A stretch of 64,000 bases of DNA, taken from the NCBI GenBank assembly GCA_043228905.1, contig JBHGNT010000017.1:14136001-14200000 (forward strand), read 5' to 3'. The translations under genes were made by a program, and so were the position numbers. Positions 1 through 64,000 of this stretch are shown piece after piece. The stretch is from Azolla caroliniana. Lineage: Eukaryota; Plantae; Polypodiophyta. The notes below the pieces were generated by a model, which ran no database searches, was not told the origin of the DNA, and was given only the letters and a program-made list of their open reading frames with translations. Every line of letters starts with the position of its first letter. Position 1 is the stretch's first letter.

Positions 1-519
1 GCTCTCTGTTGAGTGTGAATGTCTAATAATCTATTTTTTCGCTAATCACTCTACATTCGAGTCTTATGAAGTCCCACTTCCAATTATAGAAATTCAGGCT
101 ATGGATGTAATAATTCAAAAACTTGAAATGGAGTTTGTTATATATGTAGATACAGATAGGGAACCAACTAGTGTTTTGGGTAGAGAAATGACGATTTGGT
201 TTTGTTCAAATGGCTTTATGATTTGGTCTGGTTTAGGTTTAAGATTTTTTAATGGTTTGGTTTAGGGTCTAAGAAACCAAACAAAACATTGCTGATTCCT
301 ACTCTCACATGAGCGAAGGTCTATGTTCCCCTAATACTGGGCAATTCTAATCTTGAATTTGGTGACTTATTCTATAGAGTTTTTGTAGGTTCATTTTGGG
401 ATCTATGCATAGATTATGATTTCTTGTTCTGGGAGCGAATGTGCTCTTTGACAGGCGGTTGGAATTTCAAAGTGAGTATGTTGTGAGAATGTCTCATTAG
501 GGTCTAGTTTAGTAGAATC

Positions 520-2620
520 TGTTGAAAATGCAGGGATCTTAGACTAACTCTCACACAGCAACGTCACGTAGAAGACTTAAGGAGAAATCAGTAGTAGATC
601 AGGAAAAACGAGGTTATGATTACAAAGATGTAGAATGGTTTATATAGCCAATATCTACAGGTAACTGGAAACCCAACAGTCCGTCACTTAACTAGGTTCA
701 CACTATTCTAACTATGTTCACACCAAAGCTTTCATAGGATACACATTAAGTGTAACAAATCCCCCTGAAGCGGAAGGTGTGAACTTGAATGTTGTCACTA
801 TCTAGGCGTTGGAAGAATGCCCAATTCCTTTCGAAAACATTCAAACTTTCCTCTGGACATAGCCTTTGTAAAAATATCTGCAACATTTTCATGGGTTGCT
901 ACATAGACTAAGATTATCTCTTTAGCATGGAACCTCTCCTCACATAATGATAGTGCACCTCAATGTGTTTTTTCGTGCATGGAAGATGGGATTTCCTGCA
1001 ATAGCCAAGGCACTTTGACTATCTCTAAATGTACAAGTAGGAGATGGTTGCTCAAGCGACAAATCAGAAAATAATCTCCTGAGCCAAACACACTCTACTG
1101 TAGTGTTGAATTCTGCTCTATATTTGGGTTCACAACTTGATGCTGCCACTGTTGGCTGCTTCTTGCTGAGCCAGGGAACACAGGAATTTATCAATATCAG
1201 TATACTTCTATTGATTAGAAAGAAAAATATATAGATATATATCTATTTTTTTCCATTTTCTTGTCCGAGTGACTCTTAGTTGTTGACTTACTCAGTAGTT
1301 ATTCGACCTACTTGATTAGGAATAAATTTCCTGATCTGTTTTTTAAAATTCCTCACAAAAAAATGATTCTATTGAAACTACCCGAACTTGCTGGAATTAA
1401 GAAAATAGACTTTTGATTCAACTTTGAGGTTTTACATGCTTTTTACTAATCAAATCTGGGTTAAAGGTATCCTACTACAAGACAAATCAAAATCAGAAAG
1501 CTTTCAATTCTTATGAGAGATTGGTGTTGATCATGAAACAATTGCCACTGTGTGAGACACAAGGGTAATGGAAAACCCTCATGGCTGCTTGCGAATGCTT
1601 TGTTCCAGGGCTGTGCATAAACCTTTTTAATCGCAAAACTGCATATTAAATGTCAGGAGTGGAGACACATCTAACAACGTACAACTTTCTGGTATAAGAG
1701 TACATCAGTTGGTTCTCCTTTTTCTTGATTTGAGAATTTGAAATCTGCTTCTACAGGAGAGGAGTTTGGTGTGAACTCTTCAAACCTAAATCCTTGTAGG
1801 AGCTTCTTGATGTAATTTCGTTGACACAAAAAAATAGCCCCCTGAACAGTAATGATTTGAATGCTGAAGTAGTAATGGAGATAATCAAGATTTGTAAGTT
1901 CAAATGTCTTACTATGATCAACGTTGAAATCTGCAATTTCTTGCTCATTAGGTCCTGTGATTAGAAGATCATCAACATAAAGCACAACACTTAGTAATGT
2001 TTGTCCATCCTTCAACATAGAGAGTGCTTTCCATTGGGCTGTTCACAAAACCGAGTTGAAGAAGATGAACATGGATCTTTGCGTTCCACGCTCGAGGCGA
2101 CATCTTCAAGCCATACAAAGCTTTAAGTAATCTGCAGACTTTAGTTTCTGCACCTTTAATGACAAAACCGGGAGGTTGAGCTGCATAAACCTCGTCTTCT
2201 AAATCTCCATTTAAGAAGGTGCTTTTAATGTCCAATTGGTGAACCTTCCATCCTTTATTTGCGTATGTAGCAACTGTAGCTCTGATTGTTGTCATCCTTG
2301 AAGTGTGGACGAAGGTTTCTTCATAGTCTATTTCCTCTTTTTGGAAATAGTCTTTTGTTACAAGTTTTGCGTTAAAAAGCTTGACTTTGTAAATCCACTT
2401 GGTGGAATTTACTTTTCTACCTTTAGGTAGATCATGTAACTCCCAAGTGTTGTTCTTGGAGATGGACTCAAGTTCTGATTTCATGGCTTCAACCCAATGG
2501 TCATGTGCTAATGCATCCTCAAGAGAGAGTGGTTCCTCGTCACAAATTTCAGCAATATGAGCATGATGCATATAATGCAGTTCAGATTGCTCATTGGTTG
2601 ATCGGGTTTTAGCTTAGAAG
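520..2620 (-). mobile_element. Decayed Ty1/copia 3' portion (RT, RNase H, PPT, probable 3' LTR 520-757), probably inside a DTD intron
   Basis: ORFs 1972-2571 (WELHDLPKGRK, HQLDIKSTFLNG, KALYGLK), 1671-2018 (LYVDDLLI) and 940-1194 (KKQPTVAASS, DSQSAL..NPIFHAR) are frameshifted copia RT/RNase H. On the minus strand AGGGGGATT (766-758) is followed by TGTTACA at 757, with TCAACA at 520 and a TATA-like element near 640-648. Confidence 0.8.
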
Positions 2621-2759
2621 AGGAAATGTAAATTTGCTGTCCATAAGGGTGTTAATCGACCATTTAGGAACTGTTCTTGCTTGCTTAGAAGAGGCATGTT
2701 CTTCCTCCAATTCCATGTTAACATTTATAAGATGGCATACATAAAAAATCTGATGACCA

Positions 2760-4230
2760 AAATGTATTGATGGTGGATGCTCAAAAGCTCAGTGATATGG
2801 AGCTTTGGCATGCCTGACGATCATGCGAGCAGGTTGTATTCTTGGAAAAATGCATTTATTTGTATTACCTAATGATGCAAATGTTTTGGCGACAAGCAAG
2901 TAATGTATGTGGTCCAATGAAGACACCATCTACTGGAGGCTTTCTATTTTCATTTGTTGATGATGCTACTGTATACACTAGGATCTTTCCTTTGAAGGAG
3001 AAGTGGAATGTCTTGCAATGTTTCAAACAATTCTTGCAATATCCATCAATGCATCATTCCATACACCACAACAAAATGGTCTAGTCAAGAGATAAATTAC
3101 GCCTCTCATATAGATGGCAGACTCATGATCAATGGTAATAAACTGCCTCACAAGTTTTGGTTAGAAGCTATCATATGTCTGGAATGGCCCATAAAAGCAC
3201 TTAATGCCATCACTTCATATGAGACTTGAGGTTAGACACCCCACAAAAGCACTTAATGCCATTACTTGATATGAGGCTTGAATGGCCACAAGGCAAATGT
3301 TGGTATTTAAGAGTGTATTTGGAAGGTTCGCTTATGCATTTGTGCCACCACAACATTGCCATAACCTCCAAGCCAAAGCAAACAACAACTTGCATTTTGG
3401 TTGGCTAAAGTAATGAAACCAAAGAAAAACTCCACTTCAAGGCAAAACTCGATCAGCCAACTAAGAAGCTGATTGAGGTTTTCTCTCATTGCCAAAATAT
3501 GTGGTAAACAATCTCTCCCGTGAGGATGTACTACAGTATAACCATTGGGTTGCAACTATGAAATCAAAGCTGGATGCCACCTCAAGAAAAACCCTCGGGA
3601 GTTGTGTGATCTGCCAAAAGGAAGAAAAGCAGTTAGCACGAAGTTTATGTAACAAGCCAAGTGGATTGCAGGTGGCTGCCTTAACCACCTCAAAACAAGA
3701 GTTTTCCCAGAAGTAAGAGATAGATTATGAAGAGACCTTTGCCCCAATTTCAAGGATGTCTACAATGACAGGTGAAGTTGCTATAATTGCAAACAATGGA
3801 AGAAGATACACCAATTTGGACATCAGAACTGGCTTCTTGAATTGAAACTTAGAGGAAGACGTTTATATCGCTCAACCTTATGGTTTTGTTGTCGAGGATG
3901 GAAAGTAGTAAAGGTTTCAGATTATGTAAGACGATGATGGAAGCAAGCGCCTCGAGTGTGGCTTGCAACTTTGTTTTGTGAACACCCTAACTGAAAGTGC
4001 TCTCTGTCCGAAAGTATGGATAAAACCAGCTAATAGTGGTGTTTTATGTTCAAGTTTGTTAATCATAGGATCTAATGAGCAAGTTTGTTAATCATAGATT
4101 TAAAAGGATGGCCCGGGGAAGAAATTCAAAACTAAAGATCTTGGCCATCTTTATCATTACTCAGCAACTTCATCACAGTTGAGAGGCGATTCTCCTGACT
4201 CAACAATTGTACCTTGACAAGCTTTAGCGT
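2760..4230 (+). mobile_element. Heavily degraded copia fragment (integrase, RT), opposite orientation to the previous one
   Basis: VCGPMKTPSTGG..FVDD (2842-3084), LPHKFWLEA (3008-3229) and DYEETFAP-like DNA near 3720-3750, with many stops and frameshifts. Confidence 0.7.
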
Positions 4231-4666
4231 GAACATTTTTCATGTCACTTTTCACTCTAGGACTGGCTAGAGGTTTACTTGAGGACATTAGAACAAATTA
4301 GATAAATGTTGGCCTTCCTACTTGATGACAACTTGGTTATAACAATGCTCTTCCCAGTTTCTGCTGTCTTGGTTATGACCCCTGCATTCAACAATTTTCT
4401 TTGGCAATAAATCTTTTGGATCTGCAGTTTTCCATTTGTTGAAGCAATGTGGAAGAAAGAAATCAAATTATGTTAACATTTGTAATTCCACTAATAGAAC
4501 AAAACTGATATCCCTAGTACATAGTACATTGCAATTATTCATCGCATGGGAAAACACTGGTTTTTCCTTTGGTTTGGGGATTTATTTGATGATTGCGGCA
4601 GCTCCTTTGGTTTGTGAAATTCTTTGATGAGACAATTTTTTTTTTCTTTTTTCTGAGTACAAACAG

Positions 4667-4828
4667 ATGGTCAATTTGGAGCGATGATGCAGGTATCAAT
4701 CATTGAACTCAGCAGTCCCATCTGTCTGGATGTTAGTTATCTAAATTTTTTTAGTGCAGGTTCATTTGGTGAATGATGGACCTGTCACAATTCAGCTCGA
4801 TTCTGGTAAATCAAACAGCAAAGAATAA
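4667..4828 (+). CDS. DTD1: D-aminoacyl-tRNA deacylase (DTD1-type), last two exons 4667-4692 and 4760-4828; upstream exons not identified in the window
   Basis: Spliced translation (D)GQFGAMMQ|VHLVNDGPVTIQLDSGKSNSKE* contains the FGAMM and NDGPVT hallmarks. The 67-nt intron 4693-4759 is GT-AG, and a polypyrimidine tract plus CAG precedes 4667. Confidence 0.9.
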
Positions 4829-6258
4829 ATAAAAGACTGTTAAATTTTTTGCCCAATTAGTTGGATATTGGAATTTCCAAATTATCCATTCATTGTCTTG
4901 TCCTAGTAGTCTTATCAATTTAGCAGCATTTATGGCCTGCATTAAACTTTTCTAAAATCATGTTGTAGTTTGGATTTATCAGCAGAATATGAATTTAAGA
5001 AATATTTGGAAGTAATTGAGGTAAATTAAAATGGATTGAAAAAGTTGATATTAGTCATATCTTGAATGTTGAGACACCAATTAGTTGAAACTTTGGCAAC
5101 AAAGAAGATGCTCGATTACATCAGAAATGAAAGGCAACAAAGAAAATACTCAATTACATCAGAAATGAAAGGCAATATATTGTGAATTTACTTGGCAGTC
5201 GTATTTGATGTTGGAGCAAGATGTGGTGGAGCAGTGGAGATGCTTGAGCTATTCTACTTCAAGAAGTTAAAAGGATACATGTGTACACAAGTTCACAATT
5301 TTTTAGAGGACATAATAGTTATAGTATCATATTTACGTTTATACTATTCTTTAGATGAGAAAATGCATTATTGGGAAATAGTTAATTGATTGGTTTCTCC
5401 TATATTTAAAGCCTATCAGACTTCACATTATGATCAATTGAGGAAACTGTCTCTCTTTCGTTACGTTGATCATTTATACGCCCATCTTTGTGTGATACAT
5501 TGATACATGTTAGAGCCCATCTCATTCTTTGCCATCTAAACCATTGCGATGTGAGACGAAGTATTGGGGGGGCACAAGTGATAGACTATCATATTGTGCG
5601 CGCTTGATTGCAACATACATTAGTAGTGATATGGCAAGGTAAACCCTCTTAATCTTATATATATATATATATATATATAAAGCATCCTCATTACACAAGG
5701 ATTGTTTGTTCAAATCTATTGTTATTCTTGATTTTTGTCTATTTGTGTTGCATTTTTCAATGTCGAAGTAATATATTGTTTTAATATGGTTGTGATTGAT
5801 TTGGTATGTTCTAAAATAGGCCGAGGTGAATTTGAGTACTTGCATGCTCAAATTAGACATATAATATGAAAGTTTATTAGCATAACAAGCGAAAGTGGAA
5901 TTGGGAGATCAATAGATCGTATATTAAAACATTACTTATCGAAATTTGATATAGCATCTAATATGCCTCAAAGGGGATCAAAGATTGTTGATGAGGGGCT
6001 AGTACATTGTGGTGGAAACTCACATTCCTTGACCATTGAAATAATTGTGACCATGTGCTTGTCTTACAAGAAACAATGATAAGATTGCAAAATGAAATAC
6101 ATGTTGATAACATAGTTCTAGCCATACTTCCCATTTGTGCCATACTCATACACCAATATTTGTATCATACTCATAGGTGAAAAGGCTTTGAGTATGATTG
6201 AAATACATACGTGATACATAAATATAATCATATATACATATGGTGTACATACTACATA

Positions 6259-6300
<42 letters not shown>

Positions 6301-7553
6301 CCTTGTTTTGCATGTGTGAGGAGACAATGGTTTAGTGTATGTCTAGAGAGAGAGAGAGAGAGGAGCTAAGGGTTTTGTCAGTGTAAGAGAGAAGCTCTGT
6401 CAGTCCTTGAGTGTGTGTATTGGATTCTATAGAGAGAGAAGATCAGTCAGTTCTTGTGTGTGTGTGAGAGAGGGTGTGTGTGTGTGTGTCATACGTCACT
6501 TTGCAACAAATTATAAATATTAGAAAAAAAAACTAAAAGGAAAAAAACATTCCAAATGAATTTCGCGTATCATACGCGAACATATGCAAACGTTCACGTA
6601 CATCCACCAAATTGGACGTACGCAAATATTAGGAACTATGGTTGATAATGAGAGGGGAATGAATGACACCAACAAATATTGGATTTGCAAGTATTGGAGC
6701 TTAAATATTTGAAAGACTTACTTATTTTGAGGAAAATGGCATTGCAAATCTAATATATTTGTGAGTTAGAAGCCACGAAAGAATCACTAATCAAAGCAAA
6801 GGTTGAAATGAAATCTAGCCTTGAGGCAAAAGAAGATGTAATCATGACAAAATGGAGAGATCCTCACTAAGGAGATAACAAAAGAAAATTCCAATGACGT
6901 TTGTGCACCCTACATCATCAAGTCTATATGACCTTGCACTATTGGGTGAGTAGGAGTGGAATGTATTTACTTTGAGGGCTTGGAAACTTGTATATGTGTA
7001 TGTAAGTACAATTATACAAAAGATATATTATGTCACTTATGTGTACCTCGTGGAACGTATCAATAGATCGATGGAGTTATGCTTCCTGTCAATTTCGTTA
7101 GCCTTGAGTCCAGACTGGTGTATACCCTTTTGATGGTGAATCTGGAAGGTGGTTGTTAAGCACCTTCGAGCTACTATCTTACTTAGCATTTACCTATCAA
7201 TACTTAGTCTCTCTCCCTTGCTTTACTCTCTCTTACATAAAGAACCTATATTATCATTAACACCACTTCTTAATAAAAAGAGGTTTAGCACCATACAAGA
7301 GGAGCTTAGGGTTCGGCTTGCTTAATTCTTAACCCTAATCTCTCTTAACTTTAATGAAGGATTAAGGAGATAAAAGAGGAGCTCTTAGTGTACTAATAGA
7401 AAAGGAGAATCCCTAAGAATCAAGAAGAGCTTTCAAAGTCACCAAAAGGTGGCTTTTACAACTGTTTACAAGGCAAGTGTCTCCCTAGGTTGGCCATTGG
7501 CCTATGTTTCCTCTTTGTTTTGTTCTATCCCCCTCTTTCCTAAGGTTGGTTGA

Positions 7554-7922
7554 TGTCACAACGTTGACCTAAATATTAGGTTACATCATTATGACATACA
7601 TTTATAATAGGAATTTGTATCACGAACCCCATATGTGGGATATCCTTGTATAAAATCTACCTTGATGCATTGTATGATGAACACTAGAACTTTCTAGAAA
7701 CTTCCAGAGAATACATCCTCATGCATTCTCTAGAATTTTCCTAGTTGGCATGCATTTCTCCACCTTCTTGTATAAATACTTGGTTACACCTTGATTCCAA
7801 TCAAGGTGAACAACACTAGTTATGGAGCATAACTTGAGTTTGTATTATCTTCCTTTTGCCTTTTGCCTCTCTTAGTATTTAGTTCTTGTCTTGGTTTCGC
7901 TTTGTTCTACCCGTCCATGACA
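7554..7922. mobile_element. Solo LTR (369 bp)
   Basis: Inverted termini TGTCA...TGACA, perfect 5-bp TSD GTTGA (7549-7553 and 7923-7927), and an internal TATAAATA near 7771. Confidence 0.85.
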
Positions 7923-8239
7923 GTTGAGCTCGGTGTCTCTTGTTGACGCCACAATCTCCACAACCAATGTGTCGAGTGCTAGATACTTAACATATATGTG
8001 GGCTAAAGTAACAATGTAAAGATAAACTCTATGTAGCATGTTGTTACATTCCTCATGGGGAATCCAACAACTACAATTTATGTAAAGATAAACTTTATGT
8101 AGCATGTTGTTACATTCCTTCACAAATGAAGAGATGAGATAATGTCTATGACATTGAGTATTCAAACACCATAAAGGCATGTGTGTCTATTGAAGATGTT
8201 AATAGAGATGCAAAAAATATATCTAATGACAAGTAGCGG

Positions 8240-9305
8240 ATTCAGCTTTAATGACAAGTGAGCTCTTGAATGGACAAGATCATAAACTTGTCAATGGATA
8301 GCAACTCTCATGGATCAAGTCATCAAGCAAGGTTTGCTCGAATATTGGCACAGGAATTGGATTAAAATAGTCTATAAAGGAGGAGATACAATTTTGATGG
8401 TATTTTGTCAAATTAGTTGGCTAATTATTAATGTGAAGAAAACAAATTTGATGGCAATAGCGAACAATACAAGCACGACGCTAACCCACTTTTACATACA
8501 AGGGAGAATCAATACAAATGGTGTAAAGCTTCAAATATATTGGTATTAACATCCCATAGGCAAATAAGTGGAATGCATACAATGAGTCTAGACTTCAAGC
8601 GGGTTGGAATAGTTAATAAATGTTTGAGAATCAATGCAATCAAAGTGATGCCCAAGGATGGGGGGTCGGATTGATGTTATCCAATGTTACAGTGGTCCAA
8701 GTGTTGCTTTATAGTGGATGTGTGTGGGGTGGCACTAACTCACATAGTACATGGAATGAAATTAGAGAAAATACGAAAAATGTTCTTATGTAGACATTTG
8801 GGGGTAAAATCCTCAACATCTTGTCTTATCATCCTCAGTTCATAGAGTATACAAGTATATCACAAAAAAGGCATGAACAAAGATTGCCCAAATAAGCTTG
8901 GAATATAGACTGCAAGGTACAAAAATCTTTTTTTCGAAATTGCCGACATAAGTTAAAAGTTGAGGTAGAATCATGGACTCATCATACTAACATGAAGATA
9001 TGCAAGGTATTTAATGAAAACCTAGTGGAGGATGAACATCACTTACATATTGCGTGGTCAATGTATAAGGTAATTTGTGAGAAATATAATGACTCGTTAG
9101 ACGAGCATGATAATGTGAGTGTCAATACTCAAATGTCCACCAAGAAGGGTAAGCACATATGTGAGTGCATTATTTTCACATCGATGGTTTTTATTATATA
9201 GTAGTAACCCCCCTTTTGAGGAAGGAGTCACATACAAGATGATATATTGACTTGGTTCCATAGGTCAATTTTGGCATTATCATGGACAATAAAATATCTA
9301 TTTGA
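8240..9305 (+). mobile_element. Degraded 3' end of an RTE/RTEX-like LINE, ending at AATAAA and a (TC)n tract
   Basis: HKLKVE..KICKVFNENLVEDEHH is a decayed C-terminal Cys/His motif. It resembles the better preserved copy at 59186-60065. Confidence 0.55.
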
Positions 9306-9445
9306 TCTTCTCTCTCTCTCTCTCTCTCTCTCTTTTCGTAAATAATGGCTTTCATTACGAAAGAAAAAACACCACCATGACTAACTTACAACAAACTATA
9401 GAACCCCTTCTATCTAGGGATCTAAAGAAAACTATGACACCAAAC

Positions 9446-11540
9446 TCAATGCCACCCTACACACCAATTCAAATGGCGAATATGATGATATGTGACCTTG
9501 CAGAGTTCTCTCTCTTCTTGGTTGACATTTTGTGACTTCTCTAGCACTGTCAATTGCCACAAAAGAAGTCCTTTTAACTTAAGAACATATTTTCTCACCC
9601 CAACTTGTGAATAAAAAATGAAGGCATTCCGCATATTCCAATTGAACCATAGCCCCCAATACCTCAAGAACTCAAAAATAATTTGAAAATGAGGCATCGG
9701 TTCATTGTTCTCCATATGTGCAAAAACCCAACTGAAGGAAGATAGACTTACTCCTGTTAGAGACATCCACACTAAACTGATACACCTCCAAACCATCCTT
9801 GCCATCGGGCATGAAATAAATCGATGCCTACTATGTTCCAATTCCACCGAACAAAAGAAATACAATCCTTTAGTAATGTTTCTTCTTTTTAATGCATCCC
9901 CTAATGGTAAAGCTCCAACCATAACTCTCCAAATAAATACCTTGGCTCGTAGCATCAATCGAGAACACCAACCTGCCTTGATCACATGAAACCACCAAGT
10001 AATGGGCTTATGAAAACCCCATATCTTTATAACCCTTTCTTCCAACCACTTATGTTTGTCAATCAACTTGTGATAAGCAACATTCGTTGAGATCATAGTC
10101 AATCTCTTATTTCCAACAAACCTCCAATCAAGCTCTTGAGATCGCCCATCTAAATCAGGAATTGGCTCATGCGAAGATAGTATTTGTTGCAACTTATCCC
10201 AAATAAAGTTATAACCTTTTGGAATACGAAATGTTGATCTTATTGTTCGAAAAGCCATCAATCTTCTTTGTGAAACCAACATAGCATCCTTAACTCTTAC
10301 CAAACCCAATCTAGCCATCCGATTAAATTGAAGGTTAAGAATTTGTTTACCTTCCCACCTCAACAACCTTGATGTTGCCAAAACCTCCATTTGTAATGAA
10401 TTGGCACATCCCCTTTCTTGTGGGGGATGCCATTCCACAAAATCCAACATACTTTGCCAAGATGTCAACAAATGATTAACTATCATAGACCCTGTACATT
10501 TGACATCCCTGTCAAAATTAATTACATTCCACCAATTCGCTTCAACCTTCATGTTTCCAAGCTTTATTCCGTTCTTCTCTATAAAGTATGCCACCATTTC
10601 TGTCCAAGGTTGTACACCTTCAAACATGAATCGAATGAAAGTAAATCGACGAGCCACCATATGCTCATATAGATTCAATATTGATGCCCCACCAAGACGC
10701 TTCGGAGTACAAACATGATCCCATGCCAACCATGACAAGGCACTTTTCCCTTTTCTTTTCCATAACAACATTCGCATCGAGCGTGACAACATTTCAAGAG
10801 CTTTCTTTGACCATGGGAGCAAAGGAAGATAATAAGATACCATAGAGACCATAATCGATTGGACCACCTTAAGTCGTACATGAAAAGGCCAAAATTGAGA
10901 CCTCCAATACATAAACTTATCCTCCAACCTTTTGGATACCCACTCAATAAGTTTCACATGAGAAACTTCCACCCCAATTGGATATCCAAGATGACGACAA
11001 ATCATACCACGATGTACTATCCTTCCTGACCACCCCAACCCTAACACATCTTGTTCTGTACATGAAATGAGGACAGATTTATGTATATTAATTCTCAACC
11101 CCGAAGCATTTGAAAACAATTCCCATACATCTCTTGTCTTACTAATATTTTCCCGATTTGGTGCCAAAAACATAATATGGTCATCTACGAGAGCTTGAAC
11201 AATACATGGCTTCCCTGACGGCAACCTTAGTCCAAGCAATTCTTCCCCTATAGCCATATTGTGTAACTTAACAAGAATAGGATGTGTCACAATAGTGAAT
11301 AGTAAAGGACTTACCGGGCATCCTTGTCTAACTGACCTCCGAATAGAAATCGGTTGGGTTACTCCTCCATTAAACATCACATGTGAAACCGAACCCTCCC
11401 CTAATGTGTATATCAACTTAGACATACGATCACCAAAACCCATATGAGACATCAATTGATTTATAAATGACCAATCCACATTATCATAGGCTTTCTCGAT
11501 ATCCAATTGTAGCAACACTAATTCTTGTTTAGACTCCTTT
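9446..11540 (-). CDS. L1 ORF2, 3' half (RT core and C-terminal zinc finger)
   Basis: LDIEKAYD, RQGCPVSPLLF, ALVDD (YADD equivalent), HLGYPIG, PKRLGG and KVFIWR..C..H..C. It joins the 5' half in frame (IDYA|KESKQ), giving 1283 aa with no stop. Confidence 0.9.
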
Positions 11541-11545
11541 GCATA

Positions 11546-12137
11546 TGTTGGGATTACGGTCCCTCCGAATGGGATGGTCGGATGTCCGGGAATCGGATGA
11601 CGAAGACCCCGGCTACGGAGCCGGATGACGAAGACCCCGGCTACGGAGCCGGATGACGAAGTATGTACCCGGAGAGAGATCCGGATGCGGGGACATATTT
11701 GTGAATATGTTTGCCAAGGGCCCTTGAGGCTATATTTGTAAATAGCCCGAAAGTCATATGTGTATAAATATGACTTAGGGCAAACAGTTTTGTTGTTGTT
11801 ACTCTTTTTTCTGGTTTTCCACTTAGAGGGAGCTAAGTGAGCAGCCGAGAGAGAGAGAGAGAGAGAGAGACGAAGAGGTCGTTGCCTCTGTGTATTACCG
11901 CCGCCTGTGGCGAAGACAGTGAGCTCAAGGTTGTTGCCTTGTAGCTGCACCATTGTACATCTCTGTTCATAGTGATAGTTGGAGTTTGAGGACTCCCGTG
12001 GTTTTTCCCATTTAGGGTTTTCCACGTAAAACATCCTGTGCACTCTTCTCTCTATTGTCTTCGTGCATTGTGTATTTCCTGTTTTTTGTGAGTTGATCCT
12101 ATTCCTCGGTTGTGGCCGAGCACTGCCTTTTTTAACA
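11546..12137 (+). repeat. 5' LTR of the Tork-like copia
   Basis: TGTTGGGATT...TTAACA, with an internal 30-bp tandem repeat, TATAAATA and a GGGTTTTCCACGT motif. Confidence 0.95.
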
Positions 12138-12140
12138 AAG

Positions 12141-12152
12141 TGGTATCAGAGC
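12141..12152 (+). promoter_or_regulatory. Primer-binding site, initiator tRNA-Met
   Basis: TGGTATCAGAGC, 3 nt after the LTR end. Confidence 0.95.
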
Positions 12153-12168
12153 GAGGTTGACACAGAAA

Positions 12169-15100
12169 ATGGAAGGCGGCGGTAGTGGGCCTCCGGGCAT
12201 GATGGTGTTGAACTCACAGAACTACGCCGATTGGAAGATAAAGATGGAAGACCTTCTCATCGTCCGAGACCTGTACGAACCGATCGACAATGCCGAGATA
12301 CCCAAGGGGGTAATAGAGTCGGAGTGGAAGCTCCTGAACCGGAAAGCCGTAGCGACGATCCGGCAATATGTCGATGTAAGTGTTCTGCAACATGTGGCGA
12401 ACGATACGAACGCCTATGAGATGTGGCAGAAGCTGTCCGGACTGTATGAGAGGAAGAATGCTCTGACCCGGACCTCCCTGATGAGGAAGATAGTGAATCT
12501 TAAGTACCGGGACGGCGAGAGCATGGTCGAACACGTCAGCACGTTCATGGGATTCGTGAACCAGCTTGCGGCGATCAAGTTCCCGTTGGATGACGCAATG
12601 CAAGCCATCATGCTGATGTGTACCCTTCCGGAGAGCTGGGAGAACTTGGTAGTTACTCTCAGCACCTCCTGTAAGGAAGAGAACTTGTCCTTGCTAACGG
12701 TAAAGACAAGTATTCTAAATGAAGAAGCGCGTCGGAGAGATAAAGAACCGGCCTCCGACTCGAAGGCGCTGCTTACCGAATCGGAACGGGGAAGACAACG
12801 GAACCGGAGTCCGCAAAGACGGGAGAAGTCGGGGACACGGTCGCAGTCGAGGGGAAGACCTACATGCTTCTACTGTGGGAAGCCGGGCCACTTCCAGAAG
12901 AACTGTCGGCATTTCCGGAAAGACAACGGAACCGACGGTACCGATTCGAAGAAGTCACCGGAGCGAAACGGTGCATACCGGGGAGCCACGGACCGGAGAG
13001 GTCCGGATCGGCGAGGGCAGGACCGGAAAGGAACGACGACACTCGCGGCAAGTGAAGAAGAGATAATGCTCATTACCGAAGAAAGGGAGCTGAACCTTGC
13101 CGGTGAAGAGATGACCTGGGTGGTCGATTCCGGAGCGTCGTTCCACCTGACCCCGGAGAAGAAATACTTCTCATCCTACACAGCCGGTGAGCACGGCTGT
13201 GTCCGGATGGGAAATGAAGGTACATGCCGGATTGCCGGCATAGGAGACGTGTGGCTGATGACATCAACCGGATGCAAGATGCTGCTGAAGGATGTCCGAC
13301 ACGTTCCGGAGGTTCGATTGAACGTGATTTCGGCCGGGAGGCTAGACGATGAAGGCTACACGGGTAGCATCCGGAACGGTGTCATGAAGTTCAGCAAAGG
13401 GAGCCTGATAGTGGCTCGGGCCCGGAAAGTCAACACACTGTACCTTATGAATGCCTGGTTGTGTCCGGAAGAGTTGAACGTGGCAGCCGACACTGCCGGT
13501 GAGCTGTGGCACAAGAGACTGTGCCACATGAGTGAGAAGGGGATGAAGAGGCTTGCAGAAGACAACCTTATTCCAGTGAAGCATGTGCACCTGGAGAAGT
13601 GTACCGACTGTCTGGCCAGTAAGCAAAACCGGACCTCCTTCCGCTCAAGGCCACCGACGAGACGTGGCGCACCATTGGAGTTGGTGCACACTGACGTGTG
13701 TCAAGTAGAAACGAAGTCACATGGCGGAGCCCAGTACTTCGTGACATTCATTGATGACCACAGCCGGAAGCTGTGGACGGCACCGTTGAAGACAAAGGAC
13801 CAAGTGTTGTGCGTCTTCAAAGAACTCCACGCGAGAGTGGAAAGGGAATCCGGCAAGAAGCTGAAAGCGATACGAGCGGATAACGGAGGGGAATACCGGG
13901 GGCAGTTCGCGGAGTACTGTCGCTCGAAGGGAATCCGGCTCGAGTTTACTGTGCCGAAGACGCCGGAACTGAACGGGCTGGCCGAGAGGATGAACCGGAC
14001 CATAATGGAGAGGGTCCGGAGTATGCTGGCGCATGCGAAATTACCCAAGGGATTTTGGGCTGAGGCAATGTCGACGGCGACATACGTGATAAACAGATCA
14101 CCCTCAGTACCTTTGGACGGAGACACGCCGCAGAGAGTGTGGACCGGTAGGGAAGTATCCTACCGGCATCTGAAGGTGTTCGGGTGTCTCGCATACGTGC
14201 ATGTGGCAAAGGACCGGAGAGGAAAGCTAGATCCAAAGACCCGGCCATGCATATTCCTCGGTTACGGCGATGACGAGTTCGGCTACCGAGTATGGGACCC
14301 GGTCGACAAGAAGATATTCAGGAGTCGAGATATCATCTTCATGGAGGACAAGACATTCGCTGACTGGGAGTCGGAGAAGAAGATGAAGAGCTCCAAGTCG
14401 ACCGGTGAGGATCAACTCTACGAGGAGCAGTCCCGACCGGCAAGAGACCGGTTAGCACTCGAGGATCCGGCCGAAGACGGTGAAGAAACAGAACCGGCCG
14501 AGGAAGATGAAACTGATACCGGAACCGGTCCCGATCCCGAAATGGATTCGGATGAAGAAGAAACGGAAGAGCCGGTTACCGAAGCTCCGGAACGGAGATA
14601 TCCTCTAAGAGAGAGAAGGGCCCCCCGGAGATTTCCGGAACCAGAGCACGTGCTGCTAACCGACGAGGGGGAGCCGGAGAGTTTTGAAGAAGCAAAGCTT
14701 GACACCCATAGCCGCAGGTGGTTAAGTGCCATGCAGGAGGAGATGGATTCCCTACATGAGAACCACACATATGAACTTGTGGAGTTGCCGAAAGGAAAGC
14801 GGGCACTTCGAAACAAGTGGGTGTTCAAGCTGAAACCGGGAGATGCCGGAAACCCCCCGAGATACAAAGCCAGGATCGTGGTGAAGGGGTTCCAGCAGAA
14901 GAAGGGCGTCGACTTCGACGAGATATTTGCCCCGGTAGTGAAGATGACCTCCATCCGGACGGTGCTGAGCATAGCGGCAAGCATGGACCTCGAGGTAGAA
15001 CAGATGGACGTGAAGACGGCATTCCTTCACGGTGACCTCGAAGAAGAGATCTACATGCAGCAACCGGAAGGATTCGAGAAGAAAGGGAAGGAGCACCTGG

Positions 15101-15218
15101 TATGCCGGCTGAAGAAGAGCCTTTACGGACTGAAGCAGGCTCCCCGGCAATGGTACCGGAAGTTCGACTCTTTCATGACCAACGAAGGGTACCACAAAAT
15201 GCAGTCCGATCACTGCGT
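12169..15218 (+). CDS. Copia gag-pol, part 1 (Gag, CCHC, protease, integrase, RT N-terminus)
   Basis: CFYCGKPGHFQKNC, WVVDSGAS, LWHKRLCH, LVHTD..FIDD..DNGGEY..NGLAERMNRT, QMDVKTAFLHG. Confidence 0.95.
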
Positions 15219-15671
15219 TGTCGCGAAGATTCGCGCGTGCGTGTGCTACTCGAGCGACCACCGGGGTCTTGGACTGGGGAGGATGTTCGCGGAATTATCG
15301 AAGAGATGACGATCAATGTAAGATTAGACGGAATTTGTTCACTTGAGAAGAAGAAAGCTTGTACACTTGAGAAGTAGAAAATAATGAAGAAGATAAAGAC
15401 AAATATAATTATATTGATGATAATGGTGTTGGTGATATCACATATTGAGCCCCCCTTACACAAGCCCAACTAGAGGCTTTTATAGGTATTTCCATGCTCG
15501 TGACATGCACATAACCATGGGCTAAAACCATGGTTTTGTGCACACGGTTTTGCTTATGTCATGCACAAACCATGGGTTTAAAACCATGGTTTTGTGCACA
15601 TGGTTTTCTATGGTTGTTTCGTCTATAATTTGTATATGAAAAGGAAATACATAAAATCTACACTATATGAT

Positions 15672-15735
15672 AGTTGTCCTAGTGGTAAGGCAATTATCTT
15701 GTATCTTAGAGGTGCAAGGTTCAATCCTTGCTTGC
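15672..15735 (+). promoter_or_regulatory. tRNA-derived A-box/B-box cassette in the LTR (second copy at 18537-18600)
   Basis: A-box-like TGTCCTAGTGG at 15675-15685, and B-box-like GGTTCAATCC at 15718-15727 within the hairpin GCAAGG-TTCAAT-CCTTGC. No acceptor stem. Confidence 0.65.
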
Positions 15736-15936
15736 ACCCCTCTGTATGAACTCAAGTGCCACTAGGCTAGGTTTATTTGCTAAGTGCATGTGCAATGTTG
15801 CACATCCTTGGTTTATTCATCTCACTCGGTTTCACACCGTAGCCGAAAATCGTCACGACATCCACCCCCACCAAACCCGCACATCCTCCGGTATGTGCCG
15901 AGAAAGGTGAAGAGGTGAGATCTTTGGCAACGGTGA

Positions 15937-18039
15937 TCAACCGAGTTCCTCGTCTGACTTTGTCTTCCACTTCGAGTATGCGCAATCTTTCCAACCGAAC
16001 CACCGTAGCCACCCGATCCACCATATCCGGCGCTCACACCTTCTTCCCCGATCGGTTGTAGTAGATCTACCGAACGATGTCGTCGATACGACCGCTCTTC
16101 CTTCGTCCACCGCGCGTGTCCTTCGATTGGACTCCTGGCCACTCCTCACGCTCACCGTCTTCAACTGGGTATTGTAGATCGTTCGTGTCGATCTCCGATT
16201 AGGCCGGGTTTGCCCTTGTCCGGATCGGTCTCCACCGATCGCTTCTTGGCTTGGTTGGCCTTCGTCTGCATTCACATTTCCCCGAGTCGGGCTCGACTGA
16301 TTGATTCTGGCTGGGTCGGCCCCGTTTTGGATCGGAATCGTCCGATCGATTTTCGCCGAATCAGGTTTCGGCCGGGTCGGCCCCGGTCGATCGGCTCCCA
16401 TGTGGATCTTCCTTCGTTCGGGTCGGAATCCCGGCCGGATCGTCTTCCGGTTCAACCGGTTCTCGACTCTTCCTTCCTTCCCGCATGCAACCTCTCCATC
16501 GAACTCAACCGCAGCTTCATCCTTGGCCTCCACATCGGCCATATCCTTCCCTCCATGTATGCTCGCCGCGAGCCATATTGTCTCCTCTTCGCCACCTCCT
16601 TTATCTTCGGTCTTATGTCGACACACGGTCTCGACTGCCGAAGTCTCCGGAACCAGTGTGAAGGAATCCCTTCGTTCATTTACATTTACCTTGTCTTCTT
16701 CATCGCCCTTCCGGTCGGCCTCTTTTTTGTCCACACATTCTGTCTCTCCGGTCTCACGTTGGTGCACGTGCACAACCGCCGAAGTCTCTAGAATAGGTGT
16801 GGGGATATCCTTTCTTCCTCGATCTTCTTCCTCCTTGTGTTGGGCCTTCGTCTTCCCGTCACCACCTTCCGTCTCTCCGGTCTCACGTTGGCACATGGGC
16901 GCAACCGCCGAAGTCTCTGGAACAAGCGTGAAGAAAGTGTCGACATGGCTATCCGTCGTCGACTCATCCATAGCCACCTCCGACTCGATGTCGTTTGTCA
17001 TGGCTACCTCCTCAATCTCTTCAGACTCAAACACTTTTTCTCCCTCGATCATGCAAGCTTTTCTCATGCTTGCGCCGTCATCACCCGATGTTTCGTACAC
17101 AATGCGTGTTCCGAAACATTTATCCTCCCTCGAAGTGGCGTTCGCCGTCCTCGAGTCATCGGCCTTCTCCTTCGCCGTCGTTTCTTTGTAAGACAAGAAG
17201 GTGACTTGTTTCACACCTTCTCTCTCAGTACCGTCATACCGAACGAGAGCCTTTGTATCGGCCACTTCATTAACCCGCATTTGTTGGGAGGTCTCTTCTT
17301 CCTCGATCACCATTCGCCTCGGTTTTGTCTCCCTTCTAAGCTTCATTTCTTTTGTTGGTGGTGCGTTGTTGCATCTCGTCCCTCTTCGATCGTCCCTCAT
17401 GGGCCGTCTTGTTGTCATCGATATTCTCGCTTGCCCCTTATCGTGTAGTCGGCATACACTTTCCACTTTGCTCCAATCCTCGATGAGGCCATTTGCACCA
17501 TCATCTTCTTCGAGTTTGAGACCGATCGCCATCCTTTCCATTCGATCGATTGACTTCACGAACATAAGGACCTTATCGACCCCCACCAATCTTTGTTCCC
17601 GCTCCGACAATTGAGAAAAATGATGCTCGAAGTCTACGAATGCTTGTGTCGCACCTTGGTAGGTCTTCGCTGATGTCACCCATTGGTCGAAGTTGCGTCG
17701 ATCTTGTCCCTTTAGTCTCTCATAGTCATATTCCTCCAATAGAGCCTTCTCGAAAGTCGCCCACGAATCATGAGCTTCTAGAAGCTCTTCTACATCTTTG
17801 AAGATCGGTTGAGACACCACCCGACAAAAGTACTCCAGCCTCATAGCTTTGTCCACACCTCTTGAATCCATCTCCGCATTGTAGACTTTTAGGAAACTTT
17901 GGACTTCGGCACCGTTGAAATAGCTCATTCGTTCGACTACTTTGTCGACGGCTTGTTGGGCTTCATTTCTTCTTTTCTCTTCTCTCAGAAACTCCATCAT
18001 CCTTCTTGACATTGCCTCCATGAGATATTCGCCATCCAT
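15937..18039 (-). CDS. 700-aa ORF: Gag-like N-terminus and long low-complexity C-terminus with three ETSAV repeats
   Basis: FNGAEVQSFL..Y and SWATFEKALLEEY resemble Ty3/gypsy capsid N-domain motifs. The ORF starts just after the PBS and fills the internal region. No protease, RT, integrase or CCHC motif is visible. Confidence 0.7.
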   Translation of the reverse strand: MDGEYLMEAMSRRMMEFLREEKRRNEAQQAVDKVVERMSYFNGAEVQSFLKVYNAEMDSRGVDKAMRLEYFCRVVSQPIFKDVEELLEAHDSWATFEKALLEEYDYERLKGQDRRNFDQWVTSAKTYQGATQAFVDFEHHFSQLSEREQRLVGVDKVLMFVKSIDRMERMAIGLKLEEDDGANGLIEDWSKVESVCRLHDKGQARISMTTRRPMRDDRRGTRCNNAPPTKEMKLRRETKPRRMVIEEEETSQQMRVNEVADTKALVRYDGTEREGVKQVTFLSYKETTAKEKADDSRTANATSREDKCFGTRIVYETSGDDGASMRKACMIEGEKVFESEEIEEVAMTNDIESEVAMDESTTDSHVDTFFTLVPETSAVAPMCQRETGETEGGDGKTKAQHKEEEDRGRKDIPTPILETSAVVHVHQRETGETECVDKKEADRKGDEEDKVNVNERRDSFTLVPETSAVETVCRHKTEDKGGGEEETIWLAASIHGGKDMADVEAKDEAAVEFDGEVACGKEGRVENRLNRKTIRPGFRPERRKIHMGADRPGPTRPKPDSAKIDRTIPIQNGADPARINQSSPTRGNVNADEGQPSQEAIGGDRSGQGQTRPNRRSTRTIYNTQLKTVSVRSGQESNRRTRAVDEGRAVVSTTSFGRSTTTDRGRRCERRIWWIGWLRWFGWKDCAYSKWKTKSDEELG

Positions 18040-18060
18040 CTTTGTCCTCCCCTACTGCTC

Positions 18061-18078
18061 TTCACGTCGGGTTCACCA
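18061..18078 (-). promoter_or_regulatory. Primer-binding site complementary to tRNA-Trp
   Basis: Plus-strand TTCACGTCGGGTTCACCA equals the 3'-terminal 18 nt of plant cytosolic tRNA-Trp as I recall it. It lies 5 nt from the LTR. Confidence 0.88.
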
Positions 18079-18729
18079 AATGATGTCGCGAAGATTCGCG
18101 CGTGCGTGTGCTACTCGAGCGACCACCGGGGTCTTGGACTGGGGAGGATGTTCGCGGAATTATCGAAGAGATGACGATCAATGTAAGATTAGACGGAATT
18201 TGTTCACTTGAGAAGAAGAAAGCTTGTACACTTGAGAAGTAGAAAATAATGAAGAAGATAAAGACAAATATAATTATATTGATGATAATGGTGTTGGTGA
18301 TATCACATATTGAGCCCCCCTTACACAAGCCCAACTAGAGGCTTTTATAGGTATTTCCATGCTCGTGACATGCACATAACCATGGGCTAAAACCATGGTT
18401 TTGTGCACACGGTTTTGCTTATGTCATGCACAAACCATGGGTTTAAAACCATGGTTTTGTGCACATGGTTTTCTATGGTTGTTTCGTCTATAATTTGTAT
18501 ATGAAAAGGAAATACATAAAATCTACACTATATGATAGTTGTCCTAGTGGTAAGGCAATTATCTTGTATCTTAGAGGTGCAAGGTTCAATCCTTGCTTGC
18601 ACCCCTCTGTATGAACTCAAGTGCCACTAGGCTAGGTTTATTTGCTAAGTGCATGTGCAATGTTGCACATCCTTGGTTTATTCATCTCACTCGGTTTCAC
18701 ACCGTAGCCGAAAATCGTCACGACAGTGT

Positions 18730-19753
18730 GTTTGTGAAGAAGTTCGAAGGAGGAGACTCTCTTATACTCCTCCTGTACGTGGACGACATGTTGATCGTCG
18801 GACGGGACCAGGTCAAGATACGGATGCTGAAGAAAGCGCTTCACCGAACCTTCTCAATGAAGGACCTGGGTCCGGCGAGGCAAATACTAGGGATGCACAT
18901 CATCCGGGACCGGAAGAAGAAGCAGTTGTGGCTGTCACAGGAGAAGTACGTGACAAAGGTGCTTCAACGGTTCAACATGTCGGAAGCAAGACCGGTCGGG
19001 TCAACCCTCCCGGCAAACTGCAAGTTGTCCAGCAAGCAAAGCCCCAAGACAAAGGCTGAGAAGGAGGACATGATGAAAGTACCATATGCCTCTGCCGTCG
19101 GAAGCTTGATGTACGCAATGGTGTGTACAAGACCGGACATAGGATATGCAGTCGGAGTGGTGAGCCGGTATATGAGCAATCCCGGCAAAGAGCACTGGAA
19201 CGCGGCCAAGTGGATACTCCGATACCTGAAGGGTACGACAAACGTGTGCCTCCGATTCGGCTCCGGTAAGCCCGAACTCGACGGCTTTACCGATTCGGAT
19301 ATGTCAGCTGATGCAGATACCAGCCGGTCCACATCAGGGTATGTGATGACGTATGCAAGGGGAGCTGTTTCGTGGCAGTCGAGGCTGCAGAAGATGGTTG
19401 CGTTGTCAACCACGGAGGCGGAGTACATGGCGGCTGTTGAAGCCGGCAAGGAAATGATATGGATGAAGGACTTCATTAGAGAGCTCGGTATCCGGCAGGA
19501 GGAGTACCGACTCTACTGCGACAGTCAGAGTGTCATCCACCTTGCGAAGAACGCGGCCTATCACTCCCGGACGAAGCACATCCAGCGAAGATATCACTAG
19601 ATCCGGGAAAGGATAGAAGACCAGGAGTTCGTGCTGACGAAGATCCACACGGACGAGAACGGGTCAGATATGCTGACCAAAGTGCTCGCACCCGACAAGC
19701 TGGAAGCGTGCCGGAAGAGGATCGGATTGGAGAGACATCCCATGCCGAAGTGA
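18730..19753 (+). pseudogene. Copia gag-pol, part 2 (RT and RNase H) with a premature TAG at 19598-19600
   Basis: LYVDDML, FTDSD, STTEAEY, CDSQS, RTKHIQRRYH*. The stop replaces the usual Trp and the frame continues to TGA at 19751-19753. Removing the nested element restores SDHCVFVKK. Confidence 0.92.
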
Positions 19754-19763
19754 AGGGGGAGTT

Positions 19764-20353
19764 TGTTGGGATTACGGTCCCTCCGGATGGGATGGTCGGA
19801 TGTCCGGGAATCGGATGACGAAGACCCCGGCTACGGAGCCGGATGACGAAGACCCCGGCTACAGAGCCGGATGACGAAGTATGTACCCGGAGAGAGATCC
19901 GGATGCGGGGACATATTTGTGAATATGTTTGCCAAGGGCCCTTGAGGCTATATTTGTAAATAGCCCGAAAGTCATATGTGTATAAATATGACTTAGGGCA
20001 AACAGTTTTGTTGTTGTTACTCTTTTTTCTGGTTTTCCACTTAGAGGGAGCTAAGTGAGCAGCCGAGAGAGAGAGAGAGAGAGAGACGAAGAGGTCGTTG
20101 CCTCTGTGTATTACCGCCGCCTGTGGCGAAGACAGTGAGCTCAAGGTTGTTGCCTTGTAGCTGCACCATTGTACATCTCTGTTCATAGTGATAGTTGGAG
20201 TTTGAGGACTCCCGTGGTTTTTCCCATTTAGGGTTTTTCACGTAAAACATCCTGTGCACTCTTCTCTCTATTGTCTTCGTGCATTGTGTATTTCCTGTTT
20301 TTTGTGAGTTGATCCTATTCCTCGGTTGTGGCCGAGCACTGCCTTTTTTAACA
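19764..20353 (+). repeat. 3' LTR of the Tork-like copia
   Basis: Near-identical to 11546-12137 and preceded by the PPT GAAGTGAAGGGGGAG. Confidence 0.95.
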
Positions 20354-22110
20354 GCATAGTCAATTGCCATTTGAACATTTAAAATATTATGTAAAATGTC
20401 TCTTTTTGCTAAAAACCCATATTGAGCATTATGAATAATAGAAGGTAAAACCTTATGCAACCTATTGGCCATCACTTTTGCAAAAATCTTGTACATTCCC
20501 CCCATCAATGAAATAAGCCTCCATTGAGCAAAGGAAGATGGAGAAGGCACCTTCGGCAAAAGCTTGATCAAACCAATCTTCCAAGAATGAGGCATTTCCC
20601 CTGATGTCCACACCTTCTGAAATAAAATCGTAAAAGGCCCCTTTAACTTAATCACATATTTCTTAAAGAGTTCATGAGTTAATTCATCCCACCCATGACT
20701 CTTATCATTAGCAAGATGTGACATGACATGTTCCACCTCATCCTCTGAAATATTAGCATCTAATGATTGTGCCACATCATGCGATACATGATTTTTCACT
20801 CCATTAAAAAATACATCTCTATCTTTTTTAACATTATCATCGATACACACTTGTACATCCAACAATTGTGTATAATATTCTATGCATTTCTTCACAATTT
20901 CTTGAGGATCGGAACACATGATACCATTTTCCTCTAACCTTACCACATTATGTCGTGCATGTGATTCATGAAGGTCATGGAAAAACTTATGTGATTGACA
21001 ATTAGCATCATCCACTTCTTGTCTTAGACGATGTAGTCTAACATGTTGATAATTTTTTGTCATTAGGTCATGCATCGCAGAAATTAATACCTCTTGATAT
21101 CCCATCAACTCTACATCCGTTGGCCAATAAGTTAACAATGAGTTGCATTTATCAAGCAAATTAACTAGGAGACTTAATTTCTTTCTCCTTTTAAAAGCAT
21201 GGTGAATTCCATAATATCTAGTTAACCTCTGAACATTTGCAACAAATACTTCCCACACTTCATACCCATCAAATTGAACACGATAGGCAAATGCATCAAT
21301 CAATTGACACATATAGGCATGGAAGACCTCATGATCCAAAAATGATGAATTAAAAATCAACGGTGGTTTTCCTAAAAACTCATGAAAACCTCTAATTGAG
21401 TGGTGAATGAACTCAAAAATTAATGGGAAATGATCTGATATAATTGACCCATAAGACACTGAAATATCCAAAATCTCTGGTAAAAAACCTTTGGTATGCA
21501 TTACATACATTCGATCCAACCTACTCCAAGTATCCTTATATTGAGCCGATTGAAAGGTATAACCAGGTTCATCTCCCTTGATCCATTTCCATACATCCCT
21601 TAACATGACTTCAATCTCAAAATCTCCCCATTCTTGAGCCTCTGGTCCATCCATAATAGAGTGGATAGATGTTAATTGATCTGTCTCACAACAAACATTA
21701 AAATCTCCCATCAATAAACCCGGTCTACCATTATGAAGCGCTAAGTTTAGAGATCTCCATAACAACTTTCGTTCTTGTGAAATATTTGATGCATACACAC
21801 CAACTAACCAAATAGCTTGCCCTTCATAACATATCTCTACCACAATAAATCTTCCAAATTCATTTGAAACAATTACTTTTGGGTGAAATTTATCTCTTAT
21901 AAACATGACAATCCCAGAATAATCCCCATGAACCTTGCCAACATAACATAATGTATAACCCTTAGAATAACTAATTAAACCAGCATTCCGATGATCTTTA
22001 TGCTCTACTACACATAAAACATCCCATTGCTCACTTAACACAATCCTCCAAACCTCATGCATTCTAAATCTAGAACACAATCCCCTCACATTCCATGTGG
22101 TGATCTTCAT
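20354..22110 (-). CDS. L1 ORF2, 5' half (APE endonuclease and start of RT), interrupted by the copia
   Basis: TWNVRGL, GDFN, SRLDR, SDHFP and WRLISL..YKIFAK motifs. It ends at QMAIDYA at the copia TSD. Confidence 0.9.
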
Positions 22111-23432
22111 ACTTTATTTTTTCCTTTTATTCGAGAAATCTCCTTCTCCTTCACTGCTAATGTTTCTGCCATATCCTGAAATAAATCCCCTAAGATTGCA
22201 TATGAATTACTATGGGAATGCAAAACTCCAGACCCCGATGGCCCCTCATGTGAACAAGGCACCGATTTCCGTTTATTCCAAGGAACATACAAATTACCTT
22301 TATTATCAAAAGATAATTTCTTTGGATAGTCCTCTTGACGAGCCCATGGTTTATTCCGCATGGGATGTGTCGGTGTGACCTTCTCCATAGATACATTATG
22401 CCCAACATTTTTATTAGACTTCTTCATCTTTCCAGAAACTATTGACCATTGTCCTTCATCCTCTAGAGTCTTTCCATCCTTCTCATTCACAATTTGTGGT
22501 TCCTTTGTTTGCTCTGAAATTGTCAAATCTTGAATCCGATCATGAGTTGTAGGCTCTTCATGTACCACTTCCACTACATTATTTCTTTTTTGAGGACATT
22601 CAGCCATAAAATGCCCCAACACACCACAATGGAAACAATGTCTTGCAAATGTACCCCATTTAAGCCGAAAATACATATGTGGCATACCAGAACATGCAAT
22701 CTGTAAACAATTTGGCCTCTTTATAGCAGTATTCCAAAGAATACACATCCGATATCGATTTTGAGCATTAGCACTAGGAGGCACCAAGATCTTTCCCAAC
22801 TTTTCCATCGCTGACCGTAATATTGGCCAAACCACTGAATATGTGCACTCTACCTCAACCCATACGGGACACTCTTGCTTTAATATATCTTGATATTCCA
22901 CTAATGGTCTCCACGGAACAATATGAACCAAACTTTTCTCATAAAAAACTGGCAATTTATTGAGTAATTTCTCTTTATACTCTTGTGATACCAAAACAAC
23001 CTCATAAAATCCACGAGGACCAGCATAAACATCCTGAACACAATCAGCTTGTAAAATCCCACGTAACCATTGTTTGACCCTCCAAAGGAAAGGTATCTTT
23101 CCCGTGAAAAACAATATGACCCCTTTATCACAAAAATTAGCAAGTGAGCCCAAAAACTCCTTATTGTCTATTTCTACCTTAGCCACTTCATCGTCAACAA
23201 ACTCCTCAGTAACTTTCACATTCTCCCTTATACAATCTTCCATTAATATATTTGCCATGCATCTTAAATGTTCCCAATGACTATCATCTTTCTCAATATC
23301 ATCTTGTCGCATTGCATCAACATAAGACATGTCATTACTATTATCTCCAATACATCGTTTTTTTACCATCCCCTCTTGGGCTTGATACTGACTCAACCAT
23401 GCACGCATCCTTTGAAGAATTTGGAGACTCAT
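22107..23432 (-). CDS. L1 ORF1 (441 aa; DUF4283-like RNA-binding region and CCHC knuckle)
   Basis: Plant L1 ORF1 layout: VHIVPW, PVWVEV, CFHCGVLGHFMAEC. Its stop overlaps the ORF2 start as ATGA. Confidence 0.85.
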   Translation of the reverse strand: MSLQILQRMRAWLSQYQAQEGMVKKRCIGDNSNDMSYVDAMRQDDIEKDDSHWEHLRCMANILMEDCIRENVKVTEEFVDDEVAKVEIDNKEFLGSLANFCDKGVILFFTGKIPFLWRVKQWLRGILQADCVQDVYAGPRGFYEVVLVSQEYKEKLLNKLPVFYEKSLVHIVPWRPLVEYQDILKQECPVWVEVECTYSVVWPILRSAMEKLGKILVPPSANAQNRYRMCILWNTAIKRPNCLQIACSGMPHMYFRLKWGTFARHCFHCGVLGHFMAECPQKRNNVVEVVHEEPTTHDRIQDLTISEQTKEPQIVNEKDGKTLEDEGQWSIVSGKMKKSNKNVGHNVSMEKVTPTHPMRNKPWARQEDYPKKLSFDNKGNLYVPWNKRKSVPCSHEGPSGSGVLHSHSNSYAILGDLFQDMAETLAVKEKEISRIKGKNKV

Positions 23433-23677
23433 CCATATTCATAAAAACACTACCATTCATATGACAAGAAATAGGAGAGAGTTCACTTACAAGTAATTGT
23501 GTTAGAGAAGGAATCAAAGCAAGCGATCATGAGATGCATGCAGTGGAATGGAATTTTTACTCGTAACGTTCTAAAAAGACCTCCGAATGATACGAATGGT
23601 ACTCTTTAGAAAGCTCTATGTGCAGGCTTCGAAACGAGCTAAAGAACAAAGGAAACGGACACCGTAGCAAGAAGATA

Positions 23678-23727
23678 CATCAAAATTAGTGTTTGCCCTT
23701 CTCCAACATCTCCGAACTTTGCGTTTT

Positions 23728-23773
<46 letters not shown>

Positions 23774-24200
23774 CCTACCTACCTATGTAGGGTGAGGAAC
23801 GTCCTATAAAGCTAATAGAAAACCTGAATATGCACTTGAGGAAATGGTCCCTACCTTCTCTAACATCCAAAAATTTCACATAGAATGCCCCCGAACTTCT
23901 TCATATATGCTTTCACCCCTATGTCTACTATCAAACATAAAAGCATTACGAATATTCCAATTGTGTTGCAATCCCCGATAATGTTTTTTTATTCTCTTCC
24001 AACGGAATGGTACAAAAGACACATGTACTTGAACCCATTCATTGTTTGCTTAAGGTTGAACCTAATGGGACCCCATCAATCACGACTCTCCATATTAATA
24101 GATTTGCACAAAATGGAAAATGGGAATGCCAACCATGTTGCAATATTTGCCATCAAAATTAGTGTTTGCCCTTCTCCAACATCTCCGAACTTTGCGTTTT

Positions 24201-24258
<58 letters not shown>

Positions 24259-24640
24259 CCTACCTACCTATGTAGGGTGAGGAACGTCCTATAAAGCTAA
24301 TAGAAAACCTGAATATGCACTTGAGGAAATGGTCCCTACCTTCTCTAACATCCAAAAATTTCACATAGAATGCCCCCGAACTTCTTCATATATGCTTTCA
24401 CCCCCATGTCTACTATCAAACATAAAAGCATTACGAATATTCCAATTGTGTTGTAATCCCCGATAATGTTTTTTTATTCTCTTCCAACGGAATGGTACAA
24501 AAGACACATGTACTTGAACCCATTCATTGTTTGCTTAAGGTTGAACCTAATGGGACCCCATCAATCACGACTCTCCATATTAATAGATTTGCACAAAATG
24601 GAAAATGGGAATGCCAACCATGTTGCAATATTTGCCATCA
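23678..24640. repeat. Tandem duplication of ~480 bp (23678-24150 and 24151-24635)
   Basis: The copies differ by two substitutions seen and by (CT)n length. CATCA microhomology occurs at 23678, 24151 and 24636. Confidence 0.95.
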
Positions 24641-25495
24641 CTTTGCATTTGACTCACATACATTCCACATGTTTCTTGATTTTGGCGATTGACAAGACAA
24701 TGATGATATAATATATTCACATTGACATGTAACGAGACTTTATCATCCTCTAATTGCCAATCTACCCAAAGAATCTTGATTTTTGCTTGATAATGTTATT
24801 GTATGCCTTTAAGCGGGCATTCTCATAGTTGATTGTATTGATATTGTGTATCAAGGGTTTGTTCCATATGTGCCTCAAACATTCCTTGGTTTTTCTTTTC
24901 TTTTCAATCTCATTCAAGATAAGCATATATAATATAAACAAAATCATGGATTCACAACCATTCTTAGAATGTACCAAGTCTATACTAGATGGATAAGTCA
25001 TGACTCACAACGAAAACATGGAATGTGAGTGTATAACATGTAACCTAACTCCTGAAATTGATTGCCAACACCACATTGAATGCATGTTTCAGAACTCTCA
25101 ACGAAACTATTAAACGAGTGTAGAATGTGAGATGTAGAATGTGTTAATCTCACTCGTGTTATTTGTTTGTTGGGGTCATGGAATTGAATTAATGATGAGG
25201 CAATCAATGAACCACATAAAAATGGCCATACCAATACAAAAACAAGTCAATAACAATACAAACTAAGATGGGACCAAACTTTTTAAGTTGAGATAAGACC
25301 GAAAAGTCAAGGAGTCAAGAGGCCGAAAGTCAAGGCATGACCAAAGGACAACATGAACCAGAATACACCTAAGTCATATACATATACTGTATACATATAC
25401 ATATATAGAAAATCATAAGAACACATAGAAAGAAGAGCAAATTAAATGGTCATGCTAGGCAACACTCTAGAGGGTGGCCAAGGTGGAGGAGGAGA

Positions 25496-26620
25496 CTAGA
25501 GGAAATAAGAAGAGACAAGTAGTAGGCTTGAAAGGAAGACCAGCCCTGGTGTTGTTCGAGCTTGGGCAGTGCCAGAGTACATGTTCATCATGTCGGAGTA
25601 GCCTCCGGGGCGGGCCATCTCGATGGTCGCAAAAGTGGAGAGGTCGGCGGGCGAGAACATGTGAGCGGACGGGCGGAAGTTGGAGACCGAGGCCCCGCGG
25701 TTCCACACGTGGTTCAAGACGGTTGGGGAGCCAGGTGGGAGCTCGAGCCTCACATAGAGGAGGATGGCATTCCCGCCCGAGACCTGGGCCTGCATGTCGG
25801 ACACGCGGTACGAGATCGGGGAGCACGAGAGCGGGGAGCCGCGCTTGGTGGCGACCGTGACATTGTAGGTGAGGACCGTGGTGCCGTTGGGGGCTTGGAA
25901 GGCGATGAAGGCTTGGGTGCCGATCATTTGGCTGGGGTAATCGGGGTTGAGGCCCCACCCGACCCAGCCGCCCGAGGTGGGGGCCGTGCCCGAGAAAAGC
26001 ACCTCGAGGCTCCGGGATTGGTCCATCATGCCGCCATTCCGGGCCGTGGCCACTCCGTTCTCCCCGGCCCCTCCTCCGGCCCCTCCAGATCCTCCATCTC
26101 CACCTCCATCTCCACCTCCACCTCCACCTCCATCTCCAATTCCATCCCCAATTCCACCGCCATTGCGCCCACTTCCCCCGCTACCATTGCTTCCATCCCC
26201 ACCATTGCGCCCACTTCCCCCGCTACCATTGCTTCCATCCCCACCATTGCGCCCACTTCCCCCGCTACCATTGCTTCCATCCCCGCCATTGCGCCCATTC
26301 TCACCGCCATATCCACCACCACCGCCATTGCTATCGCTCCCTCCCCACCCATTATTGCTTCCATCTCCCCCATTGTTGTTTCCACCATTTCCGCCATATC
26401 CTCCACCATATCCACCACCATAGCCTCCATCTCCTCCCCCACTACCACCATTGCCTCCGAAATTCCATGCCAGCATTGCGCCCTGTGCGCCAAGCTCGCG
26501 GCAGCTCGAGAACCGCAAGTTCTTGTTCCGGAAATCGAATGAGGTCAAGCATGCGCTATCCGCGTGTGGAATCGATGCCACAAACACCACTACGGCTATG
26601 AGGGTTAGCAGTAGTGACAT
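25496..26620 (-). CDS. AIR12-like DOMON-domain protein, probably GPI-anchored, with a ~140-aa Gly-rich insertion (374 aa, intronless)
   Basis: Signal peptide MSLLLTLIAVVVF, then C..F..FSSC.EL..LAW, GWVGWGLNP..QMIGTQAFIA, LNHVWNRG and a candidate heme His in PSAHM, with a hydrophobic C-tail. An upstream in-frame ATG at 26737 is also possible. Confidence 0.85.
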   Translation of the reverse strand: MSLLLTLIAVVVFVASIPHADSACLTSFDFRNKNLRFSSCRELGAQGAMLAWNFGGNGGSGGGDGGYGGGYGGGYGGNGGNNNGGDGSNNGWGGSDSNGGGGGYGGENGRNGGDGSNGSGGSGRNGGDGSNGSGGSGRNGGDGSNGSGGSGRNGGGIGDGIGDGGGGGGGDGGGDGGSGGAGGGAGENGVATARNGGMMDQSRSLEVLFSGTAPTSGGWVGWGLNPDYPSQMIGTQAFIAFQAPNGTTVLTYNVTVATKRGSPLSCSPISYRVSDMQAQVSGGNAILLYVRLELPPGSPTVLNHVWNRGASVSNFRPSAHMFSPADLSTFATIEMARPGGYSDMMNMYSGTAQARTTPGLVFLSSLLLVSSYFL

Positions 26621-27378
26621 GGCGGCAAAGCCAGGGGAGCGATCGAGGCTACGAGGAAGACGAAGAAGGGTCAAAGGTGGCCCCGAGGAGCTCGTGTGGG
26701 CGATCATGGTGATGTTATGTGTGCCTGGAGAGCCCAATCAACAAGCAAAGAAAGACATAGAACAAGAATCACTACTCTACTATGCTACTCCAGATTGATA
26801 TACATACATATATGTGTATATATATATAAGAGAGAGAGAGAGAGAGAGGCAGGTTTCTTAAAAAAAAAGGGTCTAAATTGGGCGTCGTTGGTTGGACATT
26901 TGTTTTGTCCCGCCCTAAAAATAGACAAGAAAAGCTGCCCTTTTTGGATGGGCACCAACAAGGAAAAAGCTGCTTTTCTTGTACGTTTGGGCTAAGAATG
27001 AGGCCACCACATTCTTTCTACCAATCTCCAATCTCTCACTTTTCTTCTTCTTCTTTCTTCTTGTTGGAGGGCCAAGAGAAAACAAGACCTAAAAGCAGGG
27101 CAAACCTCTTACCTACTACTCCTTAGGGATGAAGTTAGTTGGGCTTCCCCAGTCCTACCCTCTACCTAACTCCCTAACCTCCTTCCTTTTGCCACAAACC
27201 CTTGCATTCATTCGTCCATCCAATCCAATCGAGAACCCAAGTTCAAACCTCGTGTTTGCATAGTGTCACATTTACTTGAGACCTTTTTTTTGTTTTCTTA
27301 TCGATAGGTCGGGTTCACAACAAACAACTTATCTCGCACGCCTCATTAGGTTACGGCGTCTAACAACTCCCTTGTCTT

Positions 27379-27652
27379 CTCCCCTGCTCTTGCTCCTATT
27401 TTCGGTTCCTTAGGTAGGATATGCCATGAGACATCACAAGTTGTGTTATCAACCCATGCCATATATATATATAAACTCTGTGCATACACACGTTAACTTC
27501 CCTCCCTTGCTCTTGCTCCTGTTTTTGGTTCCTTAGGTAGGATATGCCACGAGACATCACAAGTTGTGTTACCAACCCATGACATATATATGTGTGTGTA
27601 TATATATATATATTATTTATTTATTTATTTAGACCCCGTGCATACACACGTT
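27379..27652. repeat. Diverged two-copy tandem repeat (~125-150 bp) containing (TA)n
   Basis: TGCTCTTGCTCCT..GGTTCCTTAGGTAGGATATGCCA..GTGCATACACACGTT occurs twice. Confidence 0.85.
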
Positions 27653-30146
27653 GACCGCTTTGTAGTAGGTGGGGCTTTGCAACACTAACATTGTTACTAT
27701 TCACAATGTATTGGCAGCAATGTGCACAAAATTTCATTAGAGTCGTAAATGTGGCCATTGTCACAAGTTGGCGTCTCCTTCAACAATCAAGTGTCGGCAC
27801 AACCTAGGATATGTTTGTTTAGCTTGCATGCACAAGTTTCTCATTATACGTTCATTGGATGAAGAGCATTCCACCTTTAATACAAAAGCATTTTGGTATG
27901 GATGTCTTGGCACCCCCCCAAGTATAATCAAACTTCAAAGATGGTCACACATTGATTGATTTTTACCTATTTCATCTCTACTCGTGGCAAATTGAATTGA
28001 AGTGTGCAGAAAACATGAATCATGTTACTAGGATGTTCTCATATAATTGCCCTTGTGAGTTATCAACCACACAAGGTAGTAAAATCAGAATGAAAACGAA
28101 AAGACTCATGACTTATAGGTGCAAGGCAAATAAGAAAATGACAAGCTACAAGTTCCGTACAATAGCAAGGGCCCACCAGGTCTAATTAATTGCAATGTGG
28201 TCAACAAAAACTACTCCGAAAAATCCACAAACTTTTTTAGTCATTGAAATGGCCCTCTTGCTTTATGTCAATGATTATGAACTCCAACGCTTGTCAAACA
28301 CCAACTAGCCAAAATTCTTGGCAACAAATTTAACCTAATACGTACAGTGCATTGTGTCCAATGATGAAATACACATATTTTGCCTATCAAGCAGTAGTGA
28401 AATTTGTTGACATAGTGTATCAATTATATCCCTAGAAATGGAATTGTAAAGAACTTTCTTATATCATGAGACTTTTGCGTAAAGTACTTGATTTTTCTAT
28501 CAATTGCGGGTTCAATCTTCTTGATAGTCATTCAAAGTAACCAAGGCATTGTTATGTGCTTCCTTCACAATATTAAGTAATCCTACAATATAATAAACAA
28601 AAACCATCCAAAACTATTCTCATGAAGCTCAAAATGAATGGCTTAAAAATCTCCACATTTGGGCTCTTATTAAAAGTGTGTTGTGTTAGATCCAACTACA
28701 ACCACAATTAGTCTCCATTCAAAAAATGGTCGTTTTTTGTTCATCTCTCAAATCCCATTAATGAAAATGTCACTCACATGCATCGCACTATCCAAGAGTA
28801 CACCTTTGAATTGCCAACTAAAACTAAATAAAACTAACAATTTTGTGTTGAACTTCGAATAATCAATACATATCACATTATGGCAATTGTCTACTAAAGT
28901 AAAAAACCTTGCTAGCTTTCCCAAATCATAGATGGTTTGGGAACTTCATAGGTTATTAAAGCCAAAAGGTCCAATAAATCGGTCTCAAAACTTTCTCAAT
29001 TTTTTAACTTTTTTGGGGCAAATATTACTTGAAATTAAAAGAGTCCTAGGGCGCAATGAATGGCCAAGAGTTTCAACATCCATGAAATACAAGCTTAAAC
29101 AATCCCAATTTTGTCTCCATGCTATCGTGTGGTGCCCTAGTTCGGTTTTAAGGAGTTGGTTTGGTCTTGTGTTTGCAATCTCTTTCATCAGTTGGGCTTA
29201 ACCTACCTTAGGCACTAATGCCATATTAAAATGTTGTCACCTTTGCCATTAACTGCAATAGATCAAACTCAACACCATCATCTAGTTCAAGATCACAAAG
29301 AGGCCTTAACATTTTGATGTAATGGGGCTTCTACGACTATTGCTAGCTCCCAATCAAGCATCTTCACACGTGGATGCTTATCATGGTCTTGTTCATCCTT
29401 TTCGTTTCATGATTCTCTTTTATCAAGGTTCTCTATTTACACTGCTCTTCAGCATTGGTTTTCAACACTCTCAAATCCATCTCATTGCAGCTTCCTTTCA
29501 AAGAGACGCAATTACAAAATCTTTTTTATTTGCTGCCAGTCGGACTTTTACATAGTCTGACTCTTAGTCTTACAATGCTCCATACATCATTCAAGGTTAC
29601 GATTTTCAGCACTAAGTCCATTTGGTAACATGCCCATGGACTGCAAACGAACTTGTATAGTCACAAATGTTGTGGATAAAGAGGTTCCATGGTTACTACA
29701 AAATACACAGTATGTATAATGATCAGCAAGAAGTTCAATAAATCATATCAAAGAAATTTCTATTTCAGTATTGAGATTTTGTTTTTCACAGTTTAATCTG
29801 AGAACCATGTAACTACTAAACATCCAATAGTTCATCGAGACGGAAAAAGCTTTATGAATGTAGATTTGAACATTTTATCAATTTAAATATGTTTACAGAG
29901 ATTACCATTGCGGAATTATCCCAAGAGTCATGACTGGTCAGGTTATGGTGATCATAAATAGTAAGAGTGTGAAGGAATGTTACATCTGCAAATTCATATC
30001 AGGAGGGATATGGAAACATGTACAAAGCCATTGCCATTTATATAGCCACTTCATTATTTCTTTTATCCATTCCACATTGCATACTCAATATGTGCTTTCC
30101 TTTGGAGGATGAATAAAATTAAAATCTCCAACACCCAAAAGAATCC

Positions 30147-32666
30147 TCACTCCAAATCAGCAATTCCAAGATTTGATACAATAATCTTTAGCTGATCAAC
30201 AAAATCAGACCCTGTGGCATACTCTGTAAGCAAGCCAACAGCTATTCCAAACATAGCCCACCTGGAATAAAAAAAGAAAGCCCAGAATATGATGTCAAAA
30301 CAAGACATCGTTGTTCCACATTAATTCAGATTCGTCATTTGACATTAATACATATCAGTAATCCATACTCCAATGCTAATCATAGATGGATGATATAGGT
30401 TGTACATGAAACAATAAGTTACTCAGAATCCAATCAGAAAATATTATTTCCAATTTTCACTTTGGGTTAGATTTGTCAATCTAGATCATATGATCCACTT
30501 CCGGAGATGCACATTAATCATCAAGGGAAGCAGGAACTTTAGAATTGCAAGCAATGTCAGTATATTTTTCCCCAATTGCAAAAGTTTAATGGGAAGAATT
30601 GGCTGGCTTCCCTGGTCTTCAGGCCATTGTCTAGATAAAGCTATTGTCTTATATTTTGTTTTCTACTTTCAGACTCTTCTTATGCAATTAAGAAATCTCA
30701 CAGCATGCTGCTTGTTGAAACCATATAGCTGACTTGATGGCACACAAATTTCTGTTTCAGACAAACAACAAAGGCTGTGTAACTAGCTAAAGAACCTCTA
30801 GGGTAAGTAATCATCATCCGAAGCCATGCTAATTTTGCCTTAAAACAATGATGGCCCATCAAAGATGCAATGGTTTATAGACCTTAATTTCACCAACTTT
30901 GCCTAGTTTCAGATATTGTTTGATGTAATTTCCCAAACAAACATTGGTAAGCACAAATTTGGAAGTCACTTACACACTTAAATCGAAGTTCTTTCCTCAT
31001 TGGAGAAAAACTCAATTCCTTCATGATGGCCACCTTACTTAAGGTCTCTGCTAGAGAACTAAACTTCCCTTTTTGGTACCAAAGCTCCAAACCAAATTCA
31101 TGCAAGATTCTGCACATCGGACCTTTCATCCCTAACACTTCATACTTTCATGATCATCAAATTTTCTTCCGTACAAGTATGTTACCATTGTTCAGGAACT
31201 TACAGTTCTTTGCCATGAATCACAAGCAGTGTGACAAAAAAATGCATTTTTATGAAATTGACTGAAACATCCGTCAAACTTGACATTAAAGAATTGTTCC
31301 CTTTACTGCGAGATGTTCCAAAATGCATTTCACGCATATAGAGAAGCTGACACTTCTGATACAATGTTATTTTAGAGGAAATTTTTACACTCTTGCTCTT
31401 CTTATTTCTGAAATTAGTTTCCAACTAATCTCTGAACTCCTAAAAACCTACAATCTGAAATTCAGAATCATCAGCCAGATTCTGAAGTTCTCTAGACTAA
31501 ACTGATGAAATATTAGAGACAGTTCATTTTGTATCATAAATTGTTTACTTCAACTGATGTTTTTTGAGGCATTTGCAGACAATGGTCCATTGTTTTTCCA
31601 CAAAGAGAATCACACTACATATATAGATGGATATGACACAGAGTTTTGGTTATATATAAGTTATGCATGACCTCGGGTCAAATTGGGCTCCCTAAGGATT
31701 GCCCTTTGAAGCAAATGGTACTTTGCTGTTTCTTTGTGATAGATCTTATAGTATGAATTTGTAGAAATCTACACTAGGTTGTGGTCATCCTTATTGATAC
31801 TCAGGGTGTAGATAATGACATTCACTCATGTCCTTTATGTCATATATGCTCACCTTCAATAATAACATCAATATTAAGCAATTCAATGATTACTCTTACC
31901 ATCAGAGAAGTCAGGTTCCATTACAAGCAATGCCATTATGGATAGATTTGAGTAAGTACAGAAAACAGCATTAGGAGCTGTCACCCACTTATTCCATTAT
32001 TTATCCTGAACTTATACAGCGACATTCAATCGAAATACCATTTCCGGCATATTATCCGGCTATAATATTTTCTTACAATAGGATAAGAAAGGATATACAC
32101 AACCCAAATTTCACAAAGACGCCAGCAGAATCTTTCATTTACATATCCATTTACCTGATCTATGGATCACACATCAACATAGAAGCTATATACCCCAAAA
32201 AAGCAGAATCTTTCAACAGATTCCAGAATCAACATTTATGATTAACAAAAAGGGCGTGTTTGAGTATCGTAACACACCTGCCATTGTTGATCTCGTTCTT
32301 CGAATTCCATCCGAAGATCCGTCCATCTGCGGCTTGCTTCTCGTATTTCCTGTCAAGGAAATACTCTTGAAGCTCTTTGGCGCGCTGCCTCTGATACTCA
32401 ACAGTGACAACAGAAGAAGAGGAGGAGGAGGAGGAAGTAATAGGAGGTGGAGGGGTAGATGCTGGCGATGGCGATGGAGATGGCGATGGAGATGGCGATG
32501 TGGCTTCTTTCACAGGAATAGAAGGTCGGCGAATGGGGCCTTCAGAGCTCGCAGAGGATCGGATGGAAAACGAAAGCGGGGGGAGGGAGGATCGAGGGAG
32601 GAGGATGGATGGCAGGCTGGGGTTGAGCAGGAGCGATGAAGGAGGGGCCATGATGGGCGGTAGCAT
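30147..32666 (-). CDS. OHP2: One-helix protein 2 (LHC-like), exons 32666-32278 and 30261-30147, 167 aa
   Basis: Transit peptide and Pro/Ser-rich linker, then VTVEYQRQRAKELQEYF..KNEINNGR|WAMFGIAVGLLTEYATGSDFVDQLKIIVSNLGIADLE*. The ~2-kb intron is GT-AG. Confidence 0.95.
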
Positions 32667-32670
32667 CAGC

Positions 32671-32766
32671 GTCTCTGTCTCTGTCTCTGTCTCTGCTGTC
32701 TCTGTCTCTGTCTCTCTGTCTATGTCTGTGTGGCTATGGCTATGGCTATGGCTATGGCTATGGCTC
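32671..32766. repeat. Compound hexamer microsatellite (TCTCTG)n(TGGCTA)n just upstream of the OHP2 ATG
   Basis: Read directly from the sequence. Confidence 0.9.
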
Positions 32767-34319
32767 TGTTTCTCTGATATCCTATTTTCATTTTTATTTT
32801 TTTTATTTTTATTTATTATTTATTTATCTATGTTTATTTCTTACTTTTATTTTTATTTAATCCATTTATTAATAAATAACGTGGAGCATTGTTTGCCCTG
32901 CTTCAAGCCTTATCCTCCTTCACTCATGAGACCCACCTCCTCCCCCGAGTCAAGACAGGCAAAACAGAGAGAGTTTTCGAGCACTTTGAGATCCTAGCGC
33001 CTCCGCTCCGATCCACAGATGGATGGATGGATCGATCGATCGATCTGTGATCAACTAAATGTGGATTGATCGATCCGTGATCGGCTAAAGGCGGATTGAT
33101 CTATCTGTGATCAATCCACCTTTAGCCGGATTGTTGCGGCCATTGTAATCGTAAAAGGCTAGTTTTTCTAGCAAACTCTCTACCTTTTCGCAATGCTCAA
33201 ACTCCACTCACTAAGTCGTCGAACGATAAATCGCACGTTATAAGGGGCTTTGCGTCTTCAATGGAACGAAATCAATTGAGGCCGAAGATATAGGCATGAA
33301 GTAATAGCACCACGATATGGGAGATGTTGGTGGTGTAAACAGGCTTGTAAGGATATCCCATGTGTGGTCGTACTACGTGCTTGATCTCCTCCATACATGA
33401 AGGCATGCTCATTTAAAGAAAACACTTGCATGTATGGGTTTATACATGTGAAATTGCAAGAACGTAGGGGGATTGGTCGATTCCAATTAGCAGTTTAGCA
33501 AAACGACACAAAAAGAGAGGACATTTTACCATTATTCGGGACATTTTACCACTATTAGATTAGTGGCAACTCAAACTCTTATTTTTTATCAACATAGGCC
33601 AAATAGTGGATATATGTTTTGGCACCCATTTCATTTAGGCACCTTTAGCCTATATTTGGTGGTCTAAACACTCTTTAAAGAAATATTGCCTCATTGATGT
33701 TAACTTATTGTGTTCTTGATGCATATGCACATACTATAACTTGTTCGATTGTGTCAATCATCCATGAACTAATTAATTAATAGGCAAATTTCAATCCCAA
33801 GTGTTATGCATATGCTTAAATCACTAAGGTGGAAAATTTCCCCTGTTCTCCTCCAATGTGAGGATGCCATTTTAAATATATCTTAAAAAGAGTACTCATC
33901 TTCAAGAGGCATCTTTTTTGTATTGTTTTTCAATTCCTGACTCCCACATTTCATTTTCAACTATATAGTATTTGGTGATTTGGTGTAAAGTCAAAGAAGT
34001 TGAAAAAGGATAATTGCTTTTTTGAAACAACTGTGTTGTGTTGTTAAGATGAAAATCCCTATTTGGGATTTCTAACATTCCATTTGTATGTGTGGCAGGC
34101 AACCAATTGTGGTAAAACACACTCACCATATGCGTACATCTAACTTGCATGGGTTATTATAAGATCGTCCTCCAAGGTTGAAAAGTTGTAATTGTTACTT
34201 CCTCGTCTCACTCACCCAAGGTAGCTTCAAGATAATATGGTACAAACCATCGAAGTGACAATCTTGTCTTGAAGAAGATGTTGCATGTCTTTCTTCCTGT
34301 CATATATTTTATTTTTTTA

Positions 34320-35385
34320 AGCAATAGATTCTATTATTAACCTTTTGGGAATACAAGTAACAATTATTTTATTTTATTTTCCAAAATAAAGCTACTTTCC
34401 CATTAGTTAGGAAGGATTATTACAAGGAGACTATACAAGGAAGCTTATACACAAAACGGGGAATCTCCCTCAGATCAAGATCAAGAAAATTAGACTACTT
34501 ACATAGTTTTTCAAACCGACTACCTAAAGTAAGTAGATACCTATACCTAAAAGCAGTGGCCTTTAGTGTCAGCCGGAATGAGCCGACTCTCGGGGCCTAC
34601 ATCGAAGGGAGGGAGGCGTGAAAGAAGGAAACAACCATCGTGGGGGCTGGTAGTTCCACCTCAGTCCACTTTCTCCTAGCGTCACCATAGGCGTGTTCCG
34701 CCATTTCTGCCAAAAGCGCAACCGGGCAGTGGCCACGTCATTGGAGTGGTTGCAAACCTCATCTAATTGCCCTCGTAGGCAATTGATAAGCACGAACCAG
34801 ATATCCATGATCACTTCCTCTGGGGGTTGTACCCGATCTTGGAAAACCTTTAAGCATCGTGCTTTCCAGACATACCATAAGGTGAAGCCCGCGATCAACC
34901 TCCAAATTTCCAGGAACCTAGGGGATGCAGACAACAAGTCTCTCTCGAAGCGGATCTTGCCGATTTGGCCTCCCGTGCATACATAGCACCAAGTATCCAC
35001 ATTAAAGGCGTCCGTCCACTATCAGTCGAGTGGTCAATCCATGCCGTAGCACTCCACGAGGCTGTTCCAACCACTTCACATGCCGCAAGGAGGCGAGTGA
35101 CTCAGTCCCATACCTTTTGAGCTTGAGGGCAATCCCAAAGACAGTGTCTCAGAGACTCAATGGGTGAAGAGCAAAGTGGGCAACCTATTGGGCCGCCACT
35201 TTTACCAAGCCATTCCCCAACAGGAATCACATTGTGACCAATCTGCCACCAAAAGAGCTTGATTTTTTCAGGCATGTGGAGACGCCAGAGACCCTTCCAA
35301 AAGGTAATGAGCACCTCGTCAGGGATGCCCAATGTTCGCCATCCATTACGAATGGGACCATCGAGCTGCAGTTGTAAAGTCCACC
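34320..35385 (-). mobile_element. 5'-truncated L1 fragment (zinc-finger region and 3' UTR)
   Basis: PEKIKLFWW..CPLC..ESLRHCLWDC..VW and LWYVWKARC..VF motifs. T-rich tracts near 34305-34380 fit a tail; the boundaries are approximate. Confidence 0.8.
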
Positions 35386-36278
35386 CCAATTTAGTGCTAT
35401 ATTCAAAGAGTGTGAAACTAACCTACATGTTAATGTATTGTACATTGGAAATATGTAAGAACTTGAAAGAGCAAATCCCCGTTTTATTTTTCCTCAAATA
35501 TTTCATTTTCAAAATTTCATATTTCAGAAGCATCGATTCTCATAGATTATATTTTTGGATTTAATTTGTATAAGCTTTTTTAGAAGGCATTTTATGTCGT
35601 TGTACAATATATTTCTTCCTATTTATTGTGCATGCCAAATCAGTTCAATTTATTGTGTTTATGATCATTTTATCCCAAATATAATAATCTTTGCCAAGGC
35701 TTTAAATAACGAGATCATGATATGGCCAACCAAATGCAAACATTCAGATGAAATTCTAGCCAATAATCAATCCATCTAGTGCAACACATACGATCCCATA
35801 GTCTATTGGTGTGCTAAAAAATGTTGAAAGTTGGGAGCCAAAACTAGTGAGCATTAGGTATACACAATCATCTTCACAAAGACCATGACCATACACGAGT
35901 TCTACATTTCTAACAACTCTATCCGCCAACAAGAACCACCACTTCGACCCCAAGCCTATGATTGCCAACAACTCAAGCATAGAATACTGAAAAAACACGG
36001 AGACAGTGACAACCAACATCCACGTGTCTATCCGATAATTGGCCATTGCTATCCAATCCATCTAAATGTTGCTAACCTTAGTTGGTAAAGGAAGGAGGCT
36101 CGTGCCCTTCAATATGCATGTAAACAATAACAAGTCATCCTAAATAAGTGGGCTCATAACCCATTTATGAGAGCAAGAGATACTTACGATCATCTGGAAA
36201 GGTTGTATGAGCATGTTTCACAAAACTTTCTCTCACTAGTCACTTCCAAACTCCCAATCATGCATGCATGGTAGTCAT

Positions 36279-37222
36279 TGTTAGGATCTGAACCGACCAC
36301 AACCGGTTTCTCTCCATGTACTTACGAGTGTAAAGAAAAATGAGCAAGAAAATGTCCATACAAAAAAAGAAAGAGAAGAACAGAAAGACTTAGAAATGAG
36401 ACACAGATATTTAACGTGGAAAACCCGCAAAGGGAAAAATCACGTGGAGTCCACAAACTCCAAACATATCACTATGATGAGATGAAGTACAATAAGAAAT
36501 TTGAGGCAATAACCTCAAGATCTTCTTCGTTTGACTGACTGACGATTACAAAGTTACACACTCTAACTCTCACTCACTCTCTCTCTCTCTCTCATAGTTG
36601 TTACAGAGGCAACTACCACAGTGTAACTATACGAATGATTTTCCCTTTCATAAAGTTTGCCCTAGGTATATATATATATATATATATATATACTCATATA
36701 AACAACAAACTATTTACAAATATAGCCTCCTCAATTGGCTATTACATCAATTTTCGATTTTGGTTGGCCTCAACCGAATTACTCATCGACACCATGGGAA
36801 TCGGTTCTCTCCTTCTCCTCGATTCGAGCTCCACTTCCCATCCGGAGGGACCTGTTATCCAACAAACTCCCCCTTCACTTCGGCATGGGGTACTTCACCA
36901 ATCCGACCCTCTATCGACACTCGTTCAACTTCTTTGTTCATAACATTTTCGTCAACATATCCAATCCATTTTTGGCCATGTGGATCTTCATTAAAGCAAA
37001 CTCCTTTTCTTCTACTTGCTCTCGAAGCCAATGATATCTTCTCTAGATGTGTTTGGTTCTCGAGTGGTAGGCGATATTCTTCGCAAGGTTGATGGCACAC
37101 TAATTATCGCAATAGAGTCAGAATTCGTCTTGCCGAATTCCCAACTCACCGATAAACTCCTTCATCCATATTATTTCCTTGCCAGCTTCTATTGCAGCCA
37201 TAAACTTGGCCTTCGTGGTCGA
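36279..37222 (-). mobile_element. Remnant of an older Tork-like copia: RNase H tail, PPT and 3' LTR (36279-36864)
   Basis: CATGCCGAAGTGAAGGGGGAGTT-TGTTGG PPT/LTR junction matches the 11546 element. The LTR has GGGTTTTCCACGTTAAA, and the RNase H remnant is cut at 37222. Confidence 0.85.
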
Positions 37223-37521
37223 TGTTGAGAATCAAGCTCAACCTAGCCTAGTGTGTGAACACACCCTTGAGAGTGTATGAACACTCAAAGGTCAAAAGTC
37301 ACATCACTACTCATTACACGTTACTATGTGTCATAGAATCATAACTAATGAGTTTCCACATTCCCCATGCCTCATGAACTTCGGTAGTTAATGACGAGAG
37401 AGAGTGACTATATAAAGCACTCTCCTCCTACTTTGTAATAGGTCGGTTAATCTCCTTTGTAATACACAATCTTCTTGAGTATTCTTCTATCTATCTTGTG
37501 TTTCTCTCCTCTCCCTCTCTC

Positions 37522-37553
<32 letters not shown>

Positions 37554-39881
37554 AACACACATCTCTAACCTATTTCACCATTGTTAACTCTTAGGGCCGG
37601 ACAATGGCCTAACACAGAGTGTCTACGGAAGACACTTCACCAAAGGGGTGTTACGGCAATAGGATTAGACTCAACGATTAATCCGACTTAATTAGGTTAC
37701 TTAGCATGATCGTCTTTAATAATCACACACGTAAGATATAACAATGAATGCAGAACGACAATTAACACAGAGAGATAACAACACTAAGCTTTATTAAGTA
37801 ACCGCTATTCATTACATTGTATCCGGGCCTTTAAATAGATTTCCGGTCTGTATTACAAAACGGTGCCATCCGCAGCTGTTCGGAATTGGTCCGGATCCGG
37901 AACAGCATACCGATTCCGGTCCGTCCGTCTACACTCATAGCTTACTTACAACCATTCCTACTAATTAAATAACTCCCCGTTTCACACTCTGGACTCCTTT
38001 TCCGGCCGGTAACACATGGCACGCTCGTGGGACAGTACCTTGTACGTCGAATCCACAACCGACCCTTGCTATTCTTCGTCCAAAATATCCAGAATGCTTT
38101 GTTCGAGAGTCTCCAATGGTTCATCTGGAATTGGTTGTTGTTGTTGTTGCTGCTTTGTTGATGTCTGCTGCGACGGGTCCGTTGGTGGCTGTTGCGGCTG
38201 CTCCTCCGTTTGTTGCTCTGACACCGGCGTCTCCGTCGTTGCTCCCTTCGTCGTAGTGGTCTCCGGTTGACTGGTTCCGGGTTGGCCCTCGGCCGTCAAC
38301 GGTTCCTCATCACTAAGGTTAACCATTGCCGCTTCCCGTGCTTTTTCTTCCCGAACTCGGGACCGCTCGTAGCTTTCAAACTGGATTTGAGCGTCCAGCC
38401 TATCATCGTCTAGCTGAGCTATGAGTTGCCGGACCTGCGCCAGCTGTTCATCCGCAAGGACTTGGAAGTCGTCGGCCAGCTTGTCCCGTATGGTGGTGAA
38501 GTCCTCGGAAGTCAACGTATAACAATCATCTCCTTCCTTCCGCCGGTTTGCCACATCTGCTCGTAGCAATTGGAGTTCCGCCGCATTTTGTGCCCACTTT
38601 GTCCACCATCTTACGGAGCTTTCGTCAATCAAGTGTTTTGTCTGATTCAGCCATGCCCGTTCCCAATTGCGATTTGATTTCCGCCGCTTGCCGTTCCTCC
38701 TTCAGTTGCTTGATGATTTTGACGTTGTCTTCCGCCTGCTCCTTGTAATGCGTCAATTGCCTTTGATATGTGCTTTGTAATTTCTGCAATACTGTTGACG
38801 CTCTCTCCTTTTCTTCCTGCTGCTGCCTCTGGAGCTCCATCTGGACCTTCTCCACCTCGTCCAACCGTCTTGTATTTTCCGCACGTTCGTCGGCGATCGC
38901 CGTCGCGGCCCGATCAACTTCCTACTGGAGCTCGGCCATCCGTTCCTTATGCTCCGTTTCCAACCGTTTGTAGTCCCGGTGCAGGTGCTCAAAATCATCT
39001 GTCTTTTGCTTGAGTCGTGCGTTGATCTATTGACGGGCCCGGTCCTCGCGGTCCTTCTGCTAGCGGAGCTCTTCCTTTAGCCGTTCAATTTCCGTTTCCG
39101 CCGTCTTTCGCAGCTTGTCCTTTTCCTGCAGCACTTTGTTTTTTTCCTCCCTTAACCGGTCGTACGCTTGATGGCCTTTCCGGAGGCTCTCCTCTGCCCA
39201 GCGGAGGTTCTCAGCAGTCTTCTTTAATTCGGCTTCGGCCGTTGTCTTCAATTCCCGTTCACGGCTCCTTAGCGCTTCTTGTGCGGCAAGTTCATCTCTC
39301 AATTTCGCAAGCTCCTGGGCTTGCGCCGCATCTCTCGTCGGAACGGTTTCCATTGCCGGGGTCTTATTGGTATGTACAGGTCGATCCGTTTCTTTATTCT
39401 GTACACTTACCGGAGTCACCGGTGATTGGATCTGTGTTGCCGTTAAGGCCATTTTGGCCATCTCTGTCGTGACCTGATCCAAGTCTTTTTCAAGGCACCG
39501 GATTCTGGACCGGGCCGTTGTCGTGAAGATTTTCGGCAATAGTGTGAAAATCCCATAAAACGTACAAAATCGAGTATGAATCATGTAATACAATAATTGT
39601 GAAGATAACATTTTTAATATCTAAGTACAAAATGATGGAGGTTTCGAATGCACTTTATTACACGAGAAATGGACAACTAAATGTCAAGATATGAGGGTAT
39701 AAAGTTTGTGAAAAGAAAAGAGAAAATTGTGAGATATCCCACATAGGCACGACAAATACGGCTCTCATCATATATAAGGTGGAGCAAAAGATATTATCTT
39801 TGTGTCTATGTGTGGAGCATAGAGAGTTCAAGGTAACTTGAACTTAGAGTGGAGGTGGCTAGCTACTCGAAAAGGGTTTTG

Positions 39882-40120
39882 GCCAATCGCAATCCGGCGA
39901 CGGCATGCGGCACCGGTGATCCGACGGCATCCAATCGCAATCCGGCGGCGGCATCCGGCGTCGGCGTCGGCATCCGGCGGCGGCACCGGTATCCGGCAAC
40001 CGGCGATGGAGCCGGTGATCCGACGGCATCCGACTGCAATCCGGCAGCGGCATGCGGCACCGGTATCCGGCGGCGGCATCCGGCGGCGGCACCGGTATCC
40101 GGCGACAGCATCCGGCGAAC
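39882..40120. repeat. GC-rich minisatellite inside the solo LTR
   Basis: Reiterated ATCCGGCGGCGGC and CACCGGT units. Confidence 0.9.
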
Positions 40121-40170
40121 CTGCGACTAGATAAAATAAATATATAAAAATATATACATATACAAGGAGG

Positions 40171-40237
40171 GCAAGTATGGATTCGAACCTTGCACCTCCA
40201 AGTTAAGAGTCAAATGGCTTACCATTAAGCCATAGTA
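40171..40237 (-). promoter_or_regulatory. tRNA-derived A-box/B-box cassette in the solo LTR
   Basis: A-box TGGCTTAATGG (40232-40222), consensus B-box GGTTCGAATCC (40189-40179), and GACTCTTAAC resembling a tRNA-Lys(CUU) anticodon loop. Confidence 0.75.
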
Positions 40238-42046
40238 TTTAGTTGAAATTATATTTCTATCATTGTACTTTTACATGTAAATTCTCATCCATGAGTGCTA
40301 AAATGAGTGACATGGTTAGCATGCACCACATGTAATACTTAAGCGCCAAATGGCAAACATGCAATTTATGCATGTCTTGTACCCTCACATGCATCATATG
40401 CATGAGAGCATCTATAAAAGAGGGAAGGGGGAGGAGAAAAACATGGTTTTTTTTTATGAAAATTAAGAAGAAGAAATTCGTTTTCAAATCAATCGTGTAA
40501 TCTCATCTTCTCTCTTTCCCAATCTATCTTAAGTACTTTCTCGCCAAAGCTTGTATCGACTCTAAATCCTTCTGGTCCAGAACCCCGGCGGTTCCGCCTC
40601 ACGATCGCGCGTAGTGACGAATCTTCACGACACCGTCTCTAGTTGTTCGGTTGTGACGAGCAACCGTTCGCTTTGCGCTCTTTCTTCCGCCTCAATATAC
40701 CCCACTGCTCCGGCAATCTGTTCGCCTATCCACCAGAGCCACAGGCTACCGGTGCATTGTTGTGCTTGCACGGAGTTTTGACAGATGGGCTCGCTTGTAG
40801 ATGGGTGGTCCCGCCTGATTGCGCCGAGTTGCAATTCCGTTTCAGCCTGTGGACCACCCTGCTGTCTTGGTTCCCCTTGCGCTTCTTCTTGGTTGGCTAA
40901 GGGAGGCTGCATTGACCTTTCTGGCTCTAGCGGGATGGGACTTGCCGGTGTTGCCGGTGGTGCCGGGGCTTCTGATTCCGGTGCCATGCACACCGGTTCC
41001 CGTTCCTCCCTTAGCATGGGAGTCTCAGTATGGGGAGCCGGTGTTCCCTTCGTCTGAGGGTTCGAACGTTTCCCGGCTGCCTCAATGGTCCTTGCTGACG
41101 ACCGTCGCTGGAGGTGCTCCGTAGGCTCCTCCTCTATTTCCTCTTCTTGAGTCCCGCCATTGAGTTTTGCCGCCAAGGGGTCCGCTTCTCTATTCATCGG
41201 TCGGTGGAGTGTAACCTTTACGGGCCGTGCCGGTGGTTCCTCCTGCGCATCCGTTGGCCGCTTCCGGCTGCCGCTCTCCTTTCCCGCCTGTTCTGCGTCC
41301 GTCGCCTTCCCCTTAGTGGCCTTAGAGGCCAATGGCTGTTGTCTTTTGGAAGCCGTCTTTGGGGTGTCGTCCGCCACTCTTCCTCGCTTCTTGGGCTGGA
41401 TGGGCTGGACGGGTGGCACAAGCAAGGTGATCCACTACGTTATGGCGTGCCATATCCTCCGTCCGTCTCGGCCTTCTTTGTCGTCTTTGCCTCGGACGAT
41501 CTCGATCGCCGCACACAACCCGTCTGCGATCAATACCGGCCAATCCACCTTGATCCCTTCATAGGTGGCGATGATCATCCCTGCCCGGTTCTGCGGCATG
41601 ACAGGGGGTCTAGGGTACACATGGCCGTATTCGTGGAGCACACGAGGAATCTCGCGGAACAACATATCTCCGCCACCCTGTGTCTGGTAGCCCTTGCTGG
41701 CTAGGGAGTACTCACCAAAATACCTGATGAGTTGCTCCGAGGTCGGATTGTCAATCGTGAGTCTGCCTCCCTCCGGAAGGCCTGTTAACGCTTGAATCGC
41801 CTCCGCCGTTATGACCTCTATGTCGATTTCTTTGATCACCTTGTCGGCTTCTTTGTGTGGCAGTACCTCCATAATCATCAAGAAGCCCTCGAGCCCGTGT
41901 TGCTTTAGCCATGTCTTGGCGGCTTCCGACAACGTTTGCGGGTCCATGTCTGTGTCGAGGTCGGCTTGTGGCGGCGAGTTTGGCTGGTGATGAGAGTGAG
42001 AGTGAGAGAGAGAGAGTTCAGAAGGCGGGGGTTCTCTGAGTGTAGG

Positions 42047-45000
42047 CGTTTTGTTCGTCGATTCCGCTAACCCGTTTGCTTGCGGATAGTATGGGGTGCT
42101 CCGTTTATGGACAACGGCATAGAATGTCGTCAGGCTTTCAATTACTTGGCCGAGAAAGTGCCCCCCTTGGTCGCTTATTAATTCGATTGGGCATACGTAA
42201 CGGCACCAGATGTACTCGTATAGAAATTTCGCCGTTGACGCAGCGGTGTTGTCTCTTAAGGCTTTGGCTTCCACCCATTTCGTGCAGTAATCCGTCGCGA
42301 CGATGATGTACCGATTGCCCGTTCTCATTGCCGGTGGTTTGAACGGTCCAACAAAATCCAACCCCCACTTCTAGAATGGCTCGAGTGGTAGTACCGGCTG
42401 GTGTGGCATACGAGCCTGCTCCGTTGGCTGGCCCATTCACTGGCATAGGTCACATTCTTTTGCGTACCATACCGCATCTCTTAATGTCGTTGGCCACCAT
42501 AGGCCACTTTGCCATATTTTCCTGGCCATCGCATCTTCGGCATAGTGACCTCCGACAACTCCGCTGTGGGCTTCCCTCAATATCAGGTCCTTTTCATCGC
42601 TGCGCACAACCCGTCTCCATATGCCGTCTGCGCCCTTGTGGTAAAGTGTGTCTTGTAGTAAGCAGAAATGTCGGCTTTGCACCGCCAGGCGTTTCCGTTC
42701 GTCCCGGTTCATCTCTTTCGGAGGTAGTCCTGTGCTCAGAAATTGGTGCATGTTTGTGAGCCACTTGTCTTCCTGTGCCACCGTCTCATCTGCTACCGTT
42801 TCCGTAGTGACTCGAAACAGCTCCGCGTCTAGAAACTCATCGGCTACTCCGTCACCCGTCTCTCCGGACTCTAATCGGCTTAAGTAATCCGCCACGGCAT
42901 GTTGTATACCGGGTCTGTGGAATATTTCAAACTCGAATTCCTGTAACAGTAAGGTCCACCGGGCCAATTTACCGGTGAGTGACGCTTTGGACACCAGGTA
43001 AAGGAGTGCCGAATGATCTACATGGAAGGAAAACTTCCTTCCCAATAAATAATGCCGAAACTTTGTCACATTGTAGATCATCCCTAGAGCTTCCCGTTCC
43101 GTGGTAGAGTAGTTCCGTTCTGCTTGGGATAGCTTCCGGCTGGCATAGTACACTGGCCGGTACCACTTTGGCTCCGTAAGCTGCATCAGTATGCTTCCGA
43201 TCGCGATGTCGGAAGTGTCCACGAACACATGAAATTCTTTACTCCAATCCGGAGGCTGCACTACTGGTGCTTGCAACAATAGTACCTTGAGGGCCCTATA
43301 CGCCCTATCCTCGGTGTCGGTCCACTGGAATGGTGTCCGATGTACGGTGGCATGCAACGGTGTAGCCAGGTCGGCCAAGTATCAAAGCATCCGGCTATGC
43401 CACCGGATCTGGCCTAAGAACCGGCTTAATGCCTTTGCCGTTGCCGGCGCCGGCGCTTCTAATATGGCTTTCACTTTGTCCGGGTCGACTGCAATACCTT
43501 CCTGGCTCACAATATGTCCTAATAAAGTTCCACTGGACACGCCAAATACACACTTTGCCGGATTCAAGCTTAGCCGGTACGCTCTACACTTTTCTAGACA
43601 AAGACGGAGGTGCTGAAAATGGTCCTCCTCCTGGCTATAGACGACGAAATCGTCAAGGAAAACCTGCATAAAAGTCAGGATATATTCACCAAAGATTTCC
43701 ATGATGATTCGTTGAAATGTTGCCGGTGCCGTTTTGAGTCCGAACATCATCACCACGGCCACAAACACCCCCCATTCGGTGACGAAAGCCATTTTCTCTT
43801 GGTCGTCGGGGTGCATCCGGATCTGATTATACCCGCTGAATCTGTCTAGGAAGCTATAGACCTCATGGCTGGCGATGGCATCCAACACTCCATCTGTGAA
43901 CGGAAGTGGAAACGCATCCGTTACCGTAGCTGCATTGAGTTTCCGGTAGTCCACACAAACTCGAATTTTTCCGTTCTTCTTCGGTATGACTACGATCGGG
44001 CTCAGCCATGTCGCTTTCTTTACCGGACAGATAAAGCCAACTCTTAGCAGTTTGTCGATTTCCTCCTTGACTTTGGCGGCATAATTGGGATTCATCCGGT
44101 ACCGTCTTTGTGCCACTGGTTTTGCGTCCTTGCTCAAGTGAACGTGATGCTGGTATAACTGAGGGTCGAGTCCTCGCATGTCTTCATATGACCAGGCGAA
44201 CACATCGCGAAATTCCATGAGAAGTGTGATCATTGCCGTTTTGTCTTCGGACTTCATCTCCTTGGCGATGTGCACCGATTTTGCTTCGTCCGTGGTCCCT
44301 AGGTTCACCTCTTCCAGTTGCGACGCTTTTACGCGCTGTGAAACGGCCATTTCCCGTTCCAACGCTTCTTGCGCTTGCCGTAACTCCCGGATTGCGTCTT
44401 TATCCGGTTCTGCTTCAGCCTCTCCCGGTTGCGGTAAGTATGGTGCTATTGCTTCGGCAATGTCAATTTCGAAGAGGGGTATGATCTTCGGGTTTTCCTG
44501 CAAGTACTGAGCTTCTTCTTCGTTAGCTAACCCTTCTAGCATGTTGACGCACTCTGCATACAACGGTGTACATTCCTTGCCAGTGCTCGTCCTTGGCTGT
44601 GTTGGTACCCGTACCTTGGCTTTTCCTCACTGGAAGGTAATTATATTTTTCCTCCAATTCTGTTTGATATGTGCCGTTTTCAACCACGGCCGCCCCAACA
44701 ATAGCGGGTATGCGCCTTGTGCATGTAATTGTAGCACTACTGCCGAGATGTGAAATGTATGACCGCCCACGGTGACTTCTAATTTCCGTATTAATCTTGT
44801 CGGCCACACTGAGCTTGTATCGGCCATCCGCAACCAGAACGGACACAGCTCCCACTCGTGGATTCCTAGGGCATCACACGTCCGGAGGCTTATTACATTC
44901 ACCCCAGAGCCTTCGTCTATAACTGTGCCGGGGAGTTCTTTCCCTTTTACAATGGTAGTGATTACCAGACTGTTGGTGTCCACCACCATTGGTCCTTCCT

Positions 45001-47161
45001 CCGGATTCGAGAAGAGTACCGGTGCCGGTGATGATTCTCCTACCGTCATGGCCGTCTTCAGTCCTTCCGTGAATCTTGGCACGAGTTGTAGGAGTCTTCC
45101 TAGTGGCAGCGTAATCTGGCATTCTTGCAACGCCTGCCATGTCTCATTCTCGGAGTGACTGCCGCCGGCAAGCCCTACGGTGTTCTCCTTTTGCCACTGT
45201 AAGTCTGTGACATTCTGCTCGTTTGCTTTCTTCACCCATTCCGTCGCTTGCTTCCGGATGGTCTCTTGCGTCTCCCATTCCTTGGCCATGCCCTTCGACC
45301 GTGTGGTCACTTGCTGCAGATCTGCCACCTCAGGGACTACCATATTTACTGCCGGTCGTTTTTCATAGCTCTTCACTGGGCATTGATTACTATAATGGCC
45401 TTCCTATCGGCAGTAGTAGCAATAGGCTTTCCGGGTATTGTTGGATTCGGCATTGTTTGTTGTACCCGAGGCAGGTCCTGTGGTACGCGCGGGGTTTTGG
45501 GCCGGTTGGCTGCTTGAAGCTCCTTGTTCCGGATCCCATGGGTAGCCGCCTTTTTTGAAATGCCATTTTTTGTTATAGCTCTTCTTATTGCGGTACTCTT
45601 GACGAGGTTGCCCGTTATATCTACCGTATTCCTCCCGTTGCTGACGATACCCGGGGGAGTGCTCCCGGTCGTAATGTTCGTATCGTCTATTGTAATCCTG
45701 GTACCGATCATGCCGGTCATAGTTATCCCGCCGATCACCGTACCAAACATCATTCTCCCGTCGATCGCCATACTGGACATCCTGTGCCGATCGGTCGCGG
45801 TCCATTCGCCGCCAACGTTCCTCTTCTTCATCCTGGCTGCTGCGTGGCTCAATTTGTCGGACGGGCGGTGCTTGCCAGTTCAATAGATTATACTCGCACC
45901 TATCCGTCGTATGGCCCTTGGATTGACAGATTACACATTGCGTCCTCATAGTGCATTCTAGAACCGAGTGTCCGGAATTCAAGCAGGTTGTGCACTGTAT
46001 TGCTTGCCGAAACCGGAGGTCTTCATCGAACGGTAACGCTCGTTGGAGTGCTCCCAGTCTGAGCCAGGGGCTTTTCTTTTCCATCTCTCTCACCCGGTCA
46101 ATGACCTGGTCGATGGTACTTGTGCGGAAGTCAATTACCGTGCAAACCGTGTGTAGGGGTTCCCAGAGTGCGTTTAGGAATATAGTCCGTAATTCCTCCT
46201 CCAGGGGTGCACGGGCAAGCTGACTATGCATCCGTTGAAACCGGATGACAAATTGGGGAATGCTCTCCCCTGCCTCCTGTCGGATGGTATAAAATAAGCC
46301 TACCATTACGGTCTGGTCCACCTCCTTTTGGAAAAAATGCAAGAATTTAGCTTTTAAATCTGCAAAGGTGTTGATGGTAGACGGGTCCTGCGTCCGGCGC
46401 CATCTTGCTGCCGGTCCCTCCAATGTGACGCCAAATTCCGCTATCTTAGAGCGTTCCTCTTCATCCGGGGTCAATCGCTGGGACACATGGTTGGCTTCCC
46501 ATGTCTGTTCAAAGGCGTGCACATGAGCTTCCGCGTCCGGATCATCTCTATACTTGGAGTACTGGAACGACATGTCGTCGTCCGGTATCGGTGCGCGGGT
46601 TGGTAGTGTTGGTGCTCGTTCCGGGATTTTCTCCGACGTCGGTGGTCTTTCCCGATTTGTTTCCGGTGTCGGTGGTCTTTCCTCTTCTTTTGGTGACGGA
46701 GGCCTCTCCTCTTCGACTTCCGGTGTCGGAGGTCGCTCTTCCTCTACTGGTTCCGGGGGTTCCAGCGTTAGCACTTCCGGTTCCGGTGTCGGTAAGGTAT
46801 CCGATCCTTCGTCCTCCGGTCCGCCCGGGGTTTCGTTGCTGCTACGGTAGTTCGTGTGCACGCTGTATTCCCCTTCGAAGTCCGATTCATTCGCTGAAAA
46901 GGCTTCTACTTCGCCTTCTCCGTTTGCCAACGCCTGGAGAAGGGATTCGGTTTCCCGGAGGCTGCTTAGGCTGCTGCCGTCGTCCGGGTGCGATGTTTGT
47001 TGTAACCAGAGGGAGTCCTCCGCTACTCTCCGGATTACGTTGGAAAACGAGTGATCCGCTCTAATTTCCTGCGCCGCTTGCTGGAAAGCCTCACGTCTCC
47101 TTTGCCTTTCGGCAAGGCGTCGAGTTCGGTCTGTAACCAGGTCGTGCGTTGATCTAGTCAT
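42047..47161 (-). pseudogene. Gypsy gag-pol with stops and frameshifts; integrase truncated
   Basis: Gag with three CCHC-type knuckles, protease IDEGSGVN/LLGRPW, RT RVCVDYRKLN..FLDDF, RNase H YSTTEREAL, integrase H..H..C..C, DFVGP, SDQG and GLAESTNKT, then an abrupt switch of sequence. Confidence 0.92.
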
Positions 47162-50100
47162 CCATCTGTGCCGTCGTTCGCTGCAAAAACAAGAATCGTG
47201 GTCGCCAAAAACTGTGTTAACTCTTAGGGCCGGACAATGGCCTAACACAGAGTGTCTACGGAAGACACTTCACCAAAGGGGTGTTACGGCAATAGGATTA
47301 GACTCAACGATTAATCCGACTTAATTAGGTTACTTAGCATGATCGTCTTTAATAATCACACACGTAAGATATAACAATGAATGCAGAACGACAATTAACA
47401 CAGAGAGATAACAACACTAAGCTTTATTAAGTAACCGTTATTCATTACATTGTATCCGGGCCTTTAAATAGATTTCCGGTCTGTATTACAAAACGGTGCC
47501 ATCCGCAGCTGTTCGGAATTGGTCCGGATCCGGAACGGCATACCGATTCCGGTCCGTCCGTCCACACTCATAGCTTACTTACAACCATTCCTACTAATTA
47601 AATAACTCCCCGTTTCACACTCTGGACTCCTTTGCTGGCCGGTAACAACCATCGATTCTTTACATGGTATCAGAGTGGTTTGGTAGCTCGATCTAGCACA
47701 TCCTCATGTATTGTGCTCTACGCCGACGTTCAAGAAGAACCGGCTCATCGTTATCGTAGTGCGGCTACATAGCTCGTATTCAAGAGAGAAGAAGAAGGAA
47801 GAAATCTACATCGAACACCATGAATACTCAAATGGGGAGCGCTCTCCCTTACAAGAAGTTGGACCGAAACAACTTCGCATCTTGGGAATACAAGATGCAC
47901 CAATACCTTGTCGGTCAAGGTTATTGGAGCTACATCAAAGGAACACAATAAAATTGACCTGGCCCAAAGGACGACAACTACTCAACACGGGAACAAGCGG
48001 CGAGTCGAGTAATGTATTGCTTGGCGACATGTATTCATGACCACATGCTCGGCTACATTCAAGAAGCCACGACGCCAAAGAAAGCATGGCAGAATCTAAG
48101 GAAGATATTCACCGCCAGTACGACGACACGAAAGCTTCAACTCTGCCAAGAGTTGAACAACATCCAACAATGGGACATGTCCATCACAAGCTACATATTG
48201 AAGATCAAGGAGCTTTGTGACTCGCTCGGCTCAATAAGCGTCAATGTGGATGATGATGAGACGGTGAAAATATGCCTCGGTGGCCTTGCACCATAGTTTG
48301 GCGCGATGAGAACCGCCATCCTAGCAATGGAGAATCCTCCTTCTTTCTTTGATCTTCAATCCATGTTGTTGGTTGAAGAAAACCATGTTTGAACAAGGAG
48401 CAACACCTTAGCAGGCCACATGCTCTACACACATTCAAATAGAGGAAGAGGGTGCGGCCGAGCAAGAGGTCGATTCGGCCAAGGACGAGGCGGACGAGGT
48501 CCGACTTACGACAACAACTCCCAACTTCAGCAACAAGACGGAAGCCATTGAGGAACCTTCAGAAGAAGGGGGAGCTTCCATTCCGGTTCGAGCCGACAAA
48601 CCTCGATCGAATGCAGATATTGTAGAAGAGGGCCGAAAGAAGAAGTGCGAGTCGGCTTCCACAAGCGGACAACTCACAAATTATGCCACCAAATCCGATT
48701 ATGAAGACCATGGCGGAATGTTCATGATGAGACATAGAGCAAATTCTATGTCGGCCTCTACTTCGGCTAATGCCTCCAATCCGGCTTATGAGAGCCGGAT
48801 CGACCTAGTTATGTCGAGACCGGAGACGACACCACTCATCCGATTCGGCATGTCGGCAATGTCCCATTCTGGAAAGACCGCGAACAAACTTGCATAAAAA
48901 ATGTCTTACATGTACCCACCCACCATAACGAAGAATTTGGTCTCGGTCGGCCATATCAATCTCAACAAACTCAAGGCGATGCAATCGAAAGGAGTCGTCA
49001 TTGGGATTCCGACCTTCAAAGAGAAAGAGATGGAAGGAGTATGTGAAACATGTCAATTCAACAAGCAACATTGGCACCCGTTCCCTAAGGAGAGGAACGT
49101 GAGCAAAGGCCTATTGGACGTAGTCCAGTAGGATGTGTGGGGACCGGCACAGACGGCCACATTCGGAGGATGTCGGTACTATGTTACCTTCATCGACGAC
49201 TTCTCTAGATACACATGGATCTTTCCCATGAGGGAAAGATCCATGTGTGGAATGTGAGGCACCCATTCCCGAAGGAGAGGAACATGAGCAAAGGCCTATT
49301 GGACGTAGTCCAGTCATATGTGTGGGGACCAGCACAGATGGCCACATTCGGAGGATGTCGGTACTATGTTACCTTCATCGACGACTTCTCTAGATACACA
49401 TGGATCTTTCCCATGAGGATGAAGAGCGAAGTGTTTACACACTTCCAAAAATTCAAAAGCGAAGTCGAAAAGACAATTGGCCGCCATGTACGATGTCTTT
49501 GGTCGGACGGAGGAAAGGAATACTTCTCCGATGCATTCACAGCATACCTTCGACAAGAAGGAATTCGGCAAGCATTCACTTGCCGACACACACCGCAACA
49601 GAACGGTGTAGTCGAACGCAAGAATCGGTACATCCTCAAAGTAGCAAGGGCCACACTAAATGATAAGCATATGCCAAAGTCATATTGGGCAGAAACTGCA
49701 AATACCGTTGTCTACCTCATGAACCAGTGCACAACATCCGAAGTGCATGAGGTCCCCCCACACGAGAAATATTATGGGAAGAAGCCGGATCTATCCCATA
49801 TAAGGATATTCGGCTCCATTGCATACGTGCACATTCCCGATGAGAAGTAACATAAGCTTGACCCAAAATTAGAGAAGTACATCCTCGTGGGGTACTCACT
49901 GAAGCAAAAAGGGTACAAGTGCTTCAACCCCTCTACTCGGAAGGCTCATGTAAGTTGGGATGTCATCTTTGACGAATCAACATCATGGTACAAATCGAGT
50001 TGACTCCTCTCGAGCCATCAACGAACGACCTCAACAACACATGAGACGATGATCAACTAAGGTCAATACTCGAAGAGAGTCTGATCTCAACCAGATTGAG

Positions 50101-52361
50101 CGGACCACAAGAGCCTCCAAGCAACCAAAGCACATCTCGGCCAAGTCCAAAGATGGACAAAGGGAAGACCAAAATGCCGGAATATGAAGACGATCACTTC
50201 GACGACAACGAATCGACTCACTCACTCGATAGTGAGTTCGATGGATTTGATGCGCCTCTTATGAGGTCACCTGGAGTTAAGAAAGCACTCACATCGGTAA
50301 ATGAGAAACTTCGTCACTCCACCTGAGAGAAGAATCCGGTTAGCGGATTTGGTTACGACTATATGGCATACCATTGTGCCTTTATGATGAAGGTGGCAAC
50401 AGTTTGAGAACTGGAGAGCTTTGCTGAAGCCGCTAAAGATCCACGATGGATTGAAGCGATGAATGAGGAGATGCAAGCTCACAGCAAGAATGAGACGTGG
50501 GATCTCGTCCCTCACTCATTGCACAAGAAGGCAATCGGCTGCAAATGGATATACAAAGTGAAGTATAATACTGACGGTTTCGTCAACCGCTACAAAGCTC
50601 GGCTCGTAACAAAGGGCTACACACAAACATAAGGAGTCAACTATGAAGAGACCTTTGCCTCGGTGGCAAAGATGACAACCATGCGGACCATGATAACACT
50701 TGCTGACACAAAAGGGTGCCACCTCCACCAGATGGATGTCAAGAACGTCTTTCTTCAAGGCGAATTAGTAGAGGAGGTGTAAATGGTACAACCACCGGGC
50801 TTCAAATCCAATATTCATCCGAAAGTCTTCTACCGACTCAAGACGCCTCTATACGGCCTTAAGCAAGCACAACGTGCTTGGCACTCAAAGATAACACAAT
50901 ATCTTCATCGAATTGGCTTCCGAATTTCCAAATATGACAATTCTCTCTATGTAATAAGCAATTCTGAAAGTCTGATTGTCATCATCCTATACGTGAATGA
51001 TCTGGTCATTGGAGGTGAGCATCTAGTCGACATCAAAAGGTAAAATCCCTCCTCTCTAGCAAATTCGAGATGATAGACATGAAAGAGCTCCATTACTTCC
51101 TTGGCATCGAGGTAATCCGGACTCCAACTGGAATAATGATCTCTCAACGACACTACATCCTCAACTTGTTATACAAGTTTAGGATGACCGAGTGCAAATC
51201 TGTGGCAACTGCTCTCGATCGAAACCTCAAACTGGATGTCGGCTTCGGCACCATAGAGTGTGAGCCGACTCAGTATCGACAACTGATCGGGAGCCTCATC
51301 TACCTCACGATTACGCAACCCGACCTGAGCTATTTGGTCGACCTCCTTAGCCAATTCATGCAAACTCCACGATATATCCATTCGGATTGTGCTAAGCGAG
51401 AGCTACAATACGTAAGTGGAACAATGGACTATGGCATTCTCTATAAGTCGGCCATGCCAATTCAACTCAAAGGGTACACAGATGCCAATTGGGCTGACTA
51501 CCAAGCCAATTGACGATCAACCTCTGGTTTCGTCTTCTCCCTCAGAAGTGGAGCCATATCCTGGAGTAGAAAGAAGCAACCAACCATCGCTCTTTCAAGC
51601 ACAGAGGCCGAATACAGGGGCACGGTGATGGCTGCATGTGAAGTCGTATGGCTCAAGAGGATATTGAAGGATCTGGGTGTTCCCATCAAAGATTTGATTC
51701 CCCTTTACTGCGACAACATGAATAGTATTCATTTGGCTCGGAACCTAGTGTTCCGCCCGCACATGAAGCATATCAAAGTGCACTATCACTTCATTCGAGA
51801 GCACGTTCAGGCTGGAGATGTCGACCTTCAACACATAAACACGAATCTTCATATAGTTGACATCTTCACTAAAGCCCTAAGAGCCGACAAGCTTCAACAA
51901 TTCATGTTAGACCTTGAATTGATGATCCCTGACTTGCCAAGCTTGAGGGGGAGTACGTCCGAACCGGGTATCAATTGAAGCGGACACCAAACAGAGAGAA
52001 CCAAATACCGTTCGAATCGGGTACCAGTCGAAGTGAACAAGCTGACCCAAGTTGAGCTTGAGGGGGCATGTTGAGAATCAAGCTCAACCTAGCCTAGTGT
52101 GTGAACACTCAAAGGTCAAAAGTCACATCACTACTCTTTACACATTAACTATGTGTCATAGAATCATATTCTATGACACATAACTAATGAGTTTCCACAT
52201 TCCCCATGACTCATGGGCTTCAGTGGTTAATGAAGAGAGAGAGTGACTATATAAAGCACTTTCATCCTACTTTGTAATATGTCGGTTAATCTCCTTTGTA
52301 ATACACAATCTTCTTGAGTATTTTTCTTATCTATCTTGTGTTTCTCTCCCTCTCTCTTTCT

Positions 52362-52417
<56 letters not shown>

Positions 52418-53553
52418 ACACATCTCTAACCTATTCTACTGCACGAGAATCGCCATCGATTCTTTAGACTATTCTTAAGGTGTTTTCACGTCCTATGTGA
52501 AGCTGAGTTTGATTCTCAACATATATGGTAAGAATTTCAAATTATGGTTCAACATTGTTCCTATAGGAGCAAGGGTGGGGCCATATTGTCACAACTCCCA
52601 CCATTGAAACTCAATTATAGAGGGGAGAGATATTTCTTAGTCAAGGGTGGCATTTGGTGACTCGGGGATGCTCATTCCATGCATGCCTTTCTTCAATACA
52701 TTGTCATTGTAATTGTTTAGCTACATTGACCCATCCCCACACTTTTGCTTTGATATGCGTATTTACATATTCTTTGACTACTTTAACCCAACATTAACAT
52801 CTTGAGTCAAGGGTTAAATTTGCCCACTTAAGACTTTACAATTCAATAACGAGTATTTGACACTTTGTGACGCATTAAACACTATATTTGAGATTCTATC
52901 GTTCGGAGTTTACTAAATCACGCAGTGTTTTTCTTACGGGTTCGTTAAACGTCCATCCATCCATCCATCCATCTTCTCGAGGCTTGCCATGGATTTTGGG
53001 GGTCGTGTTTGTCTCGTGTTCCATAATACACCACCGAAGTATCCTTGTCGAGGAAACGATTAATGTTCTGATTGGCGAAGAAAGGCAGATCCGATGACCA
53101 AAATGGCGATCAACGTTCCGATTGGTATGGTTCCGATCCGAAGTTCCTTCCTGATTCCAAAACCATTGGAGTGATGCGAGGAAATGTATCGAATCGATCG
53201 AGGTCTATTGTGTGTGAAATCTCAATACTATCATTATTCATATTCACACAAAGTTTTGAGAAAGAGAAAAAGGTAAGAAGAGCAAATTCCATGATAAAAA
53301 TGCCCAAAGACTGACTGACTGAGGGCTGTGAGCAGTGATTTTGTTTTGTTTTTATCATTACTTTCATCAGGGTTTTCTGTTCTGTTCATTGTCTCTTCTG
53401 TGTGGAAGCTTAATGGTAGTAGAGTGATATATGCCCTAGTTTGGACTGAAATCCCGTCTCCTCATTTCCCAATATCCCCTGCCACTCTGAAGAGGAAGGA
53501 AGGATTCTCTTCATTTCGTTCGTTTGTTCGTTCGGTCTTCTGTTTGAAAGACG

Positions 53554-56500
53554 ATGCCGGGAAGCCATGAGACAGGTAATCATTAACCCTCAAAATTTCA
53601 TTAATCCTCAAAATTTCATTAATCCTCAAAATTTCATTAATCCTCAAATATTTCATTAACCCACAAGATTTCATTAACCCACAAGATTTCATTAACCCAC
53701 AAGATTTCATTATGATGAATCTATCTAACTTTATATTTTCTTCCGTTACCCAAACGCAGGCTCTTGCAGGATTCCACAACCCGGAAAGAGAAACGTGCTT
53801 GTGACGTCTGCTCTTCCTTATGTCAACAATGTGCCACACCTTGGAAATATTATTGGATGTAAACCCCAAAGATATAATCTTGCGTCTTTGTTATTTATTG
53901 ATTTGTTTATGACATGCACATGTATTGCATTGCATGCGACCTCTTTTATGTTACCCAACATTATTGAATTTAAAGCTGGAAGATAGAGTGATGCTGTTTT
54001 TTTTGTCATAACATGGAATTTTATAATATGTAAAAGCCAAAAGATTTAACTTAAATCATTCTTTTCTTCTATGGCATGAAAAAGTTGAAAAATAAACGCA
54101 GAACTGTTCATTATTGATTATAATGTAAGTTTGAGCTTCTACATGTGCAGGTGTATTGAGTGCCGATGTATATGCACGTTATTGCCGTCTTCGAGATTAC
54201 AATGTCATCTATATGTGCGGCACGGATGAATACGGGACAGCCACTGAAACGAAGGCCATGGAGATGAATCTTACTCCTCAAGAAATTTGTGACAAGTAAG
54301 AATAGACATCATTGCATTAAGTGAGTTCAACAGGAATACATGTATGTTAACATGTATGTGTGTATACATATATATATATATGGATCTATATATGTATATG
54401 TGTGTGTATATGTTTGTATGCATACATTAGCACATAGCTTTTAAAATTCTGTTTGAATTCCTGCTCCATCTCTTTACTTGAAGCCTATGTTTTAATAAAT
54501 CTATTATAATTTCAGATATCATGCAATTCACAAAGAGATATATGAATGGTTCGATATTAAATTTGACAAATTTGGTAGAACCTCCACAAGAGAGCAGACC
54601 GAAATTTGTCAAAAGATTTTCTTAAGACTACTTGAGAAAGAGCGACTTATTGAAGATAAGATAGAGCAGGTAAGTTTTATACTACACTCCATGAATTTTT
54701 TAACATTTTGTCTAGTCATTTTACTCTGTTTGAATTAATTTGTTTGTTGAGCAGCTTTACTGCAACAATTGCAAACGCTTTTTAGCAGACAGATTTGTGG
54801 TGGGTGTATGCCCTCACTGTGCCCATGATAATGCCAGAGGTGATCAGTGTGAGCTCTGTGGCAAGCTGTTAAATCCTACAGAGCTGGTGGATCCAAAATG
54901 CAAGGTAAGAGTAATGAAGTATTATTTTCTTTGGGAAGGTGAGAAAAATAATACATGGGACCAATAAAAGAATTGATAAAAGCATTCTTCCTTTTCTATG
55001 GGGCTAGATTGCACATGTTAACTGTACCACTCTCTTGGTTAAAGAAGAGTATTTCTTAGAGGTAAACACTTATTCTGAGCTGCATGTGTGCACTCATCCA
55101 TCAGCAACTTTTTGCAATATAGAAGTCTACACGACCTTTTCATTTCACTTTTTGATACCCCGGGATGTTTCTGTACACAGAATTCCCCATGTTTTTGCCA
55201 AGTCAACTTCTGATGGATTGTGGCATTGAATGAGAGTTTTCAGCCCAAAATAGTGCATATCACTCTACCATTCTTCCACACAAAAGGCTGTGAATAGATC
55301 ACCTGAAAGTAACCAATGCTCATTCACAAATTGCATGCAAAGATATGTAAGTTGGGAAAACACAACAATAGCTCTGGCTCTTTGGGTATTTATCAGAATA
55401 CCCTGGGATGTTTCTGTTCACAACATTCCCCATGTTTTTTTCAAATGAAGTTCAGTGCAATTTCATGAGGAAAATGTGATAGGTATGGTTTTTGCTGTGA
55501 CAGGGATTAATTGAGAGAGCTTTCAGTCCAAACTAGTGCATATCACTCTACCAGTCTTCCATGCAAAGACTGAATAGAACACCCTGAAAGTAACCAATGC
55601 CCATCCACATACTGCATACGAGAAAATGGTAAAACATTTCTACACCCCTCACTCTTTGGGATTTTGTCAGAATACTCCTAGGTTTTCACAAAGTACCAAA
55701 GTGCCCCTACATTTTCAAAACCATTTTGTTACGGAGGGGTATTCCAATAATTCTTCAAAACATTGAGGTATTTTTTCCCTAACATGGTTTCATATACCTT
55801 CACGTAGACAGTGAATGCTTTGTAAATGCCATTGTGCATTGACCACACAAAGCTTAGGATAGAGTTAGCCAATAAGATAAACTTTGAGGAGTATTGGGTA
55901 GGGATCGGCAACGGCTCGGCTCAAGCCTAAACCGTTTGGCTTAGCCGGCTTAAAGTGGCTTAGCGGCTCGGTTTAGGCTTGAACTTGCCTTAATGGTTTG
56001 AGCTCGACTCGGCTTGGCTTGAGTCTCGCCAAACTGGCTCAAGCCGTTTAGAAACTTTAGAGAGAGAGGGGGGGGGAGAGGGAGGGAGACAACAGACAAG
56101 GGGAAAGAGAGAGAGAGAGAGGTTTCCAAACTGGTTTGGAATCCGTTTACCAAATCGGTTCACAAACCGGTTTAGGCTAAATCGGTTTGTGAACCGGTTC
56201 GGTTCAGGTTTGAGATCCCCAAAACGGTTTAGGCTTAGCCGGTTTGGCTTGGATCAGGCCAAACTGGCTAAGCCTAAACCGAACCGTTGCCGATCCCTAG
56301 TATTAGGTGTAGAAAATTGGCGAGCAATGCCTTGTTGAGAGGAAAAATAGTGGAAAACTTGTGAGATAAACTCTCCACCATGTCTGACTTGATCTTTCGA
56401 ACTTTCTTTGATGTCTCGTTCTCAACAAGAGCTACCCATTCTTAAAATTTGGTGAAGGCTTGAGATTTTTCTGCAAGCAAATAAACCCAAACCTTACTTG

Positions 56501-59500
56501 AGAAATCATAAATGATAAGCATGAAGTAGTGTGCACCACCAAGAGTAGTAGTTTTCATTGGACCACAAAGATCCATGCGTACTAACTCCAAGATAGGTGT
56601 TGCACATTGAGTGGCTTGATGAGGGAAAGGCCCTTGATGTTGCTTGCTATGAAGACAAGCAACACATGGGGTATTGGGAGTTTTGAAAATAGGAAGACCC
56701 TCAACTTGCTGCCAAGAGGAGAGCTTTTGAAGAGAGTTTTTGTTAAGATGACCAAACCTAGCATGCCGCAACTTGGGATCTTCTTGTCCCACCAAGGCAT
56801 GACAGCCTTGAAGAAGATGAAGAAGATGAAGAAGATGAGAGTTGGATTTTTCCAAGGGGTTGTGGGAACTTTTCAGGCAGTATAAACCCCCTTTTTGTGT
56901 GCCATCATGTATAATTTATAGGCTGTTGGTGTCAATGCCTTCCAAAACTGAGCTATTAAAGTAGACACCACAACCTAGTGATTCGGTAGACTGAAAGTAA
57001 GTTGGTGGAGATGTGAGGCTTGAAGAATGAGAGGTTCATCATTTGAAGAAATGTTAAGAAACACATTACCCACACACGAAACCTCAATGCTTGAGGCATC
57101 TCCTATGGAGATTGGGGAGGACTTGGGCTTGACATCATGCAAAATGGATTTGTCATAAGTCATGTGTGCGGTCACACCACTTTCTACTGACCACTCATCA
57201 ATGGTTGAGGTAGTTGGTCCAACCAATATGAAGGATGTTCTTCAATGCTAAGGAAAACTGTTTCTTTGGCTGAGTGGGCTGAGTTTGATTTTGGTGTAGG
57301 TTGACTTTCAGTAGAAGAAGATTTCTTGGCATTGTCCCTTGTCTTTTTCCGACAGTCGGGCTGAATATGACCTTTGTAGCCACAATAATGACACCTGGTA
57401 TTTGTAGGTTGGGTTGTTTGTTGGTCTTGGATCGGGTTGGCTGTAGGAATTGCCATTGTGCTTCCACTTGCCTTTACTTTTCGCATAGAGAAGGGTCTCA
57501 TTAGAAGTTTGAGCACTTTTCTTCATTGTGGCCCTGTCTTGAAGCATGCCAACAAATGTATTCATATCAGGTGTGTTGATAAGAAGAGAAATTGTGTCAA
57601 AATTTTGAGAATGATTCAGGTAACTTGATCATTAGATGACGCACAAACTCAACTTCGGTTGATTTGCTTCCCAAGGAAACTAGCTCCTTTTGGAGAGTAA
57701 CAAAGTGTGTAATTTGATCCATGATGTTTGGAGTGCCATGAATCTTGAGGTTTGGTAGTTGATTCTCAACAGCTATCTTTTGAGCATGATTAGCTCTTTG
57801 ATGCTTGCGTTTGATGGCTGTCCATAGTTCGTTGGCTGTCTCTTCATCTTTATCTTGAAATTGACAGGTAATGCTAGGTTTAATATGAACATGAGGAAAG
57901 CATGAGCATGAGAATCCTTATCTAGCCGAGCTTCAATCTCAGCTTTAGATGAACCAACTGCTGATGTGGTTGAAGAAGATGACGTTGGTTTCGTCTCATT
58001 ACCATTGACTACATTCCATAGACAATGGTATGCAAGGTCTTTATCTGCAGTTCCCAATCTAAGATGGACTCTTTGGGGAGTTGGGCAATGGTTGATGAAA
58101 CAATGGTGGCATGTGGGCCATGGGTATCCTCCTCTTCAGCAACAACTGGACTGTTTACAGGAGCTTTAAGTAGATGCGTAGAGTCTTTCTACTCCTCCCT
58201 TGATGCTAGGTGAGGCAAAAGAAGAACCTCCTTTGTAGGGTTGAGAGGGAGGCTGCAAAGAAAGGAGAACTCCTCTTTAAGGGTGGGATAAAAGATGATA
58301 GGCTTGTGTGCTCTTTGGCAAAAAATGAGGCTGAGGCTATGGAGACCTCACAGGTCTGATACCATGTAGTTAAAGCTGTTTATAGCAACAGCGGAACAGT
58401 TGTTAGAAAAAATAGACACAGCCAAGCTTTGAGACGGCTGTTAGACAATAGTAGCAAAATAGTTGCAAAGAGTAGAGACGCATCCAAAGAGTAGAGCCTG
58501 TTTGCAAGTAGCAGCAAAAATAAAGTTCTTACAAAAGAGGCTGGTATAACCTATTTATACAAAAATTGGAGAACATGGGTGAAATGGTTGTTTGGTAGTT
58601 AAGTGACTCTAGATTCTAGAAGAGAGAAGGCATTTAAAGCATTGCAGATTCTAGACAAAGAAGGCATTTAAAGAGTTGCAGATTCTAGAGAGAGAAGAAT
58701 TTAGGAAGAAAGGAAGAAAGAAAGAAAGATATATTAACGTCTTTTAAGAGGCCAAAATGGCCTATAGGACCAAACAAGAGATTACATCTTAAGTGTTGTC
58801 TCGTCTTTGAGAACAAATCAAAATAAAATAAATACTACATAGTAAATATAAAAGTAAATAAGATGAAAAGAAAATAAACGAAGGAATCTTGTTTTTGGCA
58901 CATGTGAGATTCTCAAGTTAGGTATATTGTAGCTTTTGTCTTCGAAAGGTCTCTAGCATAGGTCGATCCAGAATGGAAATGTCTCCGAAGCAAGGGAAGC
59001 ACCTACAATGGCGGGAGATAATGGCTTTTATCTGTTGGTGACAAGGGTGTTGAGGTCGTGGTCCATGGGGCCGGGGTCTACGTGCACGCCAAATTTTCAT
59101 TGCCCGATCAATTGTAACACCTTTGTTATGTCCTGGTTTGGAGCCCATTTGTGTATCCCGTGATTGACTTGTAGCGTTCTCCTTGGTGTTCTTCAGATTC
59201 CACTCCTTGATGACACAATTGGCAAATTCTCTCTTCTAGAGGTAGTCGTGTATATCTGCCTACCTCAATCTGTAGCTGATGTGATGAAGTTTGCAGCTGC
59301 CCTATTACACTACGCAGCGCATAGGATAGATGTATGTCCATATACGGTGGCCTGATGACAAATCCATCCTCCGATGTGTGTAAGAAGTGTGTCTTATAGT
59401 GGGCCATCTTTGTACCAAGTGGTATTTTGGGGCTGATCCATGTTATCTTGTTTTCCAAGTTAATAATATCAGTTAGGATCACTCTATTCTTTTCCACTTT

Positions 59501-62500
59501 GGTCATATTTAGATGGGGACAGTCCAAGCTATATTGGAACGGGGGTAGTGCATTTATACTCATGCCATGTGACTCGAACCATTGCTGCATTTCAGCATCC
59601 CAACAATGACTGTCTCCATTTTCAGCCAATTGTCTTGATGACATAAGTGCCAACCATGGGTAACTTCGTTTAGGGAGCTCCCAAAGACGGTGGATAAATG
59701 TCACTGATTGGAACAATGTCTCGGTTATTATAGGTGCTGCTCCCATCTCTGCCTGGATTATATCGTGGGGCACTGATGCTTTGCTCCGTATCATGTGAGC
59801 AATCATTGACACTAAAGGTCTCTCTAAATCTTTCCAATGATTTGCCTTGTTAAGACTCGGTCCCCATGTTTCTACTCCATAGAGAAGAGTTGGTGTGACA
59901 AGTGTATCAAATAACTATAGCTTAGTTCGTGGCTCTTGGAACTGCAAATGTCCACATTGTCTCTTGAGAGCACCAAGGGCTGCATATCCACGAGAAAGTC
60001 GAGCACAAGCAGCTTCCTGTAAGGAGAACCTAAGTCGTGTAAATGTTACTCCTAGGTATGTGTAGGAGCATGTGTAGAAGAGAGAATGTAGATGAGAGAT
60101 AATAAAGGTGAAAGAGAGTGCAGGCCACCTTCCAACAAGCTATTGATCATATTACAGTTTCGGTCAATTTTGTTTGCCTTTTCTTCAGTTTCACACTTTC
60201 ATGAATAGGACTAGCCTTTGGGCTTTGATCTTGCATCACAAACTCTTATACAATAGACTGCACTAGATCCACATTGTAAAGAGAAGTGATCAAGTCTGAA
60301 AGCAATGAATAATGTTGGGCGGCAAAGCTACAGTAATGATCTTTTGTAGATTTGCTGAATGCGCCAAGAAAGCTCACTATTTTCAACATTTTTAGCACAA
60401 ATTTACAAGACATGCATCCTTTGTCTCCAAGAAGTAGACAAATGATGCCTTCTACAAGTTGATATAAATCTTGAAAAAGGTTCATTGTACACTTCTCCTT
60501 CACTATGTTTAGCCTTACTTGAGAGATGTGGTGTCCAAGCAGTCAAGGAAAGTACATTCACAGGTTTCTTGGTGATGGCTGTAGATCTGGCAACAACAAT
60601 TTGTTGTGAATGTAAACCCTTTTCATTGACAGATAAAAGGCCATTATCTCTTGCCATCATAAGTTCGTCCCTTGATTTGGAGATCTCTCCAACCATGCTA
60701 GAGATCTTTCGAAGACAGAAACCACAATCCATGTGACTTGATAATTTCACAATGTATAGATAATGGGATTCTTTAGTCACTTTTGTTTTCATTTACTTTC
60801 TATTTAGTTATGTTTATTTTAGACGAGAAAACAGTTTATGATGTAAGATCTAAGACATCAATATATATCTTCTTTCTTTCTTTCTTTCTTCACCATCTCC
60901 CTAGCTGGAATGAAAGTTCATAAAAGAAAGAAAGCCCAAAATTAATTAATATTGGAGAGTAATTGTACATGACCTAGAGTTGAGTTAAGTGTATACAGTA
61001 AGGTTGGTTCGAAAATACTGGGTCGGCTTGAAGATAAGTATATTGTAGAACTTGTTAACAATCCATTGGGTTACTTTAGGAGAGAGAATCTATTTAGGAG
61101 GAGGTGAAGGGCACATGAAAGGGTGTAGAATTTTAGTGTTCATTTAGGGAAGGCCCATCAGTCAGTCCAGTTCCTAATACATTTTCAGTCGTTATGGTAT
61201 TCTGGGCATCAAGATGCAATGGAAATCTTCATGAAGATACAAACCAAACAAAGTGCATGAAGAACGTATGCCAATAAGAGCAGGAATAATTTTTTTCAAA
61301 CCTTCAAAAGAATCATGATTACATATTAGTACATACTAGCAATTTGGATATGTGGGTAGTCTAACCGTGCTCAAATTTGTTCAGGTGTTAGGTTAAGACC
61401 TGGTCTCTACATTTAGTTTTGCCAGATGGAAAATAGATCATATTTGTATCTTTGATGATGGTTTGATTGCTAGCCTCTTTGGCTTCTTTAAAGTGTTGCC
61501 TAACCTCCCAGATGCGGGTGTTTTCCCATGACACCCTTTGCAGTTCAATAGCAGTAATCACAGGATTTCAGGATCTATGCTGCTATAAATTTTCAGTAGC
61601 TATTTTGCTATAAGTTGCTTTTCCTCTGGTCTAGAGTTGTCATGAAATCTATTGAGTTTTGCACCTTTGTACCTTCTTTATTGTACATAATGTAATGCAA
61701 TACCTTCTATGAAAAGTAAGTGTTAAATGAGTGAATTTTTGGAAATTGCAGATCTGCAACCATAGTCCTTGTGTCAAAGAAACTGAACATCTGTTTCTTG
61801 ACCTTCCAAAACTCAAAGGTCAGCTAGAAGAGTATGTTAATGGGACCTCTACTTCTGGTGGGTGGAGTTCAAACTCTGTTCAGACTACAAATGCATGGAT
61901 TAGAGATGGTTTGAAACCCAGGTGCATCACACGTGATTTAAAATGGGGAGTTCCGGTACCCCTGGAGAAATACAAGGACAAGGTGACTTGGTCTAGTATA
62001 TCTGATTATGACTTGGAAATGGATGAATTTCATGTGATGGTGACTTGGAAATGGATGAGTTTCAGGTTTTCTATGTGTGGTTTGATGCTCCGATTGGTTA
62101 TATATCTATTACTGCAACTTATACAGCTGACTGGGCTAAATGGTGGCAATCAAAAGAGAATGTAGAGCTTGTGCAGTTTATGGGGAAGGACAATGTCCCT
62201 TTCCACACCGTAAGGTTCCCAAATCTTTACTAAAAGATTGTATTTCAAACTTTTCATTTCTAACAGGATGATATACCAGGTCATATTCCCGTGCACTCTA
62301 ATTGGTACTGGTGATCCTTGGGTCTTGATGAAAACCATAAGTGTCACAGAGTATCTTAACTATGAGTCAGGTTTGCAGTTTTATTACTTTTGAACTCCAT
62401 ATATGTAGTCCAATACTGTATTGTAATCCAGCTTTGTGTCTGAATGTAGAGTTCAAAATTCTCTCTTCACGTGCTTACATCAGTTCTTATTTTATTGCTT

Positions 62501-64000
62501 GGTCTTTTTTTTGCACTGAACTGGTCAGTGTATGCCTCAATGATCTGACATGTATTACTTTGCAGGCAAATTTTCTAAAACAAAAGGTGTAGGTATATTT
62601 GGAAATGATGCCAAGACCACAAGCATTCCAGTTGAAGTATGGCGCTATTATTTGCTAACCAATCGGCCTGAGGTATATAGAGATTAAACTTATATCCGTG
62701 ATCTACTGTTGGAAATTTGTCTAGCTTTGAAACTTACATAATTTGGCTGATCTGTGATCAATGCAGATATCTGATACTTTGTTTACATGGTCTGATCTTC
62801 AAGCAAAGCAGAATAACGAGCTCCTTAAAAACCTAGGCAATTTTGTGCATAGATGTCTATCTTTTGTTGCAAAACCTTCAGGCAAGTGTTGCACTTCAAA
62901 TCTTTCCTTGCATCTGTACTTCATTTTGGTTGTGGCATCATACATGGTTTTTCCTGGTTGGAGTTCAACAGGTGAAGGTTATGGTGGTGTGATACCGGAA
63001 CAAAAAGGCTCTGAGAAACATCAATTGACAACTGAATTGATATCAAAGATAGAGGAAAATGTGCTGCAATATATTGATGCAATGGAAAAGGTGGCACAGT
63101 TTTTCTTACGGATGTCCCATTTTATTCACTGCTAACACTCATATTAGACTGTTCATTACACAGGTTTCCTTAAAGAAAGGGCTGAAGCTAGCTATGACTG
63201 TATCTAGTCTTGGCAATCTGTACTTACAGGTGACATAAATGGCAGCTTATGCTTATTTTTGTGCAGAATTCTATTCAATTTCTTTCAAGTATCTCATGAT
63301 ATTGGAAGCAGGATAGCAAATTCTGGAAGCTCTACCGTGATGATGCTGAAAGCTGTGCCATTGTAATAAAAACTGCAACTAGCGTTGTACTGCTGCTTGC
63401 TATCCTTTTGGAACCATTTATGCCGTCCTTCTCTCAAAAGGTATATTTCTGTTGAAATTGCAGTTTCTCATGGGTGTAAGCCGTCAAAGGGATCTTATCA
63501 TCATTATACCTGCTCTAGGTGCTTTTACAACTGAATTTACCACAATCAAATCTTTCACTCTCTGAAGAAGCTGGGTTCTTGCAAAAGATCAAGGAACTTT
63601 ATGATTTAGTCCCTGGTGGGCATAAGATTGGAAAACCTGAGCCTTTATTTTTTGAATTGGTATGATGCACTCGTGCTATGTTGGTTATTGTCTCAATTTT
63701 CTATATAATACTCATATCTGGTTATTTTGGCCAATTTTTCTGGAGCAGAAGGACGATGAAGTAGAAGTGTACAGGCAAAGATTCGCCGGAAGCCAGGCAG
63801 AACGTGCAGATAGGGAAGCTGCAGCTATTGTGTCAGCCAAAGTCAAGGCAGTCTCTATTTCTGGCAAGCTTGATACTTTTCGACTTTGGAAAATTCATTA
63901 GTAATTTGAAGTGGGAAAAAATGCTGACTTGCAAAAATTGCAGGTAAAAACGAAGGAAAGTCCAGCAAAGGATCAGCCGACTCAACGAGAAAAAGTGATG
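53554..64000 (+). CDS. Cytosolic methionyl-tRNA synthetase, 3'-incomplete. Exons: 53554-53575 (tentative), 53760-53858, 54151-54295, 54516-54669, 54755-54904, 61752-61982, 62066-62209, 62280-62370, 62566-62672, 62767-62881, 62972-63090, 63164-63229, 63312-63440, 63519-63659, 63749-63863, 63944->64000
   Basis: [18 protein letters not shown] (HIGH motif), CGTDEYG, zinc-knuckle cysteines, [35 protein letters not shown] (KMSKS motif) and NLGNF. Splice phases are consistent throughout. Confidence 0.95.
53580..53712. repeat. 19-20-bp minisatellite (~7 copies) filling most of MetRS intron 1
   Basis: TCATTAATCCTCAAAATT and TCATTAACCCACAAGATT units. Confidence 0.9.
55155..55680. repeat. Diverged tandem duplication (~240-280 bp) in the large MetRS intron
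   Basis: GGGATGTTTCTGT..TTCCCCATGTTTTT..TAGTGCATATCACTCTACCA..GAAAGTAACCAATGC occurs twice. Confidence 0.8.
55730..58700 (-). mobile_element. Decayed copia 5' part (LTR end, PBS, gag, protease, integrase) in the MetRS intron, interrupted by the MITE
   Basis: PBS TGGTATCAGA at 58364-58355 next to an LTR ...CA end at 58365. Motifs [32 protein letters not shown] and MDLCGPM. Outer boundaries are approximate. Confidence 0.8.
55899..56299. mobile_element. hAT-type MITE (401 bp)
   Basis: 16-bp perfect TIR TAGGGATCGGCAACGG / CCGTTGCCGATCCCTA, 8-bp TSD GTATTGGG/GTATTAGG (one mismatch), and many subterminal AAACCG/CGGTTT motifs. Confidence 0.92.
59186..60065 (-). mobile_element. RTE/RTEX-like LINE fragment (post-RT region and Cys/His motif)
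   Basis: [26 protein letters not shown] and [28 protein letters not shown]. Confidence 0.7.

Follow-up and report, generated by a model that had tools for sequence, protein, structure and literature searches.

A tRNA-like block antisense within the LTRs of a protein-coding Ty3/gypsy lineage present in Azolla caroliniana

Pieces of small-RNA genes in plant LTRs

Among the closest described elements are the Helenus (TRIMp3) elements, TRIMs of 311-1263 bp without ORFs. Their LTRs hold a stretch derived from a tRNA in which both the A and the B box are conserved, and they encode no working tRNA. Insertion of a SINE into the LTR was proposed as the origin of this stretch, which was suggested to provide the Pol III promoter of the element itself, and the autonomous partners were argued not to share it (Kojima 2024, PMC10886601). 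According to the same study, 'not a few LTRs' in Repbase contain tRNA-like sequence. In Helenus-1_SMo and the three Helenus-2 ToGe LTRs taken from its supplement file 2, the tRNA-like part is in sense; it is followed by a T run in the Helenus-2 ToGe LTRs, and Helenus-1_SMo keeps an acceptor stem. For Cassandra, PMC10886601 summarises reports of transcripts that start from its Pol III promoter.

The LTRs analysed here resemble those of Helenus in containing tRNA-derived A/B-box sequence without a working tRNA, but the block is antisense, lies ~230 bp upstream of the TATA box and lacks the acceptor stem. Furthermore, its carriers are not TRIMs but gypsy elements, Gag-only ones of 3.5 kb and autonomous ones of 7 kb, and by eye there is no similarity to Helenus-1_SMo past the boxes. 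With Cassandra TRIMs it shares the conservation of a Pol III-type small-RNA gene segment in plant LTRs; Cassandra, however, has a 5S rRNA segment with a 5S-type 1 promoter, placed in sense in a non-coding TRIM, whereas the block is of type 2, antisense and part of a protein-coding lineage. The heads of tRNA-derived SINEs are similar in their A and B boxes, tRNA spacing, decayed cloverleaf, escape from tRNA finders and T run in about half of the copies, but the block does not occur as free copies, is not flanked by its own TSDs, has no LINE-type tail and is mobile only within the LTR. To our knowledge, the only described LTRs with pieces of small-RNA genes belong to very small elements without coding capacity (Cassandra, Helenus, Ajax), in which the piece is taken to be the Pol III promoter of the element itself. 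TFIIIC-bound sites beside Pol II promoters (tDNA, ETC, SINE B2) act as barriers or insulators in yeast, fission yeast and mouse. Here too a B-box-containing element adjoins a Pol II promoter, but unlike boundaries formed by host loci or co-opted SINEs this putative site would be an inherited part of the retrotransposon's own promoter.

The elements of the window and their lineage

The window, a stretch of 64,000 nucleotides of A. caroliniana (contig JBHGNT010000017.1), contains a young, non-autonomous Gag-only member of the lineage as well as a solo LTR that belongs to a sister family (Table 1). The Gag-only element measures 3507 bp, lies on the minus strand and encodes a 700-aa ORF but no pol; its two LTRs are 100% identical over 642 bp and its TSD reads GCGT/GTGT. 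The solo LTR, with a perfect 4-bp TSD, is nested within another LTR element (LTRs at 37582-38014 and 47215-47647). The hallmarks of Ty3/gypsy elements (TG..CA LTRs, TSD, primer binding site and polypurine tract) are present. The primer binding site, whose sequence complements the 3' end of plant tRNA-Trp, also follows the LTR in L067, L082, L085 and others.

Table 1. Positions of LTRs, tRNA-like blocks and associated features in the window
Feature	Position	Strand	Remarks
5' LTR, young Gag-only element	18084..18725	-	642 bp, TG..CA ends; primer binding site next on minus strand
3' LTR, young Gag-only element	15219..15860	-	642 bp; purine-rich tract just inside, ~15861-15880
Primer binding site TGGTGAACCCGACG	18065..18078	-	Gag-only element, follows the 5' LTR
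700-aa ORF	15937..18039	-	first ~210 aa predicted capsid-like (Gag) domain, remainder low-complexity
TATA box CTATAAAAG, 5' LTR	18342..18350	-	A-box edge 190 bp away; 3' LTR copy at 15477-15485 (-)
tRNA-like block, 5' LTR	18537..18610	+ (tRNA-sense)	A box 18540-18550, B box 18583-18592
tRNA-like block, 3' LTR	15672..15745	+ (tRNA-sense)	A box 15675-15685, B box 15718-15727
Solo LTR	39519..40632	+	1114 bp, sister LTR family, TSD CCGT
GC-rich tandem array in solo-LTR U3	39883..40117	+	part of ~530 bp extra between LTR start and block
tRNA-like block, solo LTR	40161..40235	- (tRNA-sense)	exact A box TGGCTTAATGG 40232-40222, exact B box GGTTCGAATCC 40189-40179
TATA box CTATAAAAG, solo LTR	40412..40420	+	A-box edge 180 bp away

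The 700-aa ORF has no match in Pfam. A protein search found 297 homologs. The ORF is also homologous (33% identity, E 1e-33) to ORF1 of the contig L067, an autonomous Ty3/gypsy element of ~7 kb with the block in both LTRs. A structural model of the window ORF (pLDDT 87) has retroelement capsids as top PDB matches; the E-values are weak, but the listed matches are consistently capsids, suggesting a capsid-like fold of the N-terminal part. The initial annotation had called the family protein-coding, and these relationships bear it out. In L067 the capsid-like ORF1 is followed by an ORF2 with RVT_1, RNase H and then Integrase_H2C2 and rve, and the RT-RNaseH-integrase order is likewise on record beside P0107. 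A search of the last 232 aa of L067 ORF2 against Pfam (E up to 1) returned a weak SH3_Tf2-1 and no Chromo domain, and on this one element we reject an assignment to the chromoviruses (Tcn1-like). The lineage can be described by LTR ends of the form TGTCGTGA.GATTTTCGG ... GAATCTTC.CGACA, together with a primer site of the tRNA-Trp type, TSDs of 4 bp and an ORF1 that is capsid-like and, in relatives, fused to DUF4100; relatives such as L067 additionally have an RT-RNaseH-integrase ORF2. The block is a built-in U3 part of the LTRs of this one protein-coding lineage.

Form, distribution and conservation of the block

The block, a relic of ~75-115 bp, combines a tRNA-gene-type internal promoter, with the B box 43-45 nt on from the A box (T8 to G52/53, as in tRNAs), and a retained T-arm hairpin. 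The boxes fit a type-2 promoter, whose A box reads TRGCNNAGTGG and whose B box, at a distance of 30-60 nt, reads GGTTCGANNCC; the fit is exact in the solo LTR, whereas the A box of type I copies has one extra or mismatched base. The combination of an exact A box and an exact B box spaced as in a tRNA is found a single time in the window, in the solo LTR, and in none of 300 dinucleotide shuffles; all three window copies have the core GAGGTGCAAGGTTC without a mismatch. The 5' LTR block matches a profile of 46 blocks, itself included, with an nhmmer E of 4e-23. As boxes and LTRs lie on opposite strands, the block is antisense to each LTR, and the initial annotation was right to place it in that orientation at ~180 bp upstream of the TATA box (190 and 180 bp, measured from the edge of the A box) and to see both boxes in both LTR types. 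It was also right that the 642-bp LTR (LTR1) and the 1114-bp solo LTR share their termini and differ in length and interior: the 5' terminus aligns over 31 nt at 87%, the 3' terminus over 58 nt at 67%, and the TATA region weakly. The top local match between them is the block itself (LTR-sense 114-230 vs 642-757, 119 columns, 71%, E 4e-14), and the shared island is ~119 bp, not ~65 bp as first described.

The block is not a tRNA gene or pseudogene. ARAGORN found no tRNA gene in the window or in 56 loci, and Rfam RF00005 scored 13.2 bits on LTR1 (E 4.3), below its gathering score of 29, with no match in the solo LTR or L070; by inspection, the 5' acceptor strand and the anticodon stem are absent. 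The D arm, for which compensating changes had been claimed, offers a single compensated pair, and its stem is paired in only 67-69% of cells of the block alignment (46 variants). Indeed, there is almost no base-pair covariation across this alignment, and we thus find no support for a folded RNA product. Downstream of the solo-LTR block, in tRNA sense, there is a T5 run 32 nt past the B-box position at which the search pattern ends; no T4 run occurs within LTR1 of the window.

A metagenome scan with a 20-nt pattern inside the block gave 77 loci, with 52 true hits in 50 loci, all from plant-contaminated ENA assemblies (public metagenome contigs), in which repeat contigs may be chimeric. Many of these copies are close kin, and because most were retrieved through the pattern, conservation of the block core is partly built in. 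All of the ~50 extra copies are part of LTRs that have the termini of the window LTRs, and those with enough flank have the same orientation, followed by the tRNA-Trp-type primer site. In copies with enough flank, the block lies upstream of the TATA box with 163-299 bp, mostly 225-242 bp, between its B-box anchor and the TATA box. By comparison, block and LTR start are separated by 83 to 667 bp, an eightfold spread against a near-constant TATA spacing. Three copies without a TATA match are truncated LTR1-type fragments, and the A-box half is missing in only one of ~53 copies. Elements reached through protein instead of the block also carry it: L057/L001 in two LTRs, and L085 in one (nhmmer E 1e-16, TATA box 241 bp away). 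The block is absent from L082, a fairly close relative (ORF1 fragment 56% identical), and from the distant relatives L080 and L081. In Logan contigs of three related organisms, which carry neither strand nor transcript ends, there are thousands of LTR1 pieces, depth peaks locally at the B-box half, and from the loose ends it can be seen that other families share only the block.

Whether the block is under selection, as was first proposed, receives a mixed answer from these alignments. Between divergent LTR families, the only alignable interior is -30 to +90 around the anchor (~100-120 bp), and identity between families, measured without the search pattern, is 57-84% in the block compared to 9-68% in the 5' flank and 15-83% in the 3' flank. 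Within the LTR1-type family, by contrast, block diversity is 0.20-0.25, compared to 0.09-0.15 in the promoter-proximal stretch at +130 to +270. The expectation that the block would outlast its flanks therefore holds between families, together with the near-fixed TATA spacing, but not within a family, where the TATA-adjacent segment is more conserved; the scarce covariation and the relatives without a block also count against selection. The enhancer-like stretch from block to TATA box differs among families.

Possible origins and roles of the block

The reading that we prefer, with confidence that goes about halfway, is that this tRNA relic in the U3 of one Ty3/gypsy lineage entered once and was kept as a cis-acting DNA module. 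Its simplest source would be a tRNA-derived SINE or a tRNA-gene fragment entering the ancestral LTR, after which selection on the element would have retained it. Binding of TFIIIC or Pol III to the block is plausible, and the mechanism that we rank first, although only tentatively, is that the B and A boxes recruit TFIIIC, possibly with TFIIIB and Pol III, beside the Pol II promoter. The recruited factors may keep the U3 nucleosome-poor or shield it from flanking heterochromatin, and in the roughly half of copies with a downstream T4+ run an antisense Pol III RNA of ~100-130 nt could be made.

The strongest competitor, possible although rather unlikely, is a U3 module independent of Pol III, i.e. 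a Pol II enhancer or transcription factor platform, or a 3' untranslated RNA signal such as the GGTGCAAG...CTTGCACC hairpin, with the tRNA ancestry mere history. The loss of the cloverleaf would agree with this, as would conservation beyond the boxes (CTTGCACC at 83-96%, plus a GAGGT stretch) and the pairing of the 8-bp hairpin in ~92% of cells, and the constant TATA spacing would fit a Pol II promoter element. Against it, features expected of a tRNA-type promoter persist outside the search pattern: A14, G18 and G19 are conserved at 98% and the B-box CC at 83-87% in the block alignment, at exact tRNA spacing. Downstream runs are also biased by strand: within 60 nt in tRNA sense, T4+ occurs in 26 of 50 copies and A4+ in only 6 of 50. 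In the long hairpin, read on the tRNA-sense strand, 21 G-U cells compared to five A-C cells point to the antisense strand and not to the LTR RNA.

It is improbable that the block is a functionless, hitch-hiking relic whose apparent conservation stems from young families, recombination of LTR segments or the choice of search pattern. Its merely average diversity within a family, the ascertainment bias of a pattern-based search and the fact that L082 manages without it speak for this reading, as does a conflict between LTR and ORF1 kinship (L067 has the block at 33% ORF1 identity, L082 lacks it at 56% over a fragment), which suggests module exchange. However, the remaining U3 cannot be aligned between families, yet ~100 nt at the block can, ~70 of them outside the pattern; orientation and TATA spacing stay constant while the distance to the LTR start varies, and both boxes are kept in young, presumably active copies with identical LTRs. 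That a free tRNA-derived SINE inserted separately into different LTRs appears close to refuted and is very improbable: the AT/TG low-complexity sequence and T runs after the block in the solo-type family are SINE-tail-like, but none of the ~52 copies lies outside LTR-homologous sequence, orientation and spacing to the TATA box and LTR 3' end are uniform, and on inspection flanking TSDs and a constant tail are absent.

The most far-reaching interpretation would be that of an autonomous plant Ty3/gypsy lineage with a tRNA-derived, divergent TFIIIC/Pol III platform as a standing part of its LTR promoter, either a chromatin barrier keeping new copies expressible in heterochromatin or a source of regulatory short antisense Pol III RNA; we regard this as conceivable but doubtful. 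What is new here is that the tRNA piece lies backward before a Pol II TATA box, and that it does so in gypsy elements that encode proteins, are present in many copies and have recently been active. On a practical matter, such blocks look like SINE heads and tRNA pseudogenes and are thus relevant to genome annotation. Furthermore, a plant genome with thousands of copies offers natural variants: some families carry the block, others such as L082 lack it, and spacers differ. If nothing binds, the block would be a conserved U3 module of curious ancestry; if TFIIIC or Pol III binds, the lineage would represent a retrotransposon with a self-carried insulator or Pol III unit.

The tRNA-like block in two LTR types

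The two LTR types of the window, the LTR pair of the young Gag-only element (LTR1) and the solo LTR of a sister family, were compared using sensitive blastn settings. By far the top match between them was an island of 119 alignment columns (LTR-sense 114-230 against 642-757, 71% identity, E 4e-14), which includes both an A box and a B box lying antisense to the LTR in either type. The termini matched over 31 nt at 87% (5') and 58 nt at 67% (3'), and the surroundings of the TATA box showed a weak match. The distance from the TATA box CTATAAAAG to the A-box edge is 190 bp in LTR1 and 180 bp in the solo LTR, and to the B-box position used here as anchor about 238 bp and about 227 bp, respectively. 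The alignment and the coordinates bear out the initial annotation, which had described shared LTR ends and an antisense A/B-box block upstream of TATA. The variable-loop/T-arm sequence of the block is GAGGTGCAAGGTTC. In the solo LTR, the block matches both Pol III box consensuses exactly and at tRNA spacing, and no such exact pair was found in 300 dinucleotide shuffles of the window. Because looser matches to the two boxes often turn up by chance, it is the exact pair, together with the conservation, that gives the case its weight.

Both LTR types lie in nested surroundings (see table). The young, gypsy-derived element is nested within a copia element (11546-20353) and splits its RT; the copia LTRs (11546-12137 and 19764-20353) are 99.2% identical, and the gag-protease-integrase-RT frames are otherwise intact. 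The 4-bp TSD of the young element is imperfect, GCGT vs GTGT (15215-15218, 18726-18729), the halves differing C/T at a CpG despite LTRs that are 100% identical. Its primer binding site is complementary to the 3' end of plant tRNA-Trp. The solo LTR lies within a further LTR element (LTRs 37582-38014 and 47215-47647). The latter is flanked by an 88% identical direct repeat (37272-37539 / 52096-52380), perhaps the two LTRs of an older element around it; nesting would then reach three levels. About 530 additional bases separate the start of the solo LTR from its block, among them a GC-rich tandem array (39883-40117; periods 13-99; units e.g. GGCATCCGGCGGC) within an otherwise AT-rich U3. The stretch between block and TATA carries repeated AAACCATGGTTTT motifs in the LTR1 type (18351-18536) and repeated CATGCA(T) motifs in the solo LTR (40233-40411) and in the related element L067 (940-1130).

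Features of the window elements and of the related loci L067 and L082 (the latter in their own coordinates)
Feature	Position	Strand	Remarks
Young element	15219-18725	-	two identical 642-bp LTRs
Primer binding site TGGTGAACCCGACG	18078-18065	-	after 5' LTR
700-aa ORF of young element	18039-15937	-	element without pol
Solo LTR	39519-40632	+	perfect 4-bp TSD, CCGT
L067 5' LTR	starts 701		block antisense
L067 primer site			same as that of the window element
L067 ORF1			716 aa; 33% identical to window ORF, E 1e-33; with DUF4100
L067 ORF2			RT, RNase H and integrase in gypsy order
L067 3' LTR			block antisense
L082 block-less LTR	292-1604		

The block is not a tRNA. The check with a tRNA finder and Infernal-type models proposed in the initial annotation was run with ARAGORN and Rfam and returned no tRNA call and a single sub-threshold Rfam match: ARAGORN found no tRNA, either in the window or among 56 related loci, Rfam at gathering thresholds gave no match, and a permissive Rfam search placed the tRNA model in LTR1 at 13.2 bits (E 4.3), with no match to this model in the solo LTR or in the related locus L070. 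On inspection, the 5' acceptor strand and the anticodon stem are absent, and the parts still present correspond to the D arm with the A box, the T arm with the B box and the 3' strand of the former acceptor stem, CTTGCAC(C).

Covariation was tested over 46 distinct blocks for the D stem (in two registers), the T stem and an alternative long hairpin. The T stem and the alternative 8-bp hairpin (GGTGCAAG/CTTGCACC) were paired in ~90% of cells and the D stem in 67-69%. Compensatory changes were nearly absent across the tested stems, so the pairing counts decide neither for nor against a folded RNA, and the compensated D arm that had been read from the window copies does not extend to the 46 blocks, where compensatory change in this stem is essentially nil. 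Two weak hints favour the tRNA-sense strand, both with counts inflated by the kinship of the copies: G-U cells exceed A-C cells in the long hairpin on that strand (21 vs 5), and of 50 copies, 26 have a run of at least four T in the 60 nt downstream and 6 a run of at least four A. No T4 run occurs inside LTR1 of the window. In the solo LTR a T5 run is present, 32 nt past the end of the search pattern described below, an end that falls within the B box.

Further copies and conservation of the block

When Logan contigs from three related organisms were placed on 17950-18800, thousands of pieces of the LTR1 family were found among them. Logan depths, which are per-contig sums and are used here as local maxima over the B-box half and not as copy number, peaked at this half in all four runs. 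Loose ends occurred at 18545/18567 and 18587/18612 and the flanking letters agreed poorly; other sequence families therefore share only the block. Of two runs tentatively taken as RNA, one is probably DNA, and the other gave only 9 contig pieces, which carry neither strand nor end information. A degenerate 20-nt pattern taken from the B-box half was used to scan metagenome contigs and gave 77 loci. True copies amounted to 52 hits in 50 loci, all from one set of ENA assemblies clearly containing plant DNA, and the remaining loci were chance matches in GGTTCAAGGTTCA-type repeats. Most of the extra copies were thus retrieved by means of the block, from short-read metagenome assemblies, in which repeats can be chimeric.

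In the true copies with enough flank, the block is antisense, the LTR starts with TGTCGTGA.GATTTTCGG and ends with GAATCTTC.CGACA, and a tRNA-Trp-type primer site comes after it. The distance from the anchor is 163-299 bp (mode 225-242) downstream to TATA and 83-667 bp upstream to the LTR start. The three copies that gave no TATA match are truncated LTR1-type fragments, and the A-box half is missing in one copy only (L012).

Conservation between families was assessed in 542 ordered pairs of LTR segments, each less than 35% alignable. In these pairs the alignable part was limited to about -30..+90 around the anchor, with a coverage of 0.5-1.0 inside this stretch, of which the search pattern fixed only 20 bases, and of at most 0.1 beyond about ±110. 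With the pattern bases excluded, identity of the block between the window copies and those of other families was 57-84%, compared to 9-68% for the 5' flank and 15-83% for the 3' flank. Among the 46 distinct blocks, the A-box core T.TGGTA.G is kept at 96-100%, the B-box CC at 83-87% and CTTGCA at 83-96%. Inside the LTR1-type family, the block has a nucleotide diversity of 0.20-0.25, as against 0.09-0.15 for the CCATGG-repeat stretch adjoining TATA and 0.3-0.5 for the U3 start and R/U5. The expectation that the block is better conserved than its flanks holds between divergent families, where no other interior stretch can be aligned, and holds only in part within the LTR1 type, where the stretch next to TATA is tighter. 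Taken together, the two profiles identify the block as a deep shared module and the promoter-proximal enhancer as family-specific and tighter inside a family. The enhancer region is swapped between LTR types, and block, termini and TATA are retained.

Coding relatives with and without the block

The window ORF has no Pfam match, and its first ~210 residues have 297 homologs; in longer ORF1 homologs DUF4100 (PF13352) is present, fused to the N-terminal domain. An AlphaFold model of the first 215 residues, built from 17 homologs, is all-helical and two-lobed (pLDDT 87), and its top PDB hits are without exception retroelement capsids (dArc1/2, Arc, Ty3, copia, PNMA2 and HIV CA; weak E-values of 0.15-1, probability up to 0.93, TM-score up to 0.62 on target). 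It is reasonable to call the window ORF a ‘Gag’ on the basis of this predicted fold, not of its sequence, and the fusion suggests that DUF4100 is part of Gag in this gypsy lineage.

The lineage carrying the block is protein-coding and includes autonomous members. In one of them, L067 (see table), no chromodomain was found in ORF2. Its two LTRs (701-1671 vs 7437-7963) differ strongly outside the block and promoter region, with T stems GCAAGG/CCTTAC vs GTAGGG/CCCTTAC, and the contig is a recombinant element or else a chimera of the assembly. The locus L057 (= L001), reached via the ORF1 homolog P0001, has two LTRs with the block in both. Its stretch 157-5560 reads LTR-internal-LTR-internal-LTR, with two different internal regions (~77% identical to that of the window element) and a common middle LTR, an arrangement that is either genuine, as a tandem element, or due to misassembly. 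A further locus, L085, reached via the homolog P0024, has a block one mismatch off the pattern (nhmmer E 1e-16) with TATA at 241 bp.

Other relatives lack the block. L082 was reached via P0022, an ORF1 fragment with 56% identity to the window ORF; it shares the primer site and the TGTCGTGA LTR start, and nhmmer finds no block in it, making it a natural ‘minus’ control. A sense-oriented A/B-like motif at tRNA spacing in this locus (516-570) was considered as a second, inverted cassette and rejected: the nhmmer block profile missed it and its mismatches are at chance level. No block was found in L080 and L081, from other genome assemblies (ORF1 ~29-30% identical, same primer site), or in the distant ORF1 relative L002; the LTR limits are uncertain for L002 and L081, not for L080. 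The block is common but not universal in the lineage. Its occurrence does not track ORF1 similarity, a pattern that suggests loss or exchange of LTR modules.

Origin and possible role of the block

A single ancestral capture of a SINE or tRNA-gene fragment into the LTR, the origin that Kojima proposes for Helenus (PMC10886601), would account for the block, which would then have been kept by selection on the element. An origin by read-through into the primer tRNA was rejected on inspection: the block is unlike tRNA-Trp, lies in U3 and does not adjoin the primer binding site. As to its role, we tentatively favour the view that the block recruits TFIIIC, perhaps together with TFIIIB and Pol III, to a site next to the Pol II promoter. 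Such recruitment would leave U3 open or insulated and, where a terminator exists, could produce a short antisense RNA. The main alternative is only slightly less likely: the block would act as an enhancer for Pol II or as a signal in RNA, with no more than its descent linking it to a tRNA. That the block hitch-hikes without function seems improbable. Independent SINE insertions, the case of a free SINE inserted separately into each copy that the initial annotation had set against its own proposal, are highly improbable and excluded for practical purposes, because none of the true copies has the block outside LTR-homologous sequence and their LTR context, orientation and TATA spacing rule them out.

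Promoters derived from tRNA or 5S sequences are known from the LTRs of the TRIMs Helenus, Ajax and Cassandra, whose autonomous partners have been argued to use Pol II and not to share this LTR segment; tRNA-like sequence in ‘not a few LTRs’ of Repbase is mentioned in a passing remark (PMC10886601). Compared by eye with the Helenus LTR sequences in the supplement of that paper, the window block differs in orientation, being antisense where the tRNA-like part of Helenus is in sense. A T run follows the tRNA-like part in three Helenus-2 ToGe LTRs, and Helenus-1_SMo keeps the acceptor stem, whereas the window block lacks the 5' acceptor strand (PMC10886601, supplement). For an antisense, TATA-linked cassette in coding LTR elements we found no description in the open literature, with Repbase itself outside our scope; the literature bearing on such a cassette consisted of the Helenus paper and general reviews only.

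New here are the further copies outside the window, an autonomous element that carries the block, the capsid-like fold of ORF1, the near-absence of covariation, the diversity profile within a family and the relatives without the block. The analysis shows that the U3 of a gypsy lineage holds an inherited tRNA-promoter relic, fixed in orientation and spacing, that was kept while the other parts of U3 turned over.
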